Part shown: positions 1 through 64,000 of the stretch, piece by piece | Position numbering within the stretch: position 1 is the first letter of the stretch | How the letters are laid out: each line of letters starts with the position of its first letter | NCBI GenBank assembly: GCA_020348445.1 | Contig: CP070751.1 | Location: forward strand, 4,956,303 to 5,020,302 | Length of the DNA: 64,000 bases | Direction of reading: 5' to 3' | Origin: Thermoplasmata archaeon | Lineage (GTDB): Archaea; Thermoplasmatota; Thermoplasmata; GCA-020350865 | Translations under genes and position numbers: made by a program | Notes under the pieces: model-generated | The model's input: only the letters and a program-made list of their open reading frames with translations | Databases searched by the model: none | Told to the model about the DNA's origin: nothing

Positions 1-38
1 TATAAAGAGAGTAGGCTTTGATGAATCATCCACTATTG

Positions 39-3011
39 TTATTCATACCTCAAAACTTCTGCAGGTGCGACCCTGGAAGCTAAGGCTGATGGTGGTATCG
101 TCGAAAAAAGCGTCATCCCCAGTGTGATAAGAATAATTATGGCTATGCTTACACCTGGAACGATAAACTCGTAATTTTGGGCTTCAAACAATTTGAAGAA
201 AAGGTTAATCGAGACCACCAGTCCAAGAATCACTCCGATTAAGATTCCGAGAAATGATATATAAGTGGACTCGATAATGAATGCTACCATAACCTGCCGT
301 CTGTTAAATCCAATGGCCCTCATCATCCCAATTTGGGTGCGACGTTCATTAACCGACCGTAATGTGATTATACCAAGCCCTGCAATGCCCACGATCAATC
401 CCAATCCAAGATAAGCGTTGAGGATATTGAAGAAGGACACATTTGCTTCGATTTGTTCCTCGGCCTCTTTTTTGAAGTCCACACTCTGGGCACCGTAGGC
501 CAAAAATGAACGCTCCATATCTTGACGGACTACCAGATTGTCCCCGCTATCCTTGAGCTTGAAAAGTACAGTTCCCACCCCGGTTGCATTGTAATCTTCA
601 ACTAAAAATTCATCGTAGATGAATATTCCGTTGAGCGATTTGTCGGGATCGATAAATGTAACGAACGTGTCTATGAACCCGATTATTGTTACATTGCGTT
701 TTGAACCGTCTTTTAGTGTGACCTCCAGGGTTTCACCGAGCTCGAGAGGCAGGTAAGGGGGCGGACCGAATCCGGCTCCTGCAGTGCTGGAGTCTGCCAG
801 AACATATTCCCTGTTCTGTTTCATCGCGTTAAATGCCCTGTTTGGGTCACCATCAAAATCTGTAATCATTTTCGAAATTTTGAACCTGTTCTGCTCAATG
901 AAATGATCGTCTATTCCAATCACCGGATATTCTACCTGGTCTGAATCTAATATTAATGAATATCTGTTAAAGGTCACTTCGGTATTTTTAAGGGCAAAAT
1001 AATCTTCCACCAGCTCCACCGATTCTGTATCGGTGTAGATCACTTCAAAATCCTCCACAGGTTCCGACATTTTGACCATAAGATCGAAACCACCACTTGT
1101 CTCGTCAATTTGGGCTTCGAGATTTCCCCCGACAATGGCAAGTAGTATCGACATGAAGGTTATTATAAAGATTACAAGCGAGAACATAGCAATGGTCAAT
1201 CCGGTCCTGAACTTGGAGTCAAGAGAATATGAAAGTGCTGTGCGGGACACGGCTATGCAGCAGCCCACAGATGCAAATATTTTCTCGAAAAATCTAACTA
1301 CAATATTTGAGTTTACAATTAACAATAAAACGGTACCGGTCACCATCAATATACCTGCAAGCGCAAATGTGAAGAAATCTTCGGACAGGCCCAGCACCTT
1401 GTCGAACGGAAAGCTCCATAGCGTAATTACAAGTATCCCACTTGTACTGAACGCAATCCGGTCTTTGATATATCTTCTCAAGAAAAATGGTAAGGCAAAA
1501 AATAGAATTGATAACCCCAAGAACAGAGAAGTTGCCGAGCCTTCTTCTGAATCGTCGATCTCGCCGTTTTCATCGTTATCGATCCCGTCGATTAAGGGTG
1601 AAAGGCTCGTCATTATGATAAACAAAGCAAGGATCAGCACGAGCACCCCTATCTTCAAAGATTTTTTACCTCTTTTTGGTTCTGCCGGTTCTGGTAGGTT
1701 GCGAACGGCCCGGATTATGTTGACTTCGCTAATTTTACGCGTTGAGTAGTAAATTGTTAAAATGCTGATAATAAAACCCAGACAGAACGCCAAAAGCAAA
1801 GAATCAAAAGTGAATGTGAACGCTCTGAGAATGTCAGAGGAGGTGCCACCGGTAAAGGCATTTCCAATGGACCATACAATTAAGAACGCCACCAATATGC
1901 CGAAAATGGAACCCACTAGCGCGGCAATGCCGGCGTAGAGACTGCCTTCGTAAACGAACAAGCGTCTTAATTCCAATTTATTCATGCCGATTGCTCGGGT
2001 CATACCCATCTCGGAGCGCCGTTCTTCACCCAACATTATGAAGATATTTATTATTAAAATCACACTTGCGATTATCGTAAAGGAACCAAAGATCAATAAT
2101 AGGTCGGCAAAGAAAAAACCCTCTTCAAACACCTGGTCATATTCGGCCTTCTTGTCTCGGAGCTGGTATAATGGAAATCCCTGATAGCTTATATTGGCAT
2201 TATCGACAAGATCCTTGACCTTACCTGATTTTTCCATACCCGTAAGTTTATCTCCATGGTTCGAGATATGGATGCGGTTGATTTTATTCTCCAATCCCAG
2301 GAGTATCTGTAGGTCTTCTATATTGAGGTACAGCTCAACAGAAGAATAACCGCGATCTTTCAGATCAAGAACTCCCAAAACCGTGAAATTACCAGATCTG
2401 TTCAGATATGAAAATTTAAACCTGTCACCCGGGTCGGCATCAAGTTCTTCTGCTAGATCTTTATTAATAATTATATTATCATCTGGAATGGAACTTACCT
2501 TTTTACCATCAACAAATAGGTTGCCAAATTCATCACTTTTGTCCAGGTATATTCCAGCTACCTCTACCCGTGGTTCTACCAGCGTTTTGTCTATATTGAG
2601 AATGTTAACCTTTTTCCGCAGCTCGGGCTCCATTCCATCGATTGAATTGTCATCACCTATTTTGGTCTCTAAATCATAATAGATATCTATTGGAAAGTCC
2701 AGGGTTTCTTGACTGCCAGGTATTTGGAAAACGTAAACCTCATCAATACCCTGCAGGTCGTCGATTATATCTGAGGCTAAAAGTGTGTTAAAAGTGTCGC
2801 CAACTGTAAACGAAGACGAGATTATTGCGGTGCTTACCATTAACCCTATGATGATAATGACCGAGCTGCCTTTCTTTCTTGAGAAGTTACGGATTGCCAT
2901 TTTAAATAAGATTCGGTTTCTTATTGAGGATATAATTATCCATAATAAAATCAATATAAAGATTATTAAAAATATTAATGTCATCATATCCATAAGCCAA
3001 CTTCCCCTCAA
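39..3011 (-). CDS. ABC transporter permease, FtsX/MacB-like, duplicated architecture
   Basis: 990-aa ORF. Layout is N-terminal TM, long soluble stretch, TM cluster, second soluble stretch, C-terminal TM cluster, as in tandem MacB/FtsX permeases. 4-nt overlap (3008-3011) with the upstream ABC ATPase gene. Confidence 0.7.
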   Translation of the reverse strand: MRGSWLMDMMTLIFLIIFILILLWIIISSIRNRILFKMAIRNFSRKKGSSVIIIIGLMVSTAIISSSFTVGDTFNTLLASDIIDDLQGIDEVYVFQIPGSQETLDFPIDIYYDLETKIGDDNSIDGMEPELRKKVNILNIDKTLVEPRVEVAGIYLDKSDEFGNLFVDGKKVSSIPDDNIIINKDLAEELDADPGDRFKFSYLNRSGNFTVLGVLDLKDRGYSSVELYLNIEDLQILLGLENKINRIHISNHGDKLTGMEKSGKVKDLVDNANISYQGFPLYQLRDKKAEYDQVFEEGFFFADLLLIFGSFTIIASVILIINIFIMLGEERRSEMGMTRAIGMNKLELRRLFVYEGSLYAGIAALVGSIFGILVAFLIVWSIGNAFTGGTSSDILRAFTFTFDSLLLAFCLGFIISILTIYYSTRKISEVNIIRAVRNLPEPAEPKRGKKSLKIGVLVLILALFIIMTSLSPLIDGIDNDENGEIDDSEEGSATSLFLGLSILFFALPFFLRRYIKDRIAFSTSGILVITLWSFPFDKVLGLSEDFFTFALAGILMVTGTVLLLIVNSNIVVRFFEKIFASVGCCIAVSRTALSYSLDSKFRTGLTIAMFSLVIFIITFMSILLAIVGGNLEAQIDETSGGFDLMVKMSEPVEDFEVIYTDTESVELVEDYFALKNTEVTFNRYSLILDSDQVEYPVIGIDDHFIEQNRFKISKMITDFDGDPNRAFNAMKQNREYVLADSSTAGAGFGPPPYLPLELGETLEVTLKDGSKRNVTIIGFIDTFVTFIDPDKSLNGIFIYDEFLVEDYNATGVGTVLFKLKDSGDNLVVRQDMERSFLAYGAQSVDFKKEAEEQIEANVSFFNILNAYLGLGLIVGIAGLGIITLRSVNERRTQIGMMRAIGFNRRQVMVAFIIESTYISFLGILIGVILGLVVSINLFFKLFEAQNYEFIVPGVSIAIIILITLGMTLFSTIPPSALASRVAPAEVLRYE

Positions 3012-3757
3012 TCATTTTCAAAGAAACGTTTATCTGTATAAGCCTCGGGGCAATCGAAATTATAGTCCTTGTTTCGAATATCGGATTCTATCTGGCCGTC
3101 TTTCATGGTGATTTTGCGCGGTACATTTTTTCCGACATTTGGGTCATGGGTTACGATAAGGAATGTTATCCCTTCGCAGCGGTTCAGGTTCATTAAAAGT
3201 TCCATGATTTCTTCACTGTTTTTGGAATCCAGATCGCCTGTGGGTTCATCGGCAAAGACTATTGCCGGAGTATTGGCTAAGGCACGGGCAACCGTGACCC
3301 GCTGGCGTTGGCCACCGGAAAGTTCTGCAGGTTTGTGGGTGGCCCAATCTTTTAAACCCACCAGCTCTAGCATTTTAAGTGCAATTTTTCTTGCTTCTTT
3401 TTGAGATTTTTTCGCCAGAAGTAAGGGAAGTTCGACATTCTCCTGGGCGGATAGCACAGGTAGTAAATTGTAAAATTGAAATACAAATCCAATATTGCGG
3501 GCTCGGTACGCGGATTTTTCTAAATCGTTCAAATTCGCTATATCCTTTCCATCGATTTTAATCTCACCTTCGGTTACATCATCGATACCTGAAAGACAAT
3601 TAAGAAGCGTGGTTTTACCGCAGCCTGAAGGTCCCATAACCGCTACCATTTCACCCTGGATTATATCTAACGAAATGCCGTTAAGAGCAGTGACTTTGAC
3701 GTCCCCTGTGTCGTAAATCTTAACTACATCCTTTGTAGAAATTATTGTTTTTGACAT
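3008..3757 (-). CDS. ABC transporter ATP-binding protein (MacB/LolD-like)
   Basis: Walker A 'GPSGCGKTT', ABC signature 'LSGGQRQRV', Walker B 'VFADEPTGDLD', H-loop 'VTHD'. Confidence 0.9.
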   Translation of the reverse strand: MSKTIISTKDVVKIYDTGDVKVTALNGISLDIIQGEMVAVMGPSGCGKTTLLNCLSGIDDVTEGEIKIDGKDIANLNDLEKSAYRARNIGFVFQFYNLLPVLSAQENVELPLLLAKKSQKEARKIALKMLELVGLKDWATHKPAELSGGQRQRVTVARALANTPAIVFADEPTGDLDSKNSEEIMELLMNLNRCEGITFLIVTHDPNVGKNVPRKITMKDGQIESDIRNKDYNFDCPEAYTDKRFFEND

Positions 3758-3775
3758 GACGCTTCTTATAATAAA

Positions 3776-3788
3776 TAGATATATAAAT
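3776..3788 (-). promoter_or_regulatory. Candidate archaeal TATA box for the ABC operon (near-leaderless)
   Basis: Minus strand reads 'ATTTATATATCTA' about 20-30 nt upstream of the ATG at 3757. No SD-like motif lies in between. Confidence 0.3.
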
Positions 3789-3950
3789 GTTTGTTACTCC
3801 ATTAAGGAAATTATAATACATTTTCGAAAATCCACGGTGATCGGATTTGGTAAGGCATGTGAACCAACAAAATTGTATATAAGAAAATAAACTATTTTCA
3901 TACATAAATTAAAATTAGTAGAATACTAATAAGGTAATATCCCCTTAAAT

Positions 3951-4450
3951 ATGAAGGATGTAGCCAGGGAATCCTTCAGAGTTCTGAAACCGGACCACTT
4001 CTGCGCGATTCTCATAGGAGACACCAGGAGGAACCTGCACTATGTGCCTGTTGCGTTTAGGACTCTCCAGTCTTTCTTGGAGGTTGGGTTTATTCTGAGA
4101 GAGGACATTATAAAACATCAGTGGCAGTGCAAATACTGATATAATATCCGCCGAGGGAGCAGGTGCAAGCGAGTTTCTTTTTGACCCATTTTTTTCTTTG
4201 GAGCTTGCACCATGGTGGCGGATAGAATTTGAACGAATATTATGCCTATCCTCCACTATGTAGTGGAAAACATATTTAGTATCATGAGCAATGTTTTCCA
4301 CAACAGCGGACCGAGGCGTAAAGAAAAAAACGGTGGGTGAAGAAGTCCATGGAGAGCAACTTTTTGATGATTATGCATGAACATCTGTTTGTGTTTCGTA
4401 AGCCAAAAGAAGGAGAAAAAACCAAGAAATTTAAAGAAAGTATGGCTTGA
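3951..4450 (+). pseudogene. 5'-truncated, multiply frameshifted C-terminal remnant of a DNA (N4/N6) methyltransferase
   Basis: Frame 1 gives 'ESFRVLKPDHFCAILIGD...', paralleling 'EMYRVLKNGKYCVIVIGN' in the intact methyltransferase at 45141-46481. After stops and frame changes, a third frame ends 'MHEHLFVFRKPKEGEKTKKFKESMA*' (4367-4450), compare 'ENILIFRKQV*' in the intact gene. No FxGxG or SPPY motifs are found upstream. Confidence 0.6.
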
Positions 4451-4517
4451 AAAGCATATTTCCCCTACGACATATACCGAAAAGCATATATATAACCTTT
4501 TTGTATTTTGTCATCAT

Positions 4518-5450
4518 ATGAAATTAAATAAAAATCAAATAAAGATACTTCGGCTGCTATCGGAGAAAGGATACGGGAGTGTAAGCTCTCTTGCAAAAGT
4601 CCTCAAGCTCAGCCCCTCTCGAACAGATGTACTTCTAAAAGATCTACAGGATCTGGGGCTGGTGGAAATGAAAAGAAGCGGCAAGGCCGTTGAGGTTCAC
4701 ACGAGCATAAACAAACATGCCAAGGCATTTAGAAGATTGGTCACATTAAATCCCCATCTAAGGTACGAGACAATTTTGACAAATCAAAGAATCAATATCT
4801 TGATATCGCTTCTAAGATCCCCAATGACGAAGGGTGATATCTCCTTGGAATTGGATGTGTCTGAAAGGACCATCGAACGTGCACTCTCCTCCTTGATGGA
4901 AAACGGAATTATAATTTCTGAGGGGAGAGCGTTGAAAATCAATCCTCAACATTATGATCTTATGGAGTTTATAAGGGAATTCATCTCGTATGTGAACGTT
5001 AAAATCGCAGGTTCAGAGACGATCATAATCTGGGAATATTTGGATGAATTCATAGTAGAGACGAAAGGGCCTTTGAAACGGCCTGGATTTCTTCTCACGG
5101 GATTTCAGGCACTTGAAGATTTTGGTGTTCCTTTGATCGTAGGTGATTCAAGGCAGTACCTTTACTCTCCTCATAAAATCATCCTAAGGGTAGAGGATGT
5201 GTGTCTACATATAATGATGATAAATCCTCGGAGTATACGGGCCATAACCTACATTGTAATGGCGACTTTGAAGAATAAAGAAATTTGGAATTGGGGATAC
5301 ATGGAATCGGAATCAAAAACATATAATGTTGAGAAAATGATCCGTAGGCTGAAAAAGTTCATCAAGACAAAAGGTAAGGAGAAACCCGAAGATTTTCCAT
5401 CCTGGAAGGAAATAAAAGAGAAAGCAAAAGAGTATGGTATTCATGGCTAG
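4518..5450 (+). CDS. Double winged-helix regulator with C-terminal domain (AbiEi-like antitoxin candidate)
   Basis: Two wHTH-like segments: 'ILRLLSEKGYGSVSSLAKVLKLSPSRTDVLLKDLQDLGLVE' and 'ILISLLRSPMTKGDISLELDVSERTIERALSSLMENGII'. The ATG at 4518 is preferred, because the longer ORF from 4377 runs through the methyltransferase remnant. Overlaps the downstream nucleotidyltransferase gene. Confidence 0.55.
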   Translation: MKLNKNQIKILRLLSEKGYGSVSSLAKVLKLSPSRTDVLLKDLQDLGLVEMKRSGKAVEVHTSINKHAKAFRRLVTLNPHLRYETILTNQRINILISLLRSPMTKGDISLELDVSERTIERALSSLMENGIIISEGRALKINPQHYDLMEFIREFISYVNVKIAGSETIIIWEYLDEFIVETKGPLKRPGFLLTGFQALEDFGVPLIVGDSRQYLYSPHKIILRVEDVCLHIMMINPRSIRAITYIVMATLKNKEIWNWGYMESESKTYNVEKMIRRLKKFIKTKGKEKPEDFPSWKEIKEKAKEYGIHG

Positions 5451-6279
5451 ACGGAAATTCAATTTAAAATACATAGAGAACGAATTAAAGAATATAGGAA
5501 AACGTATTCCAAAGAAGGTAAAAGTAGTTCTGATTGGCGGTGCCAATATGATGTACCGCGGTCTTAAAGCGGCAACCAAAGATGTAGATCTAGTGATCAT
5601 GGATCCCAATGATCTGAAGTTGTTCTCAGAAGCTCTATTTGACTTGGGCTATTTTGAAGTAAAACATCTTTCTAAGGAATATACCAATCTTGGTGCATCT
5701 TCAGTAATGCGAAATGAAGATGGATTTCAATATGACATCTTCTACAAACAGGTGTGCAATGCACTTATCATAACTCCGAGAATAATAAAGAGGGCAGAAA
5801 AATTTGGTCAATTTAAAAACCTAACTGTTTCGTTAATGTCCCCTGAGGACGTGTTCCTTTTTAAAGGGATCACAGAAAGATCAGCAGATTTAGAAGACAT
5901 GAGAATCCTTGTGGAGCAAGGATTGGACTGGGAAATAATATTGGATGAATGCCAAAAACAGGAAGGGGAAAGAATATGGGAAGCTTTTTTACATCTGAAA
6001 TTAGAAGAACTTCAAGATAAATACAGAATCCGTACACCAATAACGGGGAAATTAAGACAAATATCCGAGTATAGACTTTTGAGGGATATGATTACATCAT
6101 TTCTTGGTGATGAAAGAACATACAAGGAGCTATCGGATTATATCCAAGAAAAATTGCATTGTTCTGATTCCTGGATCAGAAAACATATCTCAACCATGTT
6201 AAAGGAAGGCTTAATCCAGAGAAAGAGACATGGTAGGACTTTCATTTACTACCGTGAAAATCCCATAAAAAAAGATTAA
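5434..6279 (+). CDS. Minimal nucleotidyltransferase-fold protein with C-terminal wHTH (AbiEii/DUF6036-like toxin candidate)
   Basis: 'VVLIGGANMMYRGLKAATKDVDLVI' fits the G[GS]-x(9-13)-D-x-D nucleotidyltransferase motif. 'PEDVFLFKGITERSADLEDM' is also typical of this fold. The C-terminus 'YKELSDYIQEKLHCSDSWIRKHISTMLKEGLIQRKRHGR' looks like a wHTH. 8-17 nt overlap with the upstream gene. Confidence 0.5.
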   Translation: MVFMARRKFNLKYIENELKNIGKRIPKKVKVVLIGGANMMYRGLKAATKDVDLVIMDPNDLKLFSEALFDLGYFEVKHLSKEYTNLGASSVMRNEDGFQYDIFYKQVCNALIITPRIIKRAEKFGQFKNLTVSLMSPEDVFLFKGITERSADLEDMRILVEQGLDWEIILDECQKQEGERIWEAFLHLKLEELQDKYRIRTPITGKLRQISEYRLLRDMITSFLGDERTYKELSDYIQEKLHCSDSWIRKHISTMLKEGLIQRKRHGRTFIYYRENPIKKD

Positions 6280-6441
6280 GCAGAAAATAAGATTATATCA
6301 CAACCTGGTCCTTCCCTAAAAGGGGTAACTGGGCAACTGAGCCCCAGAAATCCCCAGAAACATCATACTCAGATATTCAGAGCCAGGCAATCTCGTTTTG
6401 GATCAGATGTGCGGCTCCAAGCACCAGAATAAAGCCCTAGC

Positions 6442-7764
6442 CTAGCTGCGGCCTAAAAGCCATTTCCATAAGGGGATGTACTCTATATTCTTGCCCTTGA
6501 CTCTCTCCTTTTCTTCGTAATCCCATGTGATGATCTTAAGCTTTTTACATCCCAATTCATCACTTGCTTTGATCAAAGCCGAAGTTTCCCTCGCCTTTGT
6601 TGTGTAGTCCTCGATATCGTAGCATACCTGGACAAGCTCCATTACTCTTTCCCCTTTCTTTACTATGAAATCCACTTCCTTACCACCTGCGTCCTTCCAG
6701 TAAAAGAACTCAAGCAAAGGCGATGCGGATCTTCTTCTGAGCAGTTCTATTGCCACTGTATTTTCCATAAGCCGCCCTATGTTCTGAGAAAATCTTACTC
6801 CCATCTGGGCTGCATATCCATTATCTATCTGGTAGACCTTTGGAAGACTCTGTTCCATCTTCCTAATGGAATGGCTGAACCTCCGAACCGCAATCACAGC
6901 AAAGGCATCCTCATAGTGCTGAAAATATTCATAGAGGGTGTTTTTGCTCACCGCAATTCCCTGGGATTTGAGAAAGTTATAGAATTTATGGACTGAGAAT
7001 TCTTTTGAGAAAGAACTGTGAATAGCACCAAACAGCATTCGCAAAACCTTGATGTTTTTCACTTTGTGTCTTTCTACCACATCCCTCATCAGCAATACTT
7101 CGACATATTCTTTTAGCGTCCTCACCTTCGAGTCCTCATTTTCGTCTAATACGACCTCTGGAAATCCACCAAACTTCACAAACTCATTAAGATATTTCAT
7201 TATCCATGTCCTTTTTTCAGATGACAGATGTTTTTCCAATTCCGTGCCTTTAGCCCTTAAAAACTCGGGAAAGGAGAAGGGTAAAATCACAAAAGATGTC
7301 GCTCGACCTCTCATGGTTGTGGCGATTTCCTTTGCCAAAAGTTTCGAAGAGGACCCGGTGATGTAAACCTGCACGTTCTCATTATCAAGTACTCTCCTTA
7401 CAAACAGCTCCCACTTGTCTACGTTCTGGATCTCATCTAGGAACAAGTAAAGTGTCTTTTTGCGGTTTTGAGGGTAGATTTCATAATAGGTGTCAAGAAG
7501 TCGTCCTAGGCCATCCAAATTGAGGGGCAGTAATCTATCATCTTCTAGGTTCACATAGAGCATTTCAGTCCGATTGACATTTCTCAATCTCAGCATGTTA
7601 TTAAAAAGAAAATAGGTCTTTCCTGCCCGTCTTGGACCTATAATAGTGATAGCCTTCTTTGTAGATGGTGGTTTCAAAGAAAGATCCCTATCTATAAGAT
7701 CGGGTAGAGACCTTTCATGAAAATCCTTTATCAGTTCTACAGCTATATCCTTCTTCACGAGCAT
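6442..7764 (-). CDS. AAA+ ATPase, COG1373/DUF4143-type
   Basis: Walker A 'GPRRAGKTY', Walker B 'LFLDEIQ'; about 440 aa with the C-terminal region typical of this archaeal ATPase family. Confidence 0.75.
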   Translation of the reverse strand: MLVKKDIAVELIKDFHERSLPDLIDRDLSLKPPSTKKAITIIGPRRAGKTYFLFNNMLRLRNVNRTEMLYVNLEDDRLLPLNLDGLGRLLDTYYEIYPQNRKKTLYLFLDEIQNVDKWELFVRRVLDNENVQVYITGSSSKLLAKEIATTMRGRATSFVILPFSFPEFLRAKGTELEKHLSSEKRTWIMKYLNEFVKFGGFPEVVLDENEDSKVRTLKEYVEVLLMRDVVERHKVKNIKVLRMLFGAIHSSFSKEFSVHKFYNFLKSQGIAVSKNTLYEYFQHYEDAFAVIAVRRFSHSIRKMEQSLPKVYQIDNGYAAQMGVRFSQNIGRLMENTVAIELLRRRSASPLLEFFYWKDAGGKEVDFIVKKGERVMELVQVCYDIEDYTTKARETSALIKASDELGCKKLKIITWDYEEKERVKGKNIEYIPLWKWLLGRS

Positions 7765-7928
7765 AGTGTATAGGGAAACTATTTATAAATGTTTCCTTCC
7801 ATATAATACTGCTAGAACATTATAACTTTATATATTTTTTAATCTAAAACACCTTAATTTTGTTCACTTATATACTACAGACTTCACTTTTATAATTCCA
7901 ACCTTTAATGTACACATAATAGGGTGAT

Positions 7929-7967
7929 GGGGAGAAAACCAAGAAACTTAAAGAAAGCATGGCTTGA
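7929..7967 (+). repeat. Methyltransferase 3'-end repeat, copy 2
   Basis: 'GATGGGGAGAAAACCAAGAAACTTAAAGAAAGCATGGCTTGA' translates to 'DGEKTKKLKESMA*'. This is near-identical to 4411-4450 ('EGEKTKKFKESMA*'). Confidence 0.7.
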
Positions 7968-8115
7968 TTTTTGGCTATACCCTTTAAAAATTAGGGTGTT
8001 TTCTAAAATCCCAAATCCGGGCGCTATCTCCAGCAAATTGTATTGGAAATATGAGTGATAAACTGCCAAATCCAAGAACCAAATTCGTGTAATTAAATGA
8101 GAATTTCTAATACTG

Positions 8116-9381
8116 TTAGGCTTTCCTTCTTATTATGGATGGATTCAAAAGAAGTTTCCAGGCGGGCACGAAGATCACAAGACCGTGCTCTGTTTTCATC
8201 CTCTCCTCCCTGTTCTTGGATATCACGAATCCAAATTTGGTGTTGAACTTTCTCATAAACTCCGAAAGGCCCTTCAAATCGGATCTTATTATCTTATCTT
8301 GATATTTCACTTCCAAAGAAATTCCGTCTACAACGGCGTCAACCTCTCGCCTGTTCCTCCAGAAGGCCTGGGTACCAACCGTATTTATCACTGCATTTTC
8401 AACCATTCTCCCTAAAAACGCATCGTCGATTTGGGGTTTGAATGCAGAGATTATCCCGCAATCCAATAGATAGGCTTTCTTGTTCTTTCTAAGCGAAGCG
8501 GTACCTTTTCTGTAATTACCCACGAGCCTTATAAGGAAACTCTCTTTCAACCACATGACATACTCTTTTATGGTCCTTCTGTCACTATCAAATTGCTCAG
8601 CGAGCGACTGATAGCTAAGATCCATACCTGGATTTATTGCCATTGCCGCAAGAAGTTGATGAAGCAGCTCGACATTTCTTATTCCCGAGATCGTAGGAAC
8701 GTCCTTATAGACTATTTTATCAATTACACTGGATCTGATGTACCTTGCCACCTCTTTCATATTTGTCTCATTGACCATCTCAGGAAATCCGCCTTTATTT
8801 ACATATTCCATGAACATGGGCTTTATCCTGGGTGCATAGGGTTTCGGTTTGATTCCTTTTAAATCCAGAAATTCCGAAAATGATAGTGTAGGCAGATAAA
8901 ATTCATGGATTCGTCCTGCCAATGTTTCTTTGGATAGTTTCCCCACGAACAGGCTCTCAGATCCGCTGATTACGAATTTTAATTTTGGATAGAGATCGTA
9001 GTACTTCTTTATCTGATTCTCCCAGTCCTTTAATTTCTGCACCTCGTCCATAAAAAGATATATCCTCTCTTTTCTGAGATTTATGGCATGTATTTCCCTG
9101 TAAGTGTCTATCACATCATCCAATCCCTCAACCATTTCGTCAAAAGAAAAGTAAACGATATTTTGCGCTTTTGTTTCTTCCTTCAGTAAATTGTCTATCA
9201 CTTGATACATGATCGTTGTCTTTCCTGTTCTCCTCAAACCCGTAATTGAAAGTATGTGGCGTTTTTTAACGTTCTTGACAACAGATGAAAAAAGATGCCT
9301 CTTATAATCCATTAAAAGATCCCTGGGGGCCTCCTCAGTATACCACCATTCATTGAACTCTTCAAGAATCTCTTTCCTCAT
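8116..9381 (-). CDS. AAA+ ATPase, COG1373/DUF4143-type (paralogue of 6442-7764)
   Basis: Walker A 'GLRRTGKTT', Walker B 'LFMDEVQ'; same length class and layout as the neighbour. Confidence 0.75.
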   Translation of the reverse strand: MRKEILEEFNEWWYTEEAPRDLLMDYKRHLFSSVVKNVKKRHILSITGLRRTGKTTIMYQVIDNLLKEETKAQNIVYFSFDEMVEGLDDVIDTYREIHAINLRKERIYLFMDEVQKLKDWENQIKKYYDLYPKLKFVISGSESLFVGKLSKETLAGRIHEFYLPTLSFSEFLDLKGIKPKPYAPRIKPMFMEYVNKGGFPEMVNETNMKEVARYIRSSVIDKIVYKDVPTISGIRNVELLHQLLAAMAINPGMDLSYQSLAEQFDSDRRTIKEYVMWLKESFLIRLVGNYRKGTASLRKNKKAYLLDCGIISAFKPQIDDAFLGRMVENAVINTVGTQAFWRNRREVDAVVDGISLEVKYQDKIIRSDLKGLSEFMRKFNTKFGFVISKNREERMKTEHGLVIFVPAWKLLLNPSIIRRKA

Positions 9382-9605
9382 AGATGTACAGTATGATGTA
9401 CATATATTTAACTTTTATGTACATTATAATGGACGATTAAAACCTTTGCAGAAGGTTTTATCTTTGAGGAATATGGTATTTTTAAACCTTTTCTAGCTTA
9501 TATGTTTTTGTAGTTAATATATAACTAACCTATAACTATCTCTACTCCCCACTCATATTATGATCGGCTGTGGCCCAGCTAATAATAGTTTTTCTAAAAA
9601 AATGT

Positions 9606-10403
9606 TCAATTCACATACTCCAAGGTCCACACATCAGTCACTCCAGTATAGTGGATCCAAAGACCCTGCCCGGGTCGTAATAGGTTGAGGTTGTCAGAGG
9701 TGTAAGAACCAGGGTCCCAGCTTTCCCATAAACCAGAACTCGCATTGTACCACATAACCATGTCCACGTCCACAGGTAAACCTGAGGAATCTGGCGGTCT
9801 CTCTATCAAGGATGGATAACCAACGAAGTTCCAACCATAATTTAACGTGATCTTGTTGACATATCCGGTTTCAGGGCCAGTGCCATCGACATATAATGTA
9901 GTTCCCAATGGATTGGTTATGTGAATCCATAACCCCATGTGTTTGTCAACATCTGTTAAATCGTTTAGCGAGGATGGTTTCTTAATATGATAGTGTTTCC
10001 AGGGGTCAACTGGATCGGCGATATCAAACCACTGCACTGTGTCATAATCTCCTGATATGTTCTCCAATGCCTTTCCAAGATTCGTTTCGGTCCGATTTAG
10101 AGGCAAAGAAATCATATTCCAGCCTAGCTCTAAATCTATGGGAAATTTCGTCGTGAAGGTAAAATCTCTGCTTATACTATAATTTATAGAATCATTGTAT
10201 GAGGTGATTCTGAAGTGATACAGTCTACCCGGTTCAAGATCGATCAGGTTATAACTATGAAGGATTTTCATGTTGTTGTCCTGAAATGTGAAGCCGTAAG
10301 CTGTGGTCAAACCATACTCGAGAGTGCTATTAGCGGGTCTATTGCTTCTCCATATAATGGTTGCCTTTGTATCTGTGATGTCATGCACTTGAATATTAAA
10401 GAT
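9606..10403 (-). repeat. Conserved FN3 + C-terminal-domain cassette, copy A
   Basis: The 3' 800 nt are homologous at nucleotide and protein level to 14369-15166, 17337-18134 and 22508-23305. All four end in '...GLW[IV]HYTG.TDVW[ST]LEYVN*'. Confidence 0.85.
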
Positions 10404-12818
10404 TATCAACGGAAATGTAGTGAAATAAATATCAAGGCCATTCTCTCGAGGATCCTGCCAGACGAGAAAGATGTTACCAATTGGGTCAACTGCGATATCT
10501 GGTTGACGTTGGTGTAATTCCTCTATGTCATTGTTGACCCTTTTATTGATAGAGAAGGTGTTTCCACCATCATTGGAATTGGCATAATAGATATCAGTAT
10601 CGGTAAAACCGTTTCTGTTATCTTCCCAGGCGATATAAATGTTACCTACACCCTCTGCTGCAATAGATGGATAGTATTGCCATACAGAGGAACCATCGTC
10701 ATTGACCTTTTTATTGGCAGAGAAGGTGTTGCCACCATCAGCAGAGTTTGCGAAATAGATATCAGAATCGCCGTTTCGCTCATCGTACCAAGCAATATAA
10801 ACATTGCCAGCACTGTCAACTGCTAATGAGGGATTACGTTGCTGTTCTGAACCAACATCGTCATTGACCTTTTTGTTAGGAGAAAATGTGTTTCCACCGT
10901 CAGTAGAATTCGCAAAATAAATATCAGAATTGCCATTTCGAGAATCCCTCCATGCGATATAGATCTCCCCCATATCCAATGCTGTAATAGATGAATCACT
11001 ATGTGAAGCTCCGGCAAGATCGTCATTGATCTTTTTATTTGGAGAAAAAGTGTTTCCGCCGTTAGTGGAATTCGTAAAATAGATATCCCAATTACCGCTT
11101 CGATGATCGGACCAGGTGATATAGATATAACCTGAATTATCAACTGTTATAGAGGGGGAATCTTGCCATTCCCCTATACCATCATCATTGACAATTTTAT
11201 TGGTTGAAAAAGTATTTCCCCAGTCACTAGAATTAGCAAAGTAGATATCTGTATCACCATTTCGCCAATCGTACCACACGATATAGACGTTACCGATATT
11301 ATCCACTGCAATACATGGACCTGCCTGCTCGAAAGCCCCAACATCATCATTTATTTTTTTATTTACTGAGAAGTTGCTCCCACCAGAGGTTGAGCATGCA
11401 AAATAGATGTCAGAATCACCATTTCGCTCATCCTGCCAAACTACATAGATATTGCCTGCATCATCCACAGCTATTGCGGATTCATATTGATATGCCTTTT
11501 TCAAATCGTCGTTTAGCTTTTTATTAGTTGAGAATGTATTTCCCTGGTCAGTTGAATTTGCAAAATAAATATCGTAATTGCCATTTCGATTATCCTGCCA
11601 GGTGATATAGATAGTCCCTGTATTGTCCAATGCCATAGTGACAGCATTTTGCGTTGTGCTACCAACATCGTCATTTACTCTTTTATTTACTGAAAAGGTG
11701 ACTCCATTATTGGTAGAATTGGCAAAATAGATATCTGGATTACTGTTTCGCCGATCATCCCATGTGATATAGATGTTACCTACTGTATCAATTGCTACAA
11801 ACGGATCGTATTGAGATACCCCGCTTCCATCATCGTTGATCTTTTTATTTGATGAGAAGGTATTTCCGCCATCAGTAGAGTTGGCAAAATAGATGTCCCA
11901 GCTACCATCTCGATTATCCTCCCAAACAAGATAAATATTGTTAGCACCTTTTGCGCTTATATGTGAAGTGCTTTGCCCTGCTGCGATACCATCATCATTG
12001 ACCTTTTTATTGGGAGAAAAAATGTTTCCCCTATCAGTAGAATTCACAAAATAGATATCTGAATCACCGTTTCGAGTATCTGTCCAGGCAATGTAGATTT
12101 TGCCCGCATTATCCACAGTTATGGATGGTTCAAGTTGAAATGCCGAGCCCGCATCGTCATTTACCTTTTTATTGGGTGAAAAGGTGCTCCCGCCATCAGT
12201 AGAATTTGCAAAATAGATATCATCATCACCATTTCTTTTATCTGTCCATACAACGTAAATGTCCCCTGCATCGCTAACCGCTATGGATGGAAAGTCTTGA
12301 ATCGTTCCACCAACATCATCATCAATTCTTTTATTGACTGAGAATGTGTTTCCACTATCAATGGATTTAGCAAAATAAACGTCACGATCACCATTTCGTT
12401 CATCTATCCAGACAACATAGATATAGCCTGTATCATCTACTGCAATGGAGGGATTATACTGCGTGGTCTCACTCCCGTCGTCATTAATCTTCTTATTGGC
12501 TGAGAAAGTTATCCCCCCGTCGGTAGAGTTTGCAAAATATATGTCACTGTTACCGTTTCGATTATCATCCCATGCGATATATATGTTGGCTGCATCGTTT
12601 ACTGCTATGGAGGGGCCATATTGTGAGGCAGTACCAGGAACCATAACGATTTCATTGACCCTTACATTGGATCCAAATGGTAAATCTGCTTTCACTTGAA
12701 TAAAAAGATAGGAAATCAGCAGTATAGCTGTTAAGATAGCATGCACTTTCAAGAAATTTCGCACTTCTCGATATTTTTTAAAGAAGTAATATGGTGCTGT
12801 CCTCATATTTTCCTCCAT
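9606..12818 (-). CDS. Secreted/surface protein: N-terminal signal anchor, about 14 BNR/Asp-box propeller blades, FN3, conserved 183-aa C-terminal domain
   Basis: About 13.5 tandem 52-aa units, each with 'DIYFANSTDGGNTFS' (Asp-box S-x-D-x-G-x-T-F/W). Then FN3-like 'IQVHDITDTKATIIWRSNRPANSTLEYG...GRLYHFRITSYN'. Then the C-terminal domain shared with 14369, 17337 and 22508. Confidence 0.8.
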   Translation of the reverse strand: MEENMRTAPYYFFKKYREVRNFLKVHAILTAILLISYLFIQVKADLPFGSNVRVNEIVMVPGTASQYGPSIAVNDAANIYIAWDDNRNGNSDIYFANSTDGGITFSANKKINDDGSETTQYNPSIAVDDTGYIYVVWIDERNGDRDVYFAKSIDSGNTFSVNKRIDDDVGGTIQDFPSIAVSDAGDIYVVWTDKRNGDDDIYFANSTDGGSTFSPNKKVNDDAGSAFQLEPSITVDNAGKIYIAWTDTRNGDSDIYFVNSTDRGNIFSPNKKVNDDGIAAGQSTSHISAKGANNIYLVWEDNRDGSWDIYFANSTDGGNTFSSNKKINDDGSGVSQYDPFVAIDTVGNIYITWDDRRNSNPDIYFANSTNNGVTFSVNKRVNDDVGSTTQNAVTMALDNTGTIYITWQDNRNGNYDIYFANSTDQGNTFSTNKKLNDDLKKAYQYESAIAVDDAGNIYVVWQDERNGDSDIYFACSTSGGSNFSVNKKINDDVGAFEQAGPCIAVDNIGNVYIVWYDWRNGDTDIYFANSSDWGNTFSTNKIVNDDGIGEWQDSPSITVDNSGYIYITWSDHRSGNWDIYFTNSTNGGNTFSPNKKINDDLAGASHSDSSITALDMGEIYIAWRDSRNGNSDIYFANSTDGGNTFSPNKKVNDDVGSEQQRNPSLAVDSAGNVYIAWYDERNGDSDIYFANSADGGNTFSANKKVNDDGSSVWQYYPSIAAEGVGNIYIAWEDNRNGFTDTDIYYANSNDGGNTFSINKRVNNDIEELHQRQPDIAVDPIGNIFLVWQDPRENGLDIYFTTFPLIIFNIQVHDITDTKATIIWRSNRPANSTLEYGLTTAYGFTFQDNNMKILHSYNLIDLEPGRLYHFRITSYNDSINYSISRDFTFTTKFPIDLELGWNMISLPLNRTETNLGKALENISGDYDTVQWFDIADPVDPWKHYHIKKPSSLNDLTDVDKHMGLWIHITNPLGTTLYVDGTGPETGYVNKITLNYGWNFVGYPSLIERPPDSSGLPVDVDMVMWYNASSGLWESWDPGSYTSDNLNLLRPGQGLWIHYTGVTDVWTLEYVN
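10496..12656 (-). repeat. Tandem coding repeats (156-nt BNR blade units, about 13.5 copies)
   Basis: I counted 14 occurrences of the D[IV]Y[FY] blade motif in the translation. Boundaries are approximate. Confidence 0.7.
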
Positions 12819-13102
12819 GATTGCTTATACATAGATTGGTTGAAATCATGTTTGATCCCCTATATAGCATTTCTCGTTTCATTGTAAACATTACCTTTTT
12901 ATTTGATTGCTACCCCTCCACCCTATGCTAATATTATTCCATACTCTAAAGAGAGGATTCAGGGGGATCTGAGGATATAACTTGTAAATGATTTGTATAT
13001 AATCTGCATTATATCCGTATTAATTTTTCACCTAATTGTGAAATTCTCTTATATATAAATGTCCCCATTGCACTTTCATAAATAATTACGGTGGTGAAAA
13101 AA

Positions 13103-13405
13103 ATGAAATATATGGTTTTTCATAGACATACTGCAGAAATGTGTCCGGGAGGAAGTGTAAGGCCCGATAAGGAGTTCGTAACGAAACTAAATGATCAGAT
13201 GCAAACCGACGGCGTTAAGTTAATTGAAGGCTACATGGATATACCAGGCCACGAGATGTACTTTATCATAGAAGCAGAGGATATTTCAAAACTGAATGCC
13301 GCAATTGAACAACTAAGGTTGGTTGGAGATACTAACAAAATTGTTCCCATAATGAACTTCTCTGATGCAGTAGCATATGCAAAGAAAATGGGATTACAAA
13401 AGTAA
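13103..13405 (+). CDS. Small hypothetical protein
   Basis: 100-aa ORF 'MKYMVFHRHTAEMCPGG...'. The ATG at 13103 is preferred over the upstream GTG. No family recognised with confidence. Confidence 0.4.
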   Translation: MKYMVFHRHTAEMCPGGSVRPDKEFVTKLNDQMQTDGVKLIEGYMDIPGHEMYFIIEAEDISKLNAAIEQLRLVGDTNKIVPIMNFSDAVAYAKKMGLQK

Positions 13406-13514
13406 TACATAAAGGTATGAGACTGGAGGTTTGAGCCTTGATTCTTCAGCCTCGCTTCCTCCAAACTCTGAAACACAGCCACATCCTCTTGAAAATTTTC
13501 AGAAGCCATGGGAA

Positions 13515-13553
13515 GGGGAGAAGATAAAGAAATATAAAGAGAGCATGTTATGA
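13515..13553 (+). repeat. Methyltransferase 3'-end repeat, copy 3
   Basis: Translates to '..ENFQKPWEGEKIKKYKESML*', compare copy 1 'VFRKPKEGEKTKKFKESMA*'. The stop codon sits at the same relative position. Confidence 0.6.
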
Positions 13554-13667
13554 ACAGTACACCGAGGGAGCAGGCTTAACCGAGTTACATTACTAGTCTT
13601 GCTTGTGGCGACAGTTTTTTATATTGTAATTGCGTATTACATTACGACGAAGAGGAAGGCAGATTAC

Positions 13668-14246
13668 ATGGCTCAATGTCCAAGATGTCGAAATCCAATG
13701 AGTTATGTGCAGCAGTACGGGAGTTATTACTGCCAGGTTTGTAATCAGCACTATCGAATGCTGCAGCCTGCGGCCCAGCAGCCTGTAAAGAGCGAAAGTA
13801 ACAAAGGTGTATGGATTGTTGTTGGGATCATTGTTGTGTGTTTTATTCTTGCGACAATGTTCATGATAATAACTGGATCTGATGATTCTTCTAATACCGG
13901 AACCAACAATTCACAAAAGACACCACAGGGCTCTTTGACATTTGTCAGCGATCCAGAAATGGAGGGCGCATATCATGGAACGTTTCAGGGATCTGTGGAT
14001 ACCAATGATATCAATATCTCAGCCTACGATGAAAGTCAGGGTGAAACCAGAATTATGGAGCAACCAGAAATATACTACTCCATGCAAGTTGGAAATGGAT
14101 TGACCATTACCTATTTCGACGACAACAATAACGGAAGATTAGATGCTCCCGACACCTTGACCCTTCACTATGCAGAACCTGATGATGTGATAACTGTGAT
14201 TTACAGGCCCACTGGGGAAATCATTGCTTCATATACGATAAGTTAA
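13668..14246 (+). CDS. Single-pass membrane protein with N-terminal zinc ribbon and extracytoplasmic C-terminal domain
   Basis: 'CPRCRNPMSYVQQYGSYYCQVCNQHY' (CxxC...CxxC), then TM 'VWIVVGIIVVCFILATMFMII'. The ATG at 13668 is preferred over the TTG at 13599. Confidence 0.5.
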   Translation: MAQCPRCRNPMSYVQQYGSYYCQVCNQHYRMLQPAAQQPVKSESNKGVWIVVGIIVVCFILATMFMIITGSDDSSNTGTNNSQKTPQGSLTFVSDPEMEGAYHGTFQGSVDTNDINISAYDESQGETRIMEQPEIYYSMQVGNGLTITYFDDNNNGRLDAPDTLTLHYAEPDDVITVIYRPTGEIIASYTIS

Positions 14247-14368
14247 ATTCTTTAAATTTTCCACCTATAAAGGTCTTAGCCTTTTTATAGGGGAAGATAA
14301 AATCTTCCACTAGTAGAGGAAGTGAAACTTCTCTCTTTAATCCCGTTAAAGTTTATTATTGTAGAAGT

Positions 14369-15166
14369 TCAGTTCACATATTCCAAGGACCATACATCAG
14401 TCGCTCCAGTATAGTGAATCCAGAGTCCCTGCCCAGGCTTTAACAGATTGAGATTATCAAGAGAATAAGAACCAGGATCCCAACTTTCCCACAAACCCGA
14501 ACTCGCATTGTACCACATAACCATGTCCACTTCGGCAGGCAAATCCGAGGAGTCTGGAGCTCTTTCTATCAAGGATGGGTATCCAACGAGATTCCAGCCA
14601 TTATGCAATGTGATCTGGTTGATATATCCGATTTCGGGGGCAGTGCCAGGAACATATAAGGTAGTTCCCAAGGGATTGGTAATGTGAATCCATAACCCCA
14701 TGCGTTTGTCAATATCTGTTAAATCGTTTAAAGAGGTTGGCTTTGAGATATGGTTGTGTTTCCAGGGATCGACAAAATCTGTGATATCAAACCACTGCAC
14801 AGCGTCATAATCCCCTGATATGTTCTCCAACACTTTTCCAAGATTTGTATCGGTTTGATTCAAAGGCAAAGAAATCATATTCCAACCTAGCTCCAAATCT
14901 ATCGCGAACTTCGTCGTGAAAACGAAGTCTATGCTAATGTTGTAGTTTGTGGAATTATTATAAGATGCAACCCTGAAATGATAAAGCCTCCCTGGCTCAA
15001 GTCCATCAAGCTTCATGCTGTGTGTGGTCACGAAAGAGCTGTTATGAATGGTAGAGCCGTAGGCTGGGGAAAATCCATACTCAATCGTACTATTAGCGCG
15101 TATATTGCTTTTCCAAGTTATTATTGCCGTGGTGTCTGTCCTATCTAGCACTTGAATATCAAAGAT
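14369..15166 (-). repeat. Conserved FN3 + C-terminal-domain cassette, copy B
   Basis: See 9606-10403. Confidence 0.85.
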
Positions 15167-16444
15167 TCTGCATAAGGTTCTATTATCATATCGCTGTGCA
15201 AAAATTCCCTCTTCACTTCCATCCTGGTTTTTTGATTGCCATGCGATCACAAAATTGCCGTTGGGATCCATTCCTGTCGATGGCGCCCTCTGATCATTTG
15301 TTTTGTGGCTGTTCACTCGGAACTCCACATCCAGTGGATTACCACTATTGTCGAAGCGTTGTGCATAAATCCCGTAACCGCTTCCATCTTGCCCCTCTGA
15401 TTCCCATGCAATCACAAAGTTACTATTTGAATCAATGGCTACAGAAGGGAAATGTTGCCTGTTAGTTGTATAGGTGTTTACTTTGAATTCTCCTCCTACA
15501 GGCTCACCGATATCATTGTAACGTTGCGCGTAAACATTTTCGTAACTTCCACCTCCACTACCTACTCCGGCCCATACAATCACAAAATCGCCCAACGAGT
15601 TCCTGGCTACAGATGGGTAGTATTGATAGCTGGAAGTAAAGCTGTTCACTCGGAACTCTCCTTTTATAGGAATACCACCGCTGTCGTAGCATTGCGCATA
15701 GATCCCGTAACTAGATCCATCTTGCTCAACAGAGTGCCATGTAATAACAAAATTACCATTTGCGTCCATGGCTGCTGATGGATATTCTTGGTCATTTGCT
15801 GTATAGGTATTTACTTGAATCTCTGTTCCTATAGGATTTCCATCTTTATTGTAAAGCTGTGCATAAATTCCTTCCTCACTTCCATCCTGCAAATTCGATT
15901 CCCATGCAATCACGAAGTTGCCATTTGAGTCCATGGCCGCAGATGCTAATCGTTGATTATCTGTTGTGTAAGTGTTTACTCTAAACTCTCCCCCCTGAGG
16001 ATCACCACTGCTGTTGTAACGCTGTGCAAAAATTCCCCCTCCATCACCCGTTCCAGATCCCGACCAGGCAATCACAAAATGTCCTGTCGAGTTTATTGCC
16101 ACTGACGGCGCTGCCTGACCGCCTGCCGTATAAGTGTTTACTTGAAAATCTCCTCCTAAAGGATTTCCATTGCTATCGTATCGTTGTGCAAAAACACCCC
16201 AGTTGTTACCATCTTGTTGATATGAGTTCCATGCAATTATAAAGTTGCCCTCAGGGTCCATTGCTACTGAAGGTCGGGTTTGATATGACGTCGTGTATGT
16301 ATTCACCTGAAACTCTTCCCCTACAGGTTCACCTTCATTAGGTATGCTTAACATGAATGTAGAAAGTGTTATGCTTATTACCAGAACGGCAACAGGTATT
16401 ACTAGCGATTTTGTCCATTGGGTTCTACCTATCATTACTAACAT
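14369..16444 (-). CDS. Secreted/surface protein: signal anchor, 7-blade 'FxVNTYT' propeller repeats, FN3, conserved C-terminal domain (paralogue B)
   Basis: Seven about 48-aa repeats ('EFQVNTYTTSYQTRPSVAMDPEGNFIIAWNS..QDG...G[IV][FY]AQRYD..GNPLG'). The ATG at 16444 ('MLVMIGRTQ') aligns with the starts of paralogues C and D. The upstream GTG at 16474 is not conserved in frame. Confidence 0.8.
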   Translation of the reverse strand: MLVMIGRTQWTKSLVIPVAVLVISITLSTFMLSIPNEGEPVGEEFQVNTYTTSYQTRPSVAMDPEGNFIIAWNSYQQDGNNWGVFAQRYDSNGNPLGGDFQVNTYTAGGQAAPSVAINSTGHFVIAWSGSGTGDGGGIFAQRYNSSGDPQGGEFRVNTYTTDNQRLASAAMDSNGNFVIAWESNLQDGSEEGIYAQLYNKDGNPIGTEIQVNTYTANDQEYPSAAMDANGNFVITWHSVEQDGSSYGIYAQCYDSGGIPIKGEFRVNSFTSSYQYYPSVARNSLGDFVIVWAGVGSGGGSYENVYAQRYNDIGEPVGGEFKVNTYTTNRQHFPSVAIDSNSNFVIAWESEGQDGSGYGIYAQRFDNSGNPLDVEFRVNSHKTNDQRAPSTGMDPNGNFVIAWQSKNQDGSEEGIFAQRYDNRTLCRIFDIQVLDRTDTTAIITWKSNIRANSTIEYGFSPAYGSTIHNSSFVTTHSMKLDGLEPGRLYHFRVASYNNSTNYNISIDFVFTTKFAIDLELGWNMISLPLNQTDTNLGKVLENISGDYDAVQWFDITDFVDPWKHNHISKPTSLNDLTDIDKRMGLWIHITNPLGTTLYVPGTAPEIGYINQITLHNGWNLVGYPSLIERAPDSSDLPAEVDMVMWYNASSGLWESWDPGSYSLDNLNLLKPGQGLWIHYTGATDVWSLEYVN

Positions 16445-16474
16445 TTTACCCTTCAGTACCTCATTGAGATTCAC

Positions 16475-16552
16475 AAACCTAAAGTTTTCGGTCTACAGGG
16501 AACCTGAAGGGAAGGGGAGAATACCAAGAAATTTAGAGAACGTATGGTTTAA
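16475..16552 (+). repeat. Methyltransferase 3'-end repeat, copy 4 (also the upstream region of paralogue B)
   Basis: 'NLKFSVYREPEG' followed, after a frameshift, by 'REGENTKKFRERMV*'; compare 'EHLFVFRKPKEGEKTKKFKESMA*'. Confidence 0.6.
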
Positions 16553-16677
16553 TCATCCGATAACGATATTCACCATTCAAATTCATATTAATAGAGGAAC
16601 ACTTCACTGATCAAATAATACAACCGAAAGTTTTAATAGCATGTCTAAACATAAAGTTTATACAGGACGTATCTTAA

Positions 16678-16953
16678 ATGCACAATCTGAAATATAATAA
16701 AAAACTATGCATTCCAAGCCTGGATGCACTGAAAGATATGTCCAAAAATAATATCCCACCTACTCTTGTAGAACGCATCATACTAGAAGGAGAAGATTTC
16801 AAGGATAGAAAAATGGGTAAAGGTGAAATAGGTAGATCTATTAAAAAAGGCAAATTTGAAATATTCGTAAAACTCGTTCCAAGCTATTCTTACTCCTTGG
16901 ACGAAGAAGTATGGGTGATAAAGCATATCGGAAAAAGGAGGTTAAAGAAATGA
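16678..16953 (+). CDS. Small toxin-like protein (DUF4258-like layout), first gene of a coupled pair
   Basis: 91-aa basic protein. Its TGA stop overlaps the ATG of the next gene (ATGA at 16950-16953). Confidence 0.35.
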   Translation: MHNLKYNKKLCIPSLDALKDMSKNNIPPTLVERIILEGEDFKDRKMGKGEIGRSIKKGKFEIFVKLVPSYSYSLDEEVWVIKHIGKRRLKK

Positions 16954-17273
16954 AGAAAAAGAGTGTAATTGAAGGGGCTATTAAATGTCCTGAGTGCGGT
17001 AAGAAATGCAAACCTATCACTATAAGTGTTTCAGGAGCAAAAGTAAAGGGATGGAGATGTAGCTGCGGGTACGAATTAATAAGTCCCGAAGAAATTGAGA
17101 AAGTTTATTTACTAATGCAGGCGAAGAAACATGAGAAGGTAAAAATCTCAAAAAGAGGCAACTCATACATGATTACCATTCCAAAAGCGATTGCCGAGGC
17201 TATACAGATAGAAAAAATAAAAATTGCCGAGGTATTTCTTAAAGATGAGCATACTATTTCTGTGAAGGTTTGA
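16950..17273 (+). CDS. Zinc-ribbon + AbrB/SpoVT-like antitoxin-type DNA-binding protein
   Basis: 'CPECGKKCKPITISVSGAKVKGWRCSCGYE', then the swapped-hairpin motif 'VKISKRGNSYMITIPKAIAEAIQIEKIKIAEVFL'. 'GGAGGT' lies 8 nt upstream of the ATG at 16950. Confidence 0.55.
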   Translation: MKKKSVIEGAIKCPECGKKCKPITISVSGAKVKGWRCSCGYELISPEEIEKVYLLMQAKKHEKVKISKRGNSYMITIPKAIAEAIQIEKIKIAEVFLKDEHTISVKV

Positions 17274-17336
17274 TTTTTACCATTTCACAAAGGGTTATGC
17301 CCAATTAATTATGTATATATTTTTTAATGTACAAGA

Positions 17337-18134
17337 TCAGTTCACATACTCCAAAGACCACACATCAGTTGTTCCAGTATAGTGAACCCAAAGGCCCTGC
17401 CCGGGTCTCAATAGATTAAGGTTGTCAGAGGAGTAAGAACCTGGATCCCAGCTTTCCCATAGACCCGAACTCGCATTGTACCACATAACCATATCCACTT
17501 CCGCAGGCAAACCCGAGGAGTCTGGCGGTCTCTCTATCAGAGATGGGTATCCAACTAGATTCCAGCCATTATGCAATGTGATCTTGTTGATATATCCGAT
17601 ATCAGGTGCAGTACCGTGAACATATAACGTAGTTCCCAAGGGATTGGTTATGTGAATCCATAATCCCAAGTGTTTGTCAATATCTGTTAAATCGTTTAGC
17701 GAGGATGGTTTTGAGATATGGTTGTGTTTCCAGGGATCAATTGGATCTGTGATATCAAAGCACTGCACAGCATCATAATCTCCTGATATGTTCACCAACA
17801 CCTTCCCAAGATGTGAATCGGTTTGGTTCAAAGGCAAAGAAATCATGTTCCAGCCTGGCTCCAAATCTATCCGATATTTCGTTGTGAATGTAAAATCAGA
17901 ACTTATGCTATAATTACCTGAATTATTGTATGAACTCACTCGAAAATGATAAAGCCTTCCAGGTTCAAGTCCTGTCAAATCCATTCGGTGAAAGATCAAT
18001 TTAGAATTGTTCCCAGTGGTTAAATCGTAGGTAGTAGAAAGACCGCATTCTATTGTACTGTTGGCGGGTTTACTGGTCTTCCAGGTTATGGTTGCATCAC
18101 TATCGGTAATGTCAAGCACTTGAATATCAGAGAT
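17337..18134 (-). repeat. Conserved FN3 + C-terminal-domain cassette, copy C
   Basis: See 9606-10403. Confidence 0.85.
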
Positions 18135-19409
18135 TTTAAATGGGATTATATTGTTATATCGTTGCGCATAAATGCCATAGCTGCTCCCATCCTGGTCTTT
18201 TGATTCCCATGAAATCACAAAGTTGCCATCTTCGTCCATCCCTATTGATGGAAAGTCCTGTACATCTGCCGTGTATGTATTCACTTTGAATTCATTTCCC
18301 AAGGGATTACCAACGCTATCGTATTGTTGTGCATAAATGCCATAATTACTCCCATCCTGTCCATATGATTCCCAAGTGATCACGAAGTTACCGCCTGAAT
18401 CCATCGCTACTGATGGACGTCTTTGGTAATTTGATATGTAGGTGTTTACTTGAAACTCCGGTCCCATGGGATTACCATTTCTATCATAGCGTTGCGCATA
18501 AACACCATATCCACCACCATCCTGTCCATTTGAATCCCATGCAATCACGAAATCACCCTCTGGGTCCATGGCTACAGAGGGCCGACATTGAACATCTTCT
18601 GTATGGGTGTTAACTAGAAACTCAGCACCCTCAGGGTTGCCATTGCTTTTATAACGTTTTGCATAAACTCCCCAGTTACTTCCATCTTGTCCATACGAGG
18701 ACCATGTCACCACGAAACTACCGGTGGAACTCATTGCTACTGACGATTCTCGTTGATCCTTTGTTATATATGAATTTACTCTAAACTCCCCTCCCAAGGG
18801 ATTTCCATTATTATCATAGCGCTGTGCATAAATACCATAACCATCGGTATCCTGATCATATGATTCCCATGTAATTACAAAATTGCCGTTTGAATCCATG
18901 GACACTGCGGGATTACATTGGGCATACGGTATACGTGTATTTACTCTAAACTCAGTTCCCTCAGGATTTCCATCTCTATCAAATCGTTGTGCATAAACGC
19001 CCCATCCATTTCCATCTTGTCCGGAGGATTCCCACGCGATCACGAAGTTCCCGCTCACATTCATTGCCACAGAAGACATCCATTGCGTATCTGTTGTGTA
19101 TGTATTAACTTGAAAATCTGTTCCAATAGGGCTTCCATTTCTTTCATAAAGTCGGGCATAAATGCCTTTAACATCACCAGCACCAGCTCCATGCCATGTA
19201 ACAACAAAACTGCCGGTGGAATTCATTGCTGTTGATGGCAAAAACTGGCCAGTGGTAGTATATTCGTTCACCCGAAACTCTCCTCCAACAGGTAGTCCTT
19301 CATTTTCAGTGCTAATTATGAATGTAAAAAATGTCATGCTGATTAAAATGGTACTAATCAATATTACAAGTAAATTTGTTTTCTGGGTTCGCCCTACCTT
19401 CACTATCAT
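17337..19409 (-). CDS. Secreted/surface protein, 7-blade 'FxVNTYT' propeller + FN3 + conserved C-terminal domain (paralogue C)
   Basis: Seven repeats counted (FRVNEYTTTGQ ... FKVNTYTADVQ). N-terminus 'MIVKVGRTQKT' plus a TM. Confidence 0.8.
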   Translation of the reverse strand: MIVKVGRTQKTNLLVILISTILISMTFFTFIISTENEGLPVGGEFRVNEYTTTGQFLPSTAMNSTGSFVVTWHGAGAGDVKGIYARLYERNGSPIGTDFQVNTYTTDTQWMSSVAMNVSGNFVIAWESSGQDGNGWGVYAQRFDRDGNPEGTEFRVNTRIPYAQCNPAVSMDSNGNFVITWESYDQDTDGYGIYAQRYDNNGNPLGGEFRVNSYITKDQRESSVAMSSTGSFVVTWSSYGQDGSNWGVYAKRYKSNGNPEGAEFLVNTHTEDVQCRPSVAMDPEGDFVIAWDSNGQDGGGYGVYAQRYDRNGNPMGPEFQVNTYISNYQRRPSVAMDSGGNFVITWESYGQDGSNYGIYAQQYDSVGNPLGNEFKVNTYTADVQDFPSIGMDEDGNFVISWESKDQDGSSYGIYAQRYNNIIPFKISDIQVLDITDSDATITWKTSKPANSTIECGLSTTYDLTTGNNSKLIFHRMDLTGLEPGRLYHFRVSSYNNSGNYSISSDFTFTTKYRIDLEPGWNMISLPLNQTDSHLGKVLVNISGDYDAVQCFDITDPIDPWKHNHISKPSSLNDLTDIDKHLGLWIHITNPLGTTLYVHGTAPDIGYINKITLHNGWNLVGYPSLIERPPDSSGLPAEVDMVMWYNASSGLWESWDPGSYSSDNLNLLRPGQGLWVHYTGTTDVWSLEYVN

Positions 19410-19439
19410 TTTTACCCAATATATTCAATTGGATTTCAT

Positions 19440-19536
19440 ATACCTATACTTTTCGGTGTTTAGATTATCAAATTATGGAGATGAATATTTTACCCCCGAT
19501 ACATTAAAATACAGAATATTATATTTATTCAGATAA
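19440..19536 (+). repeat. Degenerate methyltransferase 3'-end repeat, copy 5 (upstream region of paralogue C)
   Basis: 'CCTATACTTTTCGGTGTTTAG' matches 'CCTAAAGTTTTCGGT[CG]TACAG' at 16478 and 24659. It translates to 'YLYFSVFR...'. The remainder is poorly conserved. Confidence 0.35.
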
Positions 19537-19566
19537 GAACAATGACGATTAACAAAGAGGTTTTAC

Positions 19567-20865
19567 ATGAATAGAAAAATCATTGCAGTCCTTGCATTGA
19601 TTGCATGTATAATATTGATAATTGCAGGTTTCTATGTCGTATACAATCCATCATCCGATAAAGAAGAAGAAAATGATAGCAACGGCAACCAACAAAATAA
19701 TGGCGATGATCCTTCTTCAAATGAAAATGAAGAACCCCCGGAAACCAATGCGGGCCCCTGGCCAATGTATCTTTTTGGCCCTGATCATCAGAGCTTCACA
19801 ACAGAATCAGGTCCTGAAACAAAAGATCTTCTGTGGTCAGAAGCAACAGGTGGCATAACATACGGCTCAGCAATTGTTGCAGAAGGCAAGGTCTTTATCG
19901 GAGGAGGGGACGGCATGAACGCATACTACGAAAACAATGGAACCCTTGCCTGGCGCTTTGAAACCTATGAGCCGGTCCCGGGAGGTTATGGTATCTCCTC
20001 GACACCTGCATATTCCAATGGGTTCGTATATTTTGGCGGGGATGGGATATACTGTCTCAGCCCAGATGATGGTACAGTGGAATGGTTTGTGGACACTCCT
20101 GCCCAGAACTGGGGGGACGGCACCCCAACTGTAGCAAACGGTAATGTATATATCGGAGGAAGTGACAGAAAACTCTATTCCATAGACCAGTACACTGGGG
20201 AGGTACATTGGACCTTTCAGACCCAATCCTCAGGTCAGTCCAACTATGGATTGTACGCAGCACCGGCCGTTGCTAACGGTTATGTTTATCTTTCGGCGTG
20301 CGACAGCAATCTGTACAAAATACGAGAGATCCAATCCTCAGAAGTTGCAGTTGCACAAAACACGTTTCAGATGGCTTTTGCCTCCTATTCTGCTCCTGTG
20401 ATCGTAGATGACAGGGTTTTTGTGGGCTGTGGATATACAGATACCAATATCGTGAACCGTTTCTACTGCCTTGACGAATCAGATCTCTCTCTTATCTGGG
20501 CCTTCAATCCCACTGCACCTTCCAGCTTTTTCTCGTCTGCAGGATACTACAATAACAGAATATATATCGGTTCACTTGATGGAAATCTATACTGCTTTGA
20601 TTCTGATGGGAATCTTCCCACAATTATAGATCAGTACGACTTGGGTAGTACATGGTCGTCTCCTGCTATTACAAGCGAAAGAATGTATATAGGTTCAAAG
20701 GAAGGTTACGTATACTGCTTCGACCTGTCAACGACCCAGGCGTTAAGTTACCTGTGGCAATACGATACATCTGGTAATGTGGATTCAACTCCTGCGATAT
20801 CAGGTGGAAGACTTTACATAGGTTCTCATGGAAACGGTGGGAGTGTATTTTGTTTAGGAAGCTGA
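19567..20865 (+). CDS. Membrane-anchored PQQ-like (BamB-type) beta-propeller repeat protein
   Basis: N-terminal TM and an acidic linker. Recurrent 'A.G.VY[IF]G..DG.LY[CAS][LIF]D..[DT]G...W.F' units, e.g. 'ANGNVYIGGSDRKLYSIDQYTGEVHWTF'. Confidence 0.75.
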   Translation: MNRKIIAVLALIACIILIIAGFYVVYNPSSDKEEENDSNGNQQNNGDDPSSNENEEPPETNAGPWPMYLFGPDHQSFTTESGPETKDLLWSEATGGITYGSAIVAEGKVFIGGGDGMNAYYENNGTLAWRFETYEPVPGGYGISSTPAYSNGFVYFGGDGIYCLSPDDGTVEWFVDTPAQNWGDGTPTVANGNVYIGGSDRKLYSIDQYTGEVHWTFQTQSSGQSNYGLYAAPAVANGYVYLSACDSNLYKIREIQSSEVAVAQNTFQMAFASYSAPVIVDDRVFVGCGYTDTNIVNRFYCLDESDLSLIWAFNPTAPSSFFSSAGYYNNRIYIGSLDGNLYCFDSDGNLPTIIDQYDLGSTWSSPAITSERMYIGSKEGYVYCFDLSTTQALSYLWQYDTSGNVDSTPAISGGRLYIGSHGNGGSVFCLGS

Positions 20866-21139
20866 ATCATTTATCTTGTAATCAATATCCAACAAGCAAA
20901 CTGTGGGATTTGTGGCAAAAGAATTTTTGAGTGCCATTGCAACACATTTTAAATTTGTATGAGATTTGTATATCATTTTCAAAAAATCTAGAAATTAATG
21001 CCCTTCCTGAAAAACTAGGATAGCACTTCTCCCTTCTAAATCCATTACAATATCAGATTTGTCGAATATCGCACAATCCAATCCGATAGTCGCATAAGAT
21101 TTATATTCTCCATTCCATATAGGTTGGACAATAGGAGAT

Positions 21140-22453
21140 ATGGTTATGAGATTCAAATCCATAACATGGTTTGTGGGGCTTTCTGTCATATTATCTGTTG
21201 GACTCATACTTGCAACCGATTTGGTGATCCTAAATGCAGAAGGAGCTGAGCCGGATTTGTATTCAGAAGGGATCTGTGAGGAGTGTGATGAAGAGGATAA
21301 CATAAACTTTGACTTCGAAGTTATTTTTCAGGACGATGATGGTGATCCACAAGATGTTATTCTTTTCCTCAATGATGTGGAACATCCAATGGATCCAGAT
21401 CCATATGGGGATCCCGTGGAAGGGCAATACTTCTATGCCTCTTTCGAAGCATCAACCATCCATGATAATGATGAGTTCTATTATTATGCGGAGGATACCA
21501 CAGGTAATTTCGTGTACCTTGGTAATAGTGATGAGCCATTTTATGTGGGGGATTATTTGGGATGGGGTGAAAAACCGGTTATATCAAATCCCTACATTTA
21601 TTATGATGATGATACTAAGGATTATGTTTTTAATGTGACCTACCATGACGTGGAAGGCGATGAAGGATCTCTGACACTTTATCTCGATAATGAAACCAAT
21701 TATCGTGAATACGTGATGAATCCTACGGGAGGTAACCCAATTACGGGACAGAACTTCCAGGTCTCGGTTCCTGATTCAGAAATTAATGAGGATTGGGAAT
21801 TCTATATCGGGGCTGAAGACTCCAACGGCAGTTATGCATATCTGTACGACCCGAATGGAGATTACTTTGAAGTAAGGGATGTAATTGGACCGAAAGTGCC
21901 AGGAGATGGGGATGGTGGAGGAGATGAGGGGGGCGGGGATAAAGGTTTTGCGCTTCCCGAATTCCTAAACAATGCAGAGGTGATTGTTGGTATCATTGGT
22001 CTTGTGGCTTTGGGAGGCGGCTCTGCATATGGAGTTTGGAGAAGGAAAAAGAAACACGGGCGGTTCTCTGAGCTCTTGACACAGTTGGACGAGGTATACG
22101 GATCCTTTAAGTTGAATCCAAAAAGATGCGAGTTAGAACTTGAGAAGATGAAGGTCACGATCAACGAAGATCTTAAGAAAAACACGATTGACCAGAACAA
22201 TTATTCCATCCTTAAAACACGCATCGATGAGATAATGGGGGAAATCAGGAGTGAAACCATCAAATCCGAGGTTTCAGAGCTTCCAAAGGATATAGAGATT
22301 AAGATCAAGGACATGCTCATAGATGGTGAGATAACAAGGAAGGAATACGACAAGATTTTACCCATTATAAAAGGTTCCGACATGGCCACCGATGACAAGG
22401 AAAAGATGAAGAAGATGGTGGAGTCCTGGGTAAAAGAGGATCAATCCAAGTAG
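21140..22453 (+). CDS. Single-pass membrane protein: duplicated acidic extracytoplasmic domain, Gly-rich linker, TM, cytoplasmic coiled-coil tail
   Basis: Signal/TM 'ITWFVGLSVILSVGLILA'. Two related units ('FEVIFQDDDGDPQDVILFLNDVEH...EFYYYAEDTTGNFVYL' and 'FNVTYHDVEGDEGSLTLYLDNETN...EFYIGAEDSNGSYAYL'). Second TM 'VIVGIIGLVALGGGSAYGVW'. The tail has SHOCT-like 'GEITRKEYDKILPII'. Confidence 0.55.
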   Translation: MVMRFKSITWFVGLSVILSVGLILATDLVILNAEGAEPDLYSEGICEECDEEDNINFDFEVIFQDDDGDPQDVILFLNDVEHPMDPDPYGDPVEGQYFYASFEASTIHDNDEFYYYAEDTTGNFVYLGNSDEPFYVGDYLGWGEKPVISNPYIYYDDDTKDYVFNVTYHDVEGDEGSLTLYLDNETNYREYVMNPTGGNPITGQNFQVSVPDSEINEDWEFYIGAEDSNGSYAYLYDPNGDYFEVRDVIGPKVPGDGDGGGDEGGGDKGFALPEFLNNAEVIVGIIGLVALGGGSAYGVWRRKKKHGRFSELLTQLDEVYGSFKLNPKRCELELEKMKVTINEDLKKNTIDQNNYSILKTRIDEIMGEIRSETIKSEVSELPKDIEIKIKDMLIDGEITRKEYDKILPIIKGSDMATDDKEKMKKMVESWVKEDQSK

Positions 22454-22507
22454 CCTCTAAAACATGCGGGTCTCAATAAACGATCAGAAGGGCATTTAAT
22501 AAAAAAA

Positions 22508-23305
22508 TCAGTTCACATATTCCAATGACCACACATCAGTTACTCCAGTATAATGAATCCAAAGACCCTGCCCTGGCTTTAATAGATTGAGATTATCAAG
22601 AGAATAGGAACCAGGATCCCAGCTTTCCCATATTCCCGAACTCGCATTGTACCACATAACCATGTCCACTTCTGCAGGCAAATCCGAGGAATCTGGCAGT
22701 CTTTTAAGAAGGGAAGGATAACCTACTAGATTCCAGCCATTATTTAACGTGATCTGGTTGACATATCCGATATCAGGTGCAGTGCCGTGGACATATAGGG
22801 TGGTTCCCAGGGGATTGGTTATGTGAATCCACAATCCCATGTGTTTGTCAGCGTCTGTTAAATCGTTTAGCGAGGATGGCTTTGAGGTATGATTGTGTTT
22901 CCAGGTATCGACAGAGTCGGTAGTATCAAACCACTGAACAGCGTTATAATTTCCCGATATGTTCTCCAACGCCTTCCCTAGATTAGTATCGGTCTGATTT
23001 AGAGGCAAAGAGATCAAGTTCCAGCCGGGCTCCAAATCTATTGAATATTTTGTAGTGAATGTAAAATCGGAACTTATGCTATAATTACCTGAATTATTGT
23101 ATGAACTCACTCGAAAATGATAAAGCCTTCCAGGTTCTAATCCCATCAAATTTATATTATGTGAGATCACTTTAGAACCGTCATAAATAGTTGAGCCATA
23201 TGCTGTGGAAAAACCGTATTCAACTGTGCTGTTAGATGGCATATTGCTTTTCCAGGATATTGTTGCCGTGATATCTGAAATTTCTTTTGCTCGAATATCG
23301 AAGAT
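22508..23305 (-). repeat. Conserved FN3 + C-terminal-domain cassette, copy D
   Basis: See 9606-10403. The 183-aa domain differs from copy B at 23 positions by my count. Confidence 0.85.
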
Positions 23306-24625
23306 TCCAAAAGGATTTGTCCCATCATAGCGTTGCGCATAAACTCCTGAGCCATGTCCATCATGATCCGGTCCCCATGATACCCATGCTATGATAAAAT
23401 TGCCGTTTGGATCTGTTGCTACAGAGGATATATATTGATTGTCTGTTGTGTGTGTATTCACCTGAAATTCTCCTCCAAATGGATTTGCATTGCTATCGTA
23501 TTTTTGTGCATAAACTCCCCAATCGCTTCCATCCTGATACTGTGATTCCCAGGTAATAATAAAGTTACCGTTTGAATCCATTGCTGCTGATGGAAACCGT
23601 TGATTATTTGGGGTATATGAATTCACTTGAAATTCCTCACCTATTGTATTGCCATTGTTATCATATCGCTGAGCATAAATTCCTTCGCCGCTTCCATCCT
23701 GACCTGACGAATCCCATGTAATCATGAAGTTACCGTTTGGATCCATAGCTGCCGATGGAAATTTTTGATCATTTGTTATGTATGTATTCACCTGAAACTC
23801 AACACCCAGAGGATTACCATTTTTATCATAACGTTGGGCAAAAATCCCATAACCATCACCGTCCTGCTCCTCAGATGTCCATACGATAACAAAGTTACCA
23901 TTTGAATCCATTGCTATTGATGGCCAAGCTTGCCCTGCGGTCGTGTAGGTATTCACCTGAAACTCTACACCCAGAGGATTGCCGTTGCTATCATAACGCT
24001 GTGCAAAAATCCCATAACTATCACCATCTTGGTCGTCTGATATCCATGTAATGACAAAGTTGCTATTCGAATCCATAGCTACCGAAGGAAACCATTGGTG
24101 GCCGGTTATGTATGTGTTCACCCTAAACTCTTCTCCTAGGGGATTTCCGCTATTATCGTAGCGCTGTGCATAAATCTCCCATTCATTTCCACCTTGCCCA
24201 TAGGATTGCCAAGTAATCACAAAGTCACCACTTGAGTTCATGGCTATGGAGTGGGTACTTTGACTACTAGTTGTGTAGGTGTTGATTCGAAATTCGTTAC
24301 CTTCCTCTCCCCCTCTTAAAGCGCCTGGAGGAGGGGTAAGTTCATTACCATTTGAATCGTATCGCTTGGCAAATATTCCCAACATATCACCATCTTGCCA
24401 TTGTGAAGACCAGGTAATTATAAAATTACCGTTAGAGTCCATAGCTGTTGATGGAAGAGATTGCTCATATGTTATGTAAGTATTCACTTGAAACTCCCCC
24501 CCTACAGGTTCTCCCCTATTTGTAATGGTTATCATGAATGTAGAAAGTGTTGTGATAATGAATAGAACAGCAATAGGTATTACCCACAATTTTGTTCTCT
24601 TGGTTCTACCTTCCTTTACTAACAT
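22508..24625 (-). CDS. Secreted/surface protein, 7-blade 'FxVNTYT' propeller + FN3 + conserved C-terminal domain (paralogue D)
   Basis: Seven repeats counted. The conserved start context 'GGGTAAAAATG' favours the ATG at 24625 ('MLVKEGRTK'); the ORF could extend to the ATG at 24646. Confidence 0.8.
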   Translation of the reverse strand: MLVKEGRTKRTKLWVIPIAVLFIITTLSTFMITITNRGEPVGGEFQVNTYITYEQSLPSTAMDSNGNFIITWSSQWQDGDMLGIFAKRYDSNGNELTPPPGALRGGEEGNEFRINTYTTSSQSTHSIAMNSSGDFVITWQSYGQGGNEWEIYAQRYDNSGNPLGEEFRVNTYITGHQWFPSVAMDSNSNFVITWISDDQDGDSYGIFAQRYDSNGNPLGVEFQVNTYTTAGQAWPSIAMDSNGNFVIVWTSEEQDGDGYGIFAQRYDKNGNPLGVEFQVNTYITNDQKFPSAAMDPNGNFMITWDSSGQDGSGEGIYAQRYDNNGNTIGEEFQVNSYTPNNQRFPSAAMDSNGNFIITWESQYQDGSDWGVYAQKYDSNANPFGGEFQVNTHTTDNQYISSVATDPNGNFIIAWVSWGPDHDGHGSGVYAQRYDGTNPFGIFDIRAKEISDITATISWKSNMPSNSTVEYGFSTAYGSTIYDGSKVISHNINLMGLEPGRLYHFRVSSYNNSGNYSISSDFTFTTKYSIDLEPGWNLISLPLNQTDTNLGKALENISGNYNAVQWFDTTDSVDTWKHNHTSKPSSLNDLTDADKHMGLWIHITNPLGTTLYVHGTAPDIGYVNQITLNNGWNLVGYPSLLKRLPDSSDLPAEVDMVMWYNASSGIWESWDPGSYSLDNLNLLKPGQGLWIHYTGVTDVWSLEYVN

Positions 24626-24655
24626 TTTTACCCTTCCATACCTCATCGAGATTCA

Positions 24656-24743
24656 TAACCTAAAGTTTTCGGTGTACAGTTATCTCTCTTCGGATTTTAT
24701 GGGATATCCCGGGGATATCCCCAAGAACCTTAATATTCGTTAA
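24656..24743 (+). repeat. Degenerate methyltransferase 3'-end repeat, copy 6 (upstream region of paralogue D)
   Basis: 'NLKFSVY' is identical to copy 4, and 'CCAAGAACCTTA' echoes 'CCAAGAAATTTA'. It ends in an in-frame stop at 24741-24743. Confidence 0.4.
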
Positions 24744-24784
24744 TTCAAATTATTATTGTTTGGACTAAAAAAGGATTGATCAAC

Positions 24785-24949
24785 ATGAAGAATAGAGAAA
24801 GGGAACATAAGAAGTTAATGAAAAACAGAGAAAAGAAAATAAGGAAGTTAATGAGAGAGACCAAATGGGGACGGGAAGAGGCTGAAAAATGGGTTATTTA
24901 TACCGAATCTGTTGATATGAAGGCTCTCAGGAAAAAGAAAAACTCATAA
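24785..24949 (+). CDS. Possible small basic protein (54 aa)
   Basis: 'MKNREREHKKLMKNREKKIRKLMRETKWGREEAEKWVIYTESVDMKALRKKKNS'. It falls below the ORF-track cutoff and lies alone in a 480-nt intergenic region. No family recognised. Confidence 0.2.
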   Translation: MKNREREHKKLMKNREKKIRKLMRETKWGREEAEKWVIYTESVDMKALRKKKNS

Positions 24950-25230
24950 TTATCGCCTTAAAATACCAAAAACCTGTTCAAATGGTCTTTGGATTAGATC
25001 TAATTTCGTCTTCTTGCCCAGATGGAGCAATAAACCAGCGGGATGAAACAGCAAAACCGCTTCCCAAATCCTATAGCAAAAGAACTCTAAACCAAATCAG
25101 AACGATTAATTCCAAAACCCATTTCGGTTGATAGAATGAAATGAAGCTCAACCCCTTCTCTCAATCACAATTTCTTATTGGGAACATTACTTAAACTCAT
25201 ATGGTATTCATACAAAAAAAGTGATTTCAT

Positions 25231-25953
25231 ATGAGTGAGCAAATACGCAAAGATGAGTTCAGAAAGTTACTTGCACGTCAGGCAAAATTAATTAAACCTG
25301 CAAGAGACTGGCTGCTCTCAACAAAGCTGAACTTTCCTTTTTCAAGTGTATTGGAGGTAGGCTGTGGCTGCGGTGATGTGTTGCATGAACTTGGTGAGGA
25401 TAAATGGTCCGTGGGTTTGGATATCGAATTAGAGCTTCTAAAGGAACTGAAAGCAGAAGGTGTTTTGGGGGATGGGCATTTTCTGCCTTTTCAAAATGGT
25501 TCTTTTGATCTTGTATACTGTCATTTTTCCATTATGTGGTTTTCTGATCCAGCTGCAGTTATTAGAGAGATGGCGAGGGTAGCAAAAAAGTCAATATGCT
25601 GTATGGCAGAGTACGATTATGGGGCCAGACTGGATTTTCCAGATGAATTCGGATATATCAGGGATAAGCTAGCCGAGGGAATTATCTCGGATGGAGGAGA
25701 TCCGTATGCTGGAAGAAAATTAAATCAGTATTTCAAAGAAGCCAACTTGGAAGCTGATGTGGGTGCTTACTGTCATGTGATGGATTCCCAGCAACTTCTT
25801 GCTGGATTTGAGGATGAATGGAGCTTTATTCAAGAATTTACGGACATGGATCCAGGTAAAATGGATGACCTTAAAAAAAGTGAATTTGAATCAATCTCCT
25901 CAGGGACTCGCTTTCTATTCACTCCTGTTTTTTACGCTATAGCTAGAAAATAG
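25231..25953 (+). CDS. Class I SAM-dependent methyltransferase
   Basis: Motif I 'VLEVGCGCGDVL', 'GLDIE', and post-II 'FDLVYCHFSIMW'. Confidence 0.8.
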   Translation: MSEQIRKDEFRKLLARQAKLIKPARDWLLSTKLNFPFSSVLEVGCGCGDVLHELGEDKWSVGLDIELELLKELKAEGVLGDGHFLPFQNGSFDLVYCHFSIMWFSDPAAVIREMARVAKKSICCMAEYDYGARLDFPDEFGYIRDKLAEGIISDGGDPYAGRKLNQYFKEANLEADVGAYCHVMDSQQLLAGFEDEWSFIQEFTDMDPGKMDDLKKSEFESISSGTRFLFTPVFYAIARK

Positions 25954-25987
25954 TAACTTATGAATTGGTATTATGGGGGGATTAACT

Positions 25988-27349
25988 CTAGGTGCTTGAA
26001 AAACCCTCAGTACAAAGATAGTCGCCCGCTTCTATACTCAATGGACATCCGCCACCGCAGAGTCCAAGTAATTCGCAATCTCCACATTTTTCGGGAAGAT
26101 GTGCACGGGATCTGATATCGGCACATAACGGAGCCTGCCATATCTTTTCCCAGGGGTCCTTTAAAATGTTACCCAATGGCTTGTAATAGGATTGACAGGG
26201 CAGAACATCACCGTTGGGCTCGCATGCCAGATTGATTGAGCAGGCCGTGCAATTTCTAATTCCAAGATCCAGGTTAATTGGATTTAGCTCGCAATATGGT
26301 GTTGGTGTGTACCAGACAAAATCTATACCATTAGCCTCGGTAAATTGTTTTACCTCATTTAAAAGAGTTTTCAATTCCTCGAAAGAAACTGTCTTGGCAT
26401 TTTTACCTGCGCCTGCGCGAATAAGTGAATTGCAGGCGATATTTTTTACACCTAATTCATGAAGGAATTTTACGGTATACAGAATCTCTTCGAAGTTGTC
26501 CTTCATGATCGTGGTGTTCGTGGATACGTACACATCTTCTTTTATTACCGTCTTCAGCCCGGCTATGGTTTCTTCCCAAGCTCCTTCGTCTGAGACTATT
26601 TTATCATGCGTTGCGGAATTATGCGATTCCACTGTGATTTGTACATGGTCCAGGCCTAACTCGATAAGCTCTTTTAGGTAACCTGGTTTGGAGAGTTTCC
26701 TGCCATTTGTCACAAGGCCGGTTATTTGACCATTGTCTTCGGATTTTGCAATCAGTTCAGGGAGGTCTTCTCTAAGTGTGGATTCACCCCCAGTAAAAAC
26801 GATATGGGGTATGCCGTAATCCCACATCTTATCCAGCGCCGTCTTCCATTGCTCGGTTTTTAATTCTTCTTTTACCCTGTCCTCGTTGTAGCAGTGGATG
26901 CATTTGTTCTGACATTTATAGGTCAAGGCTATATCCATTCTAAAGGGGGCAGGAAGCGCTAAATCGCGGCTGTCATAGGGCTTAAATTCGATATCCAGCT
27001 CAATTTCGTGCTTTCCTTTTGTAAGGCCGAGAAGTTTTTTTCTGATGATTTTGTGATCTGATTCCAGCTTGTCCTTATCCGCCTTTCTGTAGCGTTTTTT
27101 GAACTCCCTGACCATTTCCTCGGAACTTCTGTTTTCAATACAATATTTTGCATGTTCAACTGCCGTGCCATTTAGATATATCATCTTGGAGGCATCCATT
27201 ATCAAAACGCCTGATCCTGAGTCATCAACCCTAAGATGGAACCTGTGCCCCGAAAATTCGCCTTGTCCGTCAAACTTGTGGATTCCAGGAGCAATCAAAG
27301 GTTTAGGGCTAAAAATCCCCTTTAAAAATCCTTGCGATTCCCCCTTCAC
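25988..27349 (-). CDS. Radical SAM/SPASM-domain enzyme with PqqD-like (RRE-like) N-terminal domain
   Basis: Radical SAM cluster 'CQNKCIHC' (CxxxCxxC). SPASM region 'CTACSINLACEPNGDVLPC' and 'CGDCELLGLCGGGCP' (Cx2Cx5Cx3C). The N-terminus 'LNGTAVEHAKYCIENRSSEEMVREFKKRY...DKLESDHKIIRKKL' resembles PqqD. The preferred start is the GTG at 27349, overlapping the upstream TAG stop and preceded by 'GGGGGTGGAAGG'. The ORF track's TTG at 27394 is an alternative. Confidence 0.85.
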   Translation of the reverse strand: MKGESQGFLKGIFSPKPLIAPGIHKFDGQGEFSGHRFHLRVDDSGSGVLIMDASKMIYLNGTAVEHAKYCIENRSSEEMVREFKKRYRKADKDKLESDHKIIRKKLLGLTKGKHEIELDIEFKPYDSRDLALPAPFRMDIALTYKCQNKCIHCYNEDRVKEELKTEQWKTALDKMWDYGIPHIVFTGGESTLREDLPELIAKSEDNGQITGLVTNGRKLSKPGYLKELIELGLDHVQITVESHNSATHDKIVSDEGAWEETIAGLKTVIKEDVYVSTNTTIMKDNFEEILYTVKFLHELGVKNIACNSLIRAGAGKNAKTVSFEELKTLLNEVKQFTEANGIDFVWYTPTPYCELNPINLDLGIRNCTACSINLACEPNGDVLPCQSYYKPLGNILKDPWEKIWQAPLCADIRSRAHLPEKCGDCELLGLCGGGCPLSIEAGDYLCTEGFSST

Positions 27350-28959
27350 TACCTTCCACCCCCTGCACAGGCACAAGCACAGGCACAGGCACAAGCACAG
27401 CCTCCACCAGAGAATCCACCTCCAGAGCCACCTGAAGGCAGTGGATTTGTCGTATTGACCACATCATGAGTAAAGGACGTTAAATTGTGCACAACAGATT
27501 TGCTGATCATATTTGTGCTTTTCACAAATCCTTGGGACCAACTTACTAATGGATTTGGTCCGGGTGATGCGGCGGCACCGCCAGGTCCGGAATATGGGTA
27601 CCATATCCTACTCTCAAGCAGTATGAATCTATGTTTGTAAGTGGGATCAAGTAACAACCATTCATCATTCTTTGAAGCATTTGATACTGCAATCTCGGGA
27701 GTTCCGCTTTTTTCAACTTCTGACCAGGCAAGTTCCACAATTCTCTTATAATATTTCTTGGTAGCGGCATAATCAAAACCATGGATTTTACTTTGAACAG
27801 AATCGATGAGTTCTTCGAGGACATTCCCCAATCCTTCATTATCTATAAAACCAGTGGGTTCAATTGCTTTTTCCACGAACTTCAATTCGTAATCCCGTGA
27901 TAATTTCTCTTTATATATAACAACAACTCGCAGAGGTTTTTCTGGAAACACCTTTACTGCCTCTTTTTTTTCCATCCCAAAAATTATCATGGTGGCAACA
28001 ATATTAAGTGGTTTTTCCAATACAATTGCCGCTTCCACAGCAGTCAATCCAATACGGGGACCCGCACCTTTAACTGACAGTTCTGGTTCAAAATAATCAA
28101 GACGTCTTCGGTATTTAGTGTAAAATATAGATCCAAATAGGGAAAATATAAAAATTACTGTACAGCAAGCAAACATCCCAGGACCTGCTATTAAAATGCC
28201 TTCATAAATGCCCTGCCAGACCCTGTATCTGTAATGCACTTCCACATATTCATCTGGGAAAGAAACGCCAACATCGCATTCTCCGGACTCAATTAGAGAA
28301 GGAGATTTTGAGCCGTAATCCCAGTGGTAAACAAGCCTTTCTTTGTTATCATCCCAATCAATGGATGTATAAGGATGGTCCTCAAGATATTTGACTTTTG
28401 AAGGATCATCAAGTCCTTCTGGGAGATACACCCAAACCTGTAGGTCCTCTGTTTTGCCGCTTTGATACTCATTGCTGAACCATGTAGGTCGGAATCTTAT
28501 GCCAGCATAACCAGTGTTTTTAACATCGTCATATACCATATGTGGATTATCGGCCTCAAAGAAAACCTGTATTTCAGAGCCCCTGCTTCTAGGGCTGAAC
28601 TCCACTGCTATTCCCATGGGGATATATGGTGATTGGAGGATTGAATGTCTTACTCTATCACCATCAATGTAAACTACAGCGTTGGCTGAATCTAATGTGT
28701 AGAAGGAATTTGGCATTCCTATGTCAACTCCGTCCAGGGTGCCTAAAATATCAATGAACTCGAACTCATATTCTATATGAATGGAGCCGTCTTTTTCAAT
28801 GTATACAAAACAATGTTCTTTGACCGTCTGGAATTGGTAATCGTCTTGGGCTTTGGCATTAATATTTTCTTGGGGGATGGGTGCCGATTGTAAAATAATT
28901 AAGAAGAATACAAAGATACTTAATAAGGCAAATAATGTAACTTTGTTGTACTTCACCAT
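27349..28959 (-). CDS. DUF2207-like single-pass membrane protein with Gly-rich, (Cys-Ala)6 C-terminal tail
   Basis: Signal peptide 'LFALLSIFVFFLIILQSA'. Extracytoplasmic N-domain ('VYIEKDGSIHIEYEFEF'), one TM, and a cytoplasmic domain ('GLTAVEAAIVLEKPLNIVATMIIFGMEKK'). The tail is 'SGGSGGGFSGGGCACACACACACAGGGR*'. This layout is as I recall for DUF2207 and is not HMM-verified. Confidence 0.6.
   Translation of the reverse strand: MVKYNKVTLFALLSIFVFFLIILQSAPIPQENINAKAQDDYQFQTVKEHCFVYIEKDGSIHIEYEFEFIDILGTLDGVDIGMPNSFYTLDSANAVVYIDGDRVRHSILQSPYIPMGIAVEFSPRSRGSEIQVFFEADNPHMVYDDVKNTGYAGIRFRPTWFSNEYQSGKTEDLQVWVYLPEGLDDPSKVKYLEDHPYTSIDWDDNKERLVYHWDYGSKSPSLIESGECDVGVSFPDEYVEVHYRYRVWQGIYEGILIAGPGMFACCTVIFIFSLFGSIFYTKYRRRLDYFEPELSVKGAGPRIGLTAVEAAIVLEKPLNIVATMIIFGMEKKEAVKVFPEKPLRVVVIYKEKLSRDYELKFVEKAIEPTGFIDNEGLGNVLEELIDSVQSKIHGFDYAATKKYYKRIVELAWSEVEKSGTPEIAVSNASKNDEWLLLDPTYKHRFILLESRIWYPYSGPGGAAASPGPNPLVSWSQGFVKSTNMISKSVVHNLTSFTHDVVNTTNPLPSGGSGGGFSGGGCACACACACACAGGGR
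27364..27400 (-). repeat. Hexanucleotide microsatellite (TGTGCY)6 encoding (Cys-Ala)6
   Basis: The plus strand reads GCACAG GCACAA GCACAG GCACAG GCACAA GCACAG. It lies at the junction of two coupled genes. Confidence 0.9.
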
Positions 28960-29330
28960 TTTGGTTTTTCCTCCAGCTCGTAAACTAAATCACAGTAACC
29001 ACATTTTACTATCACCCCTCCCGAAATAATGCCAAGATCCCTTTCAGATAACTTTGCACCGCAACCTTTACATTTGAGGTTCTTGATAACTTTTTCACCT
29101 GAGAGATCTACTTTGACTGTCTGACTTACGAGTTTTGGTTGCACGGCCTTTGCATAATCAATTCTATAGATTATCAGGAAGAATCCGCAGCCAATTATGA
29201 TCATTATTATTCCGATTGCTATATTCATTACTTCTCCCGAGCTTCCCATAAGGAAAATTAAACCAAGAAGCAGTAAAATGATGCCGAGAAAAACAAGTAC
29301 AAATCTATAGGAAGAATTCATGATACACAA
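28953..29330 (-). CDS. 2-TM membrane protein with C-terminal zinc ribbon
   Basis: Two TM helices, then 'CKGCGAKLSERDLGIISGGVIVKCGYCD'. The stop overlaps the start of the DUF2207-like gene (ATGGTGA, 28953-28959). Confidence 0.5.
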   Translation of the reverse strand: MCIMNSSYRFVLVFLGIILLLLGLIFLMGSSGEVMNIAIGIIMIIIGCGFFLIIYRIDYAKAVQPKLVSQTVKVDLSGEKVIKNLKCKGCGAKLSERDLGIISGGVIVKCGYCDLVYELEEKPKW

Positions 29331-29378
29331 AATAGCAAAGTCGTATTTATATATTTATACGACAAACACCCAAGATTT

Positions 29379-29717
29379 TTATAGATAGAACTTTCGTACA
29401 AATACGAGATCAACTAATAGGATTATGCACAATATTCCACCAAGATAGCTTTCTATGTTTACATTTACCCAATCCAATATAAAGATTATTGTTCCAATAA
29501 CTCCAATAATGAGAGCTGCAACCCATGCGACTCTTTTAAGAAGATACAGGCCCAAGGCTGTGACCATGGAAGCTAGGGCAAGAAACAATGGTAATAATGC
29601 GATCATGATACCGTCTTCGAGTACATACAGTATGCCCGGTATTGCAAACAAAACGCCTATTGCAATCATAAGAAGTGTAACGTATTTTACACCCTTTGCT
29701 CTCGGTCCGAGGCTCAA
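29379..29717 (-). CDS. Small 4-TM membrane protein
   Basis: 112 aa, almost entirely hydrophobic helices. Same strand as the downstream operon, 48 nt upstream of it. Confidence 0.45.
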   Translation of the reverse strand: MSLGPRAKGVKYVTLLMIAIGVLFAIPGILYVLEDGIMIALLPLFLALASMVTALGLYLLKRVAWVAALIIGVIGTIIFILDWVNVNIESYLGGILCIILLVDLVFVRKFYL

Positions 29718-29829
29718 GTTATGATCACCTTTAATTTCCTTTATCGAAGATATACGAATATAGGAATTACATTTAAGCTTAAATTAATTTCCTTGAAGGT
29801 TTTTGCCTTACTGCATCCGAATCCGCGAA

Positions 29830-29889
29830 AGACCTAATTCTCTGTTACATCATAATATCCAAAGATGAAAAGATAGAGAAAAAGTTACA
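29830..29889 (+). repeat. Direct repeat R1: duplicated 5' coding segment of the tsr3-like gene, left flank of the vapBC cassette
   Basis: 'AGACCTAATTCTCTGTTACATCATAAT' (27/27), then 'GATGAAAAGAT' and 'GAGAAAAA', all shared with 30649-30709. It translates to 'DLILCYIIISKDEKIEKK'. Confidence 0.8.
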
Positions 29890-29966
29890 ATTATTATTTT
29901 ATAAATCATTATTGTATACATAAGTTATATAAACCTGTAAACATATATGTAAACATTGGTGTAAAC

Positions 29967-30182
29967 ATGAGCGTAACCATTTCCATAAGAGTCGATGAAA
30001 AAATTAAAGAAAGCATTGAAGAAATGGGATACAAACCTGGGGAATACCTCAAAGAAATCCTTATTAGGGAGTTGAAGAAGGAACGCGCAAGAAACACACT
30101 ATCTTGGCTTAAAACACATAGATTGAAAACAAAGGGAAAGTCCACTGAAAAACAGATTCGGGAGGATAGGGAGTCGCGATGA
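29967..30182 (+). CDS. vapB: VapB-type antitoxin (ribbon-helix-helix/CopG-like)
   Basis: 71 aa, 'MSVTISIRVDEKIKESIEEMG...'. ATGA overlap with the PIN gene. Confidence 0.7.
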   Translation: MSVTISIRVDEKIKESIEEMGYKPGEYLKEILIRELKKERARNTLSWLKTHRLKTKGKSTEKQIREDRESR

Positions 30183-30598
30183 AATTAGTTCTGGATTCAT
30201 CTGTGATCGCCAAACTCTTCTTTAAAGAGGCAGGATCAGATTCTGCAATAAAGCTCATGGAAATTGGCGATGAAAAGGATATCGAATTTTTGGCATCGGA
30301 TTTGGTAATCTATGAGGTGGGCAATACCATCTGGAAAAATCTAAGAAGAAAGAATAAGGACGGAGGCAGATACATCAAATTGCTTTTTTTGTTGAACATC
30401 GATTTTATATCTATTGATGATAGTTTGGCTTCTGAAGCGCTAGATGTAGCACAAAGATATAATATCACATATTATGATGGAGTTCATATGGTAGTAGGTA
30501 AGAAAAACAAAGCTACTTTGGTGACGCAGGATAAAGTACTTTTAAAGAAATTTAAATCCACCTCATCTATTAAAGAAGTTTTAGAAAGAATTGAATAA
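30179..30598 (+). CDS. vapC: PIN-domain ribonuclease toxin VapC
   Basis: 'LVLDSSVIAKLF' (first acidic residue), 'IYEVGNTIWK', 'YYDGVHMVV', 'LVTQDKVLLKK'. These give the typical spacing of four acidic residues. Confidence 0.85.
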   Translation: MKLVLDSSVIAKLFFKEAGSDSAIKLMEIGDEKDIEFLASDLVIYEVGNTIWKNLRRKNKDGGRYIKLLFLLNIDFISIDDSLASEALDVAQRYNITYYDGVHMVVGKKNKATLVTQDKVLLKKFKSTSSIKEVLERIE

Positions 30599-30610
30599 TC
30601 AGTACGATAT

Positions 30611-31135
30611 ATGTGCCCTCACATGTCCCACAACCACAGTCCGAAAGAAGACCTAATTCTCTGTTACATCATAATCTCGCGTGATGAAAAGATCGAGAAA
30701 AAATGTACACTATATCCTCTACGCGGAAGGCCGGATTTCTCCTTTCGGACCAGGAAGAATCCAGGGGAGTTCACATCCAACGTTATCCTGCTATTCCCCG
30801 ATGGAGAGCCACTTACAAATGTGCTGGTAAATGAAATAAAAGAACAATTAAAAGCCGCTCCCTACGAGAGTGGTAAAATAGAACTAGGTATCGTGCTTGT
30901 GGATTCACGCTGGAAGAAAACAAAAGGAATCCTTGAATCGCTCCCACCCCTGAGGATGGTATCCCTAAAGGGATTCATCACCGGGGCTAAAAGAAAGGAC
31001 CCACCCCCACTCGGGGGACTTGCAAGTGTGGAGGCCCTCTATTTAACCTCACTTCTTTTTGGAAAAACAGATCCTACCTTACTTTCCAATTACCACTTTC
31101 GGGAGCGTTTTTTAAAGCTCAATGAGCTAATATAA
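30611..31135 (+). CDS. tsr3: Tsr3/DTW-superfamily aminocarboxypropyltransferase-like protein
   Basis: 'KKCTLYPLRG', 'VLVDSRWKK' (the D-x-[ST]-W position), 'LASVEALYLTSLLFG' and C-terminal 'FRERFLKLNE' match my recollection of archaeal Tsr3 motifs. The start is uncertain because the 5' end is duplicated. Confidence 0.5.
   Translation: MCPHMSHNHSPKEDLILCYIIISRDEKIEKKCTLYPLRGRPDFSFRTRKNPGEFTSNVILLFPDGEPLTNVLVNEIKEQLKAAPYESGKIELGIVLVDSRWKKTKGILESLPPLRMVSLKGFITGAKRKDPPPLGGLASVEALYLTSLLFGKTDPTLLSNYHFRERFLKLNELI
30649..30709 (+). repeat. Direct repeat R2 (within the 5' end of the tsr3-like gene), right flank of the vapBC cassette
   Basis: See 29830-29889. Confidence 0.8.
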
Positions 31136-31140
31136 TCTGT

Positions 31141-32454
31141 TCACCTGAGCCATGCGAAATCAGTGCCATCCGAGGCGGCATGAACAATCACCACTATCAC
31201 CGTGAGAATAGTCAACAGCAGATGCAACCTTCTCCAATTATCTGCACCCCAACGAGCAATCAATGATTTCTGATACAATCCTACAAAACCCAGTGCACCG
31301 AGAACAAAGAAGGCAAAAGAGCCGAAGGCCAAGCCTCTCAATGTGGTGGCATGGGGGCTGAAGGGTAGTAGCATTCCATGAACAAATGAGAGGAGTATAA
31401 GAACAAACGAGATTCTGCAGTGCCAACTGGTCCTATTCCCTGCACCTTTCAAAACACCCTCGATTCGAATGCGCATCGGTTTGTACAATCCACTCAATAC
31501 AATGGAAACAATAAGAACCACTGCCGAGATGATACCAGTTGTCCTCTCGATATCGATTATGGAGATGGCCTGCTCCCATTCACGTTCAGGTGGATTGTAA
31601 ACATACCTATCACCAACCTCCAATTCTGAAGAGGCGTCATATGTGTACAGCTCACTGTCTGGATGAGAAGGGTCATCATGGTCATGATGTGCAGTTCCAC
31701 TGACGATCACCAAGACGGTGTTACCACCCTTAGCAATTGACCTAAGAGACCAGGAAAAGGTATGCTCATCCCCTGGCCCCAGATCAGGACCGCTTTGCCT
31801 GCTTTTTTCTAGGTCGTATTGGACATCAATTGTGATTGAAAACGAAATGCTGGGGGTACCTACAATATAGTGCACCTCAGCCCTATAGTCCCCATAACCT
31901 GCCTCTCTCAGATCATCTGCATCAAGAGTGAGCTCAGGATTGGCACCAGCACCTCCTACCGCCCAAGCAGTGTCGCCATCGGGACTGTAAACATTGAGAT
32001 CGATATTGTTAACTTCAAAGGGCCCTTCGTCGCCATCTACCTTTATAGTGGCCTCAGTGGCGTTGTCCTCAACAGGGAAAAGGAAGGTATCTGAGTTCGA
32101 AGAAAGGCTCACCGAACTGGATTCCTCCATATGGTATGGCTCAGTTGTTTCAGTTGTAAATTCCAAATTGGGAGCCTTTGAAAGATCCAGTAGGGCAGAA
32201 AGACCCAAAACATCGTGCTTCCACTCGTCGCGAACAATGACCTTGTACTCGAATTCGTAATTATCAGGCACCTCAGAGGGGGCGTCAATTGTGAGGGTAA
32301 ATGCTTCAAAATCCTCATGGCCCTCGTCACCTTCCTCGCATTCCTCCTCACCTTTTTCGCCTTCAGGGATAGCAAGGAGAATTCCCATTGCTATAACGTG
32401 AACCACTAAGACTGTGATGATAACTGTGTAGAACTTGTTTTGGTTCTTCTTCAT
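31141..32454 (-). CDS. Membrane protein: extracytoplasmic acidic domain + C-terminal 4-TM module with two H-x13-H pairs (di-haem cytochrome b/ferric-reductase-like)
   Basis: N-terminal anchor 'FYTVIITVLVVHVIAMGILLA'. TM helices 'WHCRISFVLILLSFVHG' and 'RLHLLLTILTVIVVIVHA' each have two His residues separated by 13 residues. Confidence 0.5.
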   Translation of the reverse strand: MKKNQNKFYTVIITVLVVHVIAMGILLAIPEGEKGEEECEEGDEGHEDFEAFTLTIDAPSEVPDNYEFEYKVIVRDEWKHDVLGLSALLDLSKAPNLEFTTETTEPYHMEESSSVSLSSNSDTFLFPVEDNATEATIKVDGDEGPFEVNNIDLNVYSPDGDTAWAVGGAGANPELTLDADDLREAGYGDYRAEVHYIVGTPSISFSITIDVQYDLEKSRQSGPDLGPGDEHTFSWSLRSIAKGGNTVLVIVSGTAHHDHDDPSHPDSELYTYDASSELEVGDRYVYNPPEREWEQAISIIDIERTTGIISAVVLIVSIVLSGLYKPMRIRIEGVLKGAGNRTSWHCRISFVLILLSFVHGMLLPFSPHATTLRGLAFGSFAFFVLGALGFVGLYQKSLIARWGADNWRRLHLLLTILTVIVVIVHAASDGTDFAWLR

Positions 32455-32596
32455 ATAGATTGTGAAGTTATTGGATTTATTTAAAGATATTCATTATTCT
32501 CAAGGTCTAAAACTCATGTATATGGCAGTCTGCTCACGAACCTTAAAACAACCCAATTCTTAAACTTCCAAAAAAGGAGACAGATTTGTTAAAAGA

Positions 32597-32920
32597 TTAG
32601 CGATATTTTCTATTTTTATCAAGGAGTCTTAAGATATCCTCTGATGTTCTTTCCTCCATGACCCCTTGGTCAACAAGAGATCTAACATAGTCTTTTGCTT
32701 CTGCAAGTGATCCCCGAGAACCTTTGGTGATGAGATTGGCGACAAATGCATTGGTGAAATCCTCATTCATAGAGGACTCTTCTAAAATCTGTCTAAGAAG
32801 ATATTCGAAACTGATTCTGGACCTCAGATTCAGCATTGCCTCTTTCTCATGATTCTGTCTGTACTTGTTCCTTCTTTGGGCCTTTGAAGGCCCAGATCGT
32901 CTGTTGGCCAAATCAAACAC
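32597..32920 (-). CDS. Small basic hypothetical protein
   Basis: 107-aa ORF with a GTG start; the ATG at 'MLNL' is an alternative. No motif recognised. Confidence 0.3.
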   Translation of the reverse strand: MFDLANRRSGPSKAQRRNKYRQNHEKEAMLNLRSRISFEYLLRQILEESSMNEDFTNAFVANLITKGSRGSLAEAKDYVRSLVDQGVMEERTSEDILRLLDKNRKYR

Positions 32921-33162
32921 TCCGTTTTTGTCCTACCCAAATAGTAAAACAAGATACTATGTCTCATCATCTCAGGCAAGCAGGATAAAGAACGGCAAAA
33001 CATAAGGAGTCTGTCCTTCGATATCCATTATGATTGTTCTTTTATCTGGGAATGACAAAAACCCAAGCAGTTCATAATACTTAAGCCTTGTTATATAAAA
33101 ATCCAGTTAAGTGAAAAAATCCAAGAAAGGAGGAATATATAGTCATGCATGAAAATCCTTTA

Positions 33163-36100
33163 TTATAAATTGATCTGTCCCGACACTCCGCAGGAAGGAC
33201 ATTTTATTGTGTTTGGTCCCTTTTTAAGGTTTATCTTGAAGGCATTTTTGCACTTAGGGCATCTGATGGTCTTGGTGAAAGTGGGCTCTGTCTCGGTTGG
33301 AACAGGAGGTGGTGGTGCAGGGGGAGGAGGTGGTGCTGCCACGGGGGGAGGAGGCTGACTGATAGGTTGCGGTTGTTCAACTTGCGGAGTCACAACAGGT
33401 GCAGCTACTTCTGCGGGAGGTACAGGCGGTGCTGCTGAGACTTCTTGTGCAACAGGTGCTACGGCTGGGATCACAGGTGGTATAACCTCGGTTTTCTTCT
33501 TTTTCCTTGTTAGAAGCATCACCACAAGAAGCACAACAAGGACGATGATGATCACCAAAAGAAGAAGATACATCATCATTTTGTCGCCTTCATCTGCATC
33601 ATTTGTTGTTGTTCCATTATCTTTCTCACCGTCATCTTCTTCATTGGGATCTGATCCTGCTTGCTGCTCCTGTAGATTTGTTAAACCGTCATTATCGGGA
33701 TCATCCTCAGGCCCGTAATTTAAATTGCCGAAATGCTCCTGCTCCCAGCTGTCGAGCAGTCCATCTGAATCGCTGTCTTCTTCATCTACCTCGATTGTTA
33801 TGTTGATCATATCCTGACCTGTGCCATCGTCTTTGTCGGTCACTGTCAAAGTCACGGGATAATCTCCTGGCTCATCGTATGTATAAGTCGGGGATTCGGA
33901 AGAGGAGGTTTGACCGTCCCCGAAATCCCATAAAAAGGAGAGAGACGATGCTGAATCTTCGGAATCTGAAACAGTGGCTGAAAACGATACTGTCAGATCA
34001 TTCTGATTCTCTGATGTATCGATATTCACGGTGGGAATGTTGTTTTTGATGTCCAATGCATTGTATTTGTACATCAAATAACTTGAATCATCACCATCAC
34101 TGAAGCTCACTCGGAAGCTGTAATCCCCTAAATCAGCATCTTTCGGAGGAGATAACTCAACCTGCCACTGCCCACTGATGTACATTGGTGTGCCAAGATA
34201 GGAGGTATCCCAGAAAAATTCATCTAGGGAGTACTCGAACGTGGGAATGAGATCATCCTCATCCTTTTCGTCGTCCTGAGCATTGGCATAAAGGTATATC
34301 ACATCTTCTCGAAAGACCTCAGTATCAGATAAGCTAAGATCCAATACACTTGGGATGTTGTTTTTTACCTCAAGGCTCTCGTTGAGATAATACCAGTTGC
34401 TGTAATCACTATCCGAATCCAGGAGCCTTACCCTGAAATCATAGTCCCCGATCGCAAAAGTGGTAGAAGGTGTAAAGCTCACCTCGAAGCGGTTGTTCGA
34501 ATAACTGTAGCTTGCGCCTGAAAGATCGTTCCACGTGGAAGAACTGGAGGGTTTATACTGGAATGTAGACGTCATATCAGAAGGTAAGTTCTCTAAATCG
34601 GAACCCGTGGCATAGATAACAACTGACTCGGTTCTGTAGATCTGAGAGGATGTAACATCTATCGTGTCCACGGAGGGTAAGCTGTTTTGCACTGTTATTA
34701 TTCCCGATAGAACAAGCCAATTAGAAAAACCACCGTTGGAATCATAAAATCCTACCCTGAACTCATAATCACCCAATGTCATATCAAAGGGAGGGGAGAA
34801 TTCGATTCTCCATTGCTCATTAATGTATGTCTTTCCCGAAAAAGAGGTGTTATACCAGGAGCCACTTCCTGCGATTCGATAGTAAAATTCTGTTTTTAAA
34901 CTATTCTCGGGATCCTCGATGTCAGATCCATTTGCATAGATGTAAAGCGAGGAGCCTCGAACGACCTCAAAGCCAGAGGAGGATATGCTATCAGCCTGTG
35001 GAAGATTGTTGTTCACGACAACGCTTTGGTTTTCATAGATCCATTCACTAAAACTCAAGGCAGAATCGTTGAATCTAATCCTGAAATCGTAGGTGCTCAA
35101 CAAAGCATTTGCCGAGGGAGTGAAATTTATTCTCCACTGGCCCCCTACATAGACGGGCTCAAAGAGATAGTTTGTGGTCCAGATCGTACTTCCTGATTCC
35201 TTGCACTCAAAGTGCGGTGTAATACCAGCTTCGGAATCCTCAACATCATCCCCGTTTGCATATATGAATATCGTCTCTGTACGAAGCACATTTGAGGAGG
35301 ATATGAGAATATTGGTAGTGGTTGGAGCGTTGTTTTTTACCTCAACACCATCATAGACATATATGAAGTCACTTAAATCTCCTGCAGTATCGTTGAACCT
35401 CACCCTGAAATCATAGGTGCCCAGGACAGCATCATAAGAAGGAGAGAAGGTAATTCTCCACCGCCCTCCAGTATACGTGGGGGCAGACAGATAATCGGTT
35501 GCCCAACCAGTGCCCTCAGGATCATTGTATTCGAATACCGCATCGAGCAGATCCTCAGAATCCTCGGTATCTGTTCCATTGGCATAAATGTAAATGGATT
35601 GTGTTCTGAATACTGTATCGCTTTCCACTATCAGGTCCAAAACTTCTGGTGGATTATTTTTCACTTCAACATTATCATAAACATATAAAAAGTCACTTAA
35701 ATCTCCTGTTGTATCGCTGAATCTCACCCTGAAATCGTAGGTGCCCAGGGCAGCATCATAAGAAGGAGAGAAGCTAACCATCCACTGCCCTCCGGTATAC
35801 GTGGGGGCAGACAGATAATCAGTTGCCCAACCAGTGCCCTCAGGATCATTGTATTCAAATATCGCATCGAGCATATCCTCAGAATCCTCTGTATCCATTC
35901 CATTGGCATAGATGTAAATGGATTGCGTTCTGAAGACAGAGTTACTTTCCATTGTCAGATCCAAAACCACAGGGGGATTGTTTTCCACCAAAACGCTATC
36001 GTTGGCATATACGAAGCCACTAAATGCTTCTAGGGTATTTTTGAATCTCACCCTTAAGTCGTACCAGCCCAGAGGTGCAAGAACAGACGGGGAAAAGGGT

Positions 36101-38472
36101 ATGGTCCAGTAGCCTGAAGGGGGGGATCCAAAATAAGTTGCCGGGCCCGAAAAATAAGTGGTGTTCCATATGGAGACATTGGGGTCCTGGTACTCGAAAA
36201 ATGGTGTGAGTTGATCTTCTAAGTCTTGGGAATCACTGCAATTTGCGTGTATGAAGATGGTGTTGTTTCTCAGAAGGCTTTGGGGGCTTCCGCCATGGGG
36301 TGAAATATCAATGGCCACAGGCTTGGATTTTATCACGACTGTAACATTGCGGCTCTTCCAAATCACTGGACGAGACATTCCAGATTCAGCTCCTTTTTGG
36401 GCACTCACATTATGAGGTGTTGTGTTATTTTTACCAGCCGAGGTCTGGACATATTCTGTTGCAATGATCCATTTAATCCAACCGTTGTTGCCAAATCCTG
36501 TGTTTCCGCTCCATTCTGTGACTCCAAAGAGGTCATTTACCATGACATCTGCATCGTCCACTCCAAAACCTAAAAAATCTTCCACCTTAACATCCAGGAA
36601 CCATTTGACTTTGAGGTCCGATTCAGAATCCTCAACACGGACAGAGGAGTTGTCATGGGAAGTGTTGAGGGCTATAACATGGGAGTTGCTAGTCAAGTTG
36701 AAGTCATATGAGATGGAGGAAATGGAGGAGTTGGTGATGTTCAATATTGAGTCTATGCACGTTATGCCGTACAGGTTGTTGTTGAAAGTTGAGTTGATGA
36801 TCTCAATATCCCTGCTCTCTATGGAAACGATTCCACTAGCCGCATTGTCAGATACTATGTTGTCCTCAAAAATACCAGATCCTTTGAAATAATCAAAATA
36901 TACGCCATCCCAATTTTGGCTGCCTGAAAAATCGTTGTTCTTAACTGTAAAACTTCCGCCATTTAACGTGAATAGATAGAAATTATAGTCCCAGTTGTTT
37001 TTGACTTCATTATTCGTCATGGTAAGAGATATGCTATCATAAGAATCAAATATCACGCCTGGTCCAAAGTTATCGTTGAAGTTATTGTTGTGAATCGAGC
37101 AGGTTTGGTTTTTAAACGAAACAGCATAAAGTGCATAATCACCACTTAGCACCTCGTTTCTCTCCGAAGTAAGATATAAGTTCTCGGCAGACCAGATTTC
37201 TATGCCTGATCCGCTGGTGTCGACGATCCTGTTATCTGTGATTTCTGCATATACGGTCCTGTTTCCCGGGGTATTATAGAAATAATCAATTAATATTCCT
37301 CCTATGTTATTCCACAACTCGTTATTTCCAACGCGGTATCGGCTCTCAGCATCCTCAGCATAGGAATACATAGCTCCCCAAGTGGTGTTGGTAATATTGT
37401 TGTTATACACCTCAGCATTGATAGGGCCCCAGTTTTCCACATAAATGCCGTCGTTATTGTCCTGTATTTTGTTATGGGAGATGTTGTAAGTGATATTTGT
37501 TCCAAGTCCCATCCAGTTATTGGTGAGCCAGATACCGTAATAATTACTTGTCAAGTTGTTGTTCAGAATTGTGGCGTTGAGTGTGGCTCTGTCTCCCTCA
37601 GCTATGATAAATATCCCTTCATAACCGTTTTTTTCTATGTTGTTGTCGTTTATCGTGGCTATGATATCCTCCAAACCCGAGAATATGAAGATACCGTTTT
37701 CTGTATTATTTATTATATCGTTACCAGATAAAGTGGCTGTGATTGAGCCGATATCTGAACTGATATCAATACCGCCGAATCCTCCACGGTTGTCCATGAT
37801 AACATTATCTGTGACTGAAATGGTGAGGTCAGCAAGCACAGCCTCTATCTTGATTCCAGATTCGCTGTTATTTGAGACGTTGTTGTTTGTGAGGGTAATA
37901 TCAGGATGTGTGCCATTTATACCCCAGACATTTTTCGTTATTATGTTATTGTCGATTGTGATGGGATTAACAGAATCGATATGGATGCCTTCTTCTGCAT
38001 ATTCTATGTGGCAAAATTGAATTTCTCCTCCTCCGCCAGAGAAATCCAATGAGCTCCAATTCCCGGGACCAGGTGTACTGCTGTTTGAGGTGAATGTGAT
38101 TCTAGAACCAAGCGTGCCCACGCAAGAAAGGGTCCCTTCAACTATTATGCTAAAGGATCCGTTGAAGTAAATGTTGCAGCCGGCTTCGATTGTCAAGGTA
38201 TAACCAAAGTTCACAGTGTAATTTCCCTCGATATAATGATCTGGTACAGAGTTTGCCCATCTGACTTGAGAAAGGATTGGGTCCGCATCATTTGGCCCGT
38301 TATCCTCATCTGAGCAGCTGGCAGAACCAGTATTCCCGTGTGTGTTTCCAGATACCATAGGATATAAGGTTGGGATAACTAGCACAACAATACTTGCAAG
38401 CAACGTAAAGGTTACGGTGAGTGTGAATATCCTCCTCAAAAGAGGCCCACTTTTTTTAGATTTAGGAGACAT
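33163..38472 (-). CDS. Giant surface adhesin-like protein: signal peptide, right-handed beta-helix repeats, 7 Ig-like repeats, PKD domain, Ca-binding-type Asp repeats, TM, Pro-rich cytoplasmic tail, C-terminal zinc ribbon
   Basis: PbH1-like 'NN[IL]..N...GI.[IL]' periodicity over aa 150-600. Seven units of about 108 aa. PKD 'FLWDFGDGQTSSSESPTYTYDEPGDYPVTLTVTDKDDG'. 'DSDSDGLLDSWE...DPDNDGLTNLQE'. TM 'MMMYLLLLVIIIVLVVLLVVMLL'. Tail 'PPPPVAAPPPPPAPPPPVP'. Zinc ribbon 'CPKCKNAFKINLKKGPNTIKCPSCG'. Confidence 0.85.
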   Translation of the reverse strand: MSPKSKKSGPLLRRIFTLTVTFTLLASIVVLVIPTLYPMVSGNTHGNTGSASCSDEDNGPNDADPILSQVRWANSVPDHYIEGNYTVNFGYTLTIEAGCNIYFNGSFSIIVEGTLSCVGTLGSRITFTSNSSTPGPGNWSSLDFSGGGGEIQFCHIEYAEEGIHIDSVNPITIDNNIITKNVWGINGTHPDITLTNNNVSNNSESGIKIEAVLADLTISVTDNVIMDNRGGFGGIDISSDIGSITATLSGNDIINNTENGIFIFSGLEDIIATINDNNIEKNGYEGIFIIAEGDRATLNATILNNNLTSNYYGIWLTNNWMGLGTNITYNISHNKIQDNNDGIYVENWGPINAEVYNNNITNTTWGAMYSYAEDAESRYRVGNNELWNNIGGILIDYFYNTPGNRTVYAEITDNRIVDTSGSGIEIWSAENLYLTSERNEVLSGDYALYAVSFKNQTCSIHNNNFNDNFGPGVIFDSYDSISLTMTNNEVKNNWDYNFYLFTLNGGSFTVKNNDFSGSQNWDGVYFDYFKGSGIFEDNIVSDNAASGIVSIESRDIEIINSTFNNNLYGITCIDSILNITNSSISSISYDFNLTSNSHVIALNTSHDNSSVRVEDSESDLKVKWFLDVKVEDFLGFGVDDADVMVNDLFGVTEWSGNTGFGNNGWIKWIIATEYVQTSAGKNNTTPHNVSAQKGAESGMSRPVIWKSRNVTVVIKSKPVAIDISPHGGSPQSLLRNNTIFIHANCSDSQDLEDQLTPFFEYQDPNVSIWNTTYFSGPATYFGSPPSGYWTIPFSPSVLAPLGWYDLRVRFKNTLEAFSGFVYANDSVLVENNPPVVLDLTMESNSVFRTQSIYIYANGMDTEDSEDMLDAIFEYNDPEGTGWATDYLSAPTYTGGQWMVSFSPSYDAALGTYDFRVRFSDTTGDLSDFLYVYDNVEVKNNPPEVLDLIVESDTVFRTQSIYIYANGTDTEDSEDLLDAVFEYNDPEGTGWATDYLSAPTYTGGRWRITFSPSYDAVLGTYDFRVRFNDTAGDLSDFIYVYDGVEVKNNAPTTTNILISSSNVLRTETIFIYANGDDVEDSEAGITPHFECKESGSTIWTTNYLFEPVYVGGQWRINFTPSANALLSTYDFRIRFNDSALSFSEWIYENQSVVVNNNLPQADSISSSGFEVVRGSSLYIYANGSDIEDPENSLKTEFYYRIAGSGSWYNTSFSGKTYINEQWRIEFSPPFDMTLGDYEFRVGFYDSNGGFSNWLVLSGIITVQNSLPSVDTIDVTSSQIYRTESVVIYATGSDLENLPSDMTSTFQYKPSSSSTWNDLSGASYSYSNNRFEVSFTPSTTFAIGDYDFRVRLLDSDSDYSNWYYLNESLEVKNNIPSVLDLSLSDTEVFREDVIYLYANAQDDEKDEDDLIPTFEYSLDEFFWDTSYLGTPMYISGQWQVELSPPKDADLGDYSFRVSFSDGDDSSYLMYKYNALDIKNNIPTVNIDTSENQNDLTVSFSATVSDSEDSASSLSFLWDFGDGQTSSSESPTYTYDEPGDYPVTLTVTDKDDGTGQDMINITIEVDEEDSDSDGLLDSWEQEHFGNLNYGPEDDPDNDGLTNLQEQQAGSDPNEEDDGEKDNGTTTNDADEGDKMMMYLLLLVIIIVLVVLLVVMLLTRKKKKTEVIPPVIPAVAPVAQEVSAAPPVPPAEVAAPVVTPQVEQPQPISQPPPPVAAPPPPPAPPPPVPTETEPTFTKTIRCPKCKNAFKINLKKGPNTIKCPSCGVSGQINL
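34045..36335 (-). repeat. Seven tandem ~324-nt coding repeats (Ig-like domains); units 2 and 3 (35335-35982) are near-identical
   Basis: The unit signature is 'R[TG][QE]S[IL]YIYANG.D.ED.E..L...FEY......W......G.....G.W...FSP......G.Y.FRVRF.D'. Confidence 0.8.
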
Positions 38473-38748
38473 TTTTTTCCTCTTTATTATGATATTATTT
38501 TTTTATGTAAAGCATCACTCAATATATAAAGTGGTATTATGTATATATCAACTTTACGCCATGAGAATCTCGAGGCTAAAGCCACCTTTTCCCAGGGAAA
38601 TACAAAAAATCTGTTTATTTATAAACAAGCCATGGGAATGTAGAAATTAAAAAACTCTAGATAATATATCACAAAAAACAACCTAAAACTTCAATCCAAT
38701 TAAAGTGGCTGGGTAACCTTAAAAAACCTATAAATCCATGCGGGTGCC

Positions 38749-39321
38749 ATGGATGAAGAGAATTATCTTTTAAAAGGCCAAGCCTTCTTGGGAATAATAA
38801 ATTACGTCAAGGAAAGGCGGGGTCAGAGGGGAGTTGAGCAGATATTTTCCATTCTAAAGAAGGAAGCACCGGATATGTACGTGTCGCCTGATGAGTTCAT
38901 AACAAAGGAGTCGTATCCCGACCTTCTGTTCATTAAACTTCTTGAGATCATGGACAGGCAGATTGGACAGGGGGACCTTTCAGAATGTTACAACTTCGGT
39001 CTTTACGATTCCCACCATCTTGGGGTTGCGGGGTATTTTATCTCATTTTTGGGAAATCCCTCCACAGTGATCAAGAAGGCTCCCAAGTCTTGGAAGTACT
39101 ACCACAACAAGGGGGAGCTGGTGGTCACTAAATTAGAACCTGGTATCGGGATACTTGAGCTTCGGGACTATATCAAATCCACCACGATCTGCAAGCAGCT
39201 TGAGGGATTCTTCACAGGCGCTGCAAAGCAGACAAAGGGCAAGAATATACAGGTTAACAAGACAAAATGCAAAAGCCATGGGGATTTGGTGTGCGAGTTC
39301 ACAGTTACATGGGACGAGTAA
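38749..39321 (+). CDS. V4R (4-vinyl reductase)-like small-molecule-binding domain protein
   Basis: The C-terminus 'KCKSHGDLVCEFTVTW' resembles the C-x3-GD-x2-C ending of V4R domains. 190 aa, soluble. Confidence 0.45.
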   Translation: MDEENYLLKGQAFLGIINYVKERRGQRGVEQIFSILKKEAPDMYVSPDEFITKESYPDLLFIKLLEIMDRQIGQGDLSECYNFGLYDSHHLGVAGYFISFLGNPSTVIKKAPKSWKYYHNKGELVVTKLEPGIGILELRDYIKSTTICKQLEGFFTGAAKQTKGKNIQVNKTKCKSHGDLVCEFTVTWDE

Positions 39322-39464
39322 AAAAATGGGATATAGGTGGTCAGCATAAAACCTCTACTTTATTAAGCTCGAGCTTTCCCCTTCCATTGCGCAGGGTGGG
39401 ATTTAGATCTTGGATATTCATCCCTGAAAACCTCAGTGACATATGAAATAAAACCTCAGAAAAA

Positions 39465-40919
39465 TCAGATGAAAATAAAGGATAAAACGGCGATTACCTC
39501 GCTGAATATGATGAACGCCATCACCCCAACCTGGGAAATAGAGCTACCCTTTGCCTCGTGAAGGCCGAACGAGATAACAGGAAGTCCGATAAATAGCTCC
39601 ACCACACATTCCATGTACTTCTCTCTCTGCGCCAATACTATGCCCAGGAAAATGAACAGCATCCCAAGACATATGGGAAGTGTGTTTTTAAGGGCGCTTA
39701 TCATATCCTCGCACCCTTTTTCTGAAAGGAACCTAATGGCCACCAAAAACAAACCTATAAGCAGCCATAAAAGCACGCTTGCGGTTTTCATAGAATTCAA
39801 GGTGAATTTATCCAGTGTCAAGATCATGAGGCAAAATACCGCGATGAAAGCTCCCGCCCCCACACACAAGGATCGCAATAAATATGCTCCTTTCATCTTT
39901 TCTATCTCATTCGAAATCATTATCATTGCAGCGCCCGCGATTACCCAGAAAGGGGAAAACGAGGGAGATGAAGAGAAAAGTTTGGGGATAAAGAAGGAAA
40001 ATGCACCAAAGAGCACGATGAATACTCCCAAAGAAAGGGCAAGTTCGCTTCTCGCACGTTTTGAAAGGGGTTTTACAAATATGAGCAAAACATAAATAGG
40101 CACAAGGACGGCAATCATTATCAAGGCCTGCTCCAAATCGTACTCGGCATCTAAAAAAAATCCAAATACAAACACTATACAACTTGCCAGGATAACTCCG
40201 GTCAGAATCAAAAGCCCCCTGGTTATGGGTTTTATGCCCCTCGTTTCACCAGGCCCTAAATAATCCTTTGCCAATAGTTCATGCGGTATACTCTGATCCT
40301 TGGTTGTTGTCTTTGCAGCGATAAAATCCTCGGCACAGTACATGCAGGTTATGGAAAAACCAGTTACCCCTTCATCAAGTGTAATTGTTTTTATCTCGAA
40401 ATCGTAATTTATCTTCCCGCAGAACGGGCAGGATATCGCCCTTTCTTCCTCCTTGTCCATCTTCTGTTCTTTTTGGGATTCAGGTGGTTTTTCTTGGAAT
40501 TCCCCGTCATCCGAGAGGCGATTTAATATCTCTAAAAGGCCGAGTTTCTCCTCCAGGAACCTGTTAAGTTCAGATATTTTGACTTCCGAGGATTTACCAT
40601 TTTTATCCACAAAAAAAATATTTTTATCTGATATGGCCACTTTGATTCTTAGCGCCTCAGCCTGGCCTATATGGGAAAGAAAGTAAGCGTTCTTGCGTCT
40701 CTCCTGTCCATGGAACCTTGCCTTGACCTCCTCGACATAATCCTTTTCCTTAAGATCCTTTAAAGCGGATGCGATGTGGCTTCTTCTTACACCCACGGCC
40801 TCTGCCATACCGTCTTGAGACACATGCTCAGGAACCTCAAAAGAATCCCTGTATTTTGTATACGCTAGAAGATGAATGAGGATTTTCTCCTTGACTGTTA
40901 CTCGGACGCGGTCTGCCAT
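39465..40919 (-). CDS. Membrane-tethered transcription-regulator-like protein: N-terminal wHTH, zinc ribbon, ~8-TM C-terminal domain
   Basis: wHTH 'VSQDGMAEAVGVRRSHIASALKDLKEKDYVEE'. Zinc ribbon 'CPFCGKINYDF...ITCMYCAEDF'. A polytopic hydrophobic C-terminal half follows. Confidence 0.6.
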   Translation of the reverse strand: MADRVRVTVKEKILIHLLAYTKYRDSFEVPEHVSQDGMAEAVGVRRSHIASALKDLKEKDYVEEVKARFHGQERRKNAYFLSHIGQAEALRIKVAISDKNIFFVDKNGKSSEVKISELNRFLEEKLGLLEILNRLSDDGEFQEKPPESQKEQKMDKEEERAISCPFCGKINYDFEIKTITLDEGVTGFSITCMYCAEDFIAAKTTTKDQSIPHELLAKDYLGPGETRGIKPITRGLLILTGVILASCIVFVFGFFLDAEYDLEQALIMIAVLVPIYVLLIFVKPLSKRARSELALSLGVFIVLFGAFSFFIPKLFSSSPSFSPFWVIAGAAMIMISNEIEKMKGAYLLRSLCVGAGAFIAVFCLMILTLDKFTLNSMKTASVLLWLLIGLFLVAIRFLSEKGCEDMISALKNTLPICLGMLFIFLGIVLAQREKYMECVVELFIGLPVISFGLHEAKGSSISQVGVMAFIIFSEVIAVLSFIFI

Positions 40920-41248
40920 CTGCCGTCACCATTGCTTGCGGGATATAAATTGGTTTTGTTTCACTGGGTAAATTGCGGAAATATATGTTGAAAGGAGGTT
41001 GCCTTTTTCTGAGGACTCAATCGAAGGCGAGGTTAAACTTCAAAGGCAACCTCCCTTCTTTTTAGGCGCGTTTTGGCGGAGAATGGCAGCATATCAGGAA
41101 GTAGAATCACGATTAGGCAAGGGGGCGTATGGGGATTTGATATCCTTCCTATTTTATCATCACTTCAAAGCGAATTTATCTTTTTGGATGAGAAAGTACC
41201 GACTCTAGGATTCAGATCAACCTCTTTAACATCCAAAGTGAAATTAAC

Positions 41249-41431
41249 TCAACTGTAATCACTACCAAGAGTACCACGAATTCCATCATGATCTCCCTCC
41301 CAGAGAGTCGATACTTTCTTTTTAGTTTCGATCTTATCATTCAAATCAGAATCGTAAAATTCGAATGCGAAAGTCCCTTTGCCTAAAAACACTGGGTTTT
41401 CGGTGGGTATAAAAGCGACCTTCGCATTCAT
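41249..41431 (-). CDS. Possible small hypothetical protein
   Basis: 60-aa ORF starting at 'MNAKVAFIP'. No recognisable motif. Confidence 0.2.
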   Translation of the reverse strand: MNAKVAFIPTENPVFLGKGTFAFEFYDSDLNDKIETKKKVSTLWEGDHDGIRGTLGSDYS

Positions 41432-41555
41432 GAACACACACATCCTTTGAATAATACTATTAATAATAGGTCTAATAAAAGTTATTTTGACATGTAATTG
41501 ACATGTCACTTATAAGGTGGATTTCATGTTAATTTATGTACATGGGTAGAAAAAA

Positions 41556-42272
41556 CTAATCCGACTTTTTCCTTTGCTCTCTTTGGCGCCTTCTTGCCTC
41601 CCTTCGTCTCTTTTTCATCATCTCAGGGGAAACTGACTTGGGCATCAGTTCTCTAAGGACGTACCAGAACAGGCCGATTGCAAGCACTGTGGCAATGAAA
41701 AGTGGGCCGTACTTCAATCCTCCCTCTGAGGATATATAGATAAGGAAGAACAGGTTGTATATGGCATGTAAAATGTAGGCCCTGATAAAGTAGTTTGCAA
41801 CCTCGTTTTTTGCGCACCCGTAACCTATCATAACCCCCATTGCCCCGTTAAGAAGGGAGAAATTGAACGAGAGCACAACCAAATCAAAATATGTCTGGGG
41901 ATTTCCCAGAGTTTCGGGATGGGCAGAGAAAACCGAGAACGCTATTGCGATGATGGCCATGGAACCGATACCCAGCCCCAGACCTGCACCAAAATATACT
42001 GTTTCATGTTTGCCCTTCAATCTGGGATAGTTCAGTATGACGAGCTTGGCCAATTCTTCAAAAAACGGAAGTAGGATCACGAGGATCACAAATGTGTACT
42101 CTATGAGCATGTGAAGCACAGTTATTATCATGCCAAGAACCATGCCCACTGCAAACGTTAAAAATATGTTCTTGCCCGCAAAGAACTCTTCGTATCGCCT
42201 GAGCAGGATGTACAGCAGTAAAATAGCCGGTGCAAAGCCGATTACGCTCGCCACTGACATTTCAATGTTCAA
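41556..42272 (-). CDS. PrsW-family intramembrane protease
   Basis: Polytopic membrane protein with 'FFEELAKL' (E-E-x-x-K) and 'HAIYNLFF' (H-x-x-x-N), the PrsW signature pair. Basic C-terminal tail. Confidence 0.7.
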   Translation of the reverse strand: MNIEMSVASVIGFAPAILLLYILLRRYEEFFAGKNIFLTFAVGMVLGMIITVLHMLIEYTFVILVILLPFFEELAKLVILNYPRLKGKHETVYFGAGLGLGIGSMAIIAIAFSVFSAHPETLGNPQTYFDLVVLSFNFSLLNGAMGVMIGYGCAKNEVANYFIRAYILHAIYNLFFLIYISSEGGLKYGPLFIATVLAIGLFWYVLRELMPKSVSPEMMKKRRREARRRQREQRKKSD

Positions 42273-42405
42273 TGTATCGGCGCAGAATGTTTTTTCGGGT
42301 AATTAGGGTTTAGGGTTAAATTAAATAAAATTTACAGATTTTATTGGAATAATAAAATGGCTGCGGTAACGTAATGAATAATCAAGGATGATAAATGAGG
42401 TGCAT

Positions 42406-42897
42406 TCAGGTAGAAGGTCTTGATGTGAGATTTGAAAAATTATGTAAGGACTTACCAACTCTTTTTCCAGCACACAAGGCTATCTTGTACATTTTTGACA
42501 GCTCTAATTGCGAAAGCCGCCATTTCATACACCTTAGGGCAAGCCTCCTTTTTTTCTCTTCTATATAAGATCCATCACATTCAGAGCAATGATAAATTTC
42601 CCTAACTTCGCAGAAACCATCGTCTTTTGATTTATATTCTGTGTAAATATCCAATGTATCTATCTTTCCATTTGTCTGTTGATGAATAAAAAGATGGAGG
42701 TAATATGGATATTCGTTGGCAGTTTTCAGTCTTTTTAAAAGGGCAGGATCCAGGGATTTAATTGTATTGTAGATTTCATTTACGTAGCACACTGCAAACG
42801 CTCGGGAAGCCTTCTTAGCCAACTCGATTTCACCCTTAGCCAGATTATTATAATCCTGATTAAAATTGATCTCTTCATCTCCAAGCAAAGAACTCAT
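42406..42897 (-). CDS. Hypothetical protein
   Basis: The ATG at 42897 is preceded by 'GGGGAGG'. Contains 'CSECDGSY'. No family recognised. Confidence 0.4.
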   Translation of the reverse strand: MSSLLGDEEINFNQDYNNLAKGEIELAKKASRAFAVCYVNEIYNTIKSLDPALLKRLKTANEYPYYLHLFIHQQTNGKIDTLDIYTEYKSKDDGFCEVREIYHCSECDGSYIEEKKRRLALRCMKWRLSQLELSKMYKIALCAGKRVGKSLHNFSNLTSRPST

Positions 42898-43216
42898 ACT
42901 ACCTCCCCAGGTCACGAGTTGCACTGTATAATACCGGTGAAGTTGTATAAACCGTTTCAAGTATATGAATGTTTTGAAAATTGTCTTATATATTTTTAAA
43001 ATTTGGGACTTTTTCTTAGAAATTTATATAAATATAGTACAAAGTTTAAATAATATTAAATATTATGGGTTATATAAACCGCATACATATGAAATAATTG
43101 ATATATTCGGTACACCATACTAATATCTCCTCTTGGAATATGTACAGTATATAAATATAATCACTAAATATATGTACATATTAAATGACGGTTTAAAGAA
43201 GGGAGGGACCGGAAAT

Positions 43217-43840
43217 ATGACTAATAAAACCGAATACAGGCCCGATGAATTGGATATTAAAATCATGTCAAGGCTTCAGTCTGATTGCAACGTCTCAATC
43301 AGGAAACTGGGGAAGATTCTTGGCATTCCCACCTCAACAGTACAGCGGAGGGTGGCTAACCTTCAAGAAAGGGGGATAATCAAGGGTTACTCTGCCATTC
43401 TCAACAAGGAACACCTTGGTTACTTCACGATTTTCTCGCTGATAAAGGTGGCAACCGGTTTTGTCAAGGACGAGGGAGGTTATCTTGAAAATTTTGCAGA
43501 GGATGAGGTAAGAGAGAGGTATAACGTTGAGCATGAACGCTATTTTATAGTGGACTCTGAAAACAATCTTAAAACCAATCCATGGGAGTTCGTATCAAAT
43601 GTTCTCGCCTCCTTGACACCAAAGGTTTATGGAGATGATGTGGCAGCTGTTCAAATCATATATGCACTTCACGGAAGGTTCGATATTCTCATCAAGATAG
43701 TGGGAACTGATCAGAAGATATGCGGTAAGTACATAGAGGACAAGATCGCGATAATCCCAGGGATTGTGGATACCGAATCTTTTACTGTTTTCGACATGAA
43801 AAAGGACGACGAAAAACTGCCTTTTTTGACGAAGATCTAG
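43217..43840 (+). CDS. Lrp/AsnC-family transcriptional regulator (with extended effector domain)
   Basis: 'LDIKIMSRLQSDCNVSIRKLGKILGIPTSTVQRRVANLQERGIIKGYSAIL'. The ATG at 43217 is preceded by 'AAGGGAGGGA'. Confidence 0.75.
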   Translation: MTNKTEYRPDELDIKIMSRLQSDCNVSIRKLGKILGIPTSTVQRRVANLQERGIIKGYSAILNKEHLGYFTIFSLIKVATGFVKDEGGYLENFAEDEVRERYNVEHERYFIVDSENNLKTNPWEFVSNVLASLTPKVYGDDVAAVQIIYALHGRFDILIKIVGTDQKICGKYIEDKIAIIPGIVDTESFTVFDMKKDDEKLPFLTKI

Positions 43841-43854
43841 AGCCGGCATTTTAC

Positions 43855-44367
43855 TTATTCATCCAATCTATGGTATTCTGGGTCAGGATGCATATGTAGG
43901 AACAGAATGAAATCGTTGGATGGGTTTATCGTTGATTTGGGAATATAGGTTCCCTCTTTGTTCTTCCCGTAAAAGGTTGTGCTCATGTTGTACAGATTTA
44001 TGATATTTCCATTTTCGTTCTCGATGTGAATGTGATTGAAGATAAAAAACGAGGGTTTGTAATTCAAGGATGTGGCATTTACTGGATCCTGATGTGCATA
44101 GTAAGAGCTAAAGCCCTCCTTTGTAAGTTCGTGATCTGTTAAAATCATCTCATTGCTGCAGTATTGGTTGTCCCCCTGATTCCAAAATATCTTATTGTGG
44201 GAATCCACTACATCAACAAGCCCATCATTGTTTACATCCTTTAAGGCAATAGCTGAGGGCGGAACATCTGATACTGTAAGAAGTGCGCAGGAGGCTACAA
44301 TGGCCAGTGACACAACAAAGGTCACGCAAAGGGACAATAACTTCATATGCTTCATTTTTAACACCAT
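43855..44367 (-). CDS. Secreted hypothetical protein
   Basis: Signal-like 'MKLLSLCVTFVVSLAIVASCALL' and an FG-GAP/VCBS-like 'DVNNDGLVDVVD'. Confidence 0.4.
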   Translation of the reverse strand: MVLKMKHMKLLSLCVTFVVSLAIVASCALLTVSDVPPSAIALKDVNNDGLVDVVDSHNKIFWNQGDNQYCSNEMILTDHELTKEGFSSYYAHQDPVNATSLNYKPSFFIFNHIHIENENGNIINLYNMSTTFYGKNKEGTYIPKSTINPSNDFILFLHMHPDPEYHRLDE

Positions 44368-44431
44368 ATTATAGATGAAAAATACGCTATAAATAAAGTC
44401 TGGTTTAATTTTTGACAGCTAAAGTAATCAA

Positions 44432-45061
44432 TTAATCAGCAATAAAATATCGACATCTGTTAATCTCTCGAACTTCTATTACTTCACCTTTTTTCACAAG
44501 GGGTTTTATGTTGTAGTTCACAACCTGCCTGCTTATCCCTAGAATAGATGCGATTTGGGTTTGGGAGAGGCCCTCTTTATCCTTGATGGCAAGTAAAATC
44601 TGTTCCTGGATTTTCGAAACCTCAGATGCCTTCTGCCCTGTTAGATAATAGCGGGTGTATTTCCCTGTTCTTTTTGATTTGATGTATCCTTCCCGCTCAA
44701 GGACCCTGACGTGATATTGGCATTCACCCGCAGCCAATCTAAGTTCCCGTGTGATTGTTCCGAAGGTTATTCCGGGATTTCTTGAGATGATATCGTAGAT
44801 GTTTTCCCTGGTTTGGTTTAAGAAAAGGTTGGCTGGGGTTTTATGGTAAAGTGGTATTATAAGAAATGGTATGTCAACGATACCTTGATCATCTAAATTT
44901 ATAAGATCATCATATTTTTCGACACTTGTTACAGAGCCAAAGTCCCGCTCATCTTCATCATCGATTTCACTTACTCCCGATAAAAAGGTTGAGAAGGTTA
45001 TTAATATTACAAGGGCCAGTCCAATAATATGGGATAATTTTAAGTTCAGCATGATATTCAC
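44432..45061 (-). CDS. Membrane-anchored double-wHTH (ArsR-like) regulator
   Basis: N-terminal TM 'IIGLALVILITFSTFL'. wHTH segments 'IYDIISRNPGITFGTITRELRLAAGECQYHVRVLEREGYI' and 'ILLAIKDKEGLSQTQIASILGISRQVVNYNIKPLVKKGEV'. Confidence 0.55.
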   Translation of the reverse strand: MNIMLNLKLSHIIGLALVILITFSTFLSGVSEIDDEDERDFGSVTSVEKYDDLINLDDQGIVDIPFLIIPLYHKTPANLFLNQTRENIYDIISRNPGITFGTITRELRLAAGECQYHVRVLEREGYIKSKRTGKYTRYYLTGQKASEVSKIQEQILLAIKDKEGLSQTQIASILGISRQVVNYNIKPLVKKGEVIEVREINRCRYFIAD

Positions 45062-45140
45062 CCAATTATTTTAATAATGCAACTTTATTTAAACCTATTG
45101 GTTGGATTTTTGACAGTTATTATTGGTATGATTTGATTTA

Positions 45141-46481
45141 CTAGACCTGTTTTCTAAAGATCAAAATGTTCTCCTTCTGAATCACATTGTAGAGTCCGAA
45201 GATGATCTTGTCCATGTTTTTTTCAAGTTTAAGGCCTATCTTCTCACAGTACTTTATAGTCTTATCCACGGTCCTTAGCTCTTGGCCCGAAATTGTTGCG
45301 TTGCCTATCACGATAACGCAGTATTTCCCGTTCTTCAAAACACGGTACATCTCGTCATAGCTTTTCTCCATATCTTTTTCGTAGAGTTCAACCTTTGTTT
45401 TAGCGGTTCCGCGAACTCCTATGAAGTCATCCTTTACCTTTTTAAGATCATAGCCTAGGGCCTCCAATGCATGGGCATCGTTTTTGACATAATCAAGGGC
45501 AATAGAGTATGGTGGAGAGGTAATTATTCCGTCCACACTTTCATCTTTCAATTTCAGGTTTCGCGCGTCACCGAAATTTATATCCACATTCCCCAAAGGA
45601 AGTTTCAATTCTTCAACCACTTTCTTGAAATCAAGTGTGGAGGAAAGCATCTTTTCCACGTTATTTTTAAAGGAGCCAAAAAAATCCTTTTTTCTTCTTC
45701 TGCTCCTGTCGCTGTGTGCGATCAGTTCTGCCACCTTGTAAAAGTTTCTTGCTTTTTTGTCTTTGATTTTGTTTATCATCTCGCCTAAGTTTCCAATCTT
45801 CGAGGGAGCGTCCTTATCGTAACTGTAGAGCGTGGGTTCTTTTCCTTCCTCAATTAAGGTATCCTTCATTTCCTCTATATTAGAAAGAGCATCAAGAGAT
45901 TCGGTCTTTACTTTGGAGATCAGAACACAGACCTGGGAGACATCTATTCCAATGGAGTTTATTCCTAAGAGTTGGCACTCCAAAGCCGTTGTCCCACTCC
46001 CGATAAAGGGATCAAGTATCACGTCCCCTTTTTTTATATCTATAACATTTAAAAGAGCACGTATCATCTGCGGGTGGTACTTACCCTTGTAGGGATAAAT
46101 CCAGTGGGTCAGGTATTGATTGGGCGAACGGGTGCGGTTGTAGCCCACTATTTTGGCGTAATCTGTTGTTTCTCCGTTGACCTTCTGAAAATAGGCTAGC
46201 CTGTTTTTGAGATAGCTGGTATCCTCTAGGGCTTTGCATTCGAAGGTTCTGAGATTGTCTGCAACAGAAAAATCCACCCCGAGGACTTGAAGCTCGTACT
46301 TTGCCAGGGCAAGCTCGTAGATGAATTGTACATTGTCGAATAGTGAAAGCTGCATAGGGTTTGATGAAGGGGAACTTTTAATATGTGTGCCGGAATTTAT
46401 TTTATGCATCTTCATTCTCCAAAGGTAAACATCACCCAATGTATTTGAGGATATATTATGGTTCTGAGATGATAACCCCAA
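45141..46481 (-). CDS. DNA methyltransferase (N4-C/N6-A type), apparently orphan
   Basis: Motif I 'ILDPFIGSGTT', catalytic motif IV 'IITSPPY', C-terminal 'ENILIFRK'. No adjacent nuclease-like ORF. The start is uncertain, with several in-frame ATGs in the first 45 codons. Confidence 0.8.
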   Translation of the reverse strand: MGLSSQNHNISSNTLGDVYLWRMKMHKINSGTHIKSSPSSNPMQLSLFDNVQFIYELALAKYELQVLGVDFSVADNLRTFECKALEDTSYLKNRLAYFQKVNGETTDYAKIVGYNRTRSPNQYLTHWIYPYKGKYHPQMIRALLNVIDIKKGDVILDPFIGSGTTALECQLLGINSIGIDVSQVCVLISKVKTESLDALSNIEEMKDTLIEEGKEPTLYSYDKDAPSKIGNLGEMINKIKDKKARNFYKVAELIAHSDRSRRRKKDFFGSFKNNVEKMLSSTLDFKKVVEELKLPLGNVDINFGDARNLKLKDESVDGIITSPPYSIALDYVKNDAHALEALGYDLKKVKDDFIGVRGTAKTKVELYEKDMEKSYDEMYRVLKNGKYCVIVIGNATISGQELRTVDKTIKYCEKIGLKLEKNMDKIIFGLYNVIQKENILIFRKQV

Positions 46482-46525
46482 CGTTTAAATCTCTGAAAGT
46501 GGTTTTAGAAGTTCCCTATTCAGAT

Positions 46526-46628
46526 CGCCGGGGTGACAGAGAGGCTATGTGGCGGACTGCAGATCCGCAGACGGGAGTTCAAATGTCTTGCCCCAATTTG
46601 GAGCGGACTTGAAAATCTCCCCCCCGGC
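46526..46628 (+). tRNA. tRNA-Cys (GCA) interrupted by a 32-nt intron in the T-loop
   Basis: Acceptor GCCGGGG (46526-32)/CCCCGGC (46621-27). Discriminator U (46628), as expected for tRNA-Cys. D-loop has GG. Anticodon stem GCGGA/TCCGC with loop CTGCAGA. T-stem GGGAG (46572-76)/CTCCC (46616-20). T-loop TTCAAAT is reconstituted after intron removal. No encoded CCA. Confidence 0.8.
46583..46614 (+). other. tRNA intron at a non-canonical position (about 59/60), BHB-like
   Basis: TTCA(A) 46577-81 pairs with (T)TGAA 46608-12. GTC 46584-86 pairs with GAC 46605-07. AAT bulges lie on opposite strands (46581-83 and 46613-15), flanked by the T-stem. The exact boundary is ambiguous within the AAAT redundancy. 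Confidence 0.65.
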
Positions 46629-46660
46629 TTCATACTGAGTTTGGATTTTGGGGATTTTGC

Positions 46661-48067
46661 ATGCTGAGAGTTTCCAACACCCTTTCGAAAACCAAGGAGG
46701 AGTTCATTCCCCTGGAAGGCAAAAAGGTCAAGATGTTTGTGTGCGGTCCAACAGTATACGACTACACGCACATAGGCCACGCCAAGTCCTACATAGGATT
46801 TGACGTCATTGCGAGGTACCTTCGATACCGGGGGTACGACCTGTTCTATCTCCAGAACATAACAGACATCGAGGACAGACTCATTAAACGGGCAAATGAA
46901 CAGGAAATTTCGGCCAAGGAACTTGCAGACGAATTTACAAAAAAATATTTTGATGATATGAATGACCTGAATGTCACGTCAGTGGACAAGTACGAGAACG
47001 CCACAGACTACATACCACAGATAATAGAGCAGATCCAGAAATTGGCTGAAAAGGGTTATGCGTACGAGATAGACGATGGAGTCTACTTTGACGTATCCAG
47101 GTTCGAGGAGTACGGCAAGCTCATTCACAGGAGCTTTGAGGATATAATGAAAGACGAGAAAGTTTCCAGGATAGAGCCAAATCCGCAAAAGCAAAACGAG
47201 ATAGATTTTTCCCTTTGGAAGAGGAAGAAACCAAATGAACCATCATGGGACTCTCCCTGGGGTGAAGGGAGACCTGGCTGGCATATTGAGGACACTGCCA
47301 TTTCCATTACCAACTTTGGGGCCCAGTACGACATTCACGGCGGCGGCGAGGATCTCATATTTCCGCATCACGAGGCAGAGATCGCCCAGGCAGAGGCCTT
47401 CACAGGGAGGGTGCCTTTCGTGAAGTATTGGCTGCACAACAGGTTCCTTAGAATCGAAGGACAGAAGATGTCCAAATCATTGGGAAATTATATAACAGCC
47501 AGAGAGGCCATTGATAAACACGGTGCAGAGGTCATCAGGTTCTTTTTCTCTTTCAATCCATACTACAGATTGATAGATTTCTCACATCATAAGATCGAGG
47601 AGGCGAAAGCCAAGCTTTCAAAGATAAGAAACACCACCGAGAACCTCCAGATACTTGCTGAGTCCGAAGGTGAAAAAGGTGTTGATGTCAGTGAATTGAT
47701 AAAAAAGACCAGGGAAAATATGATTTCTGCAATGGACGACAACTTCAATTCTGCAGATGCTCTGGCTGTGATCTTCGAGTTTATACGAAAAGTCAATGAC
47801 GAGATAAGGAAGAACGAAATAGATTCCGAAGGTGCCCAAGAGCTTTTAAATTTATTTGGAGAGTTCGAGGAGATATTTGGTGTTGTATTAGTGGTGAAAA
47901 GAGAGGAAAAACTCACACCTGAGCATGAGCAATTGATCAAAGAAAGGGAGGAGGCAAGGGCAAATAAGGACTGGGCCAAAGCAGACGAGATAAGAGATAA
48001 GCTCAAAGAACAAGGAATAGTCTTGGAGGATTCCCAGACAGGTTCTGTTTGGAAAAGAATCAAGTGA
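46661..48067 (+). CDS. cysS: Cysteine--tRNA ligase
   Basis: Class I motifs 'THIGHAKSY' (HIGH) and 'KMSKSLGN' (KMSKS); 'GWHIEDTA'; 468 aa. Confidence 0.95.
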   Translation: MLRVSNTLSKTKEEFIPLEGKKVKMFVCGPTVYDYTHIGHAKSYIGFDVIARYLRYRGYDLFYLQNITDIEDRLIKRANEQEISAKELADEFTKKYFDDMNDLNVTSVDKYENATDYIPQIIEQIQKLAEKGYAYEIDDGVYFDVSRFEEYGKLIHRSFEDIMKDEKVSRIEPNPQKQNEIDFSLWKRKKPNEPSWDSPWGEGRPGWHIEDTAISITNFGAQYDIHGGGEDLIFPHHEAEIAQAEAFTGRVPFVKYWLHNRFLRIEGQKMSKSLGNYITAREAIDKHGAEVIRFFFSFNPYYRLIDFSHHKIEEAKAKLSKIRNTTENLQILAESEGEKGVDVSELIKKTRENMISAMDDNFNSADALAVIFEFIRKVNDEIRKNEIDSEGAQELLNLFGEFEEIFGVVLVVKREEKLTPEHEQLIKEREEARANKDWAKADEIRDKLKEQGIVLEDSQTGSVWKRIK

Positions 48068-48069
48068 TT

Positions 48070-48354
48070 TTATCTTTTTAGAAAAAACTCCTCCATCTGG
48101 GCAATATAAGAGGGTCTGAGCATGGACCGATCCACTCTATTTATGTATGAGGCCTGTACCCTGGATATATAGAGAGTGTTTTCACCGACTTTGGTTGTAA
48201 CATCCGATGGTTTGGGCTGCTTCATCCATATGGGCAGTATCTCGGAGCCAAAGCATGATGTGCAGACTCGGAAGTCCTGATTATGTTCTTTTATGTATTC
48301 GATGATCTCGGGGTCTATCTCGATGCTTTTTTTGGAAGTGATCTGAATGAGCAT
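48070..48354 (-). CDS. Small Cys-motif hypothetical protein
   Basis: 94 aa with 'RVCTSCFGSE'. Lies 6 nt downstream of the crotonase gene on the same strand. Confidence 0.4.
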   Translation of the reverse strand: MLIQITSKKSIEIDPEIIEYIKEHNQDFRVCTSCFGSEILPIWMKQPKPSDVTTKVGENTLYISRVQASYINRVDRSMLRPSYIAQMEEFFLKR

Positions 48355-48360
48355 GTGTCA

Positions 48361-49152
48361 TCACCTGTTGTTGAAGTTGGGTTTTCTCTTCTCTAAAAAG
48401 GCGTTAAGTCCTTCGTTTTTATCCTCTGTTGCAAAGGCGAGGCCCTGGGTTTCTGCCTCGTAGGCCAGGCCCTTTTCAAGGGGCACGTTCAGGCCTGCGT
48501 TGATTGCCGATTTAACAAGGCGGATGGCGATCTGGCCGTTTTTAAGTATCTTTTGTGCCAGTCCTTTTGCCTCATCCATGAGGCTCTCTTGGGACACAAC
48601 CTTGTTCACGAGGCCGATTCTCTCTGCCTCTTTTGCGTCTATCATCTGGCCCGTGAAAATCAGCTCCTTGGCCTTGGCCGAACCTATTAGTCTTGGCAGT
48701 CTCTGTGTTCCTCCGAATCCCGGGTGAATGCCCAGTGTGACTTCTGGGAGGCCGAATTTGGCAGATTCTGAAGCCAGGATCATGTCGCAGGACAGTGCAA
48801 GCTCGCATCCTCCGCCCAGTGCGAAGCCGTTCACTGCGGCGATGGTGGGTTTTGGCAGGTTGTCGATGTCGGAAAAGACGCTCTGGCCAAAGTGCATGAA
48901 GTGTCTTGCCTCCATTGGAGTCATGTCCTTCATTTCCTTGATATCGGCCCCTGCCACGAAGGCCTTCTCACCTGATCCAGTGATTATTATAACACCCACA
49001 TCAGGATCGTTTCCCAGGGTAAAAACCGCGGTTCTCAGTTCGGAGAGAGTCTCGGAGTTGAGGGCGTTTAGGGCCTTTGGCCTGTTCATGGAGATGATGC
49101 CTATGTTGTTCTCCTTTTCAACTAAAATGTTCTTGAGTTCTGTTGGTTCCAT
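48361..49152 (-). CDS. Enoyl-CoA hydratase/crotonase family protein
   Basis: 'NRPKALNALN', 'ITGSGEKAFVAGADIKEM', 'GFALGGGCELALSCD'. The ATG at 49152 is preceded by 'GGGGAGG'. Confidence 0.85.
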   Translation of the reverse strand: MEPTELKNILVEKENNIGIISMNRPKALNALNSETLSELRTAVFTLGNDPDVGVIIITGSGEKAFVAGADIKEMKDMTPMEARHFMHFGQSVFSDIDNLPKPTIAAVNGFALGGGCELALSCDMILASESAKFGLPEVTLGIHPGFGGTQRLPRLIGSAKAKELIFTGQMIDAKEAERIGLVNKVVSQESLMDEAKGLAQKILKNGQIAIRLVKSAINAGLNVPLEKGLAYEAETQGLAFATEDKNEGLNAFLEKRKPNFNNR

Positions 49153-49250
49153 TTTCGTTCCTCCCCAATGCACAGAGTCATTATGTATTAGGCGAATAGT
49201 ATTTGGGGTATTTGGTCTTTTTTCTCATTTTGGGGGTTTTTTCGGGGATT

Positions 49251-51200
49251 TCACTCCTTTTTTTGATAAAACTCGTATTCCACTGAGAGATCCCAGGTGT
49301 TACCAGTATCGGGTTGGGTGAAAAAGCCGATTGGGCCTATAGAATGTTGATCCCCGCATTCACCGCAAATCACTGTAACTACGTATGTTCCTGTTCCTTC
49401 CTCAAAGACGGGTTTATCAGGATTGAACGAAATTGGAATTGTAATAGTCCCTGAGCTACTTGTGTCTGGTTCACTTTCGAAAAGTGTACCGTTAGGAGTT
49501 TCCACCGACAAAGAGAACTCATCAGGGTCGTTTTCATAGCCAGTATCTGCCGGTTCATCATTCCAGGTCAATGTAAATGAAATTGACTTGACGTTTTCCT
49601 CTTCGATAATAATTGTTACCTCGTCCTGGGAATTCTCACTTGCGTCTCCATCAAGGGCTAAGGGCTCTCCATCCATCAGGTCATAGCTATCAGCCCAATC
49701 GAAGGGGCCTCCGTCTTCTTCCTCCTCGATTTCGTAAAAAGTATCAGTTCCTCCAGCATATCCAACGCCGATCACGATTGGAATGAACATAAATGCGATT
49801 ACGGCAGTCACCATCTTAGACCACATACTGGTATCCTCTTTGAATGAGGGGTCCTCTTCCTTTGCGAGTTTGTTAATCCATCTATTATATAGAATGAAGC
49901 TTGCAAAAGTTAAAACTCCCACAGCCACGATCAGTGTACCAAATAATTTTGGCATGTGGGCACTCTCGACAAAATTTGAGTACCATACACCCATGATTGC
50001 TGGACCGACTACTATTCCCACTCCAGTTGCTACGAAAATCGCCCCCATGTAGATTGCAACCTTATCCTTAGGAGCGATCTTAGAAGTATATGCTATAAAG
50101 CCCGGGTGGACAATGAATTCACCAATAGAATATACTATTATTCCTGTTATAAATAATTCTACTGAATTACTTCCAAATGTCAGAAGAACCCCGATACAAT
50201 AGATTATTATCCCAACCATCATCACATTCAATGATTTGTACTTCTCAAGGAACTTTCCCAAACTCGGACCAACGACAATGATGGTACCTGGATTTATTAT
50301 TGCCAGCCATTGGACCGTAAACCAACCCGGCATTCGACGGAATTGAAGCATATAAATGGGAAGGAAACTGTGGTTCACAGCGTACATGAACCAGAAACCT
50401 GAATATATGATCAGTAAAGTTCTGAATTTCTTATCCTGAAGAGCGGGCATTATTTTTCTGAATGCCTGGGGGACGCTTAGATCACGCTGAGGTTCTATAG
50501 GATTTGAATACCAGACTAGGGTGATTCCCACATTAACACAGATCAATATCCCAGAGACAATGAATATGTAATAATAGCTATCCTCTGCTGGGAATGCAAA
50601 TCCTAAAATCAGCGGGAAAATAAAGGCCCCGAAATTAATGAACCAGTAATAAAGAGAATATGCCAAATTACGCTGTGCATCCTTTGTAACATGAGCAATG
50701 GTTGCTGAAATCAGGGGTTTAAAAGTGCCTGCACCGAATCCCATTAGAAGCAATGCAACAATAAAAAGTCCCAAGCTTCCTGCTCTCAGGGTCGAGGTCA
50801 TAAAATATCCTGATATCAACAGTACAAATGAAACCATTATCACCTGCCTGTAACCGAATTTCTCTGCAAGTGCTGAGGCAAATAAGGGCCAGAAGTACGA
50901 GAAAAATAACAGCATGGAGAATAAAAGGCCGATGGTAACAGCATCAATGCCTAGATTATGCGCCATGTGAACCGACATCACGGCAAGCATCCCATAGTAG
51001 GCCCCTCTCTCAAAAAGTTCTAATGCATCAGCCACCCAGTATAACTTAGGAAACTGACTAAAAAATCCCTTCTTCTCTTCCCCTTCCGGAGGCTCCAAAA
51101 CTTCTGCTTCTACAGGTTCAGCTTCAACAGGTTCTGCCTCAACCACTTCCTCCAAAGCTGTGACTTCGTACTCTTCCCTGTCTTTGTCCTCGTTGTCCAT
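49251..51200 (-). CDS. POT/PTR2-family (MFS) peptide transporter with acidic N-terminal repeat and C-terminal soluble beta-rich domain
   Basis: 'ALELFERGAYYGM' matches the POT ExxERFxYY motif. About 12 TM helices. N-terminal '(VEAEP)x3'. The C-terminal ~170 aa are non-membrane ('SISFTLTWNDEPADTGYENDPDEFSLSVETPNG'). Confidence 0.7.
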   Translation of the reverse strand: MDNEDKDREEYEVTALEEVVEAEPVEAEPVEAEVLEPPEGEEKKGFFSQFPKLYWVADALELFERGAYYGMLAVMSVHMAHNLGIDAVTIGLLFSMLLFFSYFWPLFASALAEKFGYRQVIMVSFVLLISGYFMTSTLRAGSLGLFIVALLLMGFGAGTFKPLISATIAHVTKDAQRNLAYSLYYWFINFGAFIFPLILGFAFPAEDSYYYIFIVSGILICVNVGITLVWYSNPIEPQRDLSVPQAFRKIMPALQDKKFRTLLIIYSGFWFMYAVNHSFLPIYMLQFRRMPGWFTVQWLAIINPGTIIVVGPSLGKFLEKYKSLNVMMVGIIIYCIGVLLTFGSNSVELFITGIIVYSIGEFIVHPGFIAYTSKIAPKDKVAIYMGAIFVATGVGIVVGPAIMGVWYSNFVESAHMPKLFGTLIVAVGVLTFASFILYNRWINKLAKEEDPSFKEDTSMWSKMVTAVIAFMFIPIVIGVGYAGGTDTFYEIEEEEDGGPFDWADSYDLMDGEPLALDGDASENSQDEVTIIIEEENVKSISFTLTWNDEPADTGYENDPDEFSLSVETPNGTLFESEPDTSSSGTITIPISFNPDKPVFEEGTGTYVVTVICGECGDQHSIGPIGFFTQPDTGNTWDLSVEYEFYQKKE

Positions 51201-51278
51201 CTCTAGAACTCCTGTAGAACCTCGATTGCCCCATAAGTGTATTCTGGGTAATACAAACTACAATTTAGCTTTTCCCTC

Positions 51279-53273
51279 TCATTCCTGTGCTTCCCCAAGC
51301 ACCTCAGCAACTGAGGGAAATAGTTTCATATCAGTATGCGGTAAAAACAATGCAGACGTGAACTCGTTGTAGAACATGTTATTCACAGAAAGCTCGATGT
51401 AGGTCATCATCTTGTAAATTCTCTGTGCCTCCTCCCTTGCGTCACGGGAAAGCAAGGCCAGCCTGGCCCCTCCCAGGGAACCGTTTCCTATGAATTCGTA
51501 CTTATCAAGAGGAACATCAGGGAACAAACCTAGCAAAATCGCCTTCTTCAAGTCGATATAATTTCCAAAACCTCCGGCTATGTATATCTTTTTCAAATCA
51601 TCGAATTTGTAGTTCATGCTCTTAAGAAGAACTGAGCAGCTCGCATAAACCGCGCCCTTGGTCCTTATGATGTTCTTGATGTCGGCCTCTGTGATTATAA
51701 TGTCCTTTCCAGCCGCCTCCTTCATCTCGATCTCGCCATCATCTCTTCTTACTGCTATCATGTCCCTTCCTAAGGAGGTTTCCTCAGCCCATGCCACGAC
51801 GAACTCCTTTCCCTCGTCCCCATGCCTTATTCTAGGCGAGGCAATATCATTTATGTTTCCACCCTTGTCTATTATGCCGTGCGTGAACAACTCGGCCAAA
51901 AGATCGATTAATCCCGAGCCGCAGATGCCCTTGGGTTTGATATCTCCTATGGTCTTGTAGAAGACCTTGATGTCCTTTCCTTCTCCACTCAATTCAGGAA
52001 TAACTGTCAACGCCACCTTCTCTATGGCTCCGAAAGAGGCACGCATGCCGTGCTGAACCTCCCCCCCTTCGAACGCGGGCCCTGCTGAGCAGGAGCAGGA
52101 GGCAAGCCAATCCTTGTTGCCAATAACAGCTTCACCATTTGTCCCCACATCGATTAAAAGGGAAAGCTCCTCCTTTTTGCTCATGCCGGATGCAAGGATA
52201 TCAGCAGTGATATCCCCGCCCACATAGCTTGCCCTGCAGGGCATGCAGTATACCACAGCCTCGGGATTTATCTCAAGGTTCAGATCCCTTGCTTTTATGG
52301 TGGGTATTAAACTGGCTGTTGGGATATACGGCTCCAGCCTGATGTGTTCGGGATCCAAAGATAAAAAGAGATGACTCATGGTGGTGTTCCCTGCGGTCAC
52401 GATGCCAGTTATTTCATCCTTGCAGGTGCCGTACTCGATGCCCCTTCTACAGACCTCGTCATCGAGGGTCAGTTTCTCGATTAGAAAGTTGATGGTCTCC
52501 ACGATGAGCTTGTTCAACCTGGCGAGTCCTCCTTCTTCCTCCTCTGCGTAGTTTATCCTGGCGAGGACATCCTCACCGCACACTATTTGCTTGTTGTAAT
52601 TGGATTGGGATGTTATGATCTCACCGCTGTTCAGATCTATAAGTGATACCACAACTGTCGTGGTTCCGATGTCTATAGCCAGTCCAAAATGCTTTTTCAC
52701 GGCGTCCTTTGGGCCTATGTAGATGATCTCGTTTCTGCCGTCCTCCTCAGCCACGGTGGCACTAACATCCCATAGGTTATCGCGCAGGATCTTGGCGCAA
52801 TTTCTCAGCAGTGTCAAAGATATCTTGGGATTTTCGATTTTTTCGTCAGCCAAACTTTTTTTAATGCGCTCCAGGTCGCTTAAGTTGTCCTCAAGGCTCG
52901 GAACTGGAAGTGCCAAGCGATATTTCCTGGTTAGGGGTGTGAGCATTTTCAAATCAATTTCCTTGGATTTTACCAGGATCTGATGTTTCGCAGCCCTTGA
53001 GATCTCGGGGATAAAGACCTCTATATCCCCCATGACGGCACTTTCGCATGCAAGAACCAGGTTGTTTTCCTTATCTTCCTTTGATAATAGTTCAGAATCC
53101 CGCGAAGACACATCCCCTTTTACCTGGACCTTACACTTTCCGCATTTACCCAGCCCCCCACAAACAGAATTGATGAACACATCGGCTTTTACTGCTGCAT
53201 TTAAAATCGTTTCACCGATTTCAACGTTTACATTCTTATCATCAGGCTGGAATGTTACGAGACAGTCTGCCAT
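51279..53273 (-). CDS. ASKHA-fold protein with N-terminal 2Fe-2S ferredoxin domain (RACo/COG3894-like corrinoid reductive activase family)
   Basis: Ferredoxin 'CGGLGKCGKCKV'. ASKHA phosphate motifs 'GLAIDIGTTTVV' and 'LIDVGTNGEAV'. About 660 aa. Confidence 0.7.
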   Translation of the reverse strand: MADCLVTFQPDDKNVNVEIGETILNAAVKADVFINSVCGGLGKCGKCKVQVKGDVSSRDSELLSKEDKENNLVLACESAVMGDIEVFIPEISRAAKHQILVKSKEIDLKMLTPLTRKYRLALPVPSLEDNLSDLERIKKSLADEKIENPKISLTLLRNCAKILRDNLWDVSATVAEEDGRNEIIYIGPKDAVKKHFGLAIDIGTTTVVVSLIDLNSGEIITSQSNYNKQIVCGEDVLARINYAEEEEGGLARLNKLIVETINFLIEKLTLDDEVCRRGIEYGTCKDEITGIVTAGNTTMSHLFLSLDPEHIRLEPYIPTASLIPTIKARDLNLEINPEAVVYCMPCRASYVGGDITADILASGMSKKEELSLLIDVGTNGEAVIGNKDWLASCSCSAGPAFEGGEVQHGMRASFGAIEKVALTVIPELSGEGKDIKVFYKTIGDIKPKGICGSGLIDLLAELFTHGIIDKGGNINDIASPRIRHGDEGKEFVVAWAEETSLGRDMIAVRRDDGEIEMKEAAGKDIIITEADIKNIIRTKGAVYASCSVLLKSMNYKFDDLKKIYIAGGFGNYIDLKKAILLGLFPDVPLDKYEFIGNGSLGGARLALLSRDAREEAQRIYKMMTYIELSVNNMFYNEFTSALFLPHTDMKLFPSVAEVLGEAQE

Positions 53274-53454
53274 CTACACTCCCTACAAGTTACTATACGA
53301 ATTGATAAGATAAAATGTTTTTGCATGTATCGATTTTTGTATACTATTTAACAAGCCCACGCCCCATATACGATCACAATTGAGACTTCGCACTGAACTG
53401 CCGAGCCGCAGGATAAATTCTATCTTGGCAAATCAACATTTTTTTGAATCCCAG

Positions 53455-54327
53455 CTATCCTTTTGTGCCCCTGGCCCATTCCCTTCTTCTCTCTTTGTTG
53501 GTCATCACAATTTCTTCTTCCTTGAATTCAGATTCAGCCTCGGCCAGATACTCGATGGCCTTAAGCAGCCCCACTTTGGAAGGGCTTCTTACATCCAAAC
53601 CTGCCCGCAAGAGCTCTTGGCGCAGCAATGTCATGGCCAGTCTATCGTCCTCGAATCCCTCACAGAAATCCACAATGATGGCGTCTGTTGCCCCAATCAG
53701 TGTTCCCCTGTCAGTATGCCTGTAGATTCCCTGGGCCACCAGATTTTCATACAACTCCGCAATCGGGTCCTTGGGTTTCTTTTCAGAAAGAACCATATAT
53801 CCAAGACTCTGAAAAATATTTTCAACGTTATCTCCCGTTTTCGCGCTTGTTGAATACGTTGTTTTGAGATTTAGGGGCAGATCATTTTCAACGCCAACAT
53901 TATATTTTGACGCAATCTTCTCCATTTCTTCGGGCTGGAAGGCATATTCGCCCTCCAGATCCTTTTTATTGCATGCAAAGACCAATGGAACATTATTAAC
54001 GACATTGAACAAAACTGGGATCCAATATCGCTCAAGGCTGTCAAGGGTTTCGCGCCTTGTTAGGTCGGCAACAAGAAAAGCACCGTGAACCCCTGAAAAT
54101 GTTCTTGAATGAAGTGCCGTATATCCCGCTCTACCCAGCACATCCCAGATCATGAGATTGAGGTCTACTTCCAGATCGCCTTTTGGAATGGTCAGGCTTT
54201 TTTTGGAAACTTTGGTACCGATGGTTGATATATATGAATCCTCGAACTTGTCGAAAACAAAACGCCGAATCATACTGGTCTTTCCTACGGCGCTGTCCCC
54301 CAAAAGGACAATTTTCTTTAAGACCAT
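53455..54327 (-). CDS. Rab/Ras-like small GTPase with ~110-aa C-terminal extension
   Basis: G1 'GDSAVGKTS', switch I 'SYISTIGT' (identical to the Rab 'SYISTIG'), G3 'WDVLGR', G4 'NKKD', G5 'TSAK'. Confidence 0.85.
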   Translation of the reverse strand: MVLKKIVLLGDSAVGKTSMIRRFVFDKFEDSYISTIGTKVSKKSLTIPKGDLEVDLNLMIWDVLGRAGYTALHSRTFSGVHGAFLVADLTRRETLDSLERYWIPVLFNVVNNVPLVFACNKKDLEGEYAFQPEEMEKIASKYNVGVENDLPLNLKTTYSTSAKTGDNVENIFQSLGYMVLSEKKPKDPIAELYENLVAQGIYRHTDRGTLIGATDAIIVDFCEGFEDDRLAMTLLRQELLRAGLDVRSPSKVGLLKAIEYLAEAESEFKEEEIVMTNKERRREWARGTKG

Positions 54328-54551
54328 AGTCTCTCCTCATCTCCGCTGATATATATTAGTAACACCGTATATAGATATTTCTTTACTTTGGTGAGATTTT
54401 TTTACTTTTAGAAAGAATAATTAAATCCTCCGGAGGTTGAGGGGATATCAGATTCCCCTTCACTTTCTAAACTTGTTTTTTCATCGTCCATAAAAAGTAT
54501 AAATTAACTTTTTCATATAAAGCGTCGTAACTTGACTTGGGGACAGACCTT

Positions 54552-55367
54552 TCAAGTCTTCTTCTTTATAAGCATCTCGATCTTTTCTGAAAGATCATAG
54601 GCTCCTGAGATTGCCTTTCCCTCTGCAATGATCTCTCCGTCTTCTATCTTTACCCTTCCCTCTGCAAATTCTTTTATTGTTTGGATGATCAAAGGGAGTT
54701 CCCTTTTGACTCCCTCGGCTCTGATTTCTGCAAATAGTGGTTGCCCTTCCCCTTCTTCATTCATGATATACTCGAGGCTTTTGTTCTTAAGTTTATTTTC
54801 CATATCCTGCCAGAGGCTGTCAAATTTTCCTCCTCGAATTGGAAATGTGCAGTATGTTATTGGGGGACCCCTATCCAGTATCTCTGTCACATGGTGCATC
54901 ATGACACCGGTTCTGTTTGCTTTCTCAGAAATGAGTTTCCAGATGACCTCCTGCCAGGTTCCTGTAGGTCCACCAGGCTCAGCGGGGTGCAGGTTTATCA
55001 TTGTATATTTATTACAAATCTCAGGGCCTGTAATGAGCATGTAGCCTGCAAGAACAGAGAGGTCCGGATTGTAATTCTCAAGGTTTTTTATTACTTCCCT
55101 GTCGTAAGCCAACCTCCAGTCCTCGATATTCCTCTTTCTAATTTCAGGCTCGAACTTCTTTGATGAGTAGCAAACCAGAGGGATGCCGTACCTTTCCACT
55201 AGATCAAAGAATGCATCTGATTCAGAGTCCTGCCCCCTTTCCCTGTTGCTGAATACGAAGGCAAACTCAACTGAAATAAATCTGCTTTGAATGGAATCCC
55301 AGACAACAGAAAGAAGCTCCCTTGCCGCCTCGTCCCTGCCTGAGGAAAACCAACCTAATCTATACAA
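54552..55367 (-). CDS. Formyltransferase-family (PurN-like) protein
   Basis: 'LGWFSSGRDEAARELL' and 'DLSVLAGYMLI....INLHPAEPGGPTG' resemble the PurN N-terminal fold. The function assignment is tentative. Confidence 0.45.
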   Translation of the reverse strand: MYRLGWFSSGRDEAARELLSVVWDSIQSRFISVEFAFVFSNRERGQDSESDAFFDLVERYGIPLVCYSSKKFEPEIRKRNIEDWRLAYDREVIKNLENYNPDLSVLAGYMLITGPEICNKYTMINLHPAEPGGPTGTWQEVIWKLISEKANRTGVMMHHVTEILDRGPPITYCTFPIRGGKFDSLWQDMENKLKNKSLEYIMNEEGEGQPLFAEIRAEGVKRELPLIIQTIKEFAEGRVKIEDGEIIAEGKAISGAYDLSEKIEMLIKKKT

Positions 55368-55453
55368 AATGTACGCCCCCTTGGATTCCGGGTAGGTAAA
55401 AACCTTTAATAAACCTTTTTACCCTAAAAGGCCATTCTCCCTGGGCGAAGAAT

Positions 55454-56434
55454 ATGTCCAACGTGATATGTTTCGATTTGGAGGGACCATTGTCTCCCCA
55501 GGACAATGCATACGAGGTAATGGGCCTCTTCGAAAACGGCCACAGGATATTCGAGATCATAAGCAGATATGACGATCTTCTGGCCCTGGAGGGAAAGGAG
55601 GGATATGAGGCAGGGGACACCCTTGCGCTAATAGCTCCATTTCTGGTGTACCACAGGATAACAGAGAAGCACGTAACTGAGGTTAGCAAAAAGGCCATGC
55701 TCGTAGACGGTGCAAAAGAACTGATTTCTCAGTTGAAGGAGACTGGCTGGGAGGTGTACATCATATCCACAAGCTACCAGCAGCATGCCTATAATATTGG
55801 TTCCCAGGTGAGCATATCACCAGAGAAAATACACTGCACCAGCTTTCCACTTGATAGTTACATCAGAGAGTTCGAGGGATTGGACACTACGCTTATCGCA
55901 GAGGCCGAGCAGGAGATACTGGAGTTGTATCCTCCAATAAACGACATGAAGGTCAAGATGCGGCTTGATAGGTTCTTCTGGAATGACATGCCCAAAAGCC
56001 CCATTGGAAGGGTGCTTTTTGATATGAGTGTGGTGGGAGGAGCACGAAAGGTTTCAGCTGCAGAGAGGGTGGCAAAGGAGCATGATCTGGATCTGAAGGA
56101 TATTGTTGTCGTGGGTGACAGCATCACAGATCTTAAGATGCTCAAGGCAGTAAATGATGAGGGAGGTCTTGCTGTGGCATTCAATGGAAACCAGTACGCT
56201 ATACCTGAAGCAACAATAGGTCTTGCCACCACGAACATGATGGATCTTATGAAGATACTGAAACCCTGGAAGGAGGGGGGCAGAGAGAAGGCGATTTCAT
56301 CCTTATCCGAGTATAAGGAAAAGAAGGAGCCTTATATTCATGTACTTGTAGATAGGAATGATTTTCAAGATATAATCGATGTTCACAAGAAGGTGAGGAA
56401 CATGGTGAGGGGAAGGGCAGCTAAACTGGGGTAG
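55454..56434 (+). CDS. HAD-superfamily hydrolase-like protein (EhaR-like)
   Basis: 'ICFDLEGPLS' (variant of motif I) and 'VVVGDSITDLKML' (motif IV). Confidence 0.45.
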   Translation: MSNVICFDLEGPLSPQDNAYEVMGLFENGHRIFEIISRYDDLLALEGKEGYEAGDTLALIAPFLVYHRITEKHVTEVSKKAMLVDGAKELISQLKETGWEVYIISTSYQQHAYNIGSQVSISPEKIHCTSFPLDSYIREFEGLDTTLIAEAEQEILELYPPINDMKVKMRLDRFFWNDMPKSPIGRVLFDMSVVGGARKVSAAERVAKEHDLDLKDIVVVGDSITDLKMLKAVNDEGGLAVAFNGNQYAIPEATIGLATTNMMDLMKILKPWKEGGREKAISSLSEYKEKKEPYIHVLVDRNDFQDIIDVHKKVRNMVRGRAAKLG

Positions 56435-56439
56435 ACCAT

Positions 56440-57354
56440 ATGCATATCGTAGGCTTGGGAGCATTGAATCTGGATCGATTATACAAGGTTCCTAGGATAA
56501 CAAAGGGAGACGAGGAGATCGCAATCCTTGAAGCTGTTGAGGAGCCTGGAGGCTCAGCTGCCAACACGATTTATGCCCTTAGAAAACTTGGTATGTCGGC
56601 TGGTTTTATTGGTGCTGTGGGTAATGATCCAGAGGCCAAGAAGGTCCTGGGTTCACTTGACAAAGTGGGTGTCGATACATCCCATATCAAGATCAAAGCA
56701 AATGCTCAAACAGGTCTTGTCATCGGAATTGTCGATCCCCAGGGAGAAAGGGCCCTATACATTGCCCCAAATGCAAACAATTTACTGACGTATCGCGACC
56801 TGGACAGGGAGCATATTCTAGGGGCAGATATCCTTCATATGTCCTCCTTTGTTTCAGATAAGCAGCTTGAGGTTCAAAAGAAGGCAGTTCGGATGTTGAA
56901 TCCCGTGACAAAATTGAGTTTTGCACCTGGATCATTGTATGTGAAAAAAGGACTTGATGCAATATCGCCTATAATCGAGAGAAGCCATGTCCTTTTTATC
57001 AACGAATCAGAGGCCAAGACGCTGATAGGAAAGGAATATGAAAGCGTATCAAATTTCTTAATTGATTCAGGCTGCAAGATCGTCGCGGTTACGCTCAAGG
57101 ACAAGGGATGCTTTATTACAGACGGTAACGAGTCGTATCATGTAGAGGCAGTTAATAAAAATGTGATGGACACAACAGGTGCAGGAGATGCTTTCTGCGC
57201 TGGATTTTTATTTGGCCTCTCCCAAGAAAGAAAATTGAGGGACTGCGGACTTTTAGGCAATATAGTTGCAGGAAGATGCATCTCGAAGATAGGTGCAAGA
57301 AGCGGACTTCCCAAAATATCAGAGTTGGAGAACACTTTAGCCGAATTAATATGA
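56440..57354 (+). CDS. PfkB-family carbohydrate/nucleoside kinase
   Basis: 'GGSAANT' and 'DTTGAGDAFCAGFLFG'. Lies 5 nt downstream of the previous gene. Confidence 0.85.
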   Translation: MHIVGLGALNLDRLYKVPRITKGDEEIAILEAVEEPGGSAANTIYALRKLGMSAGFIGAVGNDPEAKKVLGSLDKVGVDTSHIKIKANAQTGLVIGIVDPQGERALYIAPNANNLLTYRDLDREHILGADILHMSSFVSDKQLEVQKKAVRMLNPVTKLSFAPGSLYVKKGLDAISPIIERSHVLFINESEAKTLIGKEYESVSNFLIDSGCKIVAVTLKDKGCFITDGNESYHVEAVNKNVMDTTGAGDAFCAGFLFGLSQERKLRDCGLLGNIVAGRCISKIGARSGLPKISELENTLAELI

Positions 57355-57478
57355 TTTTTAGACGGTCAAAGGGAATGAAGCTATAAGAACCTTTATATAG
57401 AAGAACTGGTATAGGGGGATGCCTTTCCCTTGAAAGGCGCATAAAAAGTTAAGAATACCCTATATAAAAAAAGGGGAG

Positions 57479-59143
57479 ATGAAAAAAATGATGGGAGGAC
57501 AAACTCCGATATTGGTATTAAAAGAAGGAACAACAAGAGAAAAAGGAAAAGGTGCACAGGGAAACAACATCGCGGCTGCAAAGGCAGTTGCAGATGCAGT
57601 TAGATCCACATTGGGCCCAAGAGGCATGGACAAGATGCTCGTTGACAGCATGGGCGACGCAGTGATCACAAACGACGGTGTCACGATACTGAAAGAGATA
57701 GACATCGAGCACCCCGCGGCTAAGATGCTGGTTGAGGTTGCCAAGACACAAGATGAAGAATGCGGTGATGGCACCACAACAGCCGTTATTCTCGCAGGAG
57801 AGCTTCTAAAGAAATCAGAGGACCTTCTGGATCAGAACATCCATTCGACAATCATATCAAGCGGATACAGGATGGCAGCAGACAAGGCAAGGCAGATCAT
57901 GGAAAAGGTTGCAGAGCCAGTTAGCATCAAGGACAAAAGGACCCTAAAGAACATCGCAAGCACAGCAATGATAAGCAAGAGTGTAAGTGCATCAAGAGCC
58001 CTTATGGCCGATGTTGCCGTGGATGCAGTAACCAGAATTGCAGAGGAAAGCGATGGCGAATGGTACGCAGACAAGGACAACATCCAGATAGTGAAAAAGC
58101 AGGGCGGCTCAATTTCCGACACCAAGATGATAGCAGGCATAATAGTAGACAAAGAGCCGGTACATCCTGGGATGCCAAAGAAGGTTGAGAAGGCAAAGAT
58201 CGCTTTAATCGATTCAGCATTCGAGGTTAAGAAGACAGAGGTGGATGCAAAGATACAGATTACGGATCCAACACAGCTTCAGGCGTTTTTAGCAGAAGAG
58301 GAGAACATGCTCAAGGATATGGTACAGACAGTGAAGACTTCAGGGGCAACCGTTCTTTTCTGTCAGAAAGGAATCGATGACCTGGCACAGCACTACCTAG
58401 CAAAACAGGGCGTCTATGCTGTTCGAAGAGTGAAGAAATCAGACATGGAGAAGCTGGCCAAGGCAACAGGCGGAACAATAGTGACAAAGCTTGCTGACCT
58501 TACAAAATCCGATCTGGGTTCTGCAGCACTTGTGGAACAGAAGAAGATCTCAGATGACCAGATGACCTTTGTGACAGGATGCAGGAATCCGAAAGCAGTA
58601 TCGGTCCTCATAAGGGGCGGAACAGAGCATGTTGTGGATGAAATCGAACGCTCCCTTGAGGACGCTGTGGGTGTTGTCAGGGTTGCAATCGAGGATGGAA
58701 AGATCATCGCAGGCGGCGGCGCAACAGCAGCTGAGATCGCGCTCAGGCTTAGGGAGTATGCTTCCACCATTGGCGGAAGGGAGCAGATCGCAATCGAGGC
58801 CTTTGCAAATGCCATGGAAGTTGTACCGCGCACCCTAGCAGAGAACGCTGGTTTGGATCCAATAGACACCCTAATCGAACTCAGAAAGGCGCATGCCAAA
58901 GGTAAAAAGACTGCAGGCATCAATGTCTACACAGACAAAGTCGTTGACATGAGAAAGGAGAACGTGATCGAGCCTTTGAGAGTTGGAGTGCAGGCTGTAT
59001 CCTCAGCAACAGACGCTGCCATAATGATCCTGAGAATCGACGATGTGATAGCATCCAGGAGCACAGGTGGACCACCTATGCCTCCAGGCGGACCTGGTGG
59101 AATGGGCGGCATGGGCGGCATGGGTGGAATGGACGAATACTAA
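57479..59143 (+). CDS. ths: Thermosome subunit (group II chaperonin)
   Basis: '[10 protein letters not shown]', 'ITNDGVTIL', 'GDGTTT', and the C-terminal '[15 protein letters not shown]' tail. Confidence 0.95.
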
Positions 59144-59148
59144 AACCC

Positions 59149-59180
59149 TTCTTTTTTTCTCTTTTTTTTATATTTTTTTT
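59149..59180. terminator. Oligo-T/oligo-A termination region between convergent genes
   Basis: T7, T8 and T8 runs directly after the thermosome stop. They read as A-runs for the convergent minus-strand gene. Confidence 0.4.
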
Positions 59181-59236
59181 ATTCAATTCAATGGTGTGAA
59201 TTAAAAAATTGTTTGTGAGGCGGTTTATTTACTATT

Positions 59237-61447
59237 TCAGTTGGAAATTTCCCATACACAGTCAGCGGTGGCGTAAATCCAGTAACCAAAACCAGGTTCC
59301 ATAAAATCACCAGGTCCGAGCTTTACCTCTCTTTTTTCTTCGGTGTCAAAATACATGACCATATTGAAATTTCCGGCAATTGAAGATAATGCATCATCCC
59401 TGGTTCTGTTTGTAAGACAGGGATAACCTACCAGGTTCCACCCAATTTTTAGATTTATTTGGGTTACTGTAGGTACCTTTCCCGCAACGATAAGGTAGTC
59501 GCGATATATCATTAAGACATAATATCCATTCTTGTGATTTATCTCGATGACATCGTTGAAATATATTGGTTTACCTTTGTACCAGTGTAACCAAGGTTTG
59601 GATCTTCCAGCATGGTACGCCTGCACTCCAAAATAGCTACCGTTTATAGTTTGAAGAACATGTTCCATGGATGTATTGGTTTGAATCAATGGAATGGATA
59701 TTAGATTGCAGTCATCCATGAGAGAATTCACAAATTTACCCGCTTTATTAGTGTTCAGTTCCTCTTTATCTGAGGTATCATTGGCTCTTACGATATAGAA
59801 ATAATCGTTGAGATCCCCGTCCCCTGCATCGATATCTGTCCAACTGTACGATGATGAACCATTTGCTGGGACCCAGGCTGCATAATCGTAGCTTCCGTTA
59901 ATACCCGTGTTTGACTTGTATACTGTATAACCTGCGACATCATCTTCACCCCCGCCGTCATCATGGGAGGCATCCCATGAAAGCAATACATCGACTCCAT
60001 CGAACGTAAGATCAGCCTGAAATCCAGTAGGTGGCCTTGGAGCCATATTTGGTGGTAGCGGTGGGGAGGTGTAATTGGATGGGACGATTACTAGGACATC
60101 CCTTGATTTTGTGATAGTAGAGTTTTCAAAATCTGCATATCCCCAAAGTGTGCCATTCTGAGCCGAGATATTATGCGGATTGAAGTCTTTTGTCGTATGT
60201 TGGTATTTGATCATCTCCGTGACCAGGAACCATCTTGCCCATCCATTGATATCTGTTATTCTTGTGGGTGGTGAACCAGGATCACCGAACCTGTCCTTGA
60301 CATACACGGGCACGTAAGGTATATGGGTGTGATTTTTATCCTTAACCTCTACATCGATCCACCATTGAAGAGTCACACTGGATCCACCCGTTGAATTTAT
60401 TGTGGTATTATCCCATTCTCCAGAGAATTTCATTGGATTCCGAAGTATCGGGTGGGCGGGAAAACCCTGGGTATAATCATTTGCCTTCAACGTTAGAGCG
60501 CCGGCGGAGGCTCCTGCCTGGTAAAATGAGCAGTTATCCATAAAAATGGATGCCCCGTTGGTTCTTACATAATAATTACCAGGAACACCACCTTGAAACT
60601 CGCAGGTGTCAAGCACTGTCCCGTTGGACTTTTCCTCCACCAAAAGACCGTGACCTGGAATATCAAAACTATTGAAGTTAATCCGATCAAGAATTACGTT
60701 CGCATTGGAAACATACATACTGGGCATACCAATGCCATGGCCTATGAAGCTTACACCGGCGGTCAAATTCAAAGTGCCATTGCGAACATCCAGACAAACC
60801 CCAGTTGGTGCAGCGCTGTCATCAATTACGGTGAAATCCATGTTCGTGTAATTCACTACTCTATCCATTTGTATACCATATGCGCCTATATTTGTAAACA
60901 TGGATAGGGACACACCAGGTGCCATTAGGGATGCACTTTGGAAAACCACACCATCGTTTGCACCATCGAACTCGCAATCATATATTCTACCTTCACTACC
61001 TGGAAGGAAATATATGCCATCCCAACCTCCAATTCCTGAGGCAGCAAATACCGTTCTAGAGAAGTCATCCTCGTTATCATGGGTTATCAATTTGGCGTCA
61101 ACTGCCACATCTATCCTGGTTGCTCCCGATGCAAAAGTTACATCATTGGGAGGAGTTAATCCTTGTATAACCAGTGTATACCCGGGATTAACAAGATAAT
61201 TATGTGTTTGAACTATATGACTGTCAGAATTATCCCATACAACGATTTGGTTAACCATACCATCGGCATCAGTGGGACCGCCATCTTCTAGCATGGCTTG
61301 GCCCATGTCATGAATATAGGGTTGAGCCTTGGCTTTAGGTGTACTTAAAGGTAACAATAGGACTATGCTCGAAGCCACAATCATCCATACTACAAGAACC
61401 GAGGCTAATCGATTCTTGTCTTTTACATTTGCCCACTCCGCTCGCAT
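59237..61447 (-). CDS. Secreted beta-helix protein + FN3 + diverged copy of the island's C-terminal domain
   Basis: Signal anchor; pectin-lyase-like region; FN3 'DVLLSWDASHDDGGGEDDVAGYTVYKS'. The C-terminus 'CNLISIPL...KIGWNLVGYP...PGFGYWIYAT' has the same GWN..[SG].P ... G[LY]WI[HY] duplication as the 9606/14369/17337/22508 tails. Confidence 0.75.
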   Translation of the reverse strand: MRAEWANVKDKNRLASVLVVWMIVASSIVLLLPLSTPKAKAQPYIHDMGQAMLEDGGPTDADGMVNQIVVWDNSDSHIVQTHNYLVNPGYTLVIQGLTPPNDVTFASGATRIDVAVDAKLITHDNEDDFSRTVFAASGIGGWDGIYFLPGSEGRIYDCEFDGANDGVVFQSASLMAPGVSLSMFTNIGAYGIQMDRVVNYTNMDFTVIDDSAAPTGVCLDVRNGTLNLTAGVSFIGHGIGMPSMYVSNANVILDRINFNSFDIPGHGLLVEEKSNGTVLDTCEFQGGVPGNYYVRTNGASIFMDNCSFYQAGASAGALTLKANDYTQGFPAHPILRNPMKFSGEWDNTTINSTGGSSVTLQWWIDVEVKDKNHTHIPYVPVYVKDRFGDPGSPPTRITDINGWARWFLVTEMIKYQHTTKDFNPHNISAQNGTLWGYADFENSTITKSRDVLVIVPSNYTSPPLPPNMAPRPPTGFQADLTFDGVDVLLSWDASHDDGGGEDDVAGYTVYKSNTGINGSYDYAAWVPANGSSSYSWTDIDAGDGDLNDYFYIVRANDTSDKEELNTNKAGKFVNSLMDDCNLISIPLIQTNTSMEHVLQTINGSYFGVQAYHAGRSKPWLHWYKGKPIYFNDVIEINHKNGYYVLMIYRDYLIVAGKVPTVTQINLKIGWNLVGYPCLTNRTRDDALSSIAGNFNMVMYFDTEEKREVKLGPGDFMEPGFGYWIYATADCVWEISN

Positions 61448-61604
61448 TTATATCCCCTCTTATTTTTAAGGTTTTAATTTTGCAGTTTATCAACTCAGTT
61501 CTCCTTAATAAATCTTTTAGAACGAAATTTGAATGATAAAATTCTCCTTGAAGAAAGGCCAGTTTTTTATATTCGAATGCGTATAAATTTCTGGATATAG
61601 ATAA

Positions 61605-62123
61605 TCACCAATTCTCATAATGTATCAGTTCATCAATCGGTATTCTTGAGGCATAGCCAGCCTTCCCTTCTGAGTATCCAATAGGAAGTAAGGCCACAGG
61701 TCGAACATGGGGAGGCAAACCTAAAACTCGGGAAGCCGCATGCTCATCAAAGGCTCCAACCCAGCAACAAGCCAGACCAAAATCCACAATAGCAAGGAGC
61801 ATGTTCTCAATTGAAGCAGCAGAATCCTGGATGCAGTACAATTCCCTTCCTCGGCTCCCATAATGTGCGGTGCGTTTTAGATTGGCGCAGACAACCACCA
61901 CAACCGGTGCCTGGGCCACGAATCTTTGATCCAATGCAGCATGGGCAAGTTGCTCTTTTATTTCCTGCTTTTTCACGATAATAAAATTCCTTGGCTGGAG
62001 ATTTCCTGCAGATGGAGCCAGATTCCCAAGTTCGATGATCTCGTGAACTATCTTGTCATCCACAGGCCTTTTATCGAATCTTCTTACGCTTCTTCTGGTT
62101 TTTATGGCTTCGATTAGTTCCAT
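61605..62123 (-). CDS. Nitroreductase-family protein
   Basis: 'IEAIKTRRSVRRF', 'APSAGNLQP'. Confidence 0.85.
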   Translation of the reverse strand: MELIEAIKTRRSVRRFDKRPVDDKIVHEIIELGNLAPSAGNLQPRNFIIVKKQEIKEQLAHAALDQRFVAQAPVVVVVCANLKRTAHYGSRGRELYCIQDSAASIENMLLAIVDFGLACCWVGAFDEHAASRVLGLPPHVRPVALLPIGYSEGKAGYASRIPIDELIHYENW

Positions 62124-62193
62124 GTTCCCATCTCCAAAATTTTATAGTTGGTAAATGTTCTCTTGTGCTATTATCTTTTATGTAAACACAATT

Positions 62194-62283
62194 TCCCCTC
62201 CCTCCATAACCCCCTCCTCCCACCCTGAAAAATCATAAAAATAAACCCACCATCCAATTTCCCCCTCCACCCCCCCAATAAAC
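62194..62283. repeat. C-rich (G-rich on the minus strand) intergenic tract containing the motif CCCCCTCCACCC
   Basis: 'TCCCCTCCCTCC..CCCCCTCCTCCCACCC...CCCCCTCCACCCCCCCAATAAA'. The motif recurs at 63714-63737 and, as CCCCTCCACCC, at 12913-12923, always in intergenic DNA. Confidence 0.6.
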
Positions 62284-62429
62284 ACATAGAATGAATCCTT
62301 TCCTCCAAATCCTCCATACTCCCTTAGAATCCAACAGAAAAAGAGCACACCCGAAATACTTAAAAAAAACCTTCCCAAAACTACCTATATTCATAAGGCT
62401 GTACCCCCTTTTGATAGGGGGATGAGTGA

Positions 62430-63425
62430 ATGGAACAACCACTAAAAAAACAGGTTCAGGATTTTAGAGAAGGAGACAGTATACGAGGAAAATTTGCAGT
62501 GCGCACCAAGGAGACGCCTAGGGAGTACCGGAACAAACCGGGGAAGTACTTCTTTTTGGGTGTGGGTGACAAGACAGGAAACATTTCGTTAAAATACTGG
62601 GGTGTAGCAGACGATCGGATGCTAATCGATCTTTACAATTCTCTTGAAGTGGGAGATGTCATAGAAATAGCGGGGGAGGTTGCTATGGATAGATACGACA
62701 ACGTGCTTACCATAACCATGGACGAGGGAGTGCATTCCCTTCGAAAATGCGGCGAGGGTGAGTACAAACCAGAGGATTTTCTTCCTGTGTCTGAAAGGAA
62801 TATGGATGATATGATGGAGGAGCTGCACGCCGTAATGGGCTCTGTTTCAGATGAGAACTTGAAGGCATTGCTGGAGAGCTTTTTTTCCGATGAATTTTTT
62901 TCGTCTGCGTTTAAAGAATCCCCTGCTGCAATGAAGCATCATCACTGCTATATAGGGGGACTTCTGGAGCACACGCTAAACGTTGTAAAGCTGTGCGATT
63001 TGGTATCGTATACCTATCCCAAGCTGAACAGGGATCTGCTTGTTACAGGTGCCATACTCCATGACGTTGGGAAGATCGGATCATATAAAGCAGTAACCAG
63101 TATCGACATGACGGACCCGGGTAAGTTCCTTGGACACATAACCATGGGCTCTGCAATGCTGGAGGCGAAGTTATCTGGTATGGCAAATTTTCCTGATGTT
63201 CTGAAGATGAAGTTAAAGCATCTCATTTTGTCTCATCACGGAAACGTGGAATCTGGATTTCAGTCTCCCAAAGGATTGAAGATCCCCGAGGCAGCTGCAT
63301 TGTATTACGCGGATCTTTTCGATGCCAATGTCAAGGATTACCTCCAGGAGATGGAGAACGAGAAGAACCTTGAGGATGACTGGGTTTATTTGAGAGGAGT
63401 GGGTAACGAGGTTTATATGAAGTGA
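62430..63425 (+). CDS. OB-fold + HD-domain phosphohydrolase (YhaM-like 3'-5' exoribonuclease family)
   Basis: N-terminal OB-like region. HD motifs 'LLEHTLNV', 'AILHDVGK', 'ILSHHG'. Confidence 0.7.
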   Translation: MEQPLKKQVQDFREGDSIRGKFAVRTKETPREYRNKPGKYFFLGVGDKTGNISLKYWGVADDRMLIDLYNSLEVGDVIEIAGEVAMDRYDNVLTITMDEGVHSLRKCGEGEYKPEDFLPVSERNMDDMMEELHAVMGSVSDENLKALLESFFSDEFFSSAFKESPAAMKHHHCYIGGLLEHTLNVVKLCDLVSYTYPKLNRDLLVTGAILHDVGKIGSYKAVTSIDMTDPGKFLGHITMGSAMLEAKLSGMANFPDVLKMKLKHLILSHHGNVESGFQSPKGLKIPEAAALYYADLFDANVKDYLQEMENEKNLEDDWVYLRGVGNEVYMK

Positions 63426-63446
63426 TAGAGAGACTTGGGGGAGGAC

Positions 63447-63671
63447 ATGAAGGTCACTTGTCGCTTGGAGTTCAACTACGAGACCGAGGAGGAGGCCAAG
63501 GCAATTGTCAGGGCTGTGGAGGTGGACAATTACCAGTTCGTGAAGACCACCTTGGAGGGGAGAAAGATGATATCGGTTGCCGAGGCTGGCTCGATACCGA
63601 GTTTGATTCACACCTTGGATGATTTTTTAGCCTGTGTCGGGATTGCCGAGAAGGTTGTGAGGAAGGAGTAG
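63447..63671 (+). CDS. pcc1: KEOPS complex subunit Pcc1-like
   Basis: 74 aa, 'MKVTCRLEFNYETEEEAKAIVRAVEVDN....SLIHTLDDFLACVGIAEKV'. The ATG is preceded by 'GGGGGAGG'. Confidence 0.55.
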   Translation: MKVTCRLEFNYETEEEAKAIVRAVEVDNYQFVKTTLEGRKMISVAEAGSIPSLIHTLDDFLACVGIAEKVVRKE

Positions 63672-63823
63672 ATATATTCGTTAATATGAAATTCAATGAC
63701 CCGCCCTCCTTACCCCCTCCACCCACCCCAAAAAAATTACTAAAAAATAGAGTTCATGAAAACCTAATAAATTCCATCACACCCAAAACCTTATAATAAT
63801 TCCTTTTTAATTCCCTATTCCAT

Positions 63824-64000
63824 ATGGCGAGTATACAAAGGCCGAGAGGCACGCGTGATTTTGGGCCAGAAGAAATGGGCAAAAGAAGGTACATCGAAGG
63901 CATTCTAAGAAAAACAGCCGAGACCTTCGGCTATCAGGAGATCACAACCCCCACCTTCGAGCACTCAGAACTTTACACAGAAAGATCTGGCGAGGCAATA
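63824..64000 (+). CDS. hisS: Histidine--tRNA ligase, N-terminal fragment (runs off the window)
   Basis: 'QRPRGTRDFGPEEMGKRRYIEGILRKTAETFGYQEITTPTFEHSELY' is the typical HisRS N-terminus/motif 1. Confidence 0.85.
   Translation, partial: MASIQRPRGTRDFGPEEMGKRRYIEGILRKTAETFGYQEITTPTFEHSELYTERSGEAI

Follow-up and report, generated by a model that had tools for sequence, protein, structure and literature searches.

We consider it reasonably probable that positions 3948 to 16553 of the window (the whole 64-kb stretch of DNA analyzed) are a decayed cassette array that arose by repeated recombination into a PF01555 (N4/N6) DNA methyltransferase (MTase) gene. We hypothesize that small DNA units, each composed of the distal part of the MTase gene and one or a few cargo genes (toxin-antitoxin pairs, candidate defence ATPases or surface proteins), would recombine into the resident MTase gene and provide it with a new 3' part, displacing the old 3' part downstream with its orientation unchanged. 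Repeated rounds would yield a gene followed by alternating cargo and truncated copies, and the displaced copies would then be eroded by secondary insertions and deletions. The observations behind this reading are the MTase fragments and their common orientation, a coding-type divergence, an architecture that recurs in other archaea, cassette polymorphism and clustered junctions. The array in the window is probably inactive: no intact copy is present, and a rearrangement breakpoint truncates the leftmost one.

The original prediction had described repeats of an MTase gene end, all on the plus strand and all retaining the stop codon, and repeat finding, nhmmer and shuffled sequences agree on four such copies. 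They are the last 42 nt of the MTase gene, and all four stand as direct repeats with the frame intact and the terminal stop in place. The reference copy of this repeat family (D18), tail c0, lies at 4409 to 4450 and reads EGEKTKKFKESMA up to the stop; c1 (7926 to 7967, DGEKTKKLKESMA), c2 (13512 to 13553, EGEKIKKYKESML) and c3 (16511 to 16552, EGENTKKFRERMV) end in the same way and are 88%, 74% and 83% identical to it, respectively. The full 39-nt tail pattern had no match in 100 shuffles, and an nhmmer DNA profile built from related MTase genes detected all four tails, with E-values of 1e-30, 1e-4, 5e-7 and 3e-3 for c0 to c3. Relative to c0, 14 of 23 differences fall at codon position 3 (P = 0.006), an excess showing that the tails diverged under coding selection.

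The original prediction also considered that the repeat, read on the minus strand (CTTTAAATTTCTT), might be a promoter module duplicated along with the minus-strand genes. The minus strand of the tails does contain TATA-like A/T-rich hexamers, and c3 and c1 are located ~40 to 80 nt upstream of the propeller B start and ~160 nt upstream of an ATPase start, respectively. Against this, many genomes have MTase-family genes whose coding end is homologous to the repeat, and the repeat retains frame and stop and varies at third positions. Moreover, a credible minus-strand gene is lacking at two of the four copies: none lies behind c0, and the minus-strand ORF behind c2 is probably spurious because it overlaps a conserved DUF3303 gene. 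The minus-strand genes beside c1 and c3 are unrelated to one another, and the propeller paralogs share a leader motif of their own, with the tail missing in copy C and leaving a marginal trace at most in copy D. We therefore regard the promoter explanation as very improbable.

All seven MTase-derived pieces detected by tblastn and nhmmer lie on the plus strand. The first, at 3948 to 4134, covers residues ~204 to 264 of an enzyme of ~305 amino acids (85% identity to the MTase of L004 by tblastn; nhmmer E = 2.6e-57), and its 5' truncation falls exactly where synteny with relatives ends, L088 and L090 being syntenic over window positions 32 to 3955 only. The MTase 3' end with tail c0 follows at 4334 to 4450 (residues 269 to 305 and stop; 95% amino acid identity by tblastn, also found by nhmmer), and the pseudogene at 3951 to 4450, previously read as a decayed methyltransferase, is a genuine PF01555 fragment (E = 2.7e-7; 31.2 bits with a cut-off of 26.7). 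A fragment at 6297 to 6418 (residues ~48 to 102, WSFPKRGNWA ... DQMCGS; tblastn, nhmmer E = 2.4e-26) is 90% identical to L008 and L007 and has a slip deletion and an in-frame stop. Judged by its sequence, it is the start of the next displaced MTase copy, which probably ends in tail c1 (residues ~293 to 305 and stop, 7923 to 7967). Likewise, a fragment with the catalytic PPY motif (…ATPPPYANIIPYSKERIQGDL) at 12870 to 12971 (residues 158 to 191; tblastn, nhmmer E = 1.4e-15) pairs with tail c2 downstream (residues ~289 to 305 and stop, 13496 to 13553). Tail c3, in 16486 to 16553 (residues 292 to 305), resembles EGENTKKYKESMV, the tail before the stop that is found behind a post-stop element in L093. 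Neither the fragments at 6297 to 6418 and 12870 to 12971 nor the post-stop element was part of the original prediction, and because of these additional same-strand pieces we interpret the tails as the eroded ends of at least three MTase copies and not as minimal att sites. Third positions also account for 27 of 35 differences in 3951 to 4133 and for all 9 in 6332 to 6418; hence, the copies diverged as working genes and not in place as noncoding DNA.

Between the pieces lie cargo genes on both strands, annotated with Pfam. Cargo 1, encoding a double winged-helix protein (4518 to 5450, plus strand) and a DUF6036/DUF2204 nucleotidyltransferase (5434 to 6279, plus strand), is predicted from these domains to be an AbiE/MNT-like toxin-antitoxin pair. 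The same cassette with the same flanking MTase pieces is present in L126 (1757 to 3828; 82%) and L093 (1 to 1893; 85%), which are less decayed versions of window 4374 to 6417. Both share the junction of the 6297 to 6418 fragment with the upstream cargo, and in both the MTase copy 3' of the nucleotidyltransferase gene is continuous from residue ~47 to 51. In the window, a gene for an AAA_14/DUF4143 ATPase (6442 to 7764, minus strand; candidate defence gene PDC-S01, PADLOC E = 3.5e-107) occupies the place expected for displaced MTase residues ~103 to 292, where the equivalent copy in L093 is continuous. Cargo 2 (8116 to 12818, minus strand) encodes a second PDC-S01-type ATPase (8116 to 9381; PADLOC E = 1.7e-66) and a BNR/propeller surface protein of 1,070 amino acids (9606 to 12818). 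A DUF3303 gene (13091 to 13405, plus strand; Pfam E = 4.5e-8) sits between the MTase middle fragment and tail c2, and its cassette occurs in a different array context in L001 (window 12961 to 13453 and L001 11484 to 11980, 90%). Cargo 3, comprising genes for a zinc-ribbon protein (13599 to 14246, plus strand) and propeller B (14369 to 16474, minus strand), is flanked by a truncated post-stop element on the left and tail c3 on the right.

Five blocks delimited by the repeats had been proposed. Blocks 1 to 3 are so delimited, and blocks 4 and 5 have no MTase-derived repeats, because the degenerate copies claimed at 19440 to 19536 and 24656 to 24743 are unsupported: the nhmmer profile is silent at both, the score upstream of propeller C equals the null mean, and the second site is marginal at best. 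A possible very decayed tail at ~24710 to 24733 (GGGGATATCCCCAAGAACCTTAA) reaches the 95th percentile of random windows. The shared sequence CCTAAAGTTTTCGGTNTACAG (16478 to 16498 and 24659 to 24679) was rejected as MTase sequence; the paralogous propeller genes carry it as their conserved 5' leader.

The structured element that interrupts the pseudogene (4134 to 4333, plus strand, ~200 nt) was delineated by alignment with relatives and RNAalifold. In relatives it is ~95 nt long and lies directly 3' of the MTase stop codon; the window copy has an extra insert of ~100 nt at ~4204 to 4303, which is absent from contigs of the same sample. The element aligns with L008 11016 to 11110, L017 3779 to 3890, L093 2510 to 2607 and L126 1609 to 1755, RNAalifold finds compensatory changes at 10 of 18 pairs, and an Rfam search with it returned no family. 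Its first ~35 nt, CCGAGGGAGCAGG...GAGTT, recur behind tail c2 at 13554 to 13588 (plus strand), where homology breaks after 13588, and the 13-mer CCGAGGGAGCAGG is found at 4151 and 13562 only. Here, window 13518 to 13577 is 87% identical to L008 7219 to 7278, and two independent cargo insertions have broken the element within 5 nt, at 13588 in the window and ~7285 in L008. The right end of the element meets the MTase at codon 282/283 in four genomes (Thermoplasmata-type loci), and the tails behind it in those loci, the type to which c0 belongs ("tail2"), have 111 of 186 differences at position 3.

Related archaea carry the same type of array. In Methanoperedens and Thermoplasmata contigs, an intact MTase gene precedes copies that lack the 5' end and lie on the same strand, and toxin-antitoxin, restriction or defence genes separate them; this architecture is present in at least 20 independent contigs. 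Methanoperedens L067, for example, has the order intact MTase, AbiEi/AbiEii, residues 46 to 305, MNT plus HEPN, residues 225 to 305, ParE, residues 44 to 305, DUF5615, residues 40 to 305 and housekeeping genes. Toxin-antitoxin families dominate a census of 56 ORFs between copies, which also includes a ThaI-like restriction gene. Hence, the MTase gene appears to serve small gene cassettes as a site of repeated insertion. Close relatives vary in the number of copies and in the order of their cassettes, and cassettes are present, absent or reordered as units, as tandem accretion had led the original prediction to envisage. Each of the three units in L030 has an MTase-plus-flank segment that matches the single unit of L021, L034 (89.7%) or L036 (89.9%), and the downstream flank of L030 is 94% identical to that of L034. 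The ParE and MNT-HEPN units have reversed orders in L067 and L055. Two observations fit less simply: the flank of the single-copy L036 is found on the first copy in L067 and not on the last, a misfit with strict "newest first" growth, and the third copy of L030 is at a site remnant and not within the gene. Sample contigs at 99% identity have the window arrangement only.

The junctions cluster. In Methanoperedens, the starts of eight truncated copies, whose upstream DNA is unrelated, all lie within ~15 nt of the point between AA(A/T)TTCGCC and CCCTCCACC (codon ~42), where two diverged N-terminal "platform" types also meet the conserved body; the N-terminal 40 codons are strongly diverged, the remaining gene is homogenized across genomes, and the boundary is sharp. 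The far end of the cassette region in single-copy loci has a 16- to 18-nt site remnant, GGAATTTCGCCCCCGCCG. The preferred junctions look like sites near codon 42 to 47 and, with the ~95-nt post-stop element, near codon 277 to 283. Displaced copies are initially long, reaching from codon ~45 or ~282 to the stop codon, and insertions and deletions eroded them later. The proposal of accretion at the MTase 3' end holds in that displaced 3' ends mark repeated insertion of foreign blocks; the last 38 nt do not in themselves constitute the attachment site.

Local tandem duplication by unequal crossing-over, followed by unrelated insertions and random deletions, would produce arrays without any targeting of the MTase. 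Copies within an array are 88 to 93% identical, often as close as to copies elsewhere, and therefore local duplication or gene conversion also contributes; both MTase pieces of L126 carry the same ~97-nt insertion (92% identity), so some duplication occurred in place, and the window tails c1 to c3 have no common junction motif. As a full account we find it unlikely: L030 units each match a single unit of another genome, genomes differ in unit order, truncated copies share a start site although the DNA upstream of them is unrelated, the N-terminal boundary is sharp, and cargo is strongly biased to addiction and defence modules. The truncated copies could also be silent gene-conversion donors, like pilS copies or orphan rhs/cdiA modules, that would alter the properties of the expressed MTase, with incidental cargo. 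One complete copy with same-strand copies lacking a promoter or 5' end, a gene body homogenized beyond a fixed boundary and codon-like evolution of the tails behind the element would all suit such a reservoir. However, the MTase copies encode very similar proteins in which no variable domain is obvious, many have MITE-like insertions, frameshifts or large internal deletions, the window has no intact copy left to convert, and the unrelated cargo between every pair is unexplained, which makes a reservoir quite improbable.

Returning to cassette recombination, the 64-kb window, the 56 array ORFs and the regions upstream of nine arrays yielded no integrase, transposase or other recombinase, and the mechanism is therefore one that we infer. 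A site-specific enzyme might act in trans, or recombination might be driven by homology, and the cassette intermediate may be circular or otherwise mobile. No circular intermediate was seen, and the viral collection does not contain the MTase, which leaves the arrays without a known vector.

Several known systems resemble these arrays. In tandem genomic islands, as described for Islander (PMC4383910), the insert restores the disrupted gene end and the displaced target fragment marks the boundary, and thaumarchaeal elements integrate into 3'-distal regions of protein genes, also in tandem (PMC6563490). Repeated use of tRNA, tmRNA or protein-gene 3' ends leaves same-orientation repeats separating blocks, as in the MTase arrays, but the islands have short att cores and a tyrosine integrase, carried or adjacent (Cas1 for casposons), whereas no recombinase was found with the MTase arrays; methyltransferase genes are not among the targets listed in those surveys. 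MTase units are also only ~1 to 5 kb, and the duplicated target extends up to almost the whole gene (~780 nt). Furuta, Abe and Kobayashi (2010) described restriction-modification "insertion with long target duplication," with direct duplications of 30 to 420 bp and no mobility gene, and proposed a cycle of insertion, amplification via the repeats and release (PMC2853133). These addiction-type units between direct target duplications, without a mobility gene, are like the MTase arrays, but the study concerned bacteria, with single insertions into varied targets, and its screen retained no archaeal case (PMC2853133). In the arrays, one MTase gene is hit repeatedly, junctions cluster and the cargo is mostly toxin-antitoxin or defence rather than restriction-modification.

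At rhs/cdiA orphan toxin-immunity modules and at pilE/pilS, copies lacking the 5' end lie downstream of a full-length gene on its strand, each with a small accompanying gene. As in the MTase arrays, truncated copies retain a conserved recombination stretch and displaced ends pile up downstream; there, the C-terminal parts are the variable functional payload, whereas in the arrays it is the unrelated genes between the MTase parts that form the payload, the MTase parts themselves being conserved. Integron arrays combine a fixed platform with small, variable and reorderable cassettes, and chromosomal ones are rich in toxin-antitoxin cassettes. The MTase arrays share the platform with reorderable cassettes, the enrichment of addiction modules and, at Thermoplasmata-type loci, a structured, sequence-variable element at unit ends. 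Unlike integrons, they have no IntI gene beside the platform and no attC consensus, their cargo has signals of its own and occupies both strands, and a large piece of the platform gene is part of every unit. As in integrons, the addiction modules would guard the array against deletion between repeats.

Archaeal housekeeping genes (CysRS, thermosome, and RACo) are present in the window, whose G+C content is 42%, and one flank gene has its closest named relative in a Thermoplasmata archaeon. Four 42-nt copies of the 3' end of a DNA methyltransferase (MTase) gene lie in the window, all on the plus strand and each ending with a stop codon in the same frame: c0 at 4409-4450, c1 at 7926-7967 (88% identity), c2 at 13512-13553 (74%), and c3 at 16511-16552 (83%). 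The full repeat pattern had zero occurrences in shuffled sequence. These tails are the target-derived direct repeats flanking inserted blocks that the original prediction had described. Its two further, degenerate copies at 19440-19536 and 24656-24743 did not hold up: neither matches a DNA profile of related MTase genes, and the motif shared at the propeller genes (16478-16498 and 24659-24679) is the conserved leader of the propeller paralogs. A possible tail relic at about 24710-24733 scores at a level that 5% of random windows also reach. The propellers are four paralogous surface proteins encoded on the minus strand (9606-12818, 14369-16474, 17337-19409, and 22508-24646), with internal repeats of 162 to 165 nt (54 to 55 aa) and fn3 domains. 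All four genes are 80 to 86% identical to one another over their final ~300 nt; propellers B, C, and D have a common 5' leader, and the part delimited by MTase repeats does not extend to C and D.

How the copies diverged bears on their origin. Fourteen of the 23 differences between c0 and the other tails fall at codon position 3 (binomial P = 0.006). The fragment at 3951-4133 differs from the Thermoplasmata-type locus L008 at 7, 1, and 27 sites in codon positions 1, 2, and 3, respectively, and the corresponding counts for the fragment at 6332-6418 are 0, 0, and 9. This excess at position 3 indicates that the copies still belonged to functional genes when they separated, and it rules out a noncoding repeat, including the duplicated promoter module offered earlier as an alternative.

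The joined fragment 3951-4133 plus 4334-4447 matches the family profile PF01555 (E = 2.7e-7; 31.2 bits against a cut-off of 26.7) and has 342 database protein homologues, many of them annotated as DNA methylase. The open reading frame (ORF) remnant at 3951-4450 is 78 to 86% identical, over 93 to 100% of its length, to the best six of these 342 proteins; full-length MTase relatives show 80 to 84% identity. One full-length relative, a 311-aa protein encoded at 7670-8602 of the metagenome contig L004, has an N-terminal W-FP-RG-WATH region followed by FxGxG, HPPY, and finally HEHLFVFRKP with about 15 further residues. Because of this domain order and ending, the repeat can be assigned to the extreme C terminus of the MTase. 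With the L004 protein as the tblastn query, every match in the window was on the plus strand: 3951-4133 (residues 204 to 264), 4334-4444 (269 to 305), 6300-6418 (55 to 102), 7923-7961 (293 to 305), 12870-12971 (158 to 191), and 13497-13556 (289 to 308). The DNA profile confirmed these pieces and added 16486-16553 (E = 3e-3). The catalytic (D/S/H)PPY motif is present as PPPY in 12870-12971, and the AdoMet-binding FxGxG motif begins as DQMCGSG in 6332-6418, where it is cut off behind CGS. Since the two motifs sit on separate fragments, the window holds no intact copy of this MTase. The leftmost copy lacks residues 1 to 203 and is interrupted, and the array is not headed by an intact, regenerated target gene; an intact MTase stands at the array end in the relatives L067, L030, L010, L047, and L095. 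A second PF01555 MTase in the window (45141-46481, minus strand, 446 aa) is intact and has the same motif order, and we rejected it as the source of the fragments, given its identity of only ~33%, its opposite strand, and its different ending.

Broken copies occur elsewhere. In L004, one MTase copy (5656-6422) is split into ORFs of 152 and 103 aa with an ATGA overlap, in three samples, and the split lies at the same residue (MKDVA...) at which the fragment in the window begins. Upstream of it is a separate piece with residues 1 to 71, with a multicopper oxidase gene in between and residues 53 to 71 duplicated. The best 120 of the 342 protein matches, drawn from many phyla, all range from 66 to 164 aa in length. 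Some of these are fragments at contig edges. Others lie in the interior of long contigs, an indication that MTase pieces, broken or displaced, are common far beyond the lineages examined here.

Judged by sequence comparison, the tails are the eroded ends of longer displaced MTase copies. Window positions 4374-6417 are collinear with 1757-3828 of the metagenome contig L126 (82%) and 1-1893 of the metagenome contig L093 (85%). The common order is MTase end, an element of ~100 to 200 nt, a second tail, a winged-helix gene, a nucleotidyltransferase gene, and a further MTase copy, which starts near residue 47 to 55 with an identical cargo junction in all three. This copy reaches residue 305 in L093 and ends at residue 102 in the window, where residues 103 to 292 are replaced by an opposite-strand candidate defense ATPase (PDC-S01; E = 3.5e-107), followed by c1. 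Similarly, a DUF3303 gene is bracketed by the fragment 12870-12971 and c2; it is 90% identical to a gene in the metagenome contig L001 that stands in a different array context.

The ~200 nt (4134-4333) that split the pseudogene of the original prediction are homologous to sequence found directly after the MTase stop codon in L008 (11016-11110), the Thermoplasmata-type locus L017 (3779-3890), L093 (2510-2607), and L126 (1609-1755). In these four, a second tail follows, beginning at codon 282/283. The element, ~95 nt in length, is conserved at its flanks; its stems covary, and its U-rich loop is complementary to an A-tract that lies downstream. It reads CCGAGGGAGCAGG and a variable stem, then GAGTTTCTTTTTGACCCATTTTTTTCTTTGGAG and the complement of that stem, and finally CAGCGGACYGAGGCGTAAAGAAAAAAACGGTG. 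Compensatory changes affect 10 of 18 predicted pairs among just five sequences, and in L093 the U-rich loop and the A-tract changed together. No Rfam family matched, even at an E-value of ≤10, and no attC-like consensus was recognized. The element may serve as a recombination site, encode a small RNA, or form a terminator or 3'-UTR structure. Among the five genomes, 111 of 186 pairwise differences between second tails fall at codon position 3, despite their location behind a stop codon. Together with the shared junction, this raises the possibility of repeated insertion at one 3'-end site with displacement of the resident tails, or of conversion that still takes place from functional copies. 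Downstream of c2 come the first ~35 nt of the element (13554-13588), after which the DNA is unrelated, and c3 resembles the second tail of L093; hence, c2 and c3, which flank the zinc-ribbon and propeller B genes, can be read as one tail pair. We infer that these two genes were inserted into the element between them. L008 has a second broken element, with a break 5 nt away from that in the window.

In a scan of one genome per species, relatives of the MTase numbered 571, distributed over archaea and Dehalococcoidia. Among the best 80 of these loci, most have a single copy. Arrays, that is, same-strand MTase copies with cargo genes between them, are present in the Methanoperedens loci L026, L029, L030, L039, L055, L056, L067, and L073, in the Thermoplasmata-type loci L007, L008, L010, and L017, and in the metagenome contigs L001, L004, L093, L095, and L126. 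At all of them an intact or nearly intact copy is followed by same-strand copies without the 5' end. The genes between the copies in L067 encode AbiEi/AbiEii, MNT plus HEPN, ParE, and DUF5615. Pfam domains among 56 pooled intervening ORFs of other arrays include DUF4258/DUF2283, MNT, HicA, ParE, PIN/VapB, MqsA, DUF433/DUF5615, and RelE-like proteins, as well as a ThaI-like restriction gene, which one related array contains with a second MTase; a partner of the ThaI type would suggest CGCG as the specificity of the enzyme. Such an enrichment of addiction modules would be expected if units without them are lost via recombination between the flanking direct repeats. Copies within an array are 88 to 93% identical, and both MTase copies of L126 carry one common insertion, so local duplication or conversion also acts. 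Displaced Methanoperedens copies (L029 2480-2800, L026 5140-5500, and L056 1463-1604) are full of short palindromic insertions, such as CACGTATGGCACGCTTGCCATACGTG, which look like MITE- or REP-type elements; several are at one codon (~67).

The units behave like cassettes. L030 has three, each matching a different genome: L021 (84.5%), whose only unit corresponds to the first L030 copy together with the region upstream and 580 nt of flank downstream; L034 (89.7%), which aligns with the second copy and its flank from codon ~34 onward; and L036 (89.9%), which aligns with the third. Beyond the array, L030 shares 93 to 94% chromosomal identity with L034 and L036. Between L067 and L055, the order of the ParE and MNT-HEPN units (91% and 94.6% identity) is reversed. 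Presence or absence of blocks as units, a check named in the original prediction, is seen in Methanoperedens, where loci have one, three, or five units, shared flanks, and varied order; in the lineage of the window the agreement is partial, with one unit shared with L093 and L126 and the DUF3303 cassette shared with L001. No truly empty site was found among the related genomes compared. In the L030- and L067-like arrays the junction has the core sequence AATTCGCCCCC, and eight truncated copies with unrelated upstream DNA start within ~15 nt of the boundary between AA(A/T)TTCGCC and CCCTCCACC. Intact genes have two strongly diverged N-terminal segments, both joining a near-identical body at this same point. 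The single-copy loci L031, L034, L035, and L036 retain a short remnant of the junction site, GGAATTTCGCCCCCGCCG, just ahead of a conserved downstream gene; the third MTase copy of L030 occupies exactly this position, and L021 has a similar remnant. The Thermoplasmata-type junction common to L093 and L126 is at the codon equivalent to the Methanoperedens site, and that of the window is more eroded. Taken together, these features favor site-defined recombination over duplications and deletions at random.

The search for a tyrosine or serine recombinase was negative. Pfam searches identified no recombinase or transposase in ~60 window ORFs (nearly all of them) and no recombinase in 66 array ORFs from 20 other loci or in the upstream neighbors of the arrays; the sole mobility gene that we met was one IS transposase upstream of L067. 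A collection of 2.9 million viral contigs has essentially no member of the MTase family, which speaks against a viral origin. ARAGORN found no tRNA or tmRNA target in the window. A borderline tRNA at 46530-46595 (plus strand; Rfam 29.4 bits against a cut-off of 29), not called by ARAGORN, adjoins the second MTase far from the array.

One of the closest parallels in the literature is the tandem array of islands in which displaced pieces of the target gene mark the boundaries (PMC4383910; PMC6563490). Our arrays share with integrase-mediated tandem islands the 3'-end direct repeats and the unit-wise presence or absence in relatives, but no recombinase was found and the window has no intact target gene. 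Restriction-modification units inserted with long target duplications and without mobility genes (PMC2853133) are also close; here, too, the duplication is long and mobility genes are lacking. The cargo genes of the window do not form a restriction-modification pair. A paper on ANME-1 hotspots refers to structural variants involving toxin-antitoxin systems and MTases, without describing this architecture, and our full-text searches found no description of MTase-fragment arrays. The tandem accretion proposed originally receives partial support and has to be refined: the displaced copies were longer, the junctions prefer two regions, and no integrase was found.

In function, the MTase array can be likened to integron arrays and to orphan rhs/cdiA modules. 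Unlike in an integron, no integrase gene (intI) was found, and the element has covarying stems but no recognized attC-like consensus. With considerable doubt, we hypothesize that Methanoperedens and a Thermoplasmata lineage have an integron-like cassette-capture platform built on the MTase gene, of which the window would be a dead example. A recombinase encoded elsewhere would act at the core near codons 42 to 47, and perhaps also at the structured element behind the stop codon, to insert, excise, and reshuffle units of 1 to 5 kb, each with the distal MTase part and a toxin-antitoxin or defense gene. If so, a conserved MTase gene would be a recurrent docking site for small addiction and defense modules in large-genome archaea, where they would be collected, kept, and exchanged without a recognizable mobile-element gene. 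This would provide a testable turnover route for defense islands and toxin-antitoxin genes in uncultured archaea, including the methane-oxidizing Methanoperedens, and would explain both the shortness of the best 120 protein matches, many named "DNA methylase," and the frequent assembly breaks at these loci. Such MTase fragments would be better annotated as cassette-boundary markers than as genes. The interest of these arrays rests mainly on their recurrence across lineages.

In the source sample, depth over 3967-4433 is ~98, compared with ~28 for the neighboring sequence (~3.5-fold; contigs at ≥99% identity), which points to near-identical copies of the MTase end and element elsewhere in the genome or community. 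Loose ends in the sample include element copies without the insert at 4204-4303. A search of the source metagenome for excised or circular forms, made on contigs and hence blind to rare forms, found only the arrangement of the window at 99% identity. The many apparent joints at 85% were all gone at 99% and are attributable to cross-mapping of paralogous MTase copies. The unit HTH, nucleotidyltransferase, MTase (residues 47 to 305), element, and tail is present in circularly permuted form in the 2,748-nt L093 contig (Ga0209536_100169812), whose two ends correspond to window positions 4514 and 4553, a distance of 39 nt. Either a tandem repeat or an excised circle left unclosed by the assembler could account for this contig.

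Window positions 32-3955 are syntenic with the related loci L088 and L090, and the synteny break coincides with the left end of the array, which for this reason is truncated and most likely inert. L088 to L091, which have the same ABC-transporter flank (87%), gave no empty-site comparison, as they carry carotenoid genes there and the locus is rearranged. In L088 (contig Ga0115863_1002561), a lone MTase fragment (1459-1728; residues 217 to 306) lies ~8 kb from the ABC-transporter flank, past a carotenoid gene cluster that is missing from the window.

Follow-up and report, generated by a model that had tools for sequence, protein, structure and literature searches.

A conserved gene module linking an RRE-bearing radical SAM/SPASM enzyme to a membrane protein with a Cys-Ala repeat tail, a putative protein-tail maturation system

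Within the 64-kb stretch of DNA analyzed here (hereafter the window) we have identified a four-gene module, encoding a zinc-ribbon protein, a membrane protein ending in a (Cys-Ala)n-GGGR tail (CA tail), a radical SAM/SPASM enzyme (rSAM) and a methyltransferase, which by sequence comparison is conserved in many anaerobic archaea and bacteria. The tail is very probably the target of the enzyme, an inference for which there is no biochemical evidence of modification. We regard a protein-tail maturation module, with the tail of the membrane protein as the rSAM substrate, as the best explanation of the data as a whole and as a likely one. Such a substrate would be unlike the short precursors of the known RiPP maturases. 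No description of the module was found in the Pfam and NCBIfam profile libraries or in the literature searched.

Organization of the module

All features quoted in a first-pass annotation of this DNA were found in place: the strings CQNKCIHC, CGDCELLGLCGGGCP and LNGTAVEHAKYCIENRSSEEMVREFKKRY, as well as the tail SGGSGGGFSGGGCACACACACACAGGGR followed by the stop codon, are encoded by ORFs of the window. In its ORF list the zinc-ribbon, membrane-protein and rSAM genes are all read from the minus strand (Table 1). The DNA confirms both of the gene overlaps that had been noted, ATGGTGA between the zinc-ribbon and membrane-protein genes and TAGTG between the membrane-protein and rSAM genes. The latter junction reads ...TGT GCA GGG GGT GGA AGG TAG TG A..., the stop codon TAG (27351-27349) and the GTG start (27349) having one G in common, and GGGGGTGGAAGG lies directly upstream of this start. 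The rSAM gene itself was correctly recognized but not its extent, since the longer ORF, opening at a TTG and reaching 27394, results from reading the CA repeat out of frame and was rejected as the start of the gene. A database protein of 453 aa (P0121), identical to rSAM (100%), begins at the GTG. Because the gaps between genes measure only 34 and 48 nt, a small precursor gene is excluded, and the earlier statement that none could be seen is upheld.

Table 1 Features of the module in the window
Feature	Position	Strand	Basis and remarks
Class-I SAM-dependent methyltransferase, 240 aa	25231..25953	+	Pfam Methyltransf_11 3e-14; convergent with rSAM, 34 nt from the rSAM stop
RRE / radical SAM / SPASM enzyme (rSAM), 453 aa	25988..27349	-	Pfam, AF2, PDB relatives; GTG start overlapping the tail-gene TAG
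SPASM domain, residues 353-446	26012..26293	-	Conserved Cys; Pfam
CX3CX2C motif (C146, C150, C153; CQNKCIHC), radical-SAM [4Fe-4S] cluster	26891..26914	-	Invariant in alignments (59 homologues)
RRE-like (PqqD-like) N-terminal domain, residues ~22-110	27020..27286	-	AF2: four beta-strands, then three helices
CA-tail membrane protein, 536 aa	27349..28959	-	ORF, AF2 model, hydropathy, homologues; ends GGG(CA)6GGGR
Tail (Cys-Ala)6-Gly-Gly-Gly-Arg, residues 521-536	27352..27399	-	Sequence; predicted cytoplasmic and disordered; proposed rSAM substrate (core)
Amphipathic helical hairpin, residues ~470-504, ending ...FTHDVVNTTNPLP	27448..27552	-	AF2 and conserved motifs; 15-25 residues upstream of the tail
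Small membrane protein, two TM helices, cytoplasmic CxxC...CxxC zinc ribbon (C87/C90, C110/C113)	28953..29330	-	ORF; first module gene

The methyltransferase, which adds to the three genes already noted, is as judged from its homologues a fourth conserved member of the module. The methyltransferase gene adjoins rSAM in 45 loci, in 36 of them convergently as in the window. By tblastn it was detected in 57 loci, the DNA downstream of rSAM being 900 nt or longer in 74; near about a quarter of the loci it is absent or was not found. Metagenome loci from the tail-seeded scan contain it as well. By tblastn the zinc-ribbon gene lies upstream of rSAM in 63 loci of the rSAM-seeded scan, for the most part on the same strand and near -2 kb. 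Both proteins have full-length orthologues in the bacterial operon of an Anaerolineales locus (L001), with 30% identity for the methyltransferase (E 2e-29) and 31% for the zinc-ribbon protein (E 1e-18). Bacterial operons additionally encode a Cys-less "pseudo-rSAM" paralogue, which has lost every Fe-S cysteine and matches PqqD/RRE above the Pfam threshold, as would be expected for a substrate-binding helper.

Co-occurrence of the enzyme and the tail

A genome scan seeded by rSAM only gave 80 loci, 66 of them with enough upstream DNA to be judged. It had been suggested in the first-pass annotation that CA-repeat tails be looked for beside rSAM homologues, and a CA-tail gene does lie immediately upstream of rSAM in 61 of the 66 informative loci and within 7 kb in 64; the tail ORF ends no more than 150 nt from rSAM in 60 (L082, a regex miss, was added). 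The tail gene is somewhat further upstream in L055, L083 and L084, and L073 is the only judged locus reported to have none upstream. One rSAM clade (L073, partly L055) is devoid of an adjacent tail gene. The hosts belong to Thermoplasmatota, Bathyarchaeia, Chloroflexota and Nitrospirales and are all apparently anaerobes. The reverse scan, of metagenomes and seeded by (CA)3GGGR-stop DNA alone, agrees with this result: it yielded 127 tail ORFs, and 93 of the 96 long enough to judge encode homologues of the CA-tail membrane protein, almost all of them with rSAM in the vicinity. The rSAM gene follows immediately downstream for 71 of 103 tail ORFs; for most of the others it lies at a downstream distance of 0.6-2 kb or, where the operon is rearranged, on the upstream side, so the linkage of enzyme and tail outlasts changes in gene order. 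The co-occurrence is near-universal, bidirectional and cross-domain. Several loci contain two tandem CA-tail paralogues and one rSAM, an arrangement reminiscent of multi-precursor RiPP clusters.

Many of the 80 best loci come from related Thermoplasmata or Methanomassiliicoccales, and shared ancestry inflates the counts accordingly. That the adjacency is nothing more than inherited synteny, without functional coupling and with rSAM as a housekeeping enzyme, nevertheless appears highly improbable, since the pairing is found in both Archaea and Bacteria, persists where the operon is rearranged (with rSAM upstream), where genes have been inserted and where the tail gene is duplicated in tandem, and in the window extends to overlapping stop and start codons.

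The membrane protein and its tail

Hydropathy and the AF2 model (pLDDT 85) place an N-terminal signal/anchor helix at residues 6-25 of the membrane protein and a TM helix inside residues 247-287. The earlier description as a single-pass protein is correct for the latter helix but leaves out the second hydrophobic helix at the N-terminus. In the model an extracytoplasmic beta-sandwich (residues 43-235) and a cytoplasmic winged-helix and helical domain (residues 307-504) are followed by a disordered Gly-rich linker and then the tail. The positively charged YTKYRRR after the TM helix and the modelled disorder of the tail are both consistent with a cytoplasmic, accessible tail, a location that is inferred from these predictions. 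No Pfam or NCBIfam match was obtained for the window protein, and its top Foldseek matches were a chain of the oligosaccharyltransferase complex and the N-domain of M1 aminopeptidases. Homologues number 137 by word index and 1457 as cluster representatives at E<=1e-3.

The C-terminus reads GGG(CA)6GGGR, as had been annotated, and this site is the sole occurrence of (TGYGCN)3 in the 64-kb window (0 expected, 100 shuffles). Orthologues without the tail would have refuted the proposed role; however, a (CA)n...GGGR-type tail ends 175 of the 189 homologues examined and the 14 tail-less ones are mostly fragments. Conservation in the family alignment is highest in the columns of the tail, the tail being (nearly) invariant among homologues of 27-68% identity, whereas the rest of the family is otherwise 27-40% identical. 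Its codons vary synonymously (Cys as TGC 271 and TGT 213 times, Ala in all four codons), and this free variation indicates selection on the tail peptide. The number of Cys per tail ranges from 4 to 10; the non-Cys positions (905) are occupied by Ala in 868 cases and by other residues in 37, which argues that Ala itself matters and not the thiols alone. A two-residue C-A period with a fixed GGGR end was not found in Pfam, NCBIfam or the literature searched, in line with the earlier view that the repeat is not a described target class.

The hairpin preceding the linker consists of two helices in the AF2 model (470-489 and 493-504). Its motifs, ...FT..VT..TNP.P in Thermoplasmata and Chloroflexota and ...DFAN.IV...NNIVKN...FAN in Bathyarchaeia, are kept in all three tail classes. 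The hairpin is a candidate "leader-like" recognition element for the RRE, a role inferred in the absence of docking data.

The radical SAM enzyme

The annotated CQNKCIHC motif and complete SPASM region are borne out by conserved cysteines in the family alignments, and Pfam matches Radical_SAM (1e-23) and SPASM (4e-9) in the enzyme, the latter above GA in 59 of 59 family members. The conserved SPASM set (C353, C367, C370, C385, C446 and CX2CX5CX3C, i.e. C422-x2-C425-x5-C431-x3-C435) is sufficient for two auxiliary [4Fe-4S] clusters. As regards the PqqD/RRE domain proposed at the N-terminus, the fold is backed by the structure model and the sequence evidence is not at the same level. The AF2 model (pLDDT 81.6, pTM 0.84) has beta-strands at 23-60 and three helices at 64-111, all with high pLDDT; this domain is covered, together with the RRE of the matched enzymes, in a profile alignment with SkfB as well as in Foldseek alignments with SuiB and SkfB, and the motif HRFHLRVD...G.GVL.VDASK...LNGTA is highly conserved in family alignments. 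Pfam PqqD reaches only 18 bits in the window rSAM (E 0.0035), below the GA of 23.4, and matches 9 of 59 family members at E<=0.01 (best 1.7e-6). An RRE-like fold is supported by modelling, with a weak sequence signal.

A peptide-docking domain of the RRE type, fused to rSAM and retained in its Cys-less paralogue, does not fit well with the possibility that the tail is a metal or Fe-S ligand at the membrane (a sensor, or an electron or sulfur relay serving rSAM), the membrane protein being a scaffold and the true substrate of the enzyme a lipid or small molecule. A C-x-C repeat is a well-established pattern of metallothionein-like, metal-thiolate ligands; the tails are of this type with their 4-10 Cys, the hosts are all apparently anaerobes, and the rSAM core resembles at a lower level the membrane-lipid and cofactor enzymes GDGT-MAS, MoaA and NifB. 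Metal-binding strings, however, usually tolerate many spacers, whereas Ala is the spacer at 868 of 905 positions here, and no conserved neighbour points to a small-molecule pathway. We therefore consider a metal-binding tail unlikely, while not dismissing it.

Comparison with known enzymes

Among PDB sequences the best match of rSAM was SkfB, a thioether-forming sactisynthase (E 5e-29, RRE and core), with PqqE second (E 6.5e-25), followed by SuiB and CteB; by fold (Foldseek) the best full-length match was SuiB (TM 0.64), then SkfB, PqqE and CteB. All four are RiPP maturases. The best NCBIfam scores, 115-126 bits, fall far under the cut-offs of 381-500 (AhbD, NirJ2, PqqE). Membership in a cofactor-maturation family, which would have spoken against the tail as substrate, is not indicated: the cofactor and tetrapyrrole families are ruled out (AhbD 126 vs 500, NirJ2 121 vs 500, PqqE 114.7 vs 381, MftC 65.5 vs 265), and heme, PQQ and mycofactocin genes are not among the conserved neighbours, which are instead the tail protein (encoded beside rSAM in nearly every case), the zinc-ribbon protein and the methyltransferase. 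Also ruled out are the sactipeptide maturase equivalogs (AlbA 75.8 vs 850, SkfB 71.6 vs 300, StsB 89.5 vs 625) and the ACGX-repeat system (TIGR04340, 70.1 bits vs 400), to whose rSAM a relationship can be detected (E 1.8e-19).

SkfB, AlbA and CteB have in common with rSAM the RRE / radical SAM / SPASM-twitch layout and a Cys-rich substrate encoded next door, and the NCBIfam alignments of AlbA and SkfB reach into its N-domain. Their identity with rSAM is only about 20% and their substrates are secreted precursors of 30-60 aa, whereas here the presumed substrate is a tail attached to an integral membrane protein of 536 aa; moreover, the module is without a protease or exporter, and the core repeats strictly in units of two residues. 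SuiB and PqqE are likewise SPASM enzymes with ribosomal peptides as substrates, on which they act via an RRE (part of the enzyme in SuiB, provided by PqqD in the case of PqqE), but they form C-C bonds on Lys/Trp (the streptide crosslink) or Glu/Tyr, and the tail has no residues other than Cys, Ala, Gly and Arg. The ACGX-, CXXX- and TVGG-repeat/TvgB systems, which are in silico predictions, offer a parallel in one SPASM enzyme iterating over a short repeat of Cys and small residues, although their substrates are short stand-alone peptides. That a SPASM enzyme can modify Cys in a folded protein, and not in a free peptide, has precedents in anSME (sulfatases) and QhpD (QhpC). The fold of anSME is similar to rSAM (TM ~0.5), but it has no RRE and requires a C/S-x-P/A-x-R motif that is missing from the tail; membership is ruled out, as no Cys in ...CACACAGGGR is followed by P/A at +2 together with R at +4, and the rSAM N-domain is RRE-like.

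In the PqqE and MftC systems, of which methyltransferase or peptidase steps are a part, the site of action is at or near the precursor C-terminus, and both enzymes are detectable relatives of rSAM (NCBIfam E 4e-33 and 4.5e-18). By analogy with PQQ from PqqA and mycofactocin from MftA, the membrane protein could be a giant "leader" whose modified tail is cleaved and freed as a small peptide or redox cofactor. An S26 peptidase does lie downstream in one bacterial locus, but no conserved peptidase or exporter is found among 83 loci, and the PqqE and MftC scores given above are far under the cut-offs. In the family alignment the body of about 500 aa is conserved as well, and both its outer and its inner domain contain invariant residues, which is unexpected for a disposable leader, and we judge such a release of the tail to be improbable.

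Proposed mechanism

The proposal first made from the annotation, that an RRE-bearing rSAM/SPASM enzyme acts on the Cys-Ala tail encoded by the neighbouring gene, is supported comparatively, the modification itself being unproven. The C-terminal half of the membrane protein would be located in the cytoplasm, with the winged-helix/helical domain, a flexible Gly/Ser linker and (Cys-Ala)n-GGGR. The RRE of rSAM may dock on this protein, probably at the conserved helical segment before the linker, and the enzyme would then progress along the repeat by 5'-deoxyadenosyl radical chemistry with two auxiliary Fe-S clusters. Most likely it would abstract H from Ala and form Cys-S to Ala-C (sactionine-type) thioether crosslinks, turning a floppy tail into a rigid ladder. 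The methyltransferase might subsequently methylate, e.g. leftover thiols or the carboxylate of the C-terminal ...GGGR, with the 2-TM zinc-ribbon protein as an accessory membrane partner. The docking site and the roles of these two proteins are inferred, not shown. Cys-to-Ala crosslinking is a best guess at an untested chemistry; its sole basis is analogy with enzymes of the SkfB/AlbA/CteB type, and the equally close SuiB and PqqE form C-C bonds.

Resemblance to DUF2207 proteins

The membrane protein had been labelled DUF2207-like, which could not be sustained beyond a remote resemblance: the window protein does not reach the gathering score of DUF2207 (PF09972) and has no match to this Pfam model even at E 0.1. 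Similarity lies in the overall layout, DUF2207 proteins having a beta-sandwich on the outside, one or more TM helices, a portion in the cytoplasm and a C-terminal tail rich in Gly. To our knowledge the Gly-rich tails of ordinary DUF2207 proteins carry no Cys-Ala repeat and have no link to rSAM. The only functional paper found on DUF2207 concerns stress tolerance in Streptococcus mutans (PMC10457818). The DUF2207 N-terminal domain is weakly matched by 10 of 64 homologues of the membrane protein (best 6.4e-6), and one homologue is named DUF2207 in NCBI.

Results and discussion

Organization of the module

The genes for the zinc-ribbon protein, the membrane protein and the radical SAM/SPASM enzyme (rSAM) were found closely packed on the minus strand in the ORF listing. 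The first-pass annotation, which proposed that rSAM acts on the Cys-Ala repeat at the C-terminus (CA tail) of the neighbouring membrane protein, had described these genes as overlapping; in the window DNA the zinc-ribbon and membrane-protein genes indeed share ATGGTGA, and the membrane-protein gene and rSAM share TAGTG with GGGGGTGGAAGG just before it. The absence of a small precursor ORF was also borne out, since intergenic gaps of 34 and 48 nt leave no space for one. The rSAM sequence is identical to the protein database entry "radical SAM protein [Thermoplasmata archaeon]", encoded on a contig of 5.16 Mb, a large size for Thermoplasmata. A longer rSAM ORF starting with TTG was rejected, as it represents the CA repeat read in the wrong frame; the real gene is that listed in the table. 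The (TGYGCN)n stretch occurs at a single site in the window, where none is expected by chance.

Features of the module genes, of the membrane-protein model (AF2) and of a bacterial rSAM paralogue
Feature	Position	Strand	Description
Zinc-ribbon protein, 125 aa	28953-29330	-	two TM helices and a CxxC...CxxC zinc ribbon
Membrane protein, 536 aa	27349-28959	-	C-terminus SGGSGGGFSGGG-CACACACACACA-GGGR
rSAM, 453 aa	25988-27349	-	radical SAM/SPASM enzyme
Class-I SAM methyltransferase	25231-25953	+	just after rSAM, convergent
N-terminal helix	membrane protein residues 6-25		AF2
Beta-sandwich	membrane protein residues 43-235		AF2
Long helix including TM segment	membrane protein residues 247-287		AF2
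Winged-helix and helical domain	membrane protein residues 307-504		AF2
Disordered tail	membrane protein residues 510-536		AF2
Pseudo-rSAM example	L001:9453-10583		Anaerolineales operon

Architecture of the enzyme

Pfam assigns Radical_SAM (1e-23) and SPASM (4e-9) domains to rSAM. The PqqD-like RiPP recognition element (RRE) suggested earlier for its N-terminus is supported, though weakly in sequence: the Pfam match to PqqD (residues 51-99, E 0.0035) stays below threshold, and it is the fold and the structural relatives that agree with the assignment. The AF2 model (pLDDT 81.6, pTM 0.84) comprises an N-domain of four strands and three helices, a radical-SAM barrel and the SPASM region. Searched as a profile against the PDB, rSAM retrieved SkfB as the top match (E 5e-29, the alignment beginning in the N-domain), followed by PqqE, SuiB and CteB; compared by fold, it matched SuiB best (TM 0.64, full length) and then SkfB, PqqE and CteB. 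All four are RRE-using peptide maturases, so rSAM has the predicted architecture of an RRE-guided RiPP maturase, with an RRE that is weak in sequence. Among 59 rSAM homologues the CX3CX2C motif (C146/150/153), the SPASM motif CX2CX5CX3C (C422-C435) and five more cysteines are invariant or nearly so.

In NCBIfam the enzyme belongs to no curated family, the best models (AhbD, NirJ2, TIGR04053 and PqqE) reaching about one quarter to one third of their cut-offs. Membership in a cofactor-maturation family, which would have spoken against the proposal, was not found: AhbD and NirJ, which give the best NCBIfam E-values, score only about a quarter of their cut-offs and the tetrapyrrole context is absent, so that this identity was set aside. 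Formylglycine formation of the anSME type was likewise discounted, the substrate motif being missing from the tail.

Linkage of the enzyme and the tail

Two independent scans were performed, one of genomes seeded by the rSAM alignment only and one of metagenomes seeded by (CA)3GGGR-stop DNA only. The collection of species-representative genomes (one genome per species) contained 586 rSAM relatives, of which the best 80 loci belong to Methanomassiliicoccales and other Thermoplasmatota, Bathyarchaeia, Anaerolineae and other Chloroflexota, and one Nitrospirales MAG. Among these best 80 of 586, 66 loci had at least 1.7 kb of upstream DNA and could be judged; an ORF matching the tail regular expression ends no more than 150 nt from rSAM in 60 of the 66. 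Inspection of the exceptions revealed a further tail-bearing locus outside the first regular expression (L082, with the tail (CA)3G(CA)3), three loci in which the tail gene lies somewhat further upstream of rSAM (L055, L083 and L084), and a single locus, L073, without a tail gene within 7 kb.

The reciprocal, tail-seeded scan yielded 127 tail ORFs. Of these, 96 were of sufficient length to be assessed and 93 proved homologous to the window membrane protein, hence the tail is essentially private to that family. The rSAM gene lies directly downstream in 71 of 103 tail-seeded loci; in most of the remaining ones it follows at a distance of 0.6-2 kb or, in a rearranged operon, precedes the tail gene, the order being rSAM, an additional gene, another rSAM-like gene, one or two genes with the tail and methyltransferase. 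Mere synteny as the cause of the adjacency is barely credible, as the linkage crosses domains and withstands rearrangement. That it persists when the host domain changes, when genes are reordered and when the tail gene is duplicated in tandem argues strongly for functional coupling of enzyme and tail.

Two tandem CA-tail paralogues stand beside a single rSAM in L071, L075, L078, L089, L095, L098, L119, L150, L166 and L179. In uncultured bacteria, L073 and L055 carry an rSAM clade 43-44% identical, in which the overlapping upstream gene encodes not a CA-tail protein but another protein of 176-261 aa ending in ...LGKRKVKKWLG. In L055 a tail gene and a methyltransferase gene are located 2.6 kb away, and L073 shows none within 7 kb. 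This clade may have a different substrate.

Conservation of the tail

That orthologues of the membrane protein would keep the tail was confirmed: nearly all full-length homologues end in it, even at 27-30% identity, and no alignment columns are better conserved than those of the tail. The tail reads (CA)5-6GGGR in Thermoplasmatota, (CA)4G(CA)3GGGR or (CA)3G(CA)4GGGR in Chloroflexota and CVCACAxCACACACV[SG]CACACA[GH]GGAR in Bathyarchaeia; the ...GGGR C-terminus is nearly invariant. Cys is encoded by TGC (271) and TGT (213), and Ala by all four of its codons. Synonymous codons thus vary freely and the peptide is fixed, which indicates selection on the peptide rather than on a DNA repeat and excludes a DNA microsatellite.

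The tail could alternatively be a string of metal or Fe-S ligands, acting as partner of rSAM rather than as its substrate. We consider this unlikely, though not negligible, given the RRE on the enzyme and the strict use of Ala as spacer (868 of 905 positions).

Properties of the membrane protein

Neither the membrane protein nor the zinc-ribbon protein has a usable match in Pfam or NCBIfam, and a PDB sequence search with the former returned only noise. Its description as DUF2207-like finds no support in the window protein itself, which lacks a Pfam match, and rests on its relatives, 10 of 64 of which weakly match the DUF2207 N-terminal domain. A word-index search recovered 137 homologues, and an exhaustive profile search 1457 cluster representatives (E<=1e-3), of which 458 reach E<=1e-30, the clusters of the family (about 1,450) being defined at 50% identity. 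The AF2 model has a pLDDT of 85. The hydropathy and conservation profile places a basic stretch, YTKYRRR, directly after the TM segment; on this basis the C-terminal half with its tail is inferred to lie in the cytoplasm, where an oxygen-sensitive cytoplasmic enzyme could reach it.

Among PDB structures, Foldseek ranks highest a chain of 560-580 residues from the human oligosaccharyltransferase complex (8b6l_O, 6s7o_E; E 1.7e-10), presumably ribophorin I. Both have a beta-sandwich on the outside, a single TM helix and a helical domain in the cytosol. A further resemblance is that of the beta-sandwich to the N-domain of M1 aminopeptidases/LTA4H.

Other members of the module

Clustering of neighbouring ORFs (greedy, non-overlapping) over 83 loci revealed two further conserved partners, the 2-TM zinc-ribbon protein and the class-I SAM methyltransferase. 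By tblastn the former was detected in 63 loci, nearly always on the same strand as rSAM and about 2 kb upstream of it, and the latter in 57, with 74 loci having enough downstream DNA to judge; in the clustering, methyltransferases follow just after rSAM in 45 loci, convergent as in the window in 36. An Anaerolineales operon encodes full-length orthologues of both the zinc-ribbon protein (31% identity) and the methyltransferase (30%). The best PDB sequence match of the methyltransferase is weak and limited to the Rossmann core (LahSB, 6uak, E 1.2e-6). LahSB is presumably the methyltransferase acting on the C-terminal carboxyl of the peptide in a lanthipeptide pathway, and this putative likeness is a lead only, not a test of function. 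A 112-aa membrane ORF lying upstream (29379-29717) was dismissed as a fifth member, as no counterpart was found in any of 80 genome loci.

Excision of the modified tail as a peptide or cofactor seems improbable, since no peptidase or exporter is conserved in the module and the body of the protein is well conserved.

Bacterial operons often carry an extra rSAM paralogue, 32% identical to rSAM, in which CX3CX2C and every SPASM cysteine are replaced and the PqqD domain exceeds the Pfam gathering score. Judged by these residues, it is probably a catalytically dead, substrate-binding helper. The window itself lacks this paralogue. Similar pseudo-rSAM genes are located 1.4-2.7 kb downstream of rSAM in many Chloroflexota loci (e.g. 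L087, L102, L113, L121 and L179), and the order with pseudo-rSAM preceding the tail gene(s) and methyltransferase goes with the tail (CA)3G(CA)4GGGR.

Proposed maturation of the tail

Taken as a whole, we regard maturation of the tail by rSAM as probable. The RRE would dock on the cytoplasmic C-terminal region of the membrane protein; the best candidate is a conserved predicted helical hairpin (residues 470-504, ending ...FT..V..TNP.P), which lies 15-25 residues before the repeat, in a leader-like position. The enzyme would then work through the repeat iteratively, and the partner methyltransferase would methylate afterwards; all these steps are inferred, what is observed being the architecture, the co-occurrence and the conservation. 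Sactionine-type Cys-Ala crosslinks are the favoured chemistry, because Cys and Ala are both fixed and the nearest characterized relative forms Cys-S to C-alpha thioethers. Resting on that analogy, these crosslinks account for somewhat less than half of our confidence in the model and remain, by themselves, tentative. Epimerization of Ala or other thiol chemistry would be compatible with the same model. The broader statement, that a RiPP-type maturase common to Archaea and Bacteria places a hitherto unseen modification (a Cys-Ala thioether ladder, alternating epimerization or other Cys/Ala chemistry, then methylation) on the C-terminal (Cys-Ala)n tail that a full-length integral membrane protein carries, we hold to be evenly poised. 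If true, the product would not be a secreted natural product but a new kind of cytoplasmic appendage, covalently structured, on a receptor of ribophorin-like/DUF2207-like type.

The RRE/rSAM/SPASM layout is shared with the maturases of sactipeptides and ranthipeptides. Unlike in those systems, the presumed substrate is a two-residue repeat in the C-terminal tail of an integral membrane protein of 536 aa, and unlike members of curated families, rSAM falls below the cut-off in every NCBIfam family-level test with a curated threshold. Modification by radical SAM enzymes at the protein level has precedents in anSME and QhpD. To our knowledge, the products known for radical SAM/SPASM enzymes guided by an RRE are almost all small secreted peptides or cofactors; in the present module such machinery is apparently devoted to a large membrane protein and its tail. 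Neither a C-A repeat class nor the module itself was found described in Pfam, in release 20 of NCBIfam or in the literature that could be searched, where queries on the tail string, Cys-Ala repeats, DUF2207 with radical SAM, and archaeal RiPP, SPASM or Cys-rich tails returned only DNA primers or unrelated work; most subscription journals lay outside the search, and an earlier description is not fully excluded.

The hosts include relatives of methanogens (Methanomassiliicoccales), Bathyarchaeia and Chloroflexota from sediments, peat and digesters. Confirmation would make the system a new substrate class, possibly with a novel crosslink or different chemistry acting on a repeat as small as a dipeptide, which would appeal to enzymologists and peptide engineers. 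It would also extend RiPP logic (recognition element and core) to whole-protein modification in cells, and would open a first route to the function of DUF2207-like membrane proteins, which are poorly understood and whose C-terminal tails are enigmatic.

Surroundings of the module

Just upstream of the module (29967-30598, plus strand) a 71-aa ORF without a Pfam match overlaps, by ATGA, the gene of a 139-aa PIN-domain protein (Pfam PIN, 2e-13), a pair that by its predicted products is VapBC-like toxin-antitoxin. Large predicted surface or membrane proteins are encoded around the module at 22508-24646 (-), 33163-38472 (-), 21140-22453 (+) and 31141-32454 (-). One neighbour, 712 aa long, carries an fn3 domain and about eight "FQVNTYT...GNF.I.W" repeats; another, of 1769 aa, combines numerous repeats with a C-terminal TM helix, a stretch rich in Pro and a terminal zinc ribbon.

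Follow-up and report, generated by a model that had tools for sequence, protein, structure and literature searches.

Expanded sets of Ras-superfamily GTPases, together with their longin and roadblock partners, are used as markers that tie Asgard archaea to eukaryotes. The 64,000-nucleotide stretch of DNA analyzed here (the window), which lies within one contig of 5.16 Mb, carries a gene for a small GTPase of Rab-like appearance, in which an arginine stands where the catalytic glutamine is expected and a C-terminal extension follows the G domain. What kind of switch might such a protein make, what could the arginine and the extension contribute to it, and does the gene mark its host as an Asgard archaeon? 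An earlier note on this DNA had seen in the gene a taxonomic hint of this kind.

Our analysis places the gene in a family that we define by a Rab-like G domain joined to a helical domain of ~105 aa with the core pattern D..(I)..DFC ... P ... L, both of which the target has. Within this family, it belongs to a clade in which the arginine has become a fixed trait. A literature search found no paper describing this GTPase family in Thermoplasmatota; NCBI names its proteins 'Rab family GTPase' or 'GTP-binding protein'.

The target gene and its conservation

The gene encodes a protein, P0001, of 290 uninterrupted codons from ATG to TAG, with a start and length that are common to its homologues. An indexed search with P0001 returned 1455 homologues at E<=1e-3, and the best 120 of these are all ~286-334 aa long. 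In comparisons with two orthologues, in which dS is saturated, the G domain has a dN/dS of 0.07-0.08 and the C-terminal extension one of 0.11-0.12. Most of the stretch also recurs, with one difference, in a second sediment sample from the same study. Because of these homologues, their uniform lengths, the low dN/dS and the second-sample copy, the open reading frame is no chance occurrence: it is a real and strongly conserved gene, far beyond what chance would give. No RNA run is among the listed samples that carry it.

Its neighbors encode a RACo-like corrinoid activase, an MFS transporter, a PurN-like formyltransferase, HAD and PfkB proteins and a thermosome. The upstream intergenic region, read directly, contains AT-rich, TATA-like stretches, and a Shine-Dalgarno-like GAGGAG lies 6-11 nt before the target ATG. 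The GTPase and RACo-like genes, 181 nt apart, have separate promoter-like spacers. The coordinates of all features are collected in Table 1.

Table 1. Features of the target gene and its flanks, in window coordinates (res, residues of P0001)
Feature	Position	Strand	Basis or remarks
Target CDS (P0001), complete	53455..54327	(-)	290 aa; ATG start; TAG stop at 53455-53457
Rab-like G domain, res 1-182	53782..54327	(-)	Pfam Ras, PDB match, Foldseek
G1 / P-loop GDSAVGKT, res 10-17	54277..54300	(-)	G10, G15, K16 and T17 invariant in alignment A1
Switch I / G2 SYISTIGT, res 31-38	54214..54237	(-)	T35 invariant in alignment A1
G3 WDVLGR, res 61-66	54130..54147	(-)	Arg66 = AGA at 54130-54132
G4 NKKD, res 120-123	53959..53970	(-)	Motif read and alignment A1
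Clade-specific insert of ~11 aa between helix 4 and strand 6, res ~145-157	53857..53895	(-)	Alignment gap and G4-G5 spacing
G5 TSAK, res 160-163	53839..53850	(-)	Motif read and alignment A1
C-terminal five-helix domain, res 186-290	53458..53772	(-)	Helices 188-199, 210-223, 228-241, 251-265 and 271-286
Upstream intergenic region, 224 nt	54328..54551	(-)	'Variable slot'; other genes there in relatives
Downstream intergenic region, 181 nt, ahead of the RACo-like gene	53274..53454	(-)	RHH gene absent

A Rab-like G domain

All five G boxes claimed by the earlier note can be read in the protein, and general models recognize it with ease. Pfam Ras (PF00071) matches residues 5-176 with an E-value of 5.6e-28 and a score of 98 bits (cut-off 21.6), and NCBIfam small_GTP (TIGR00231) scores 58.1 bits against 42.5. 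Pfam Roc also matches (residues 5-123, 2.1e-22; 80 bits, cut-off 27), with the Ras model scoring higher. Gtr1_RagA aligns to the N-terminal half of the G domain (residues 5-101, 1.1e-3), its 18.9 bits falling below the cut-off of 22. The Mg and gamma-phosphate ligands T17, T35, D62 and G65 are invariant in alignment A1. By every motif and by model scores, P0001 is a member of the Ras superfamily, the catalytic Gln after DxxG being the element that it lacks.

The G domain is Rab-like, and its best PDB matches by score are Rabs. The leading sequence match is a Thorarchaeota Rab (7ezb, 2e-21, phmmer), followed by eukaryotic Rab1, Rab11 and Sec4, and Foldseek aligns the domain to Rabs with a TM-score, by target, of 0.72-0.80. 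This bears out the Rab likeness that had been noticed in switch I, SYISTIGT. In the P0001 model, pLDDT is low at residues 28-38, as expected of a mobile switch. Eukaryotic RabF motifs, compared by eye, are resembled in part only (IGTKV, MIWDVLGR and LVADLT). The earlier note was also right that the C-terminus offers no cysteine for prenylation: no CC, CXC or CAAX motif was found in P0001, which ends in ...WARGTKG and has only the cysteines C119 and C222.

An arginine at the position of Ras Gln61

The G3 box reads WDVLGR, and the proposal that its arginine takes the place of the catalytic Gln holds in phmmer alignments, in which Arg66 falls exactly onto the Gln of Rab1a, Rab11 and the Thorarchaeota Rab. 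The residue is invariant in alignment A1. Among the best 120 homologues, 118 could be read at this position, with 113 Arg, 5 Ser and no Gln. Among representatives of the wider C-domain family taken at 50% identity, Gln dominates, with 70 cases.

In a maximum likelihood tree of 110 G domains, midpoint-rooted, the Arg proteins form one clade (SH-aLRT 99) made up of 17 Arg rows and two nested Ser rows, with the target sister to P0002 (SH-aLRT 97). This clade is nested inside the Gln-majority family. As the tree is midpoint-rooted, the direction from Gln to Arg is taken from the majority state. Arg at the position of Ras Gln61 is a fixed trait of the clade.

A second feature sets the clade apart. 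The insert of 11 aa, in which L150, P151 and L154 are nearly invariant, appears as a gap in the Thorarchaeota Rab when this is aligned to P0001. It widens the spacing between G4 and G5 to 37 in each of the genome's six Arg-type paralogues, compared with 24-30 in all its other (Gln- or Leu-type) paralogues. The target has a G3 of the form WDxxGR (or S), the insert and a place within the monophyletic group, and is thus a member of the Arg clade.

The C-terminal helical domain

The earlier note had called the C-terminal extension uncharacterised, quoting a string that lies at residues 210-268. That description stands for the whole ~105 aa, since Pfam, PDB-sequence and fold searches gave no convincing match. 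Folded alone from a 44-sequence alignment, the C-domain is predicted by AF2 to be a five-helix bundle (pLDDT 90.7, pTM 0.82), while the full-length P0001 model has a pTM of 0.71. Its core is acidic, with a pI of 4.3. D215, F221, P249 and L261 are conserved throughout the wider C-domain family, with no variation at D215; for R236, conservation there stands at 84%. In metagenome contigs, conservation of the C-domain at the DNA level is comparable to that of G1 and G3.

No Pfam or NCBIfam model matches residues 183-290 of P0001. When alignment A2 was compared with Pfam, each matching family was matched by one member only, at a best E of 7e-4. A C-domain profile run against PDB sequences gave no match below E 0.2 (best E 0.22), and Foldseek against the PDB gave none at E<1 (best E 1.6). 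A wide VIA-align search reached a best Z of 6.6, which is within the noise range that the tool states for helical bundles. In the ESM Atlas, the best shape matches come from this very domain in GTPases of Thermoplasmatota, and the Atlas clusters with the C-domain are labelled Thermoplasmatota or Methanobacteriota. An ESM Atlas feature search that left out GTPase families gave no usable match for the C-domain. The four-helix core alone has weaker Atlas matches, at TM 0.57-0.63, to 79-aa archaeal hypothetical proteins, Myxococcota HATPase_c proteins and DUF8082, which we record as leads only.

A C-domain HMM finds 18 fused and three stand-alone copies in this genome, with the target scoring highest (142 bits). 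One stand-alone ORF lies directly upstream of a STAND gene pair. Another belongs to a split cassette, in which the C-domain ORF is followed by a 1635-aa longin-tailed PKD protein and then by a short GTPase. The indexed search for stand-alone C-domains gave 10 matches, mostly on short contigs and possibly fragments. Judged from sequence comparison and the models, the C-domain is a conserved domain under purifying selection and of no known family, and an autonomous one because of the three stand-alone ORFs in this genome.

We considered two roles and rejected both. A DNA-binding module would sit poorly with the acidic core (pI 4.3), and there are no matches to HTH families. A homotypic adaptor of the EAD or death-like kind, shared with STAND proteins, is unsupported, since the C-domain HMM finds no copy inside these proteins.

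GTPase repertoire and host lineage

The genome encodes 34 Ras-like GTPases, 18 with the C-terminal domain and 16 short. The former divide into six with Arg in G3 (target included), ten with Gln and two with Leu; the short ones mostly have Gln. Across the phylum, the C-domain is present in 15 of 301 sampled genomes and 13 of 138 genera, and most of the genomes that bear it are large (2.8-5.5 Mb) and have several copies each.

The suggestion that the GTPase marks an Asgard contig did not survive comparison with syntenic relatives, which have neighboring genes 77-90% identical to those of the window and are deposited as Thermoplasmata or Methanomassiliicoccales. Locus L011, of a 'Thermoplasmata archaeon', is syntenic with the window, with identities of 78% for RACo, 83% for ECH and 77% for the PurN-like protein. 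L019 (CP070739.1, 'Methanomassiliicoccales archaeon') is syntenic as well, with 83% for RACo and 90% for MFS. The Methanomassiliicoccales fall within the class Thermoplasmata, phylum Thermoplasmatota. We assign the gene to an uncultured archaeon of the Thermoplasmata. More broadly, the homologue loci in named genomes come from MAGs deposited as Thermoplasmata, Methanomassiliicoccales, Methanobacteriota, Lutacidiplasmatales or DHVE2. A single homologue, P0075, is labelled Hodarchaeales; just one of its contigs, of 6.9 kb, is marked as an NCBI source, this contig belongs to the same JGI sample series as Thermoplasmata relatives, and the label is probably due to mis-binning.

Genomic context

The target lies in the block PfkB-HAD-PurN-like-[slot]-GTPase-RACo-MFS-ECH-x-CysRS, which is kept in relatives and varies in the content of its slot. 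In the window, the slot is an empty 224 nt; on the P0002 contig, it holds four unrelated genes, and on that of the orthologue P0005, a STAND AAA_16-TPR gene and a second GTPase. The GTPase itself is syntenic in at least four relatives. RACo adjoins the GTPase in the window, L011, L045 and P0005's contig; no RACo is beside the GTPase in the other 20 homologue loci, and in L019 it lies ~2 kb downstream.

Of the 25 homologue loci that we surveyed, this genome supplies seven (one of Gln type) and relatives the other 18. STAND AAA_16-TPR genes (~900-1040 aa) occur in 13 of the 25, usually directly beside the GTPase, and CopG-like RHH genes in eight. The STAND proteins have weak similarity to BrxC/BrxD, and the RHH proteins are of the CopG_antitoxin type. 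In PADLOC-DB 2.0, no family matches P0001, the RHH protein or the stand-alone C-domain at E<=0.01, and the STAND protein is matched by generic TPR models only. GTPase paralogues also occur in pairs and arrays, with tandem paralogues at genome positions 5073501-5075465.

The STAND ATPase contains an insert of ~125 aa, which spans residues 88-215 in P0271, from a paralogous cassette, and matches no Pfam family at E<=10. Its predicted structure aligns with a Fuz_longin_1 cluster at TM 0.73/0.68, so the insert can be called longin-like on the strength of the model. A single-pass phmmer search (E 1e-7 to 1e-18) finds this domain again in giant surface proteins, where it follows closely on a single TM helix at the C-terminus, and four such longin-tailed proteins are encoded 121-541 nt from GTPase genes. 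The search for roadblock or longin partners that the earlier note had advised was therefore successful for the genome as a whole, which has longin-like domains and six roadblock (PF03259) ORFs, and came up empty beside the target. No PF03259 ORF lies near it, and no STAND, RHH or longin gene adjoins it; the window copy is an orphan in a conserved block, with no partner gene at its side.

Proposed mechanism and alternatives

We propose that the gene product is a nucleotide-binding molecular switch, from a Thermoplasmatota Rab-like family with a private C-terminal helical domain, that would be slow or partner-dependent and regulated by longin-type domains, with the C-domain as its interaction module. 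Taken as a whole, this proposal, which leans on analogy, has in our judgment an even chance of being right. In the target clade, the switch-II Gln would have changed to Arg once and later to Ser in a sub-branch, and the insert would have been gained before G5. Binding of GTP and Mg should be intact because G1-G5 are canonical. The Gln mechanism of Ras and Rab would be unusable, so hydrolysis would be intrinsically slow or would depend on a partner. Arg66 is probably a sensor of the gamma-phosphate that also orders switch II, by analogy with R1398 of LRRK2.

The natural regulators would be longin/roadblock-like domains, since most clade members adjoin a STAND AAA_16-TPR ATPase carrying such an insert, and the likely output would be the CopG-like RHH protein that is often encoded next. 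The orphan copy in the window would be served in trans, as no partner gene lies beside it. For the acidic C-domain, putatively an autonomous protein-protein interaction module, we favor homo- or hetero-oligomerization between paralogues or the docking of a partner; this would be Rag-like in role though the fold differs. For both Arg66 and the C-domain, the role is assigned by analogy.

A different fate for the protein would be that of a pseudo-GTPase scaffold, in which the Arg clade stays constitutively bound to GTP or GDP, does not cycle and, as a static adaptor, recruits partners through its C-domain. The loss of the catalytic Gln in all 118 readable proteins of the best 120 homologues fits this, and the tolerance of Ser at position 66 in a sub-branch argues against the need for a single catalytic chemistry. 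However, the invariance of G1-G5, including T17, T35, D62 and G65, and a G-domain dN/dS of 0.07 are typical of an active nucleotide cycle, and GTP is still hydrolysed by LRRK2, which has this Arg too (PMC13345514), so that we find the scaffold unlikely. To the same degree, we doubt that the C-domain is a built-in regulator, folding back on the G domain and supplying catalytic or auto-inhibitory residues (e.g. R236/Q237 or D215) in cis, or in trans within a dimer, in place of an external GAP, as in dimerization-activated G proteins. The full-length pTM suggests a defined domain arrangement, D215 and R236 are conserved, and the clade-specific insert is near G5 and helix 5, beside the start of the C-domain; yet the C-domain is found equally in Gln-type paralogues, which need no substitute, and exists as a separate ORF as well.

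The slot that varies between relatives, the BrxC/BrxD-like trace in the STAND proteins and the antitoxin-type RHH could instead point to a conflict, defence or toxin-antitoxin-like module of STAND NTPase sensor, GTPase and RHH antitoxin-like protein, with the window copy as a decaying or domesticated remnant. The PADLOC results speak against such a module and, because of strong purifying selection and synteny in relatives, the target is not decaying; we hold the idea to be distinctly improbable. Least credible are two further readings, both of which we would be greatly surprised to see upheld. One makes the GTPase a metabolic accessory of the adjacent RACo-type corrinoid reductive activase, or of corrinoid enzymes, comparable to the G-protein chaperones of B12 enzymes. 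The shared adjacency is not independent evidence for this, because the genomes concerned are close relatives in which the whole block is syntenic; moreover, the other 20 loci lack it, and the two genes have promoter-like spacers of their own. The other is that of a Rab of Asgard or eukaryotic type that works in trafficking, was obtained from Asgard archaea or is common to them, and shows the contig to be Asgard. Its best solved relatives are indeed the Thorarchaeota Rab and eukaryotic Rabs, and one homologue is labelled Hodarchaeales. Against this stand the names of the syntenic relatives, the presence of the C-domain in the window's own phylum, the labels of the ESM Atlas clusters, the short NCBI-source contig behind the Hodarchaeales label and the missing prenylation Cys. 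The taxonomic part of this reading is largely refuted.

Beyond the switch that we propose for the target, a larger picture can be drawn, which we offer tentatively and regard as rather unlikely in its entirety. Longin-GTPase signaling in the style of eukaryotes would have evolved outside Asgard archaea, in large-genome Thermoplasmata, with dozens of Rab-like switches and with longin-like domains as their regulators, built into STAND ATPases and placed at the cytoplasmic ends of giant surface proteins. The C-domain would pair the GTPases as Rag-like hetero-oligomers, and an LRRK2-type Arg sensor of the gamma-phosphate would have been reinvented independently. Whatever becomes of this picture, the markers shared by Asgard archaea and eukaryotes are less exclusive than assumed, because a non-Asgard archaeon has 34 such GTPases, several of them beside genes with longin-like domains.

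Comparison with known systems

The closest known proteins to the target are the single-domain archaeal Rab-like GTPases, represented by those of Lokiarchaeum and Thorarchaeota, which likewise have no C-terminal prenylation Cys (Surkont & Pereira-Leal 2016, PMC4915359). The target shares with them (PMC4915359; 7ezb) the G-domain fold and a Rab-like switch I. Their C-terminus is short and the catalytic Gln is retained, whereas the target has the Arg, the 11-aa insert and a helical domain of 105 aa, and comes from Thermoplasmatota; these points set it apart. The C-domain in particular is a conserved module with no Pfam, PDB-sequence or convincing solved-fold match, for which oligomerization, docking and regulation are candidate roles.

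In the ROC domain of LRRK2, Arg1398 occupies the Gln61 position, GTPase cycling is retained, R1398 is proposed to be a gamma-phosphate sensor and, of the 20 Roco proteins examined, LRRK2 alone is described as having the Arg (PMC13345514). The two proteins share the switch-II change from Gln to Arg in DxxGR and a further domain after the G domain, and the target also matches Pfam Roc. In contrast to LRRK2, it has no kinase or repeats, no COR was found in it, and no Roco or LRRK2 chain is among the matches listed by Foldseek or VIA-align for the C-domain. A COR domain is far longer than the ~105 aa of the target's C-domain. Since no COR domain was found, the target is probably not a ROCO protein, though a distant kinship could go without a fold match. 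According to the tree, its Arg arose independently of that of LRRK2, inside a Gln-bearing archaeal family. The Arg clade is thus a natural, independent counterpart of the substitution at LRRK2 R1398 and, because of this, a small soluble archaeal protein could serve as a simple model of how the gamma-phosphate is read by an Arg in place of Gln61.

Rag/Gtr proteins resemble the target in having a small G domain, a C-terminal domain of ~100 aa and partners of the longin/roadblock type, and the pairs and arrays of GTPase paralogues suggest hetero-oligomers of a Rag-like kind. However, the Rag C-terminal domain has the roadblock alpha/beta dimerization fold and that of the target is all-helical in the model, for which reason the target is not a Rag. 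The MglA-MglB system and the Rup GTPases (Wuichet & Sogaard-Andersen 2014, PMC4316618) share with the target family a prokaryotic Ras-superfamily switch and a genetic link to domains of the roadblock/longin type; the target family is not described in that survey. Its G3, WDxxGR, is not of the MglA type. MglB stands alone, whereas the regulator domain of the target family is built into STAND ATPases or sits at the end of a giant surface protein that faces the cytoplasm. MglA has its MglB/Roadblock partner gene adjacent, while the target has none. The target is, then, not an MglA and, as it has no prenylation motif, not a true Rab either; it is nearest to the single-domain Rab-like GTPases of other archaea.

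Giant longin-tailed surface proteins and the split cassette

Four giant surface protein genes in the Thermoplasmata genome (contig G000:C1) each have Rab-like GTPase genes 121-541 nt away, some of them in tandem arrays of three and six. The giant proteins range from 1635 to 5179 aa, contain PKD, He_PIG, LamG/FG-GAP and Big_9 domains, and in all four cases carry an N-terminal hydrophobic segment. In three of them, a single TM helix precedes a C-terminal longin-like cytoplasmic domain of ~120 aa; unlike these, the protein encoded at 2657441-2669188 has its longin-like domain at residues 2898-3018 of 3915. This domain is homologous to the longin-like insert of the STAND AAA_16-TPR ATPases encoded beside Arg-clade GTPase genes.

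In the split cassette, an ORF of 113 aa corresponding to the five-helix C-terminal domain (C-domain) of the target GTPase is followed by the PKD/longin-tailed protein and then by a Gln-type GTPase that has no C-domain of its own. This Rosetta-stone-like arrangement hints at cooperation between the G domain, the C-domain and the longin domain.

Coordinates of the features described
Feature	Location	Remarks
Split cassette	G000:C1 4117783-4123714	Stand-alone C-domain ORF, 1635-aa PKD/longin-tailed protein, short GTPase
Giant surface protein genes (n=4)	G000:C1 4118138-4123045, 3706549-3717366, 3137498-3153037, 2657441-2669188	Outside the window
Variable slot, PurN-like gene to GTPase	window 54328-54551	Empty in the window
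Metagenome-matched stretches	window 53618-53697, 54122-54167, 54266-54300	Target gene (-); contig mapping

Conservation and surroundings of the target gene

Short contigs in metagenomes, which stem from paralogues or relatives, match the target gene in three stretches only: helix 2 of the C-domain (DAIIVDFCEGF), the G3 region and the P-loop. At the DNA level, conservation of the C-domain core thus equals that of the nucleotide-binding motifs.

The slot upstream of the target varies among relatives. At locus L045 (1550-5896) it holds four genes, encoding an unknown 427-aa protein, two methyltransferases and a radical-SAM enzyme, and on the contig of the homologue P0005 it holds a STAND-TPR gene and an extra GTPase. 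Elsewhere in the window there are two very long ORFs, at 33163-38472 (-; 1769 aa) and 9606-12818 (-; 1070 aa).

Taxonomic distribution and GTPase repertoire

The sole family member with a Hodarchaeales label, P0075 (locus L049), comes from a 6.9-kb contig of JGI sample 3300041085 that is also in NCBI. The contig bears a STAND-GTPase-RHH cassette (RHH being a CopG-like gene), as is typical of the Thermoplasmata relatives, and P0075 is the sister of a G000 paralogue, from which only short branches separate it. Mis-binning of the contig is the probable origin of the label.

Pfam Robl_LC7 ORFs number six in G000, and one of them (3660256-3660420) adjoins a short GTPase whose G3 box reads WDIIGD. 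The genome, 5.16 Mb in one contig, encodes 34 Ras-like small GTPases, and counts of about this size have until now been linked to Asgard archaea.
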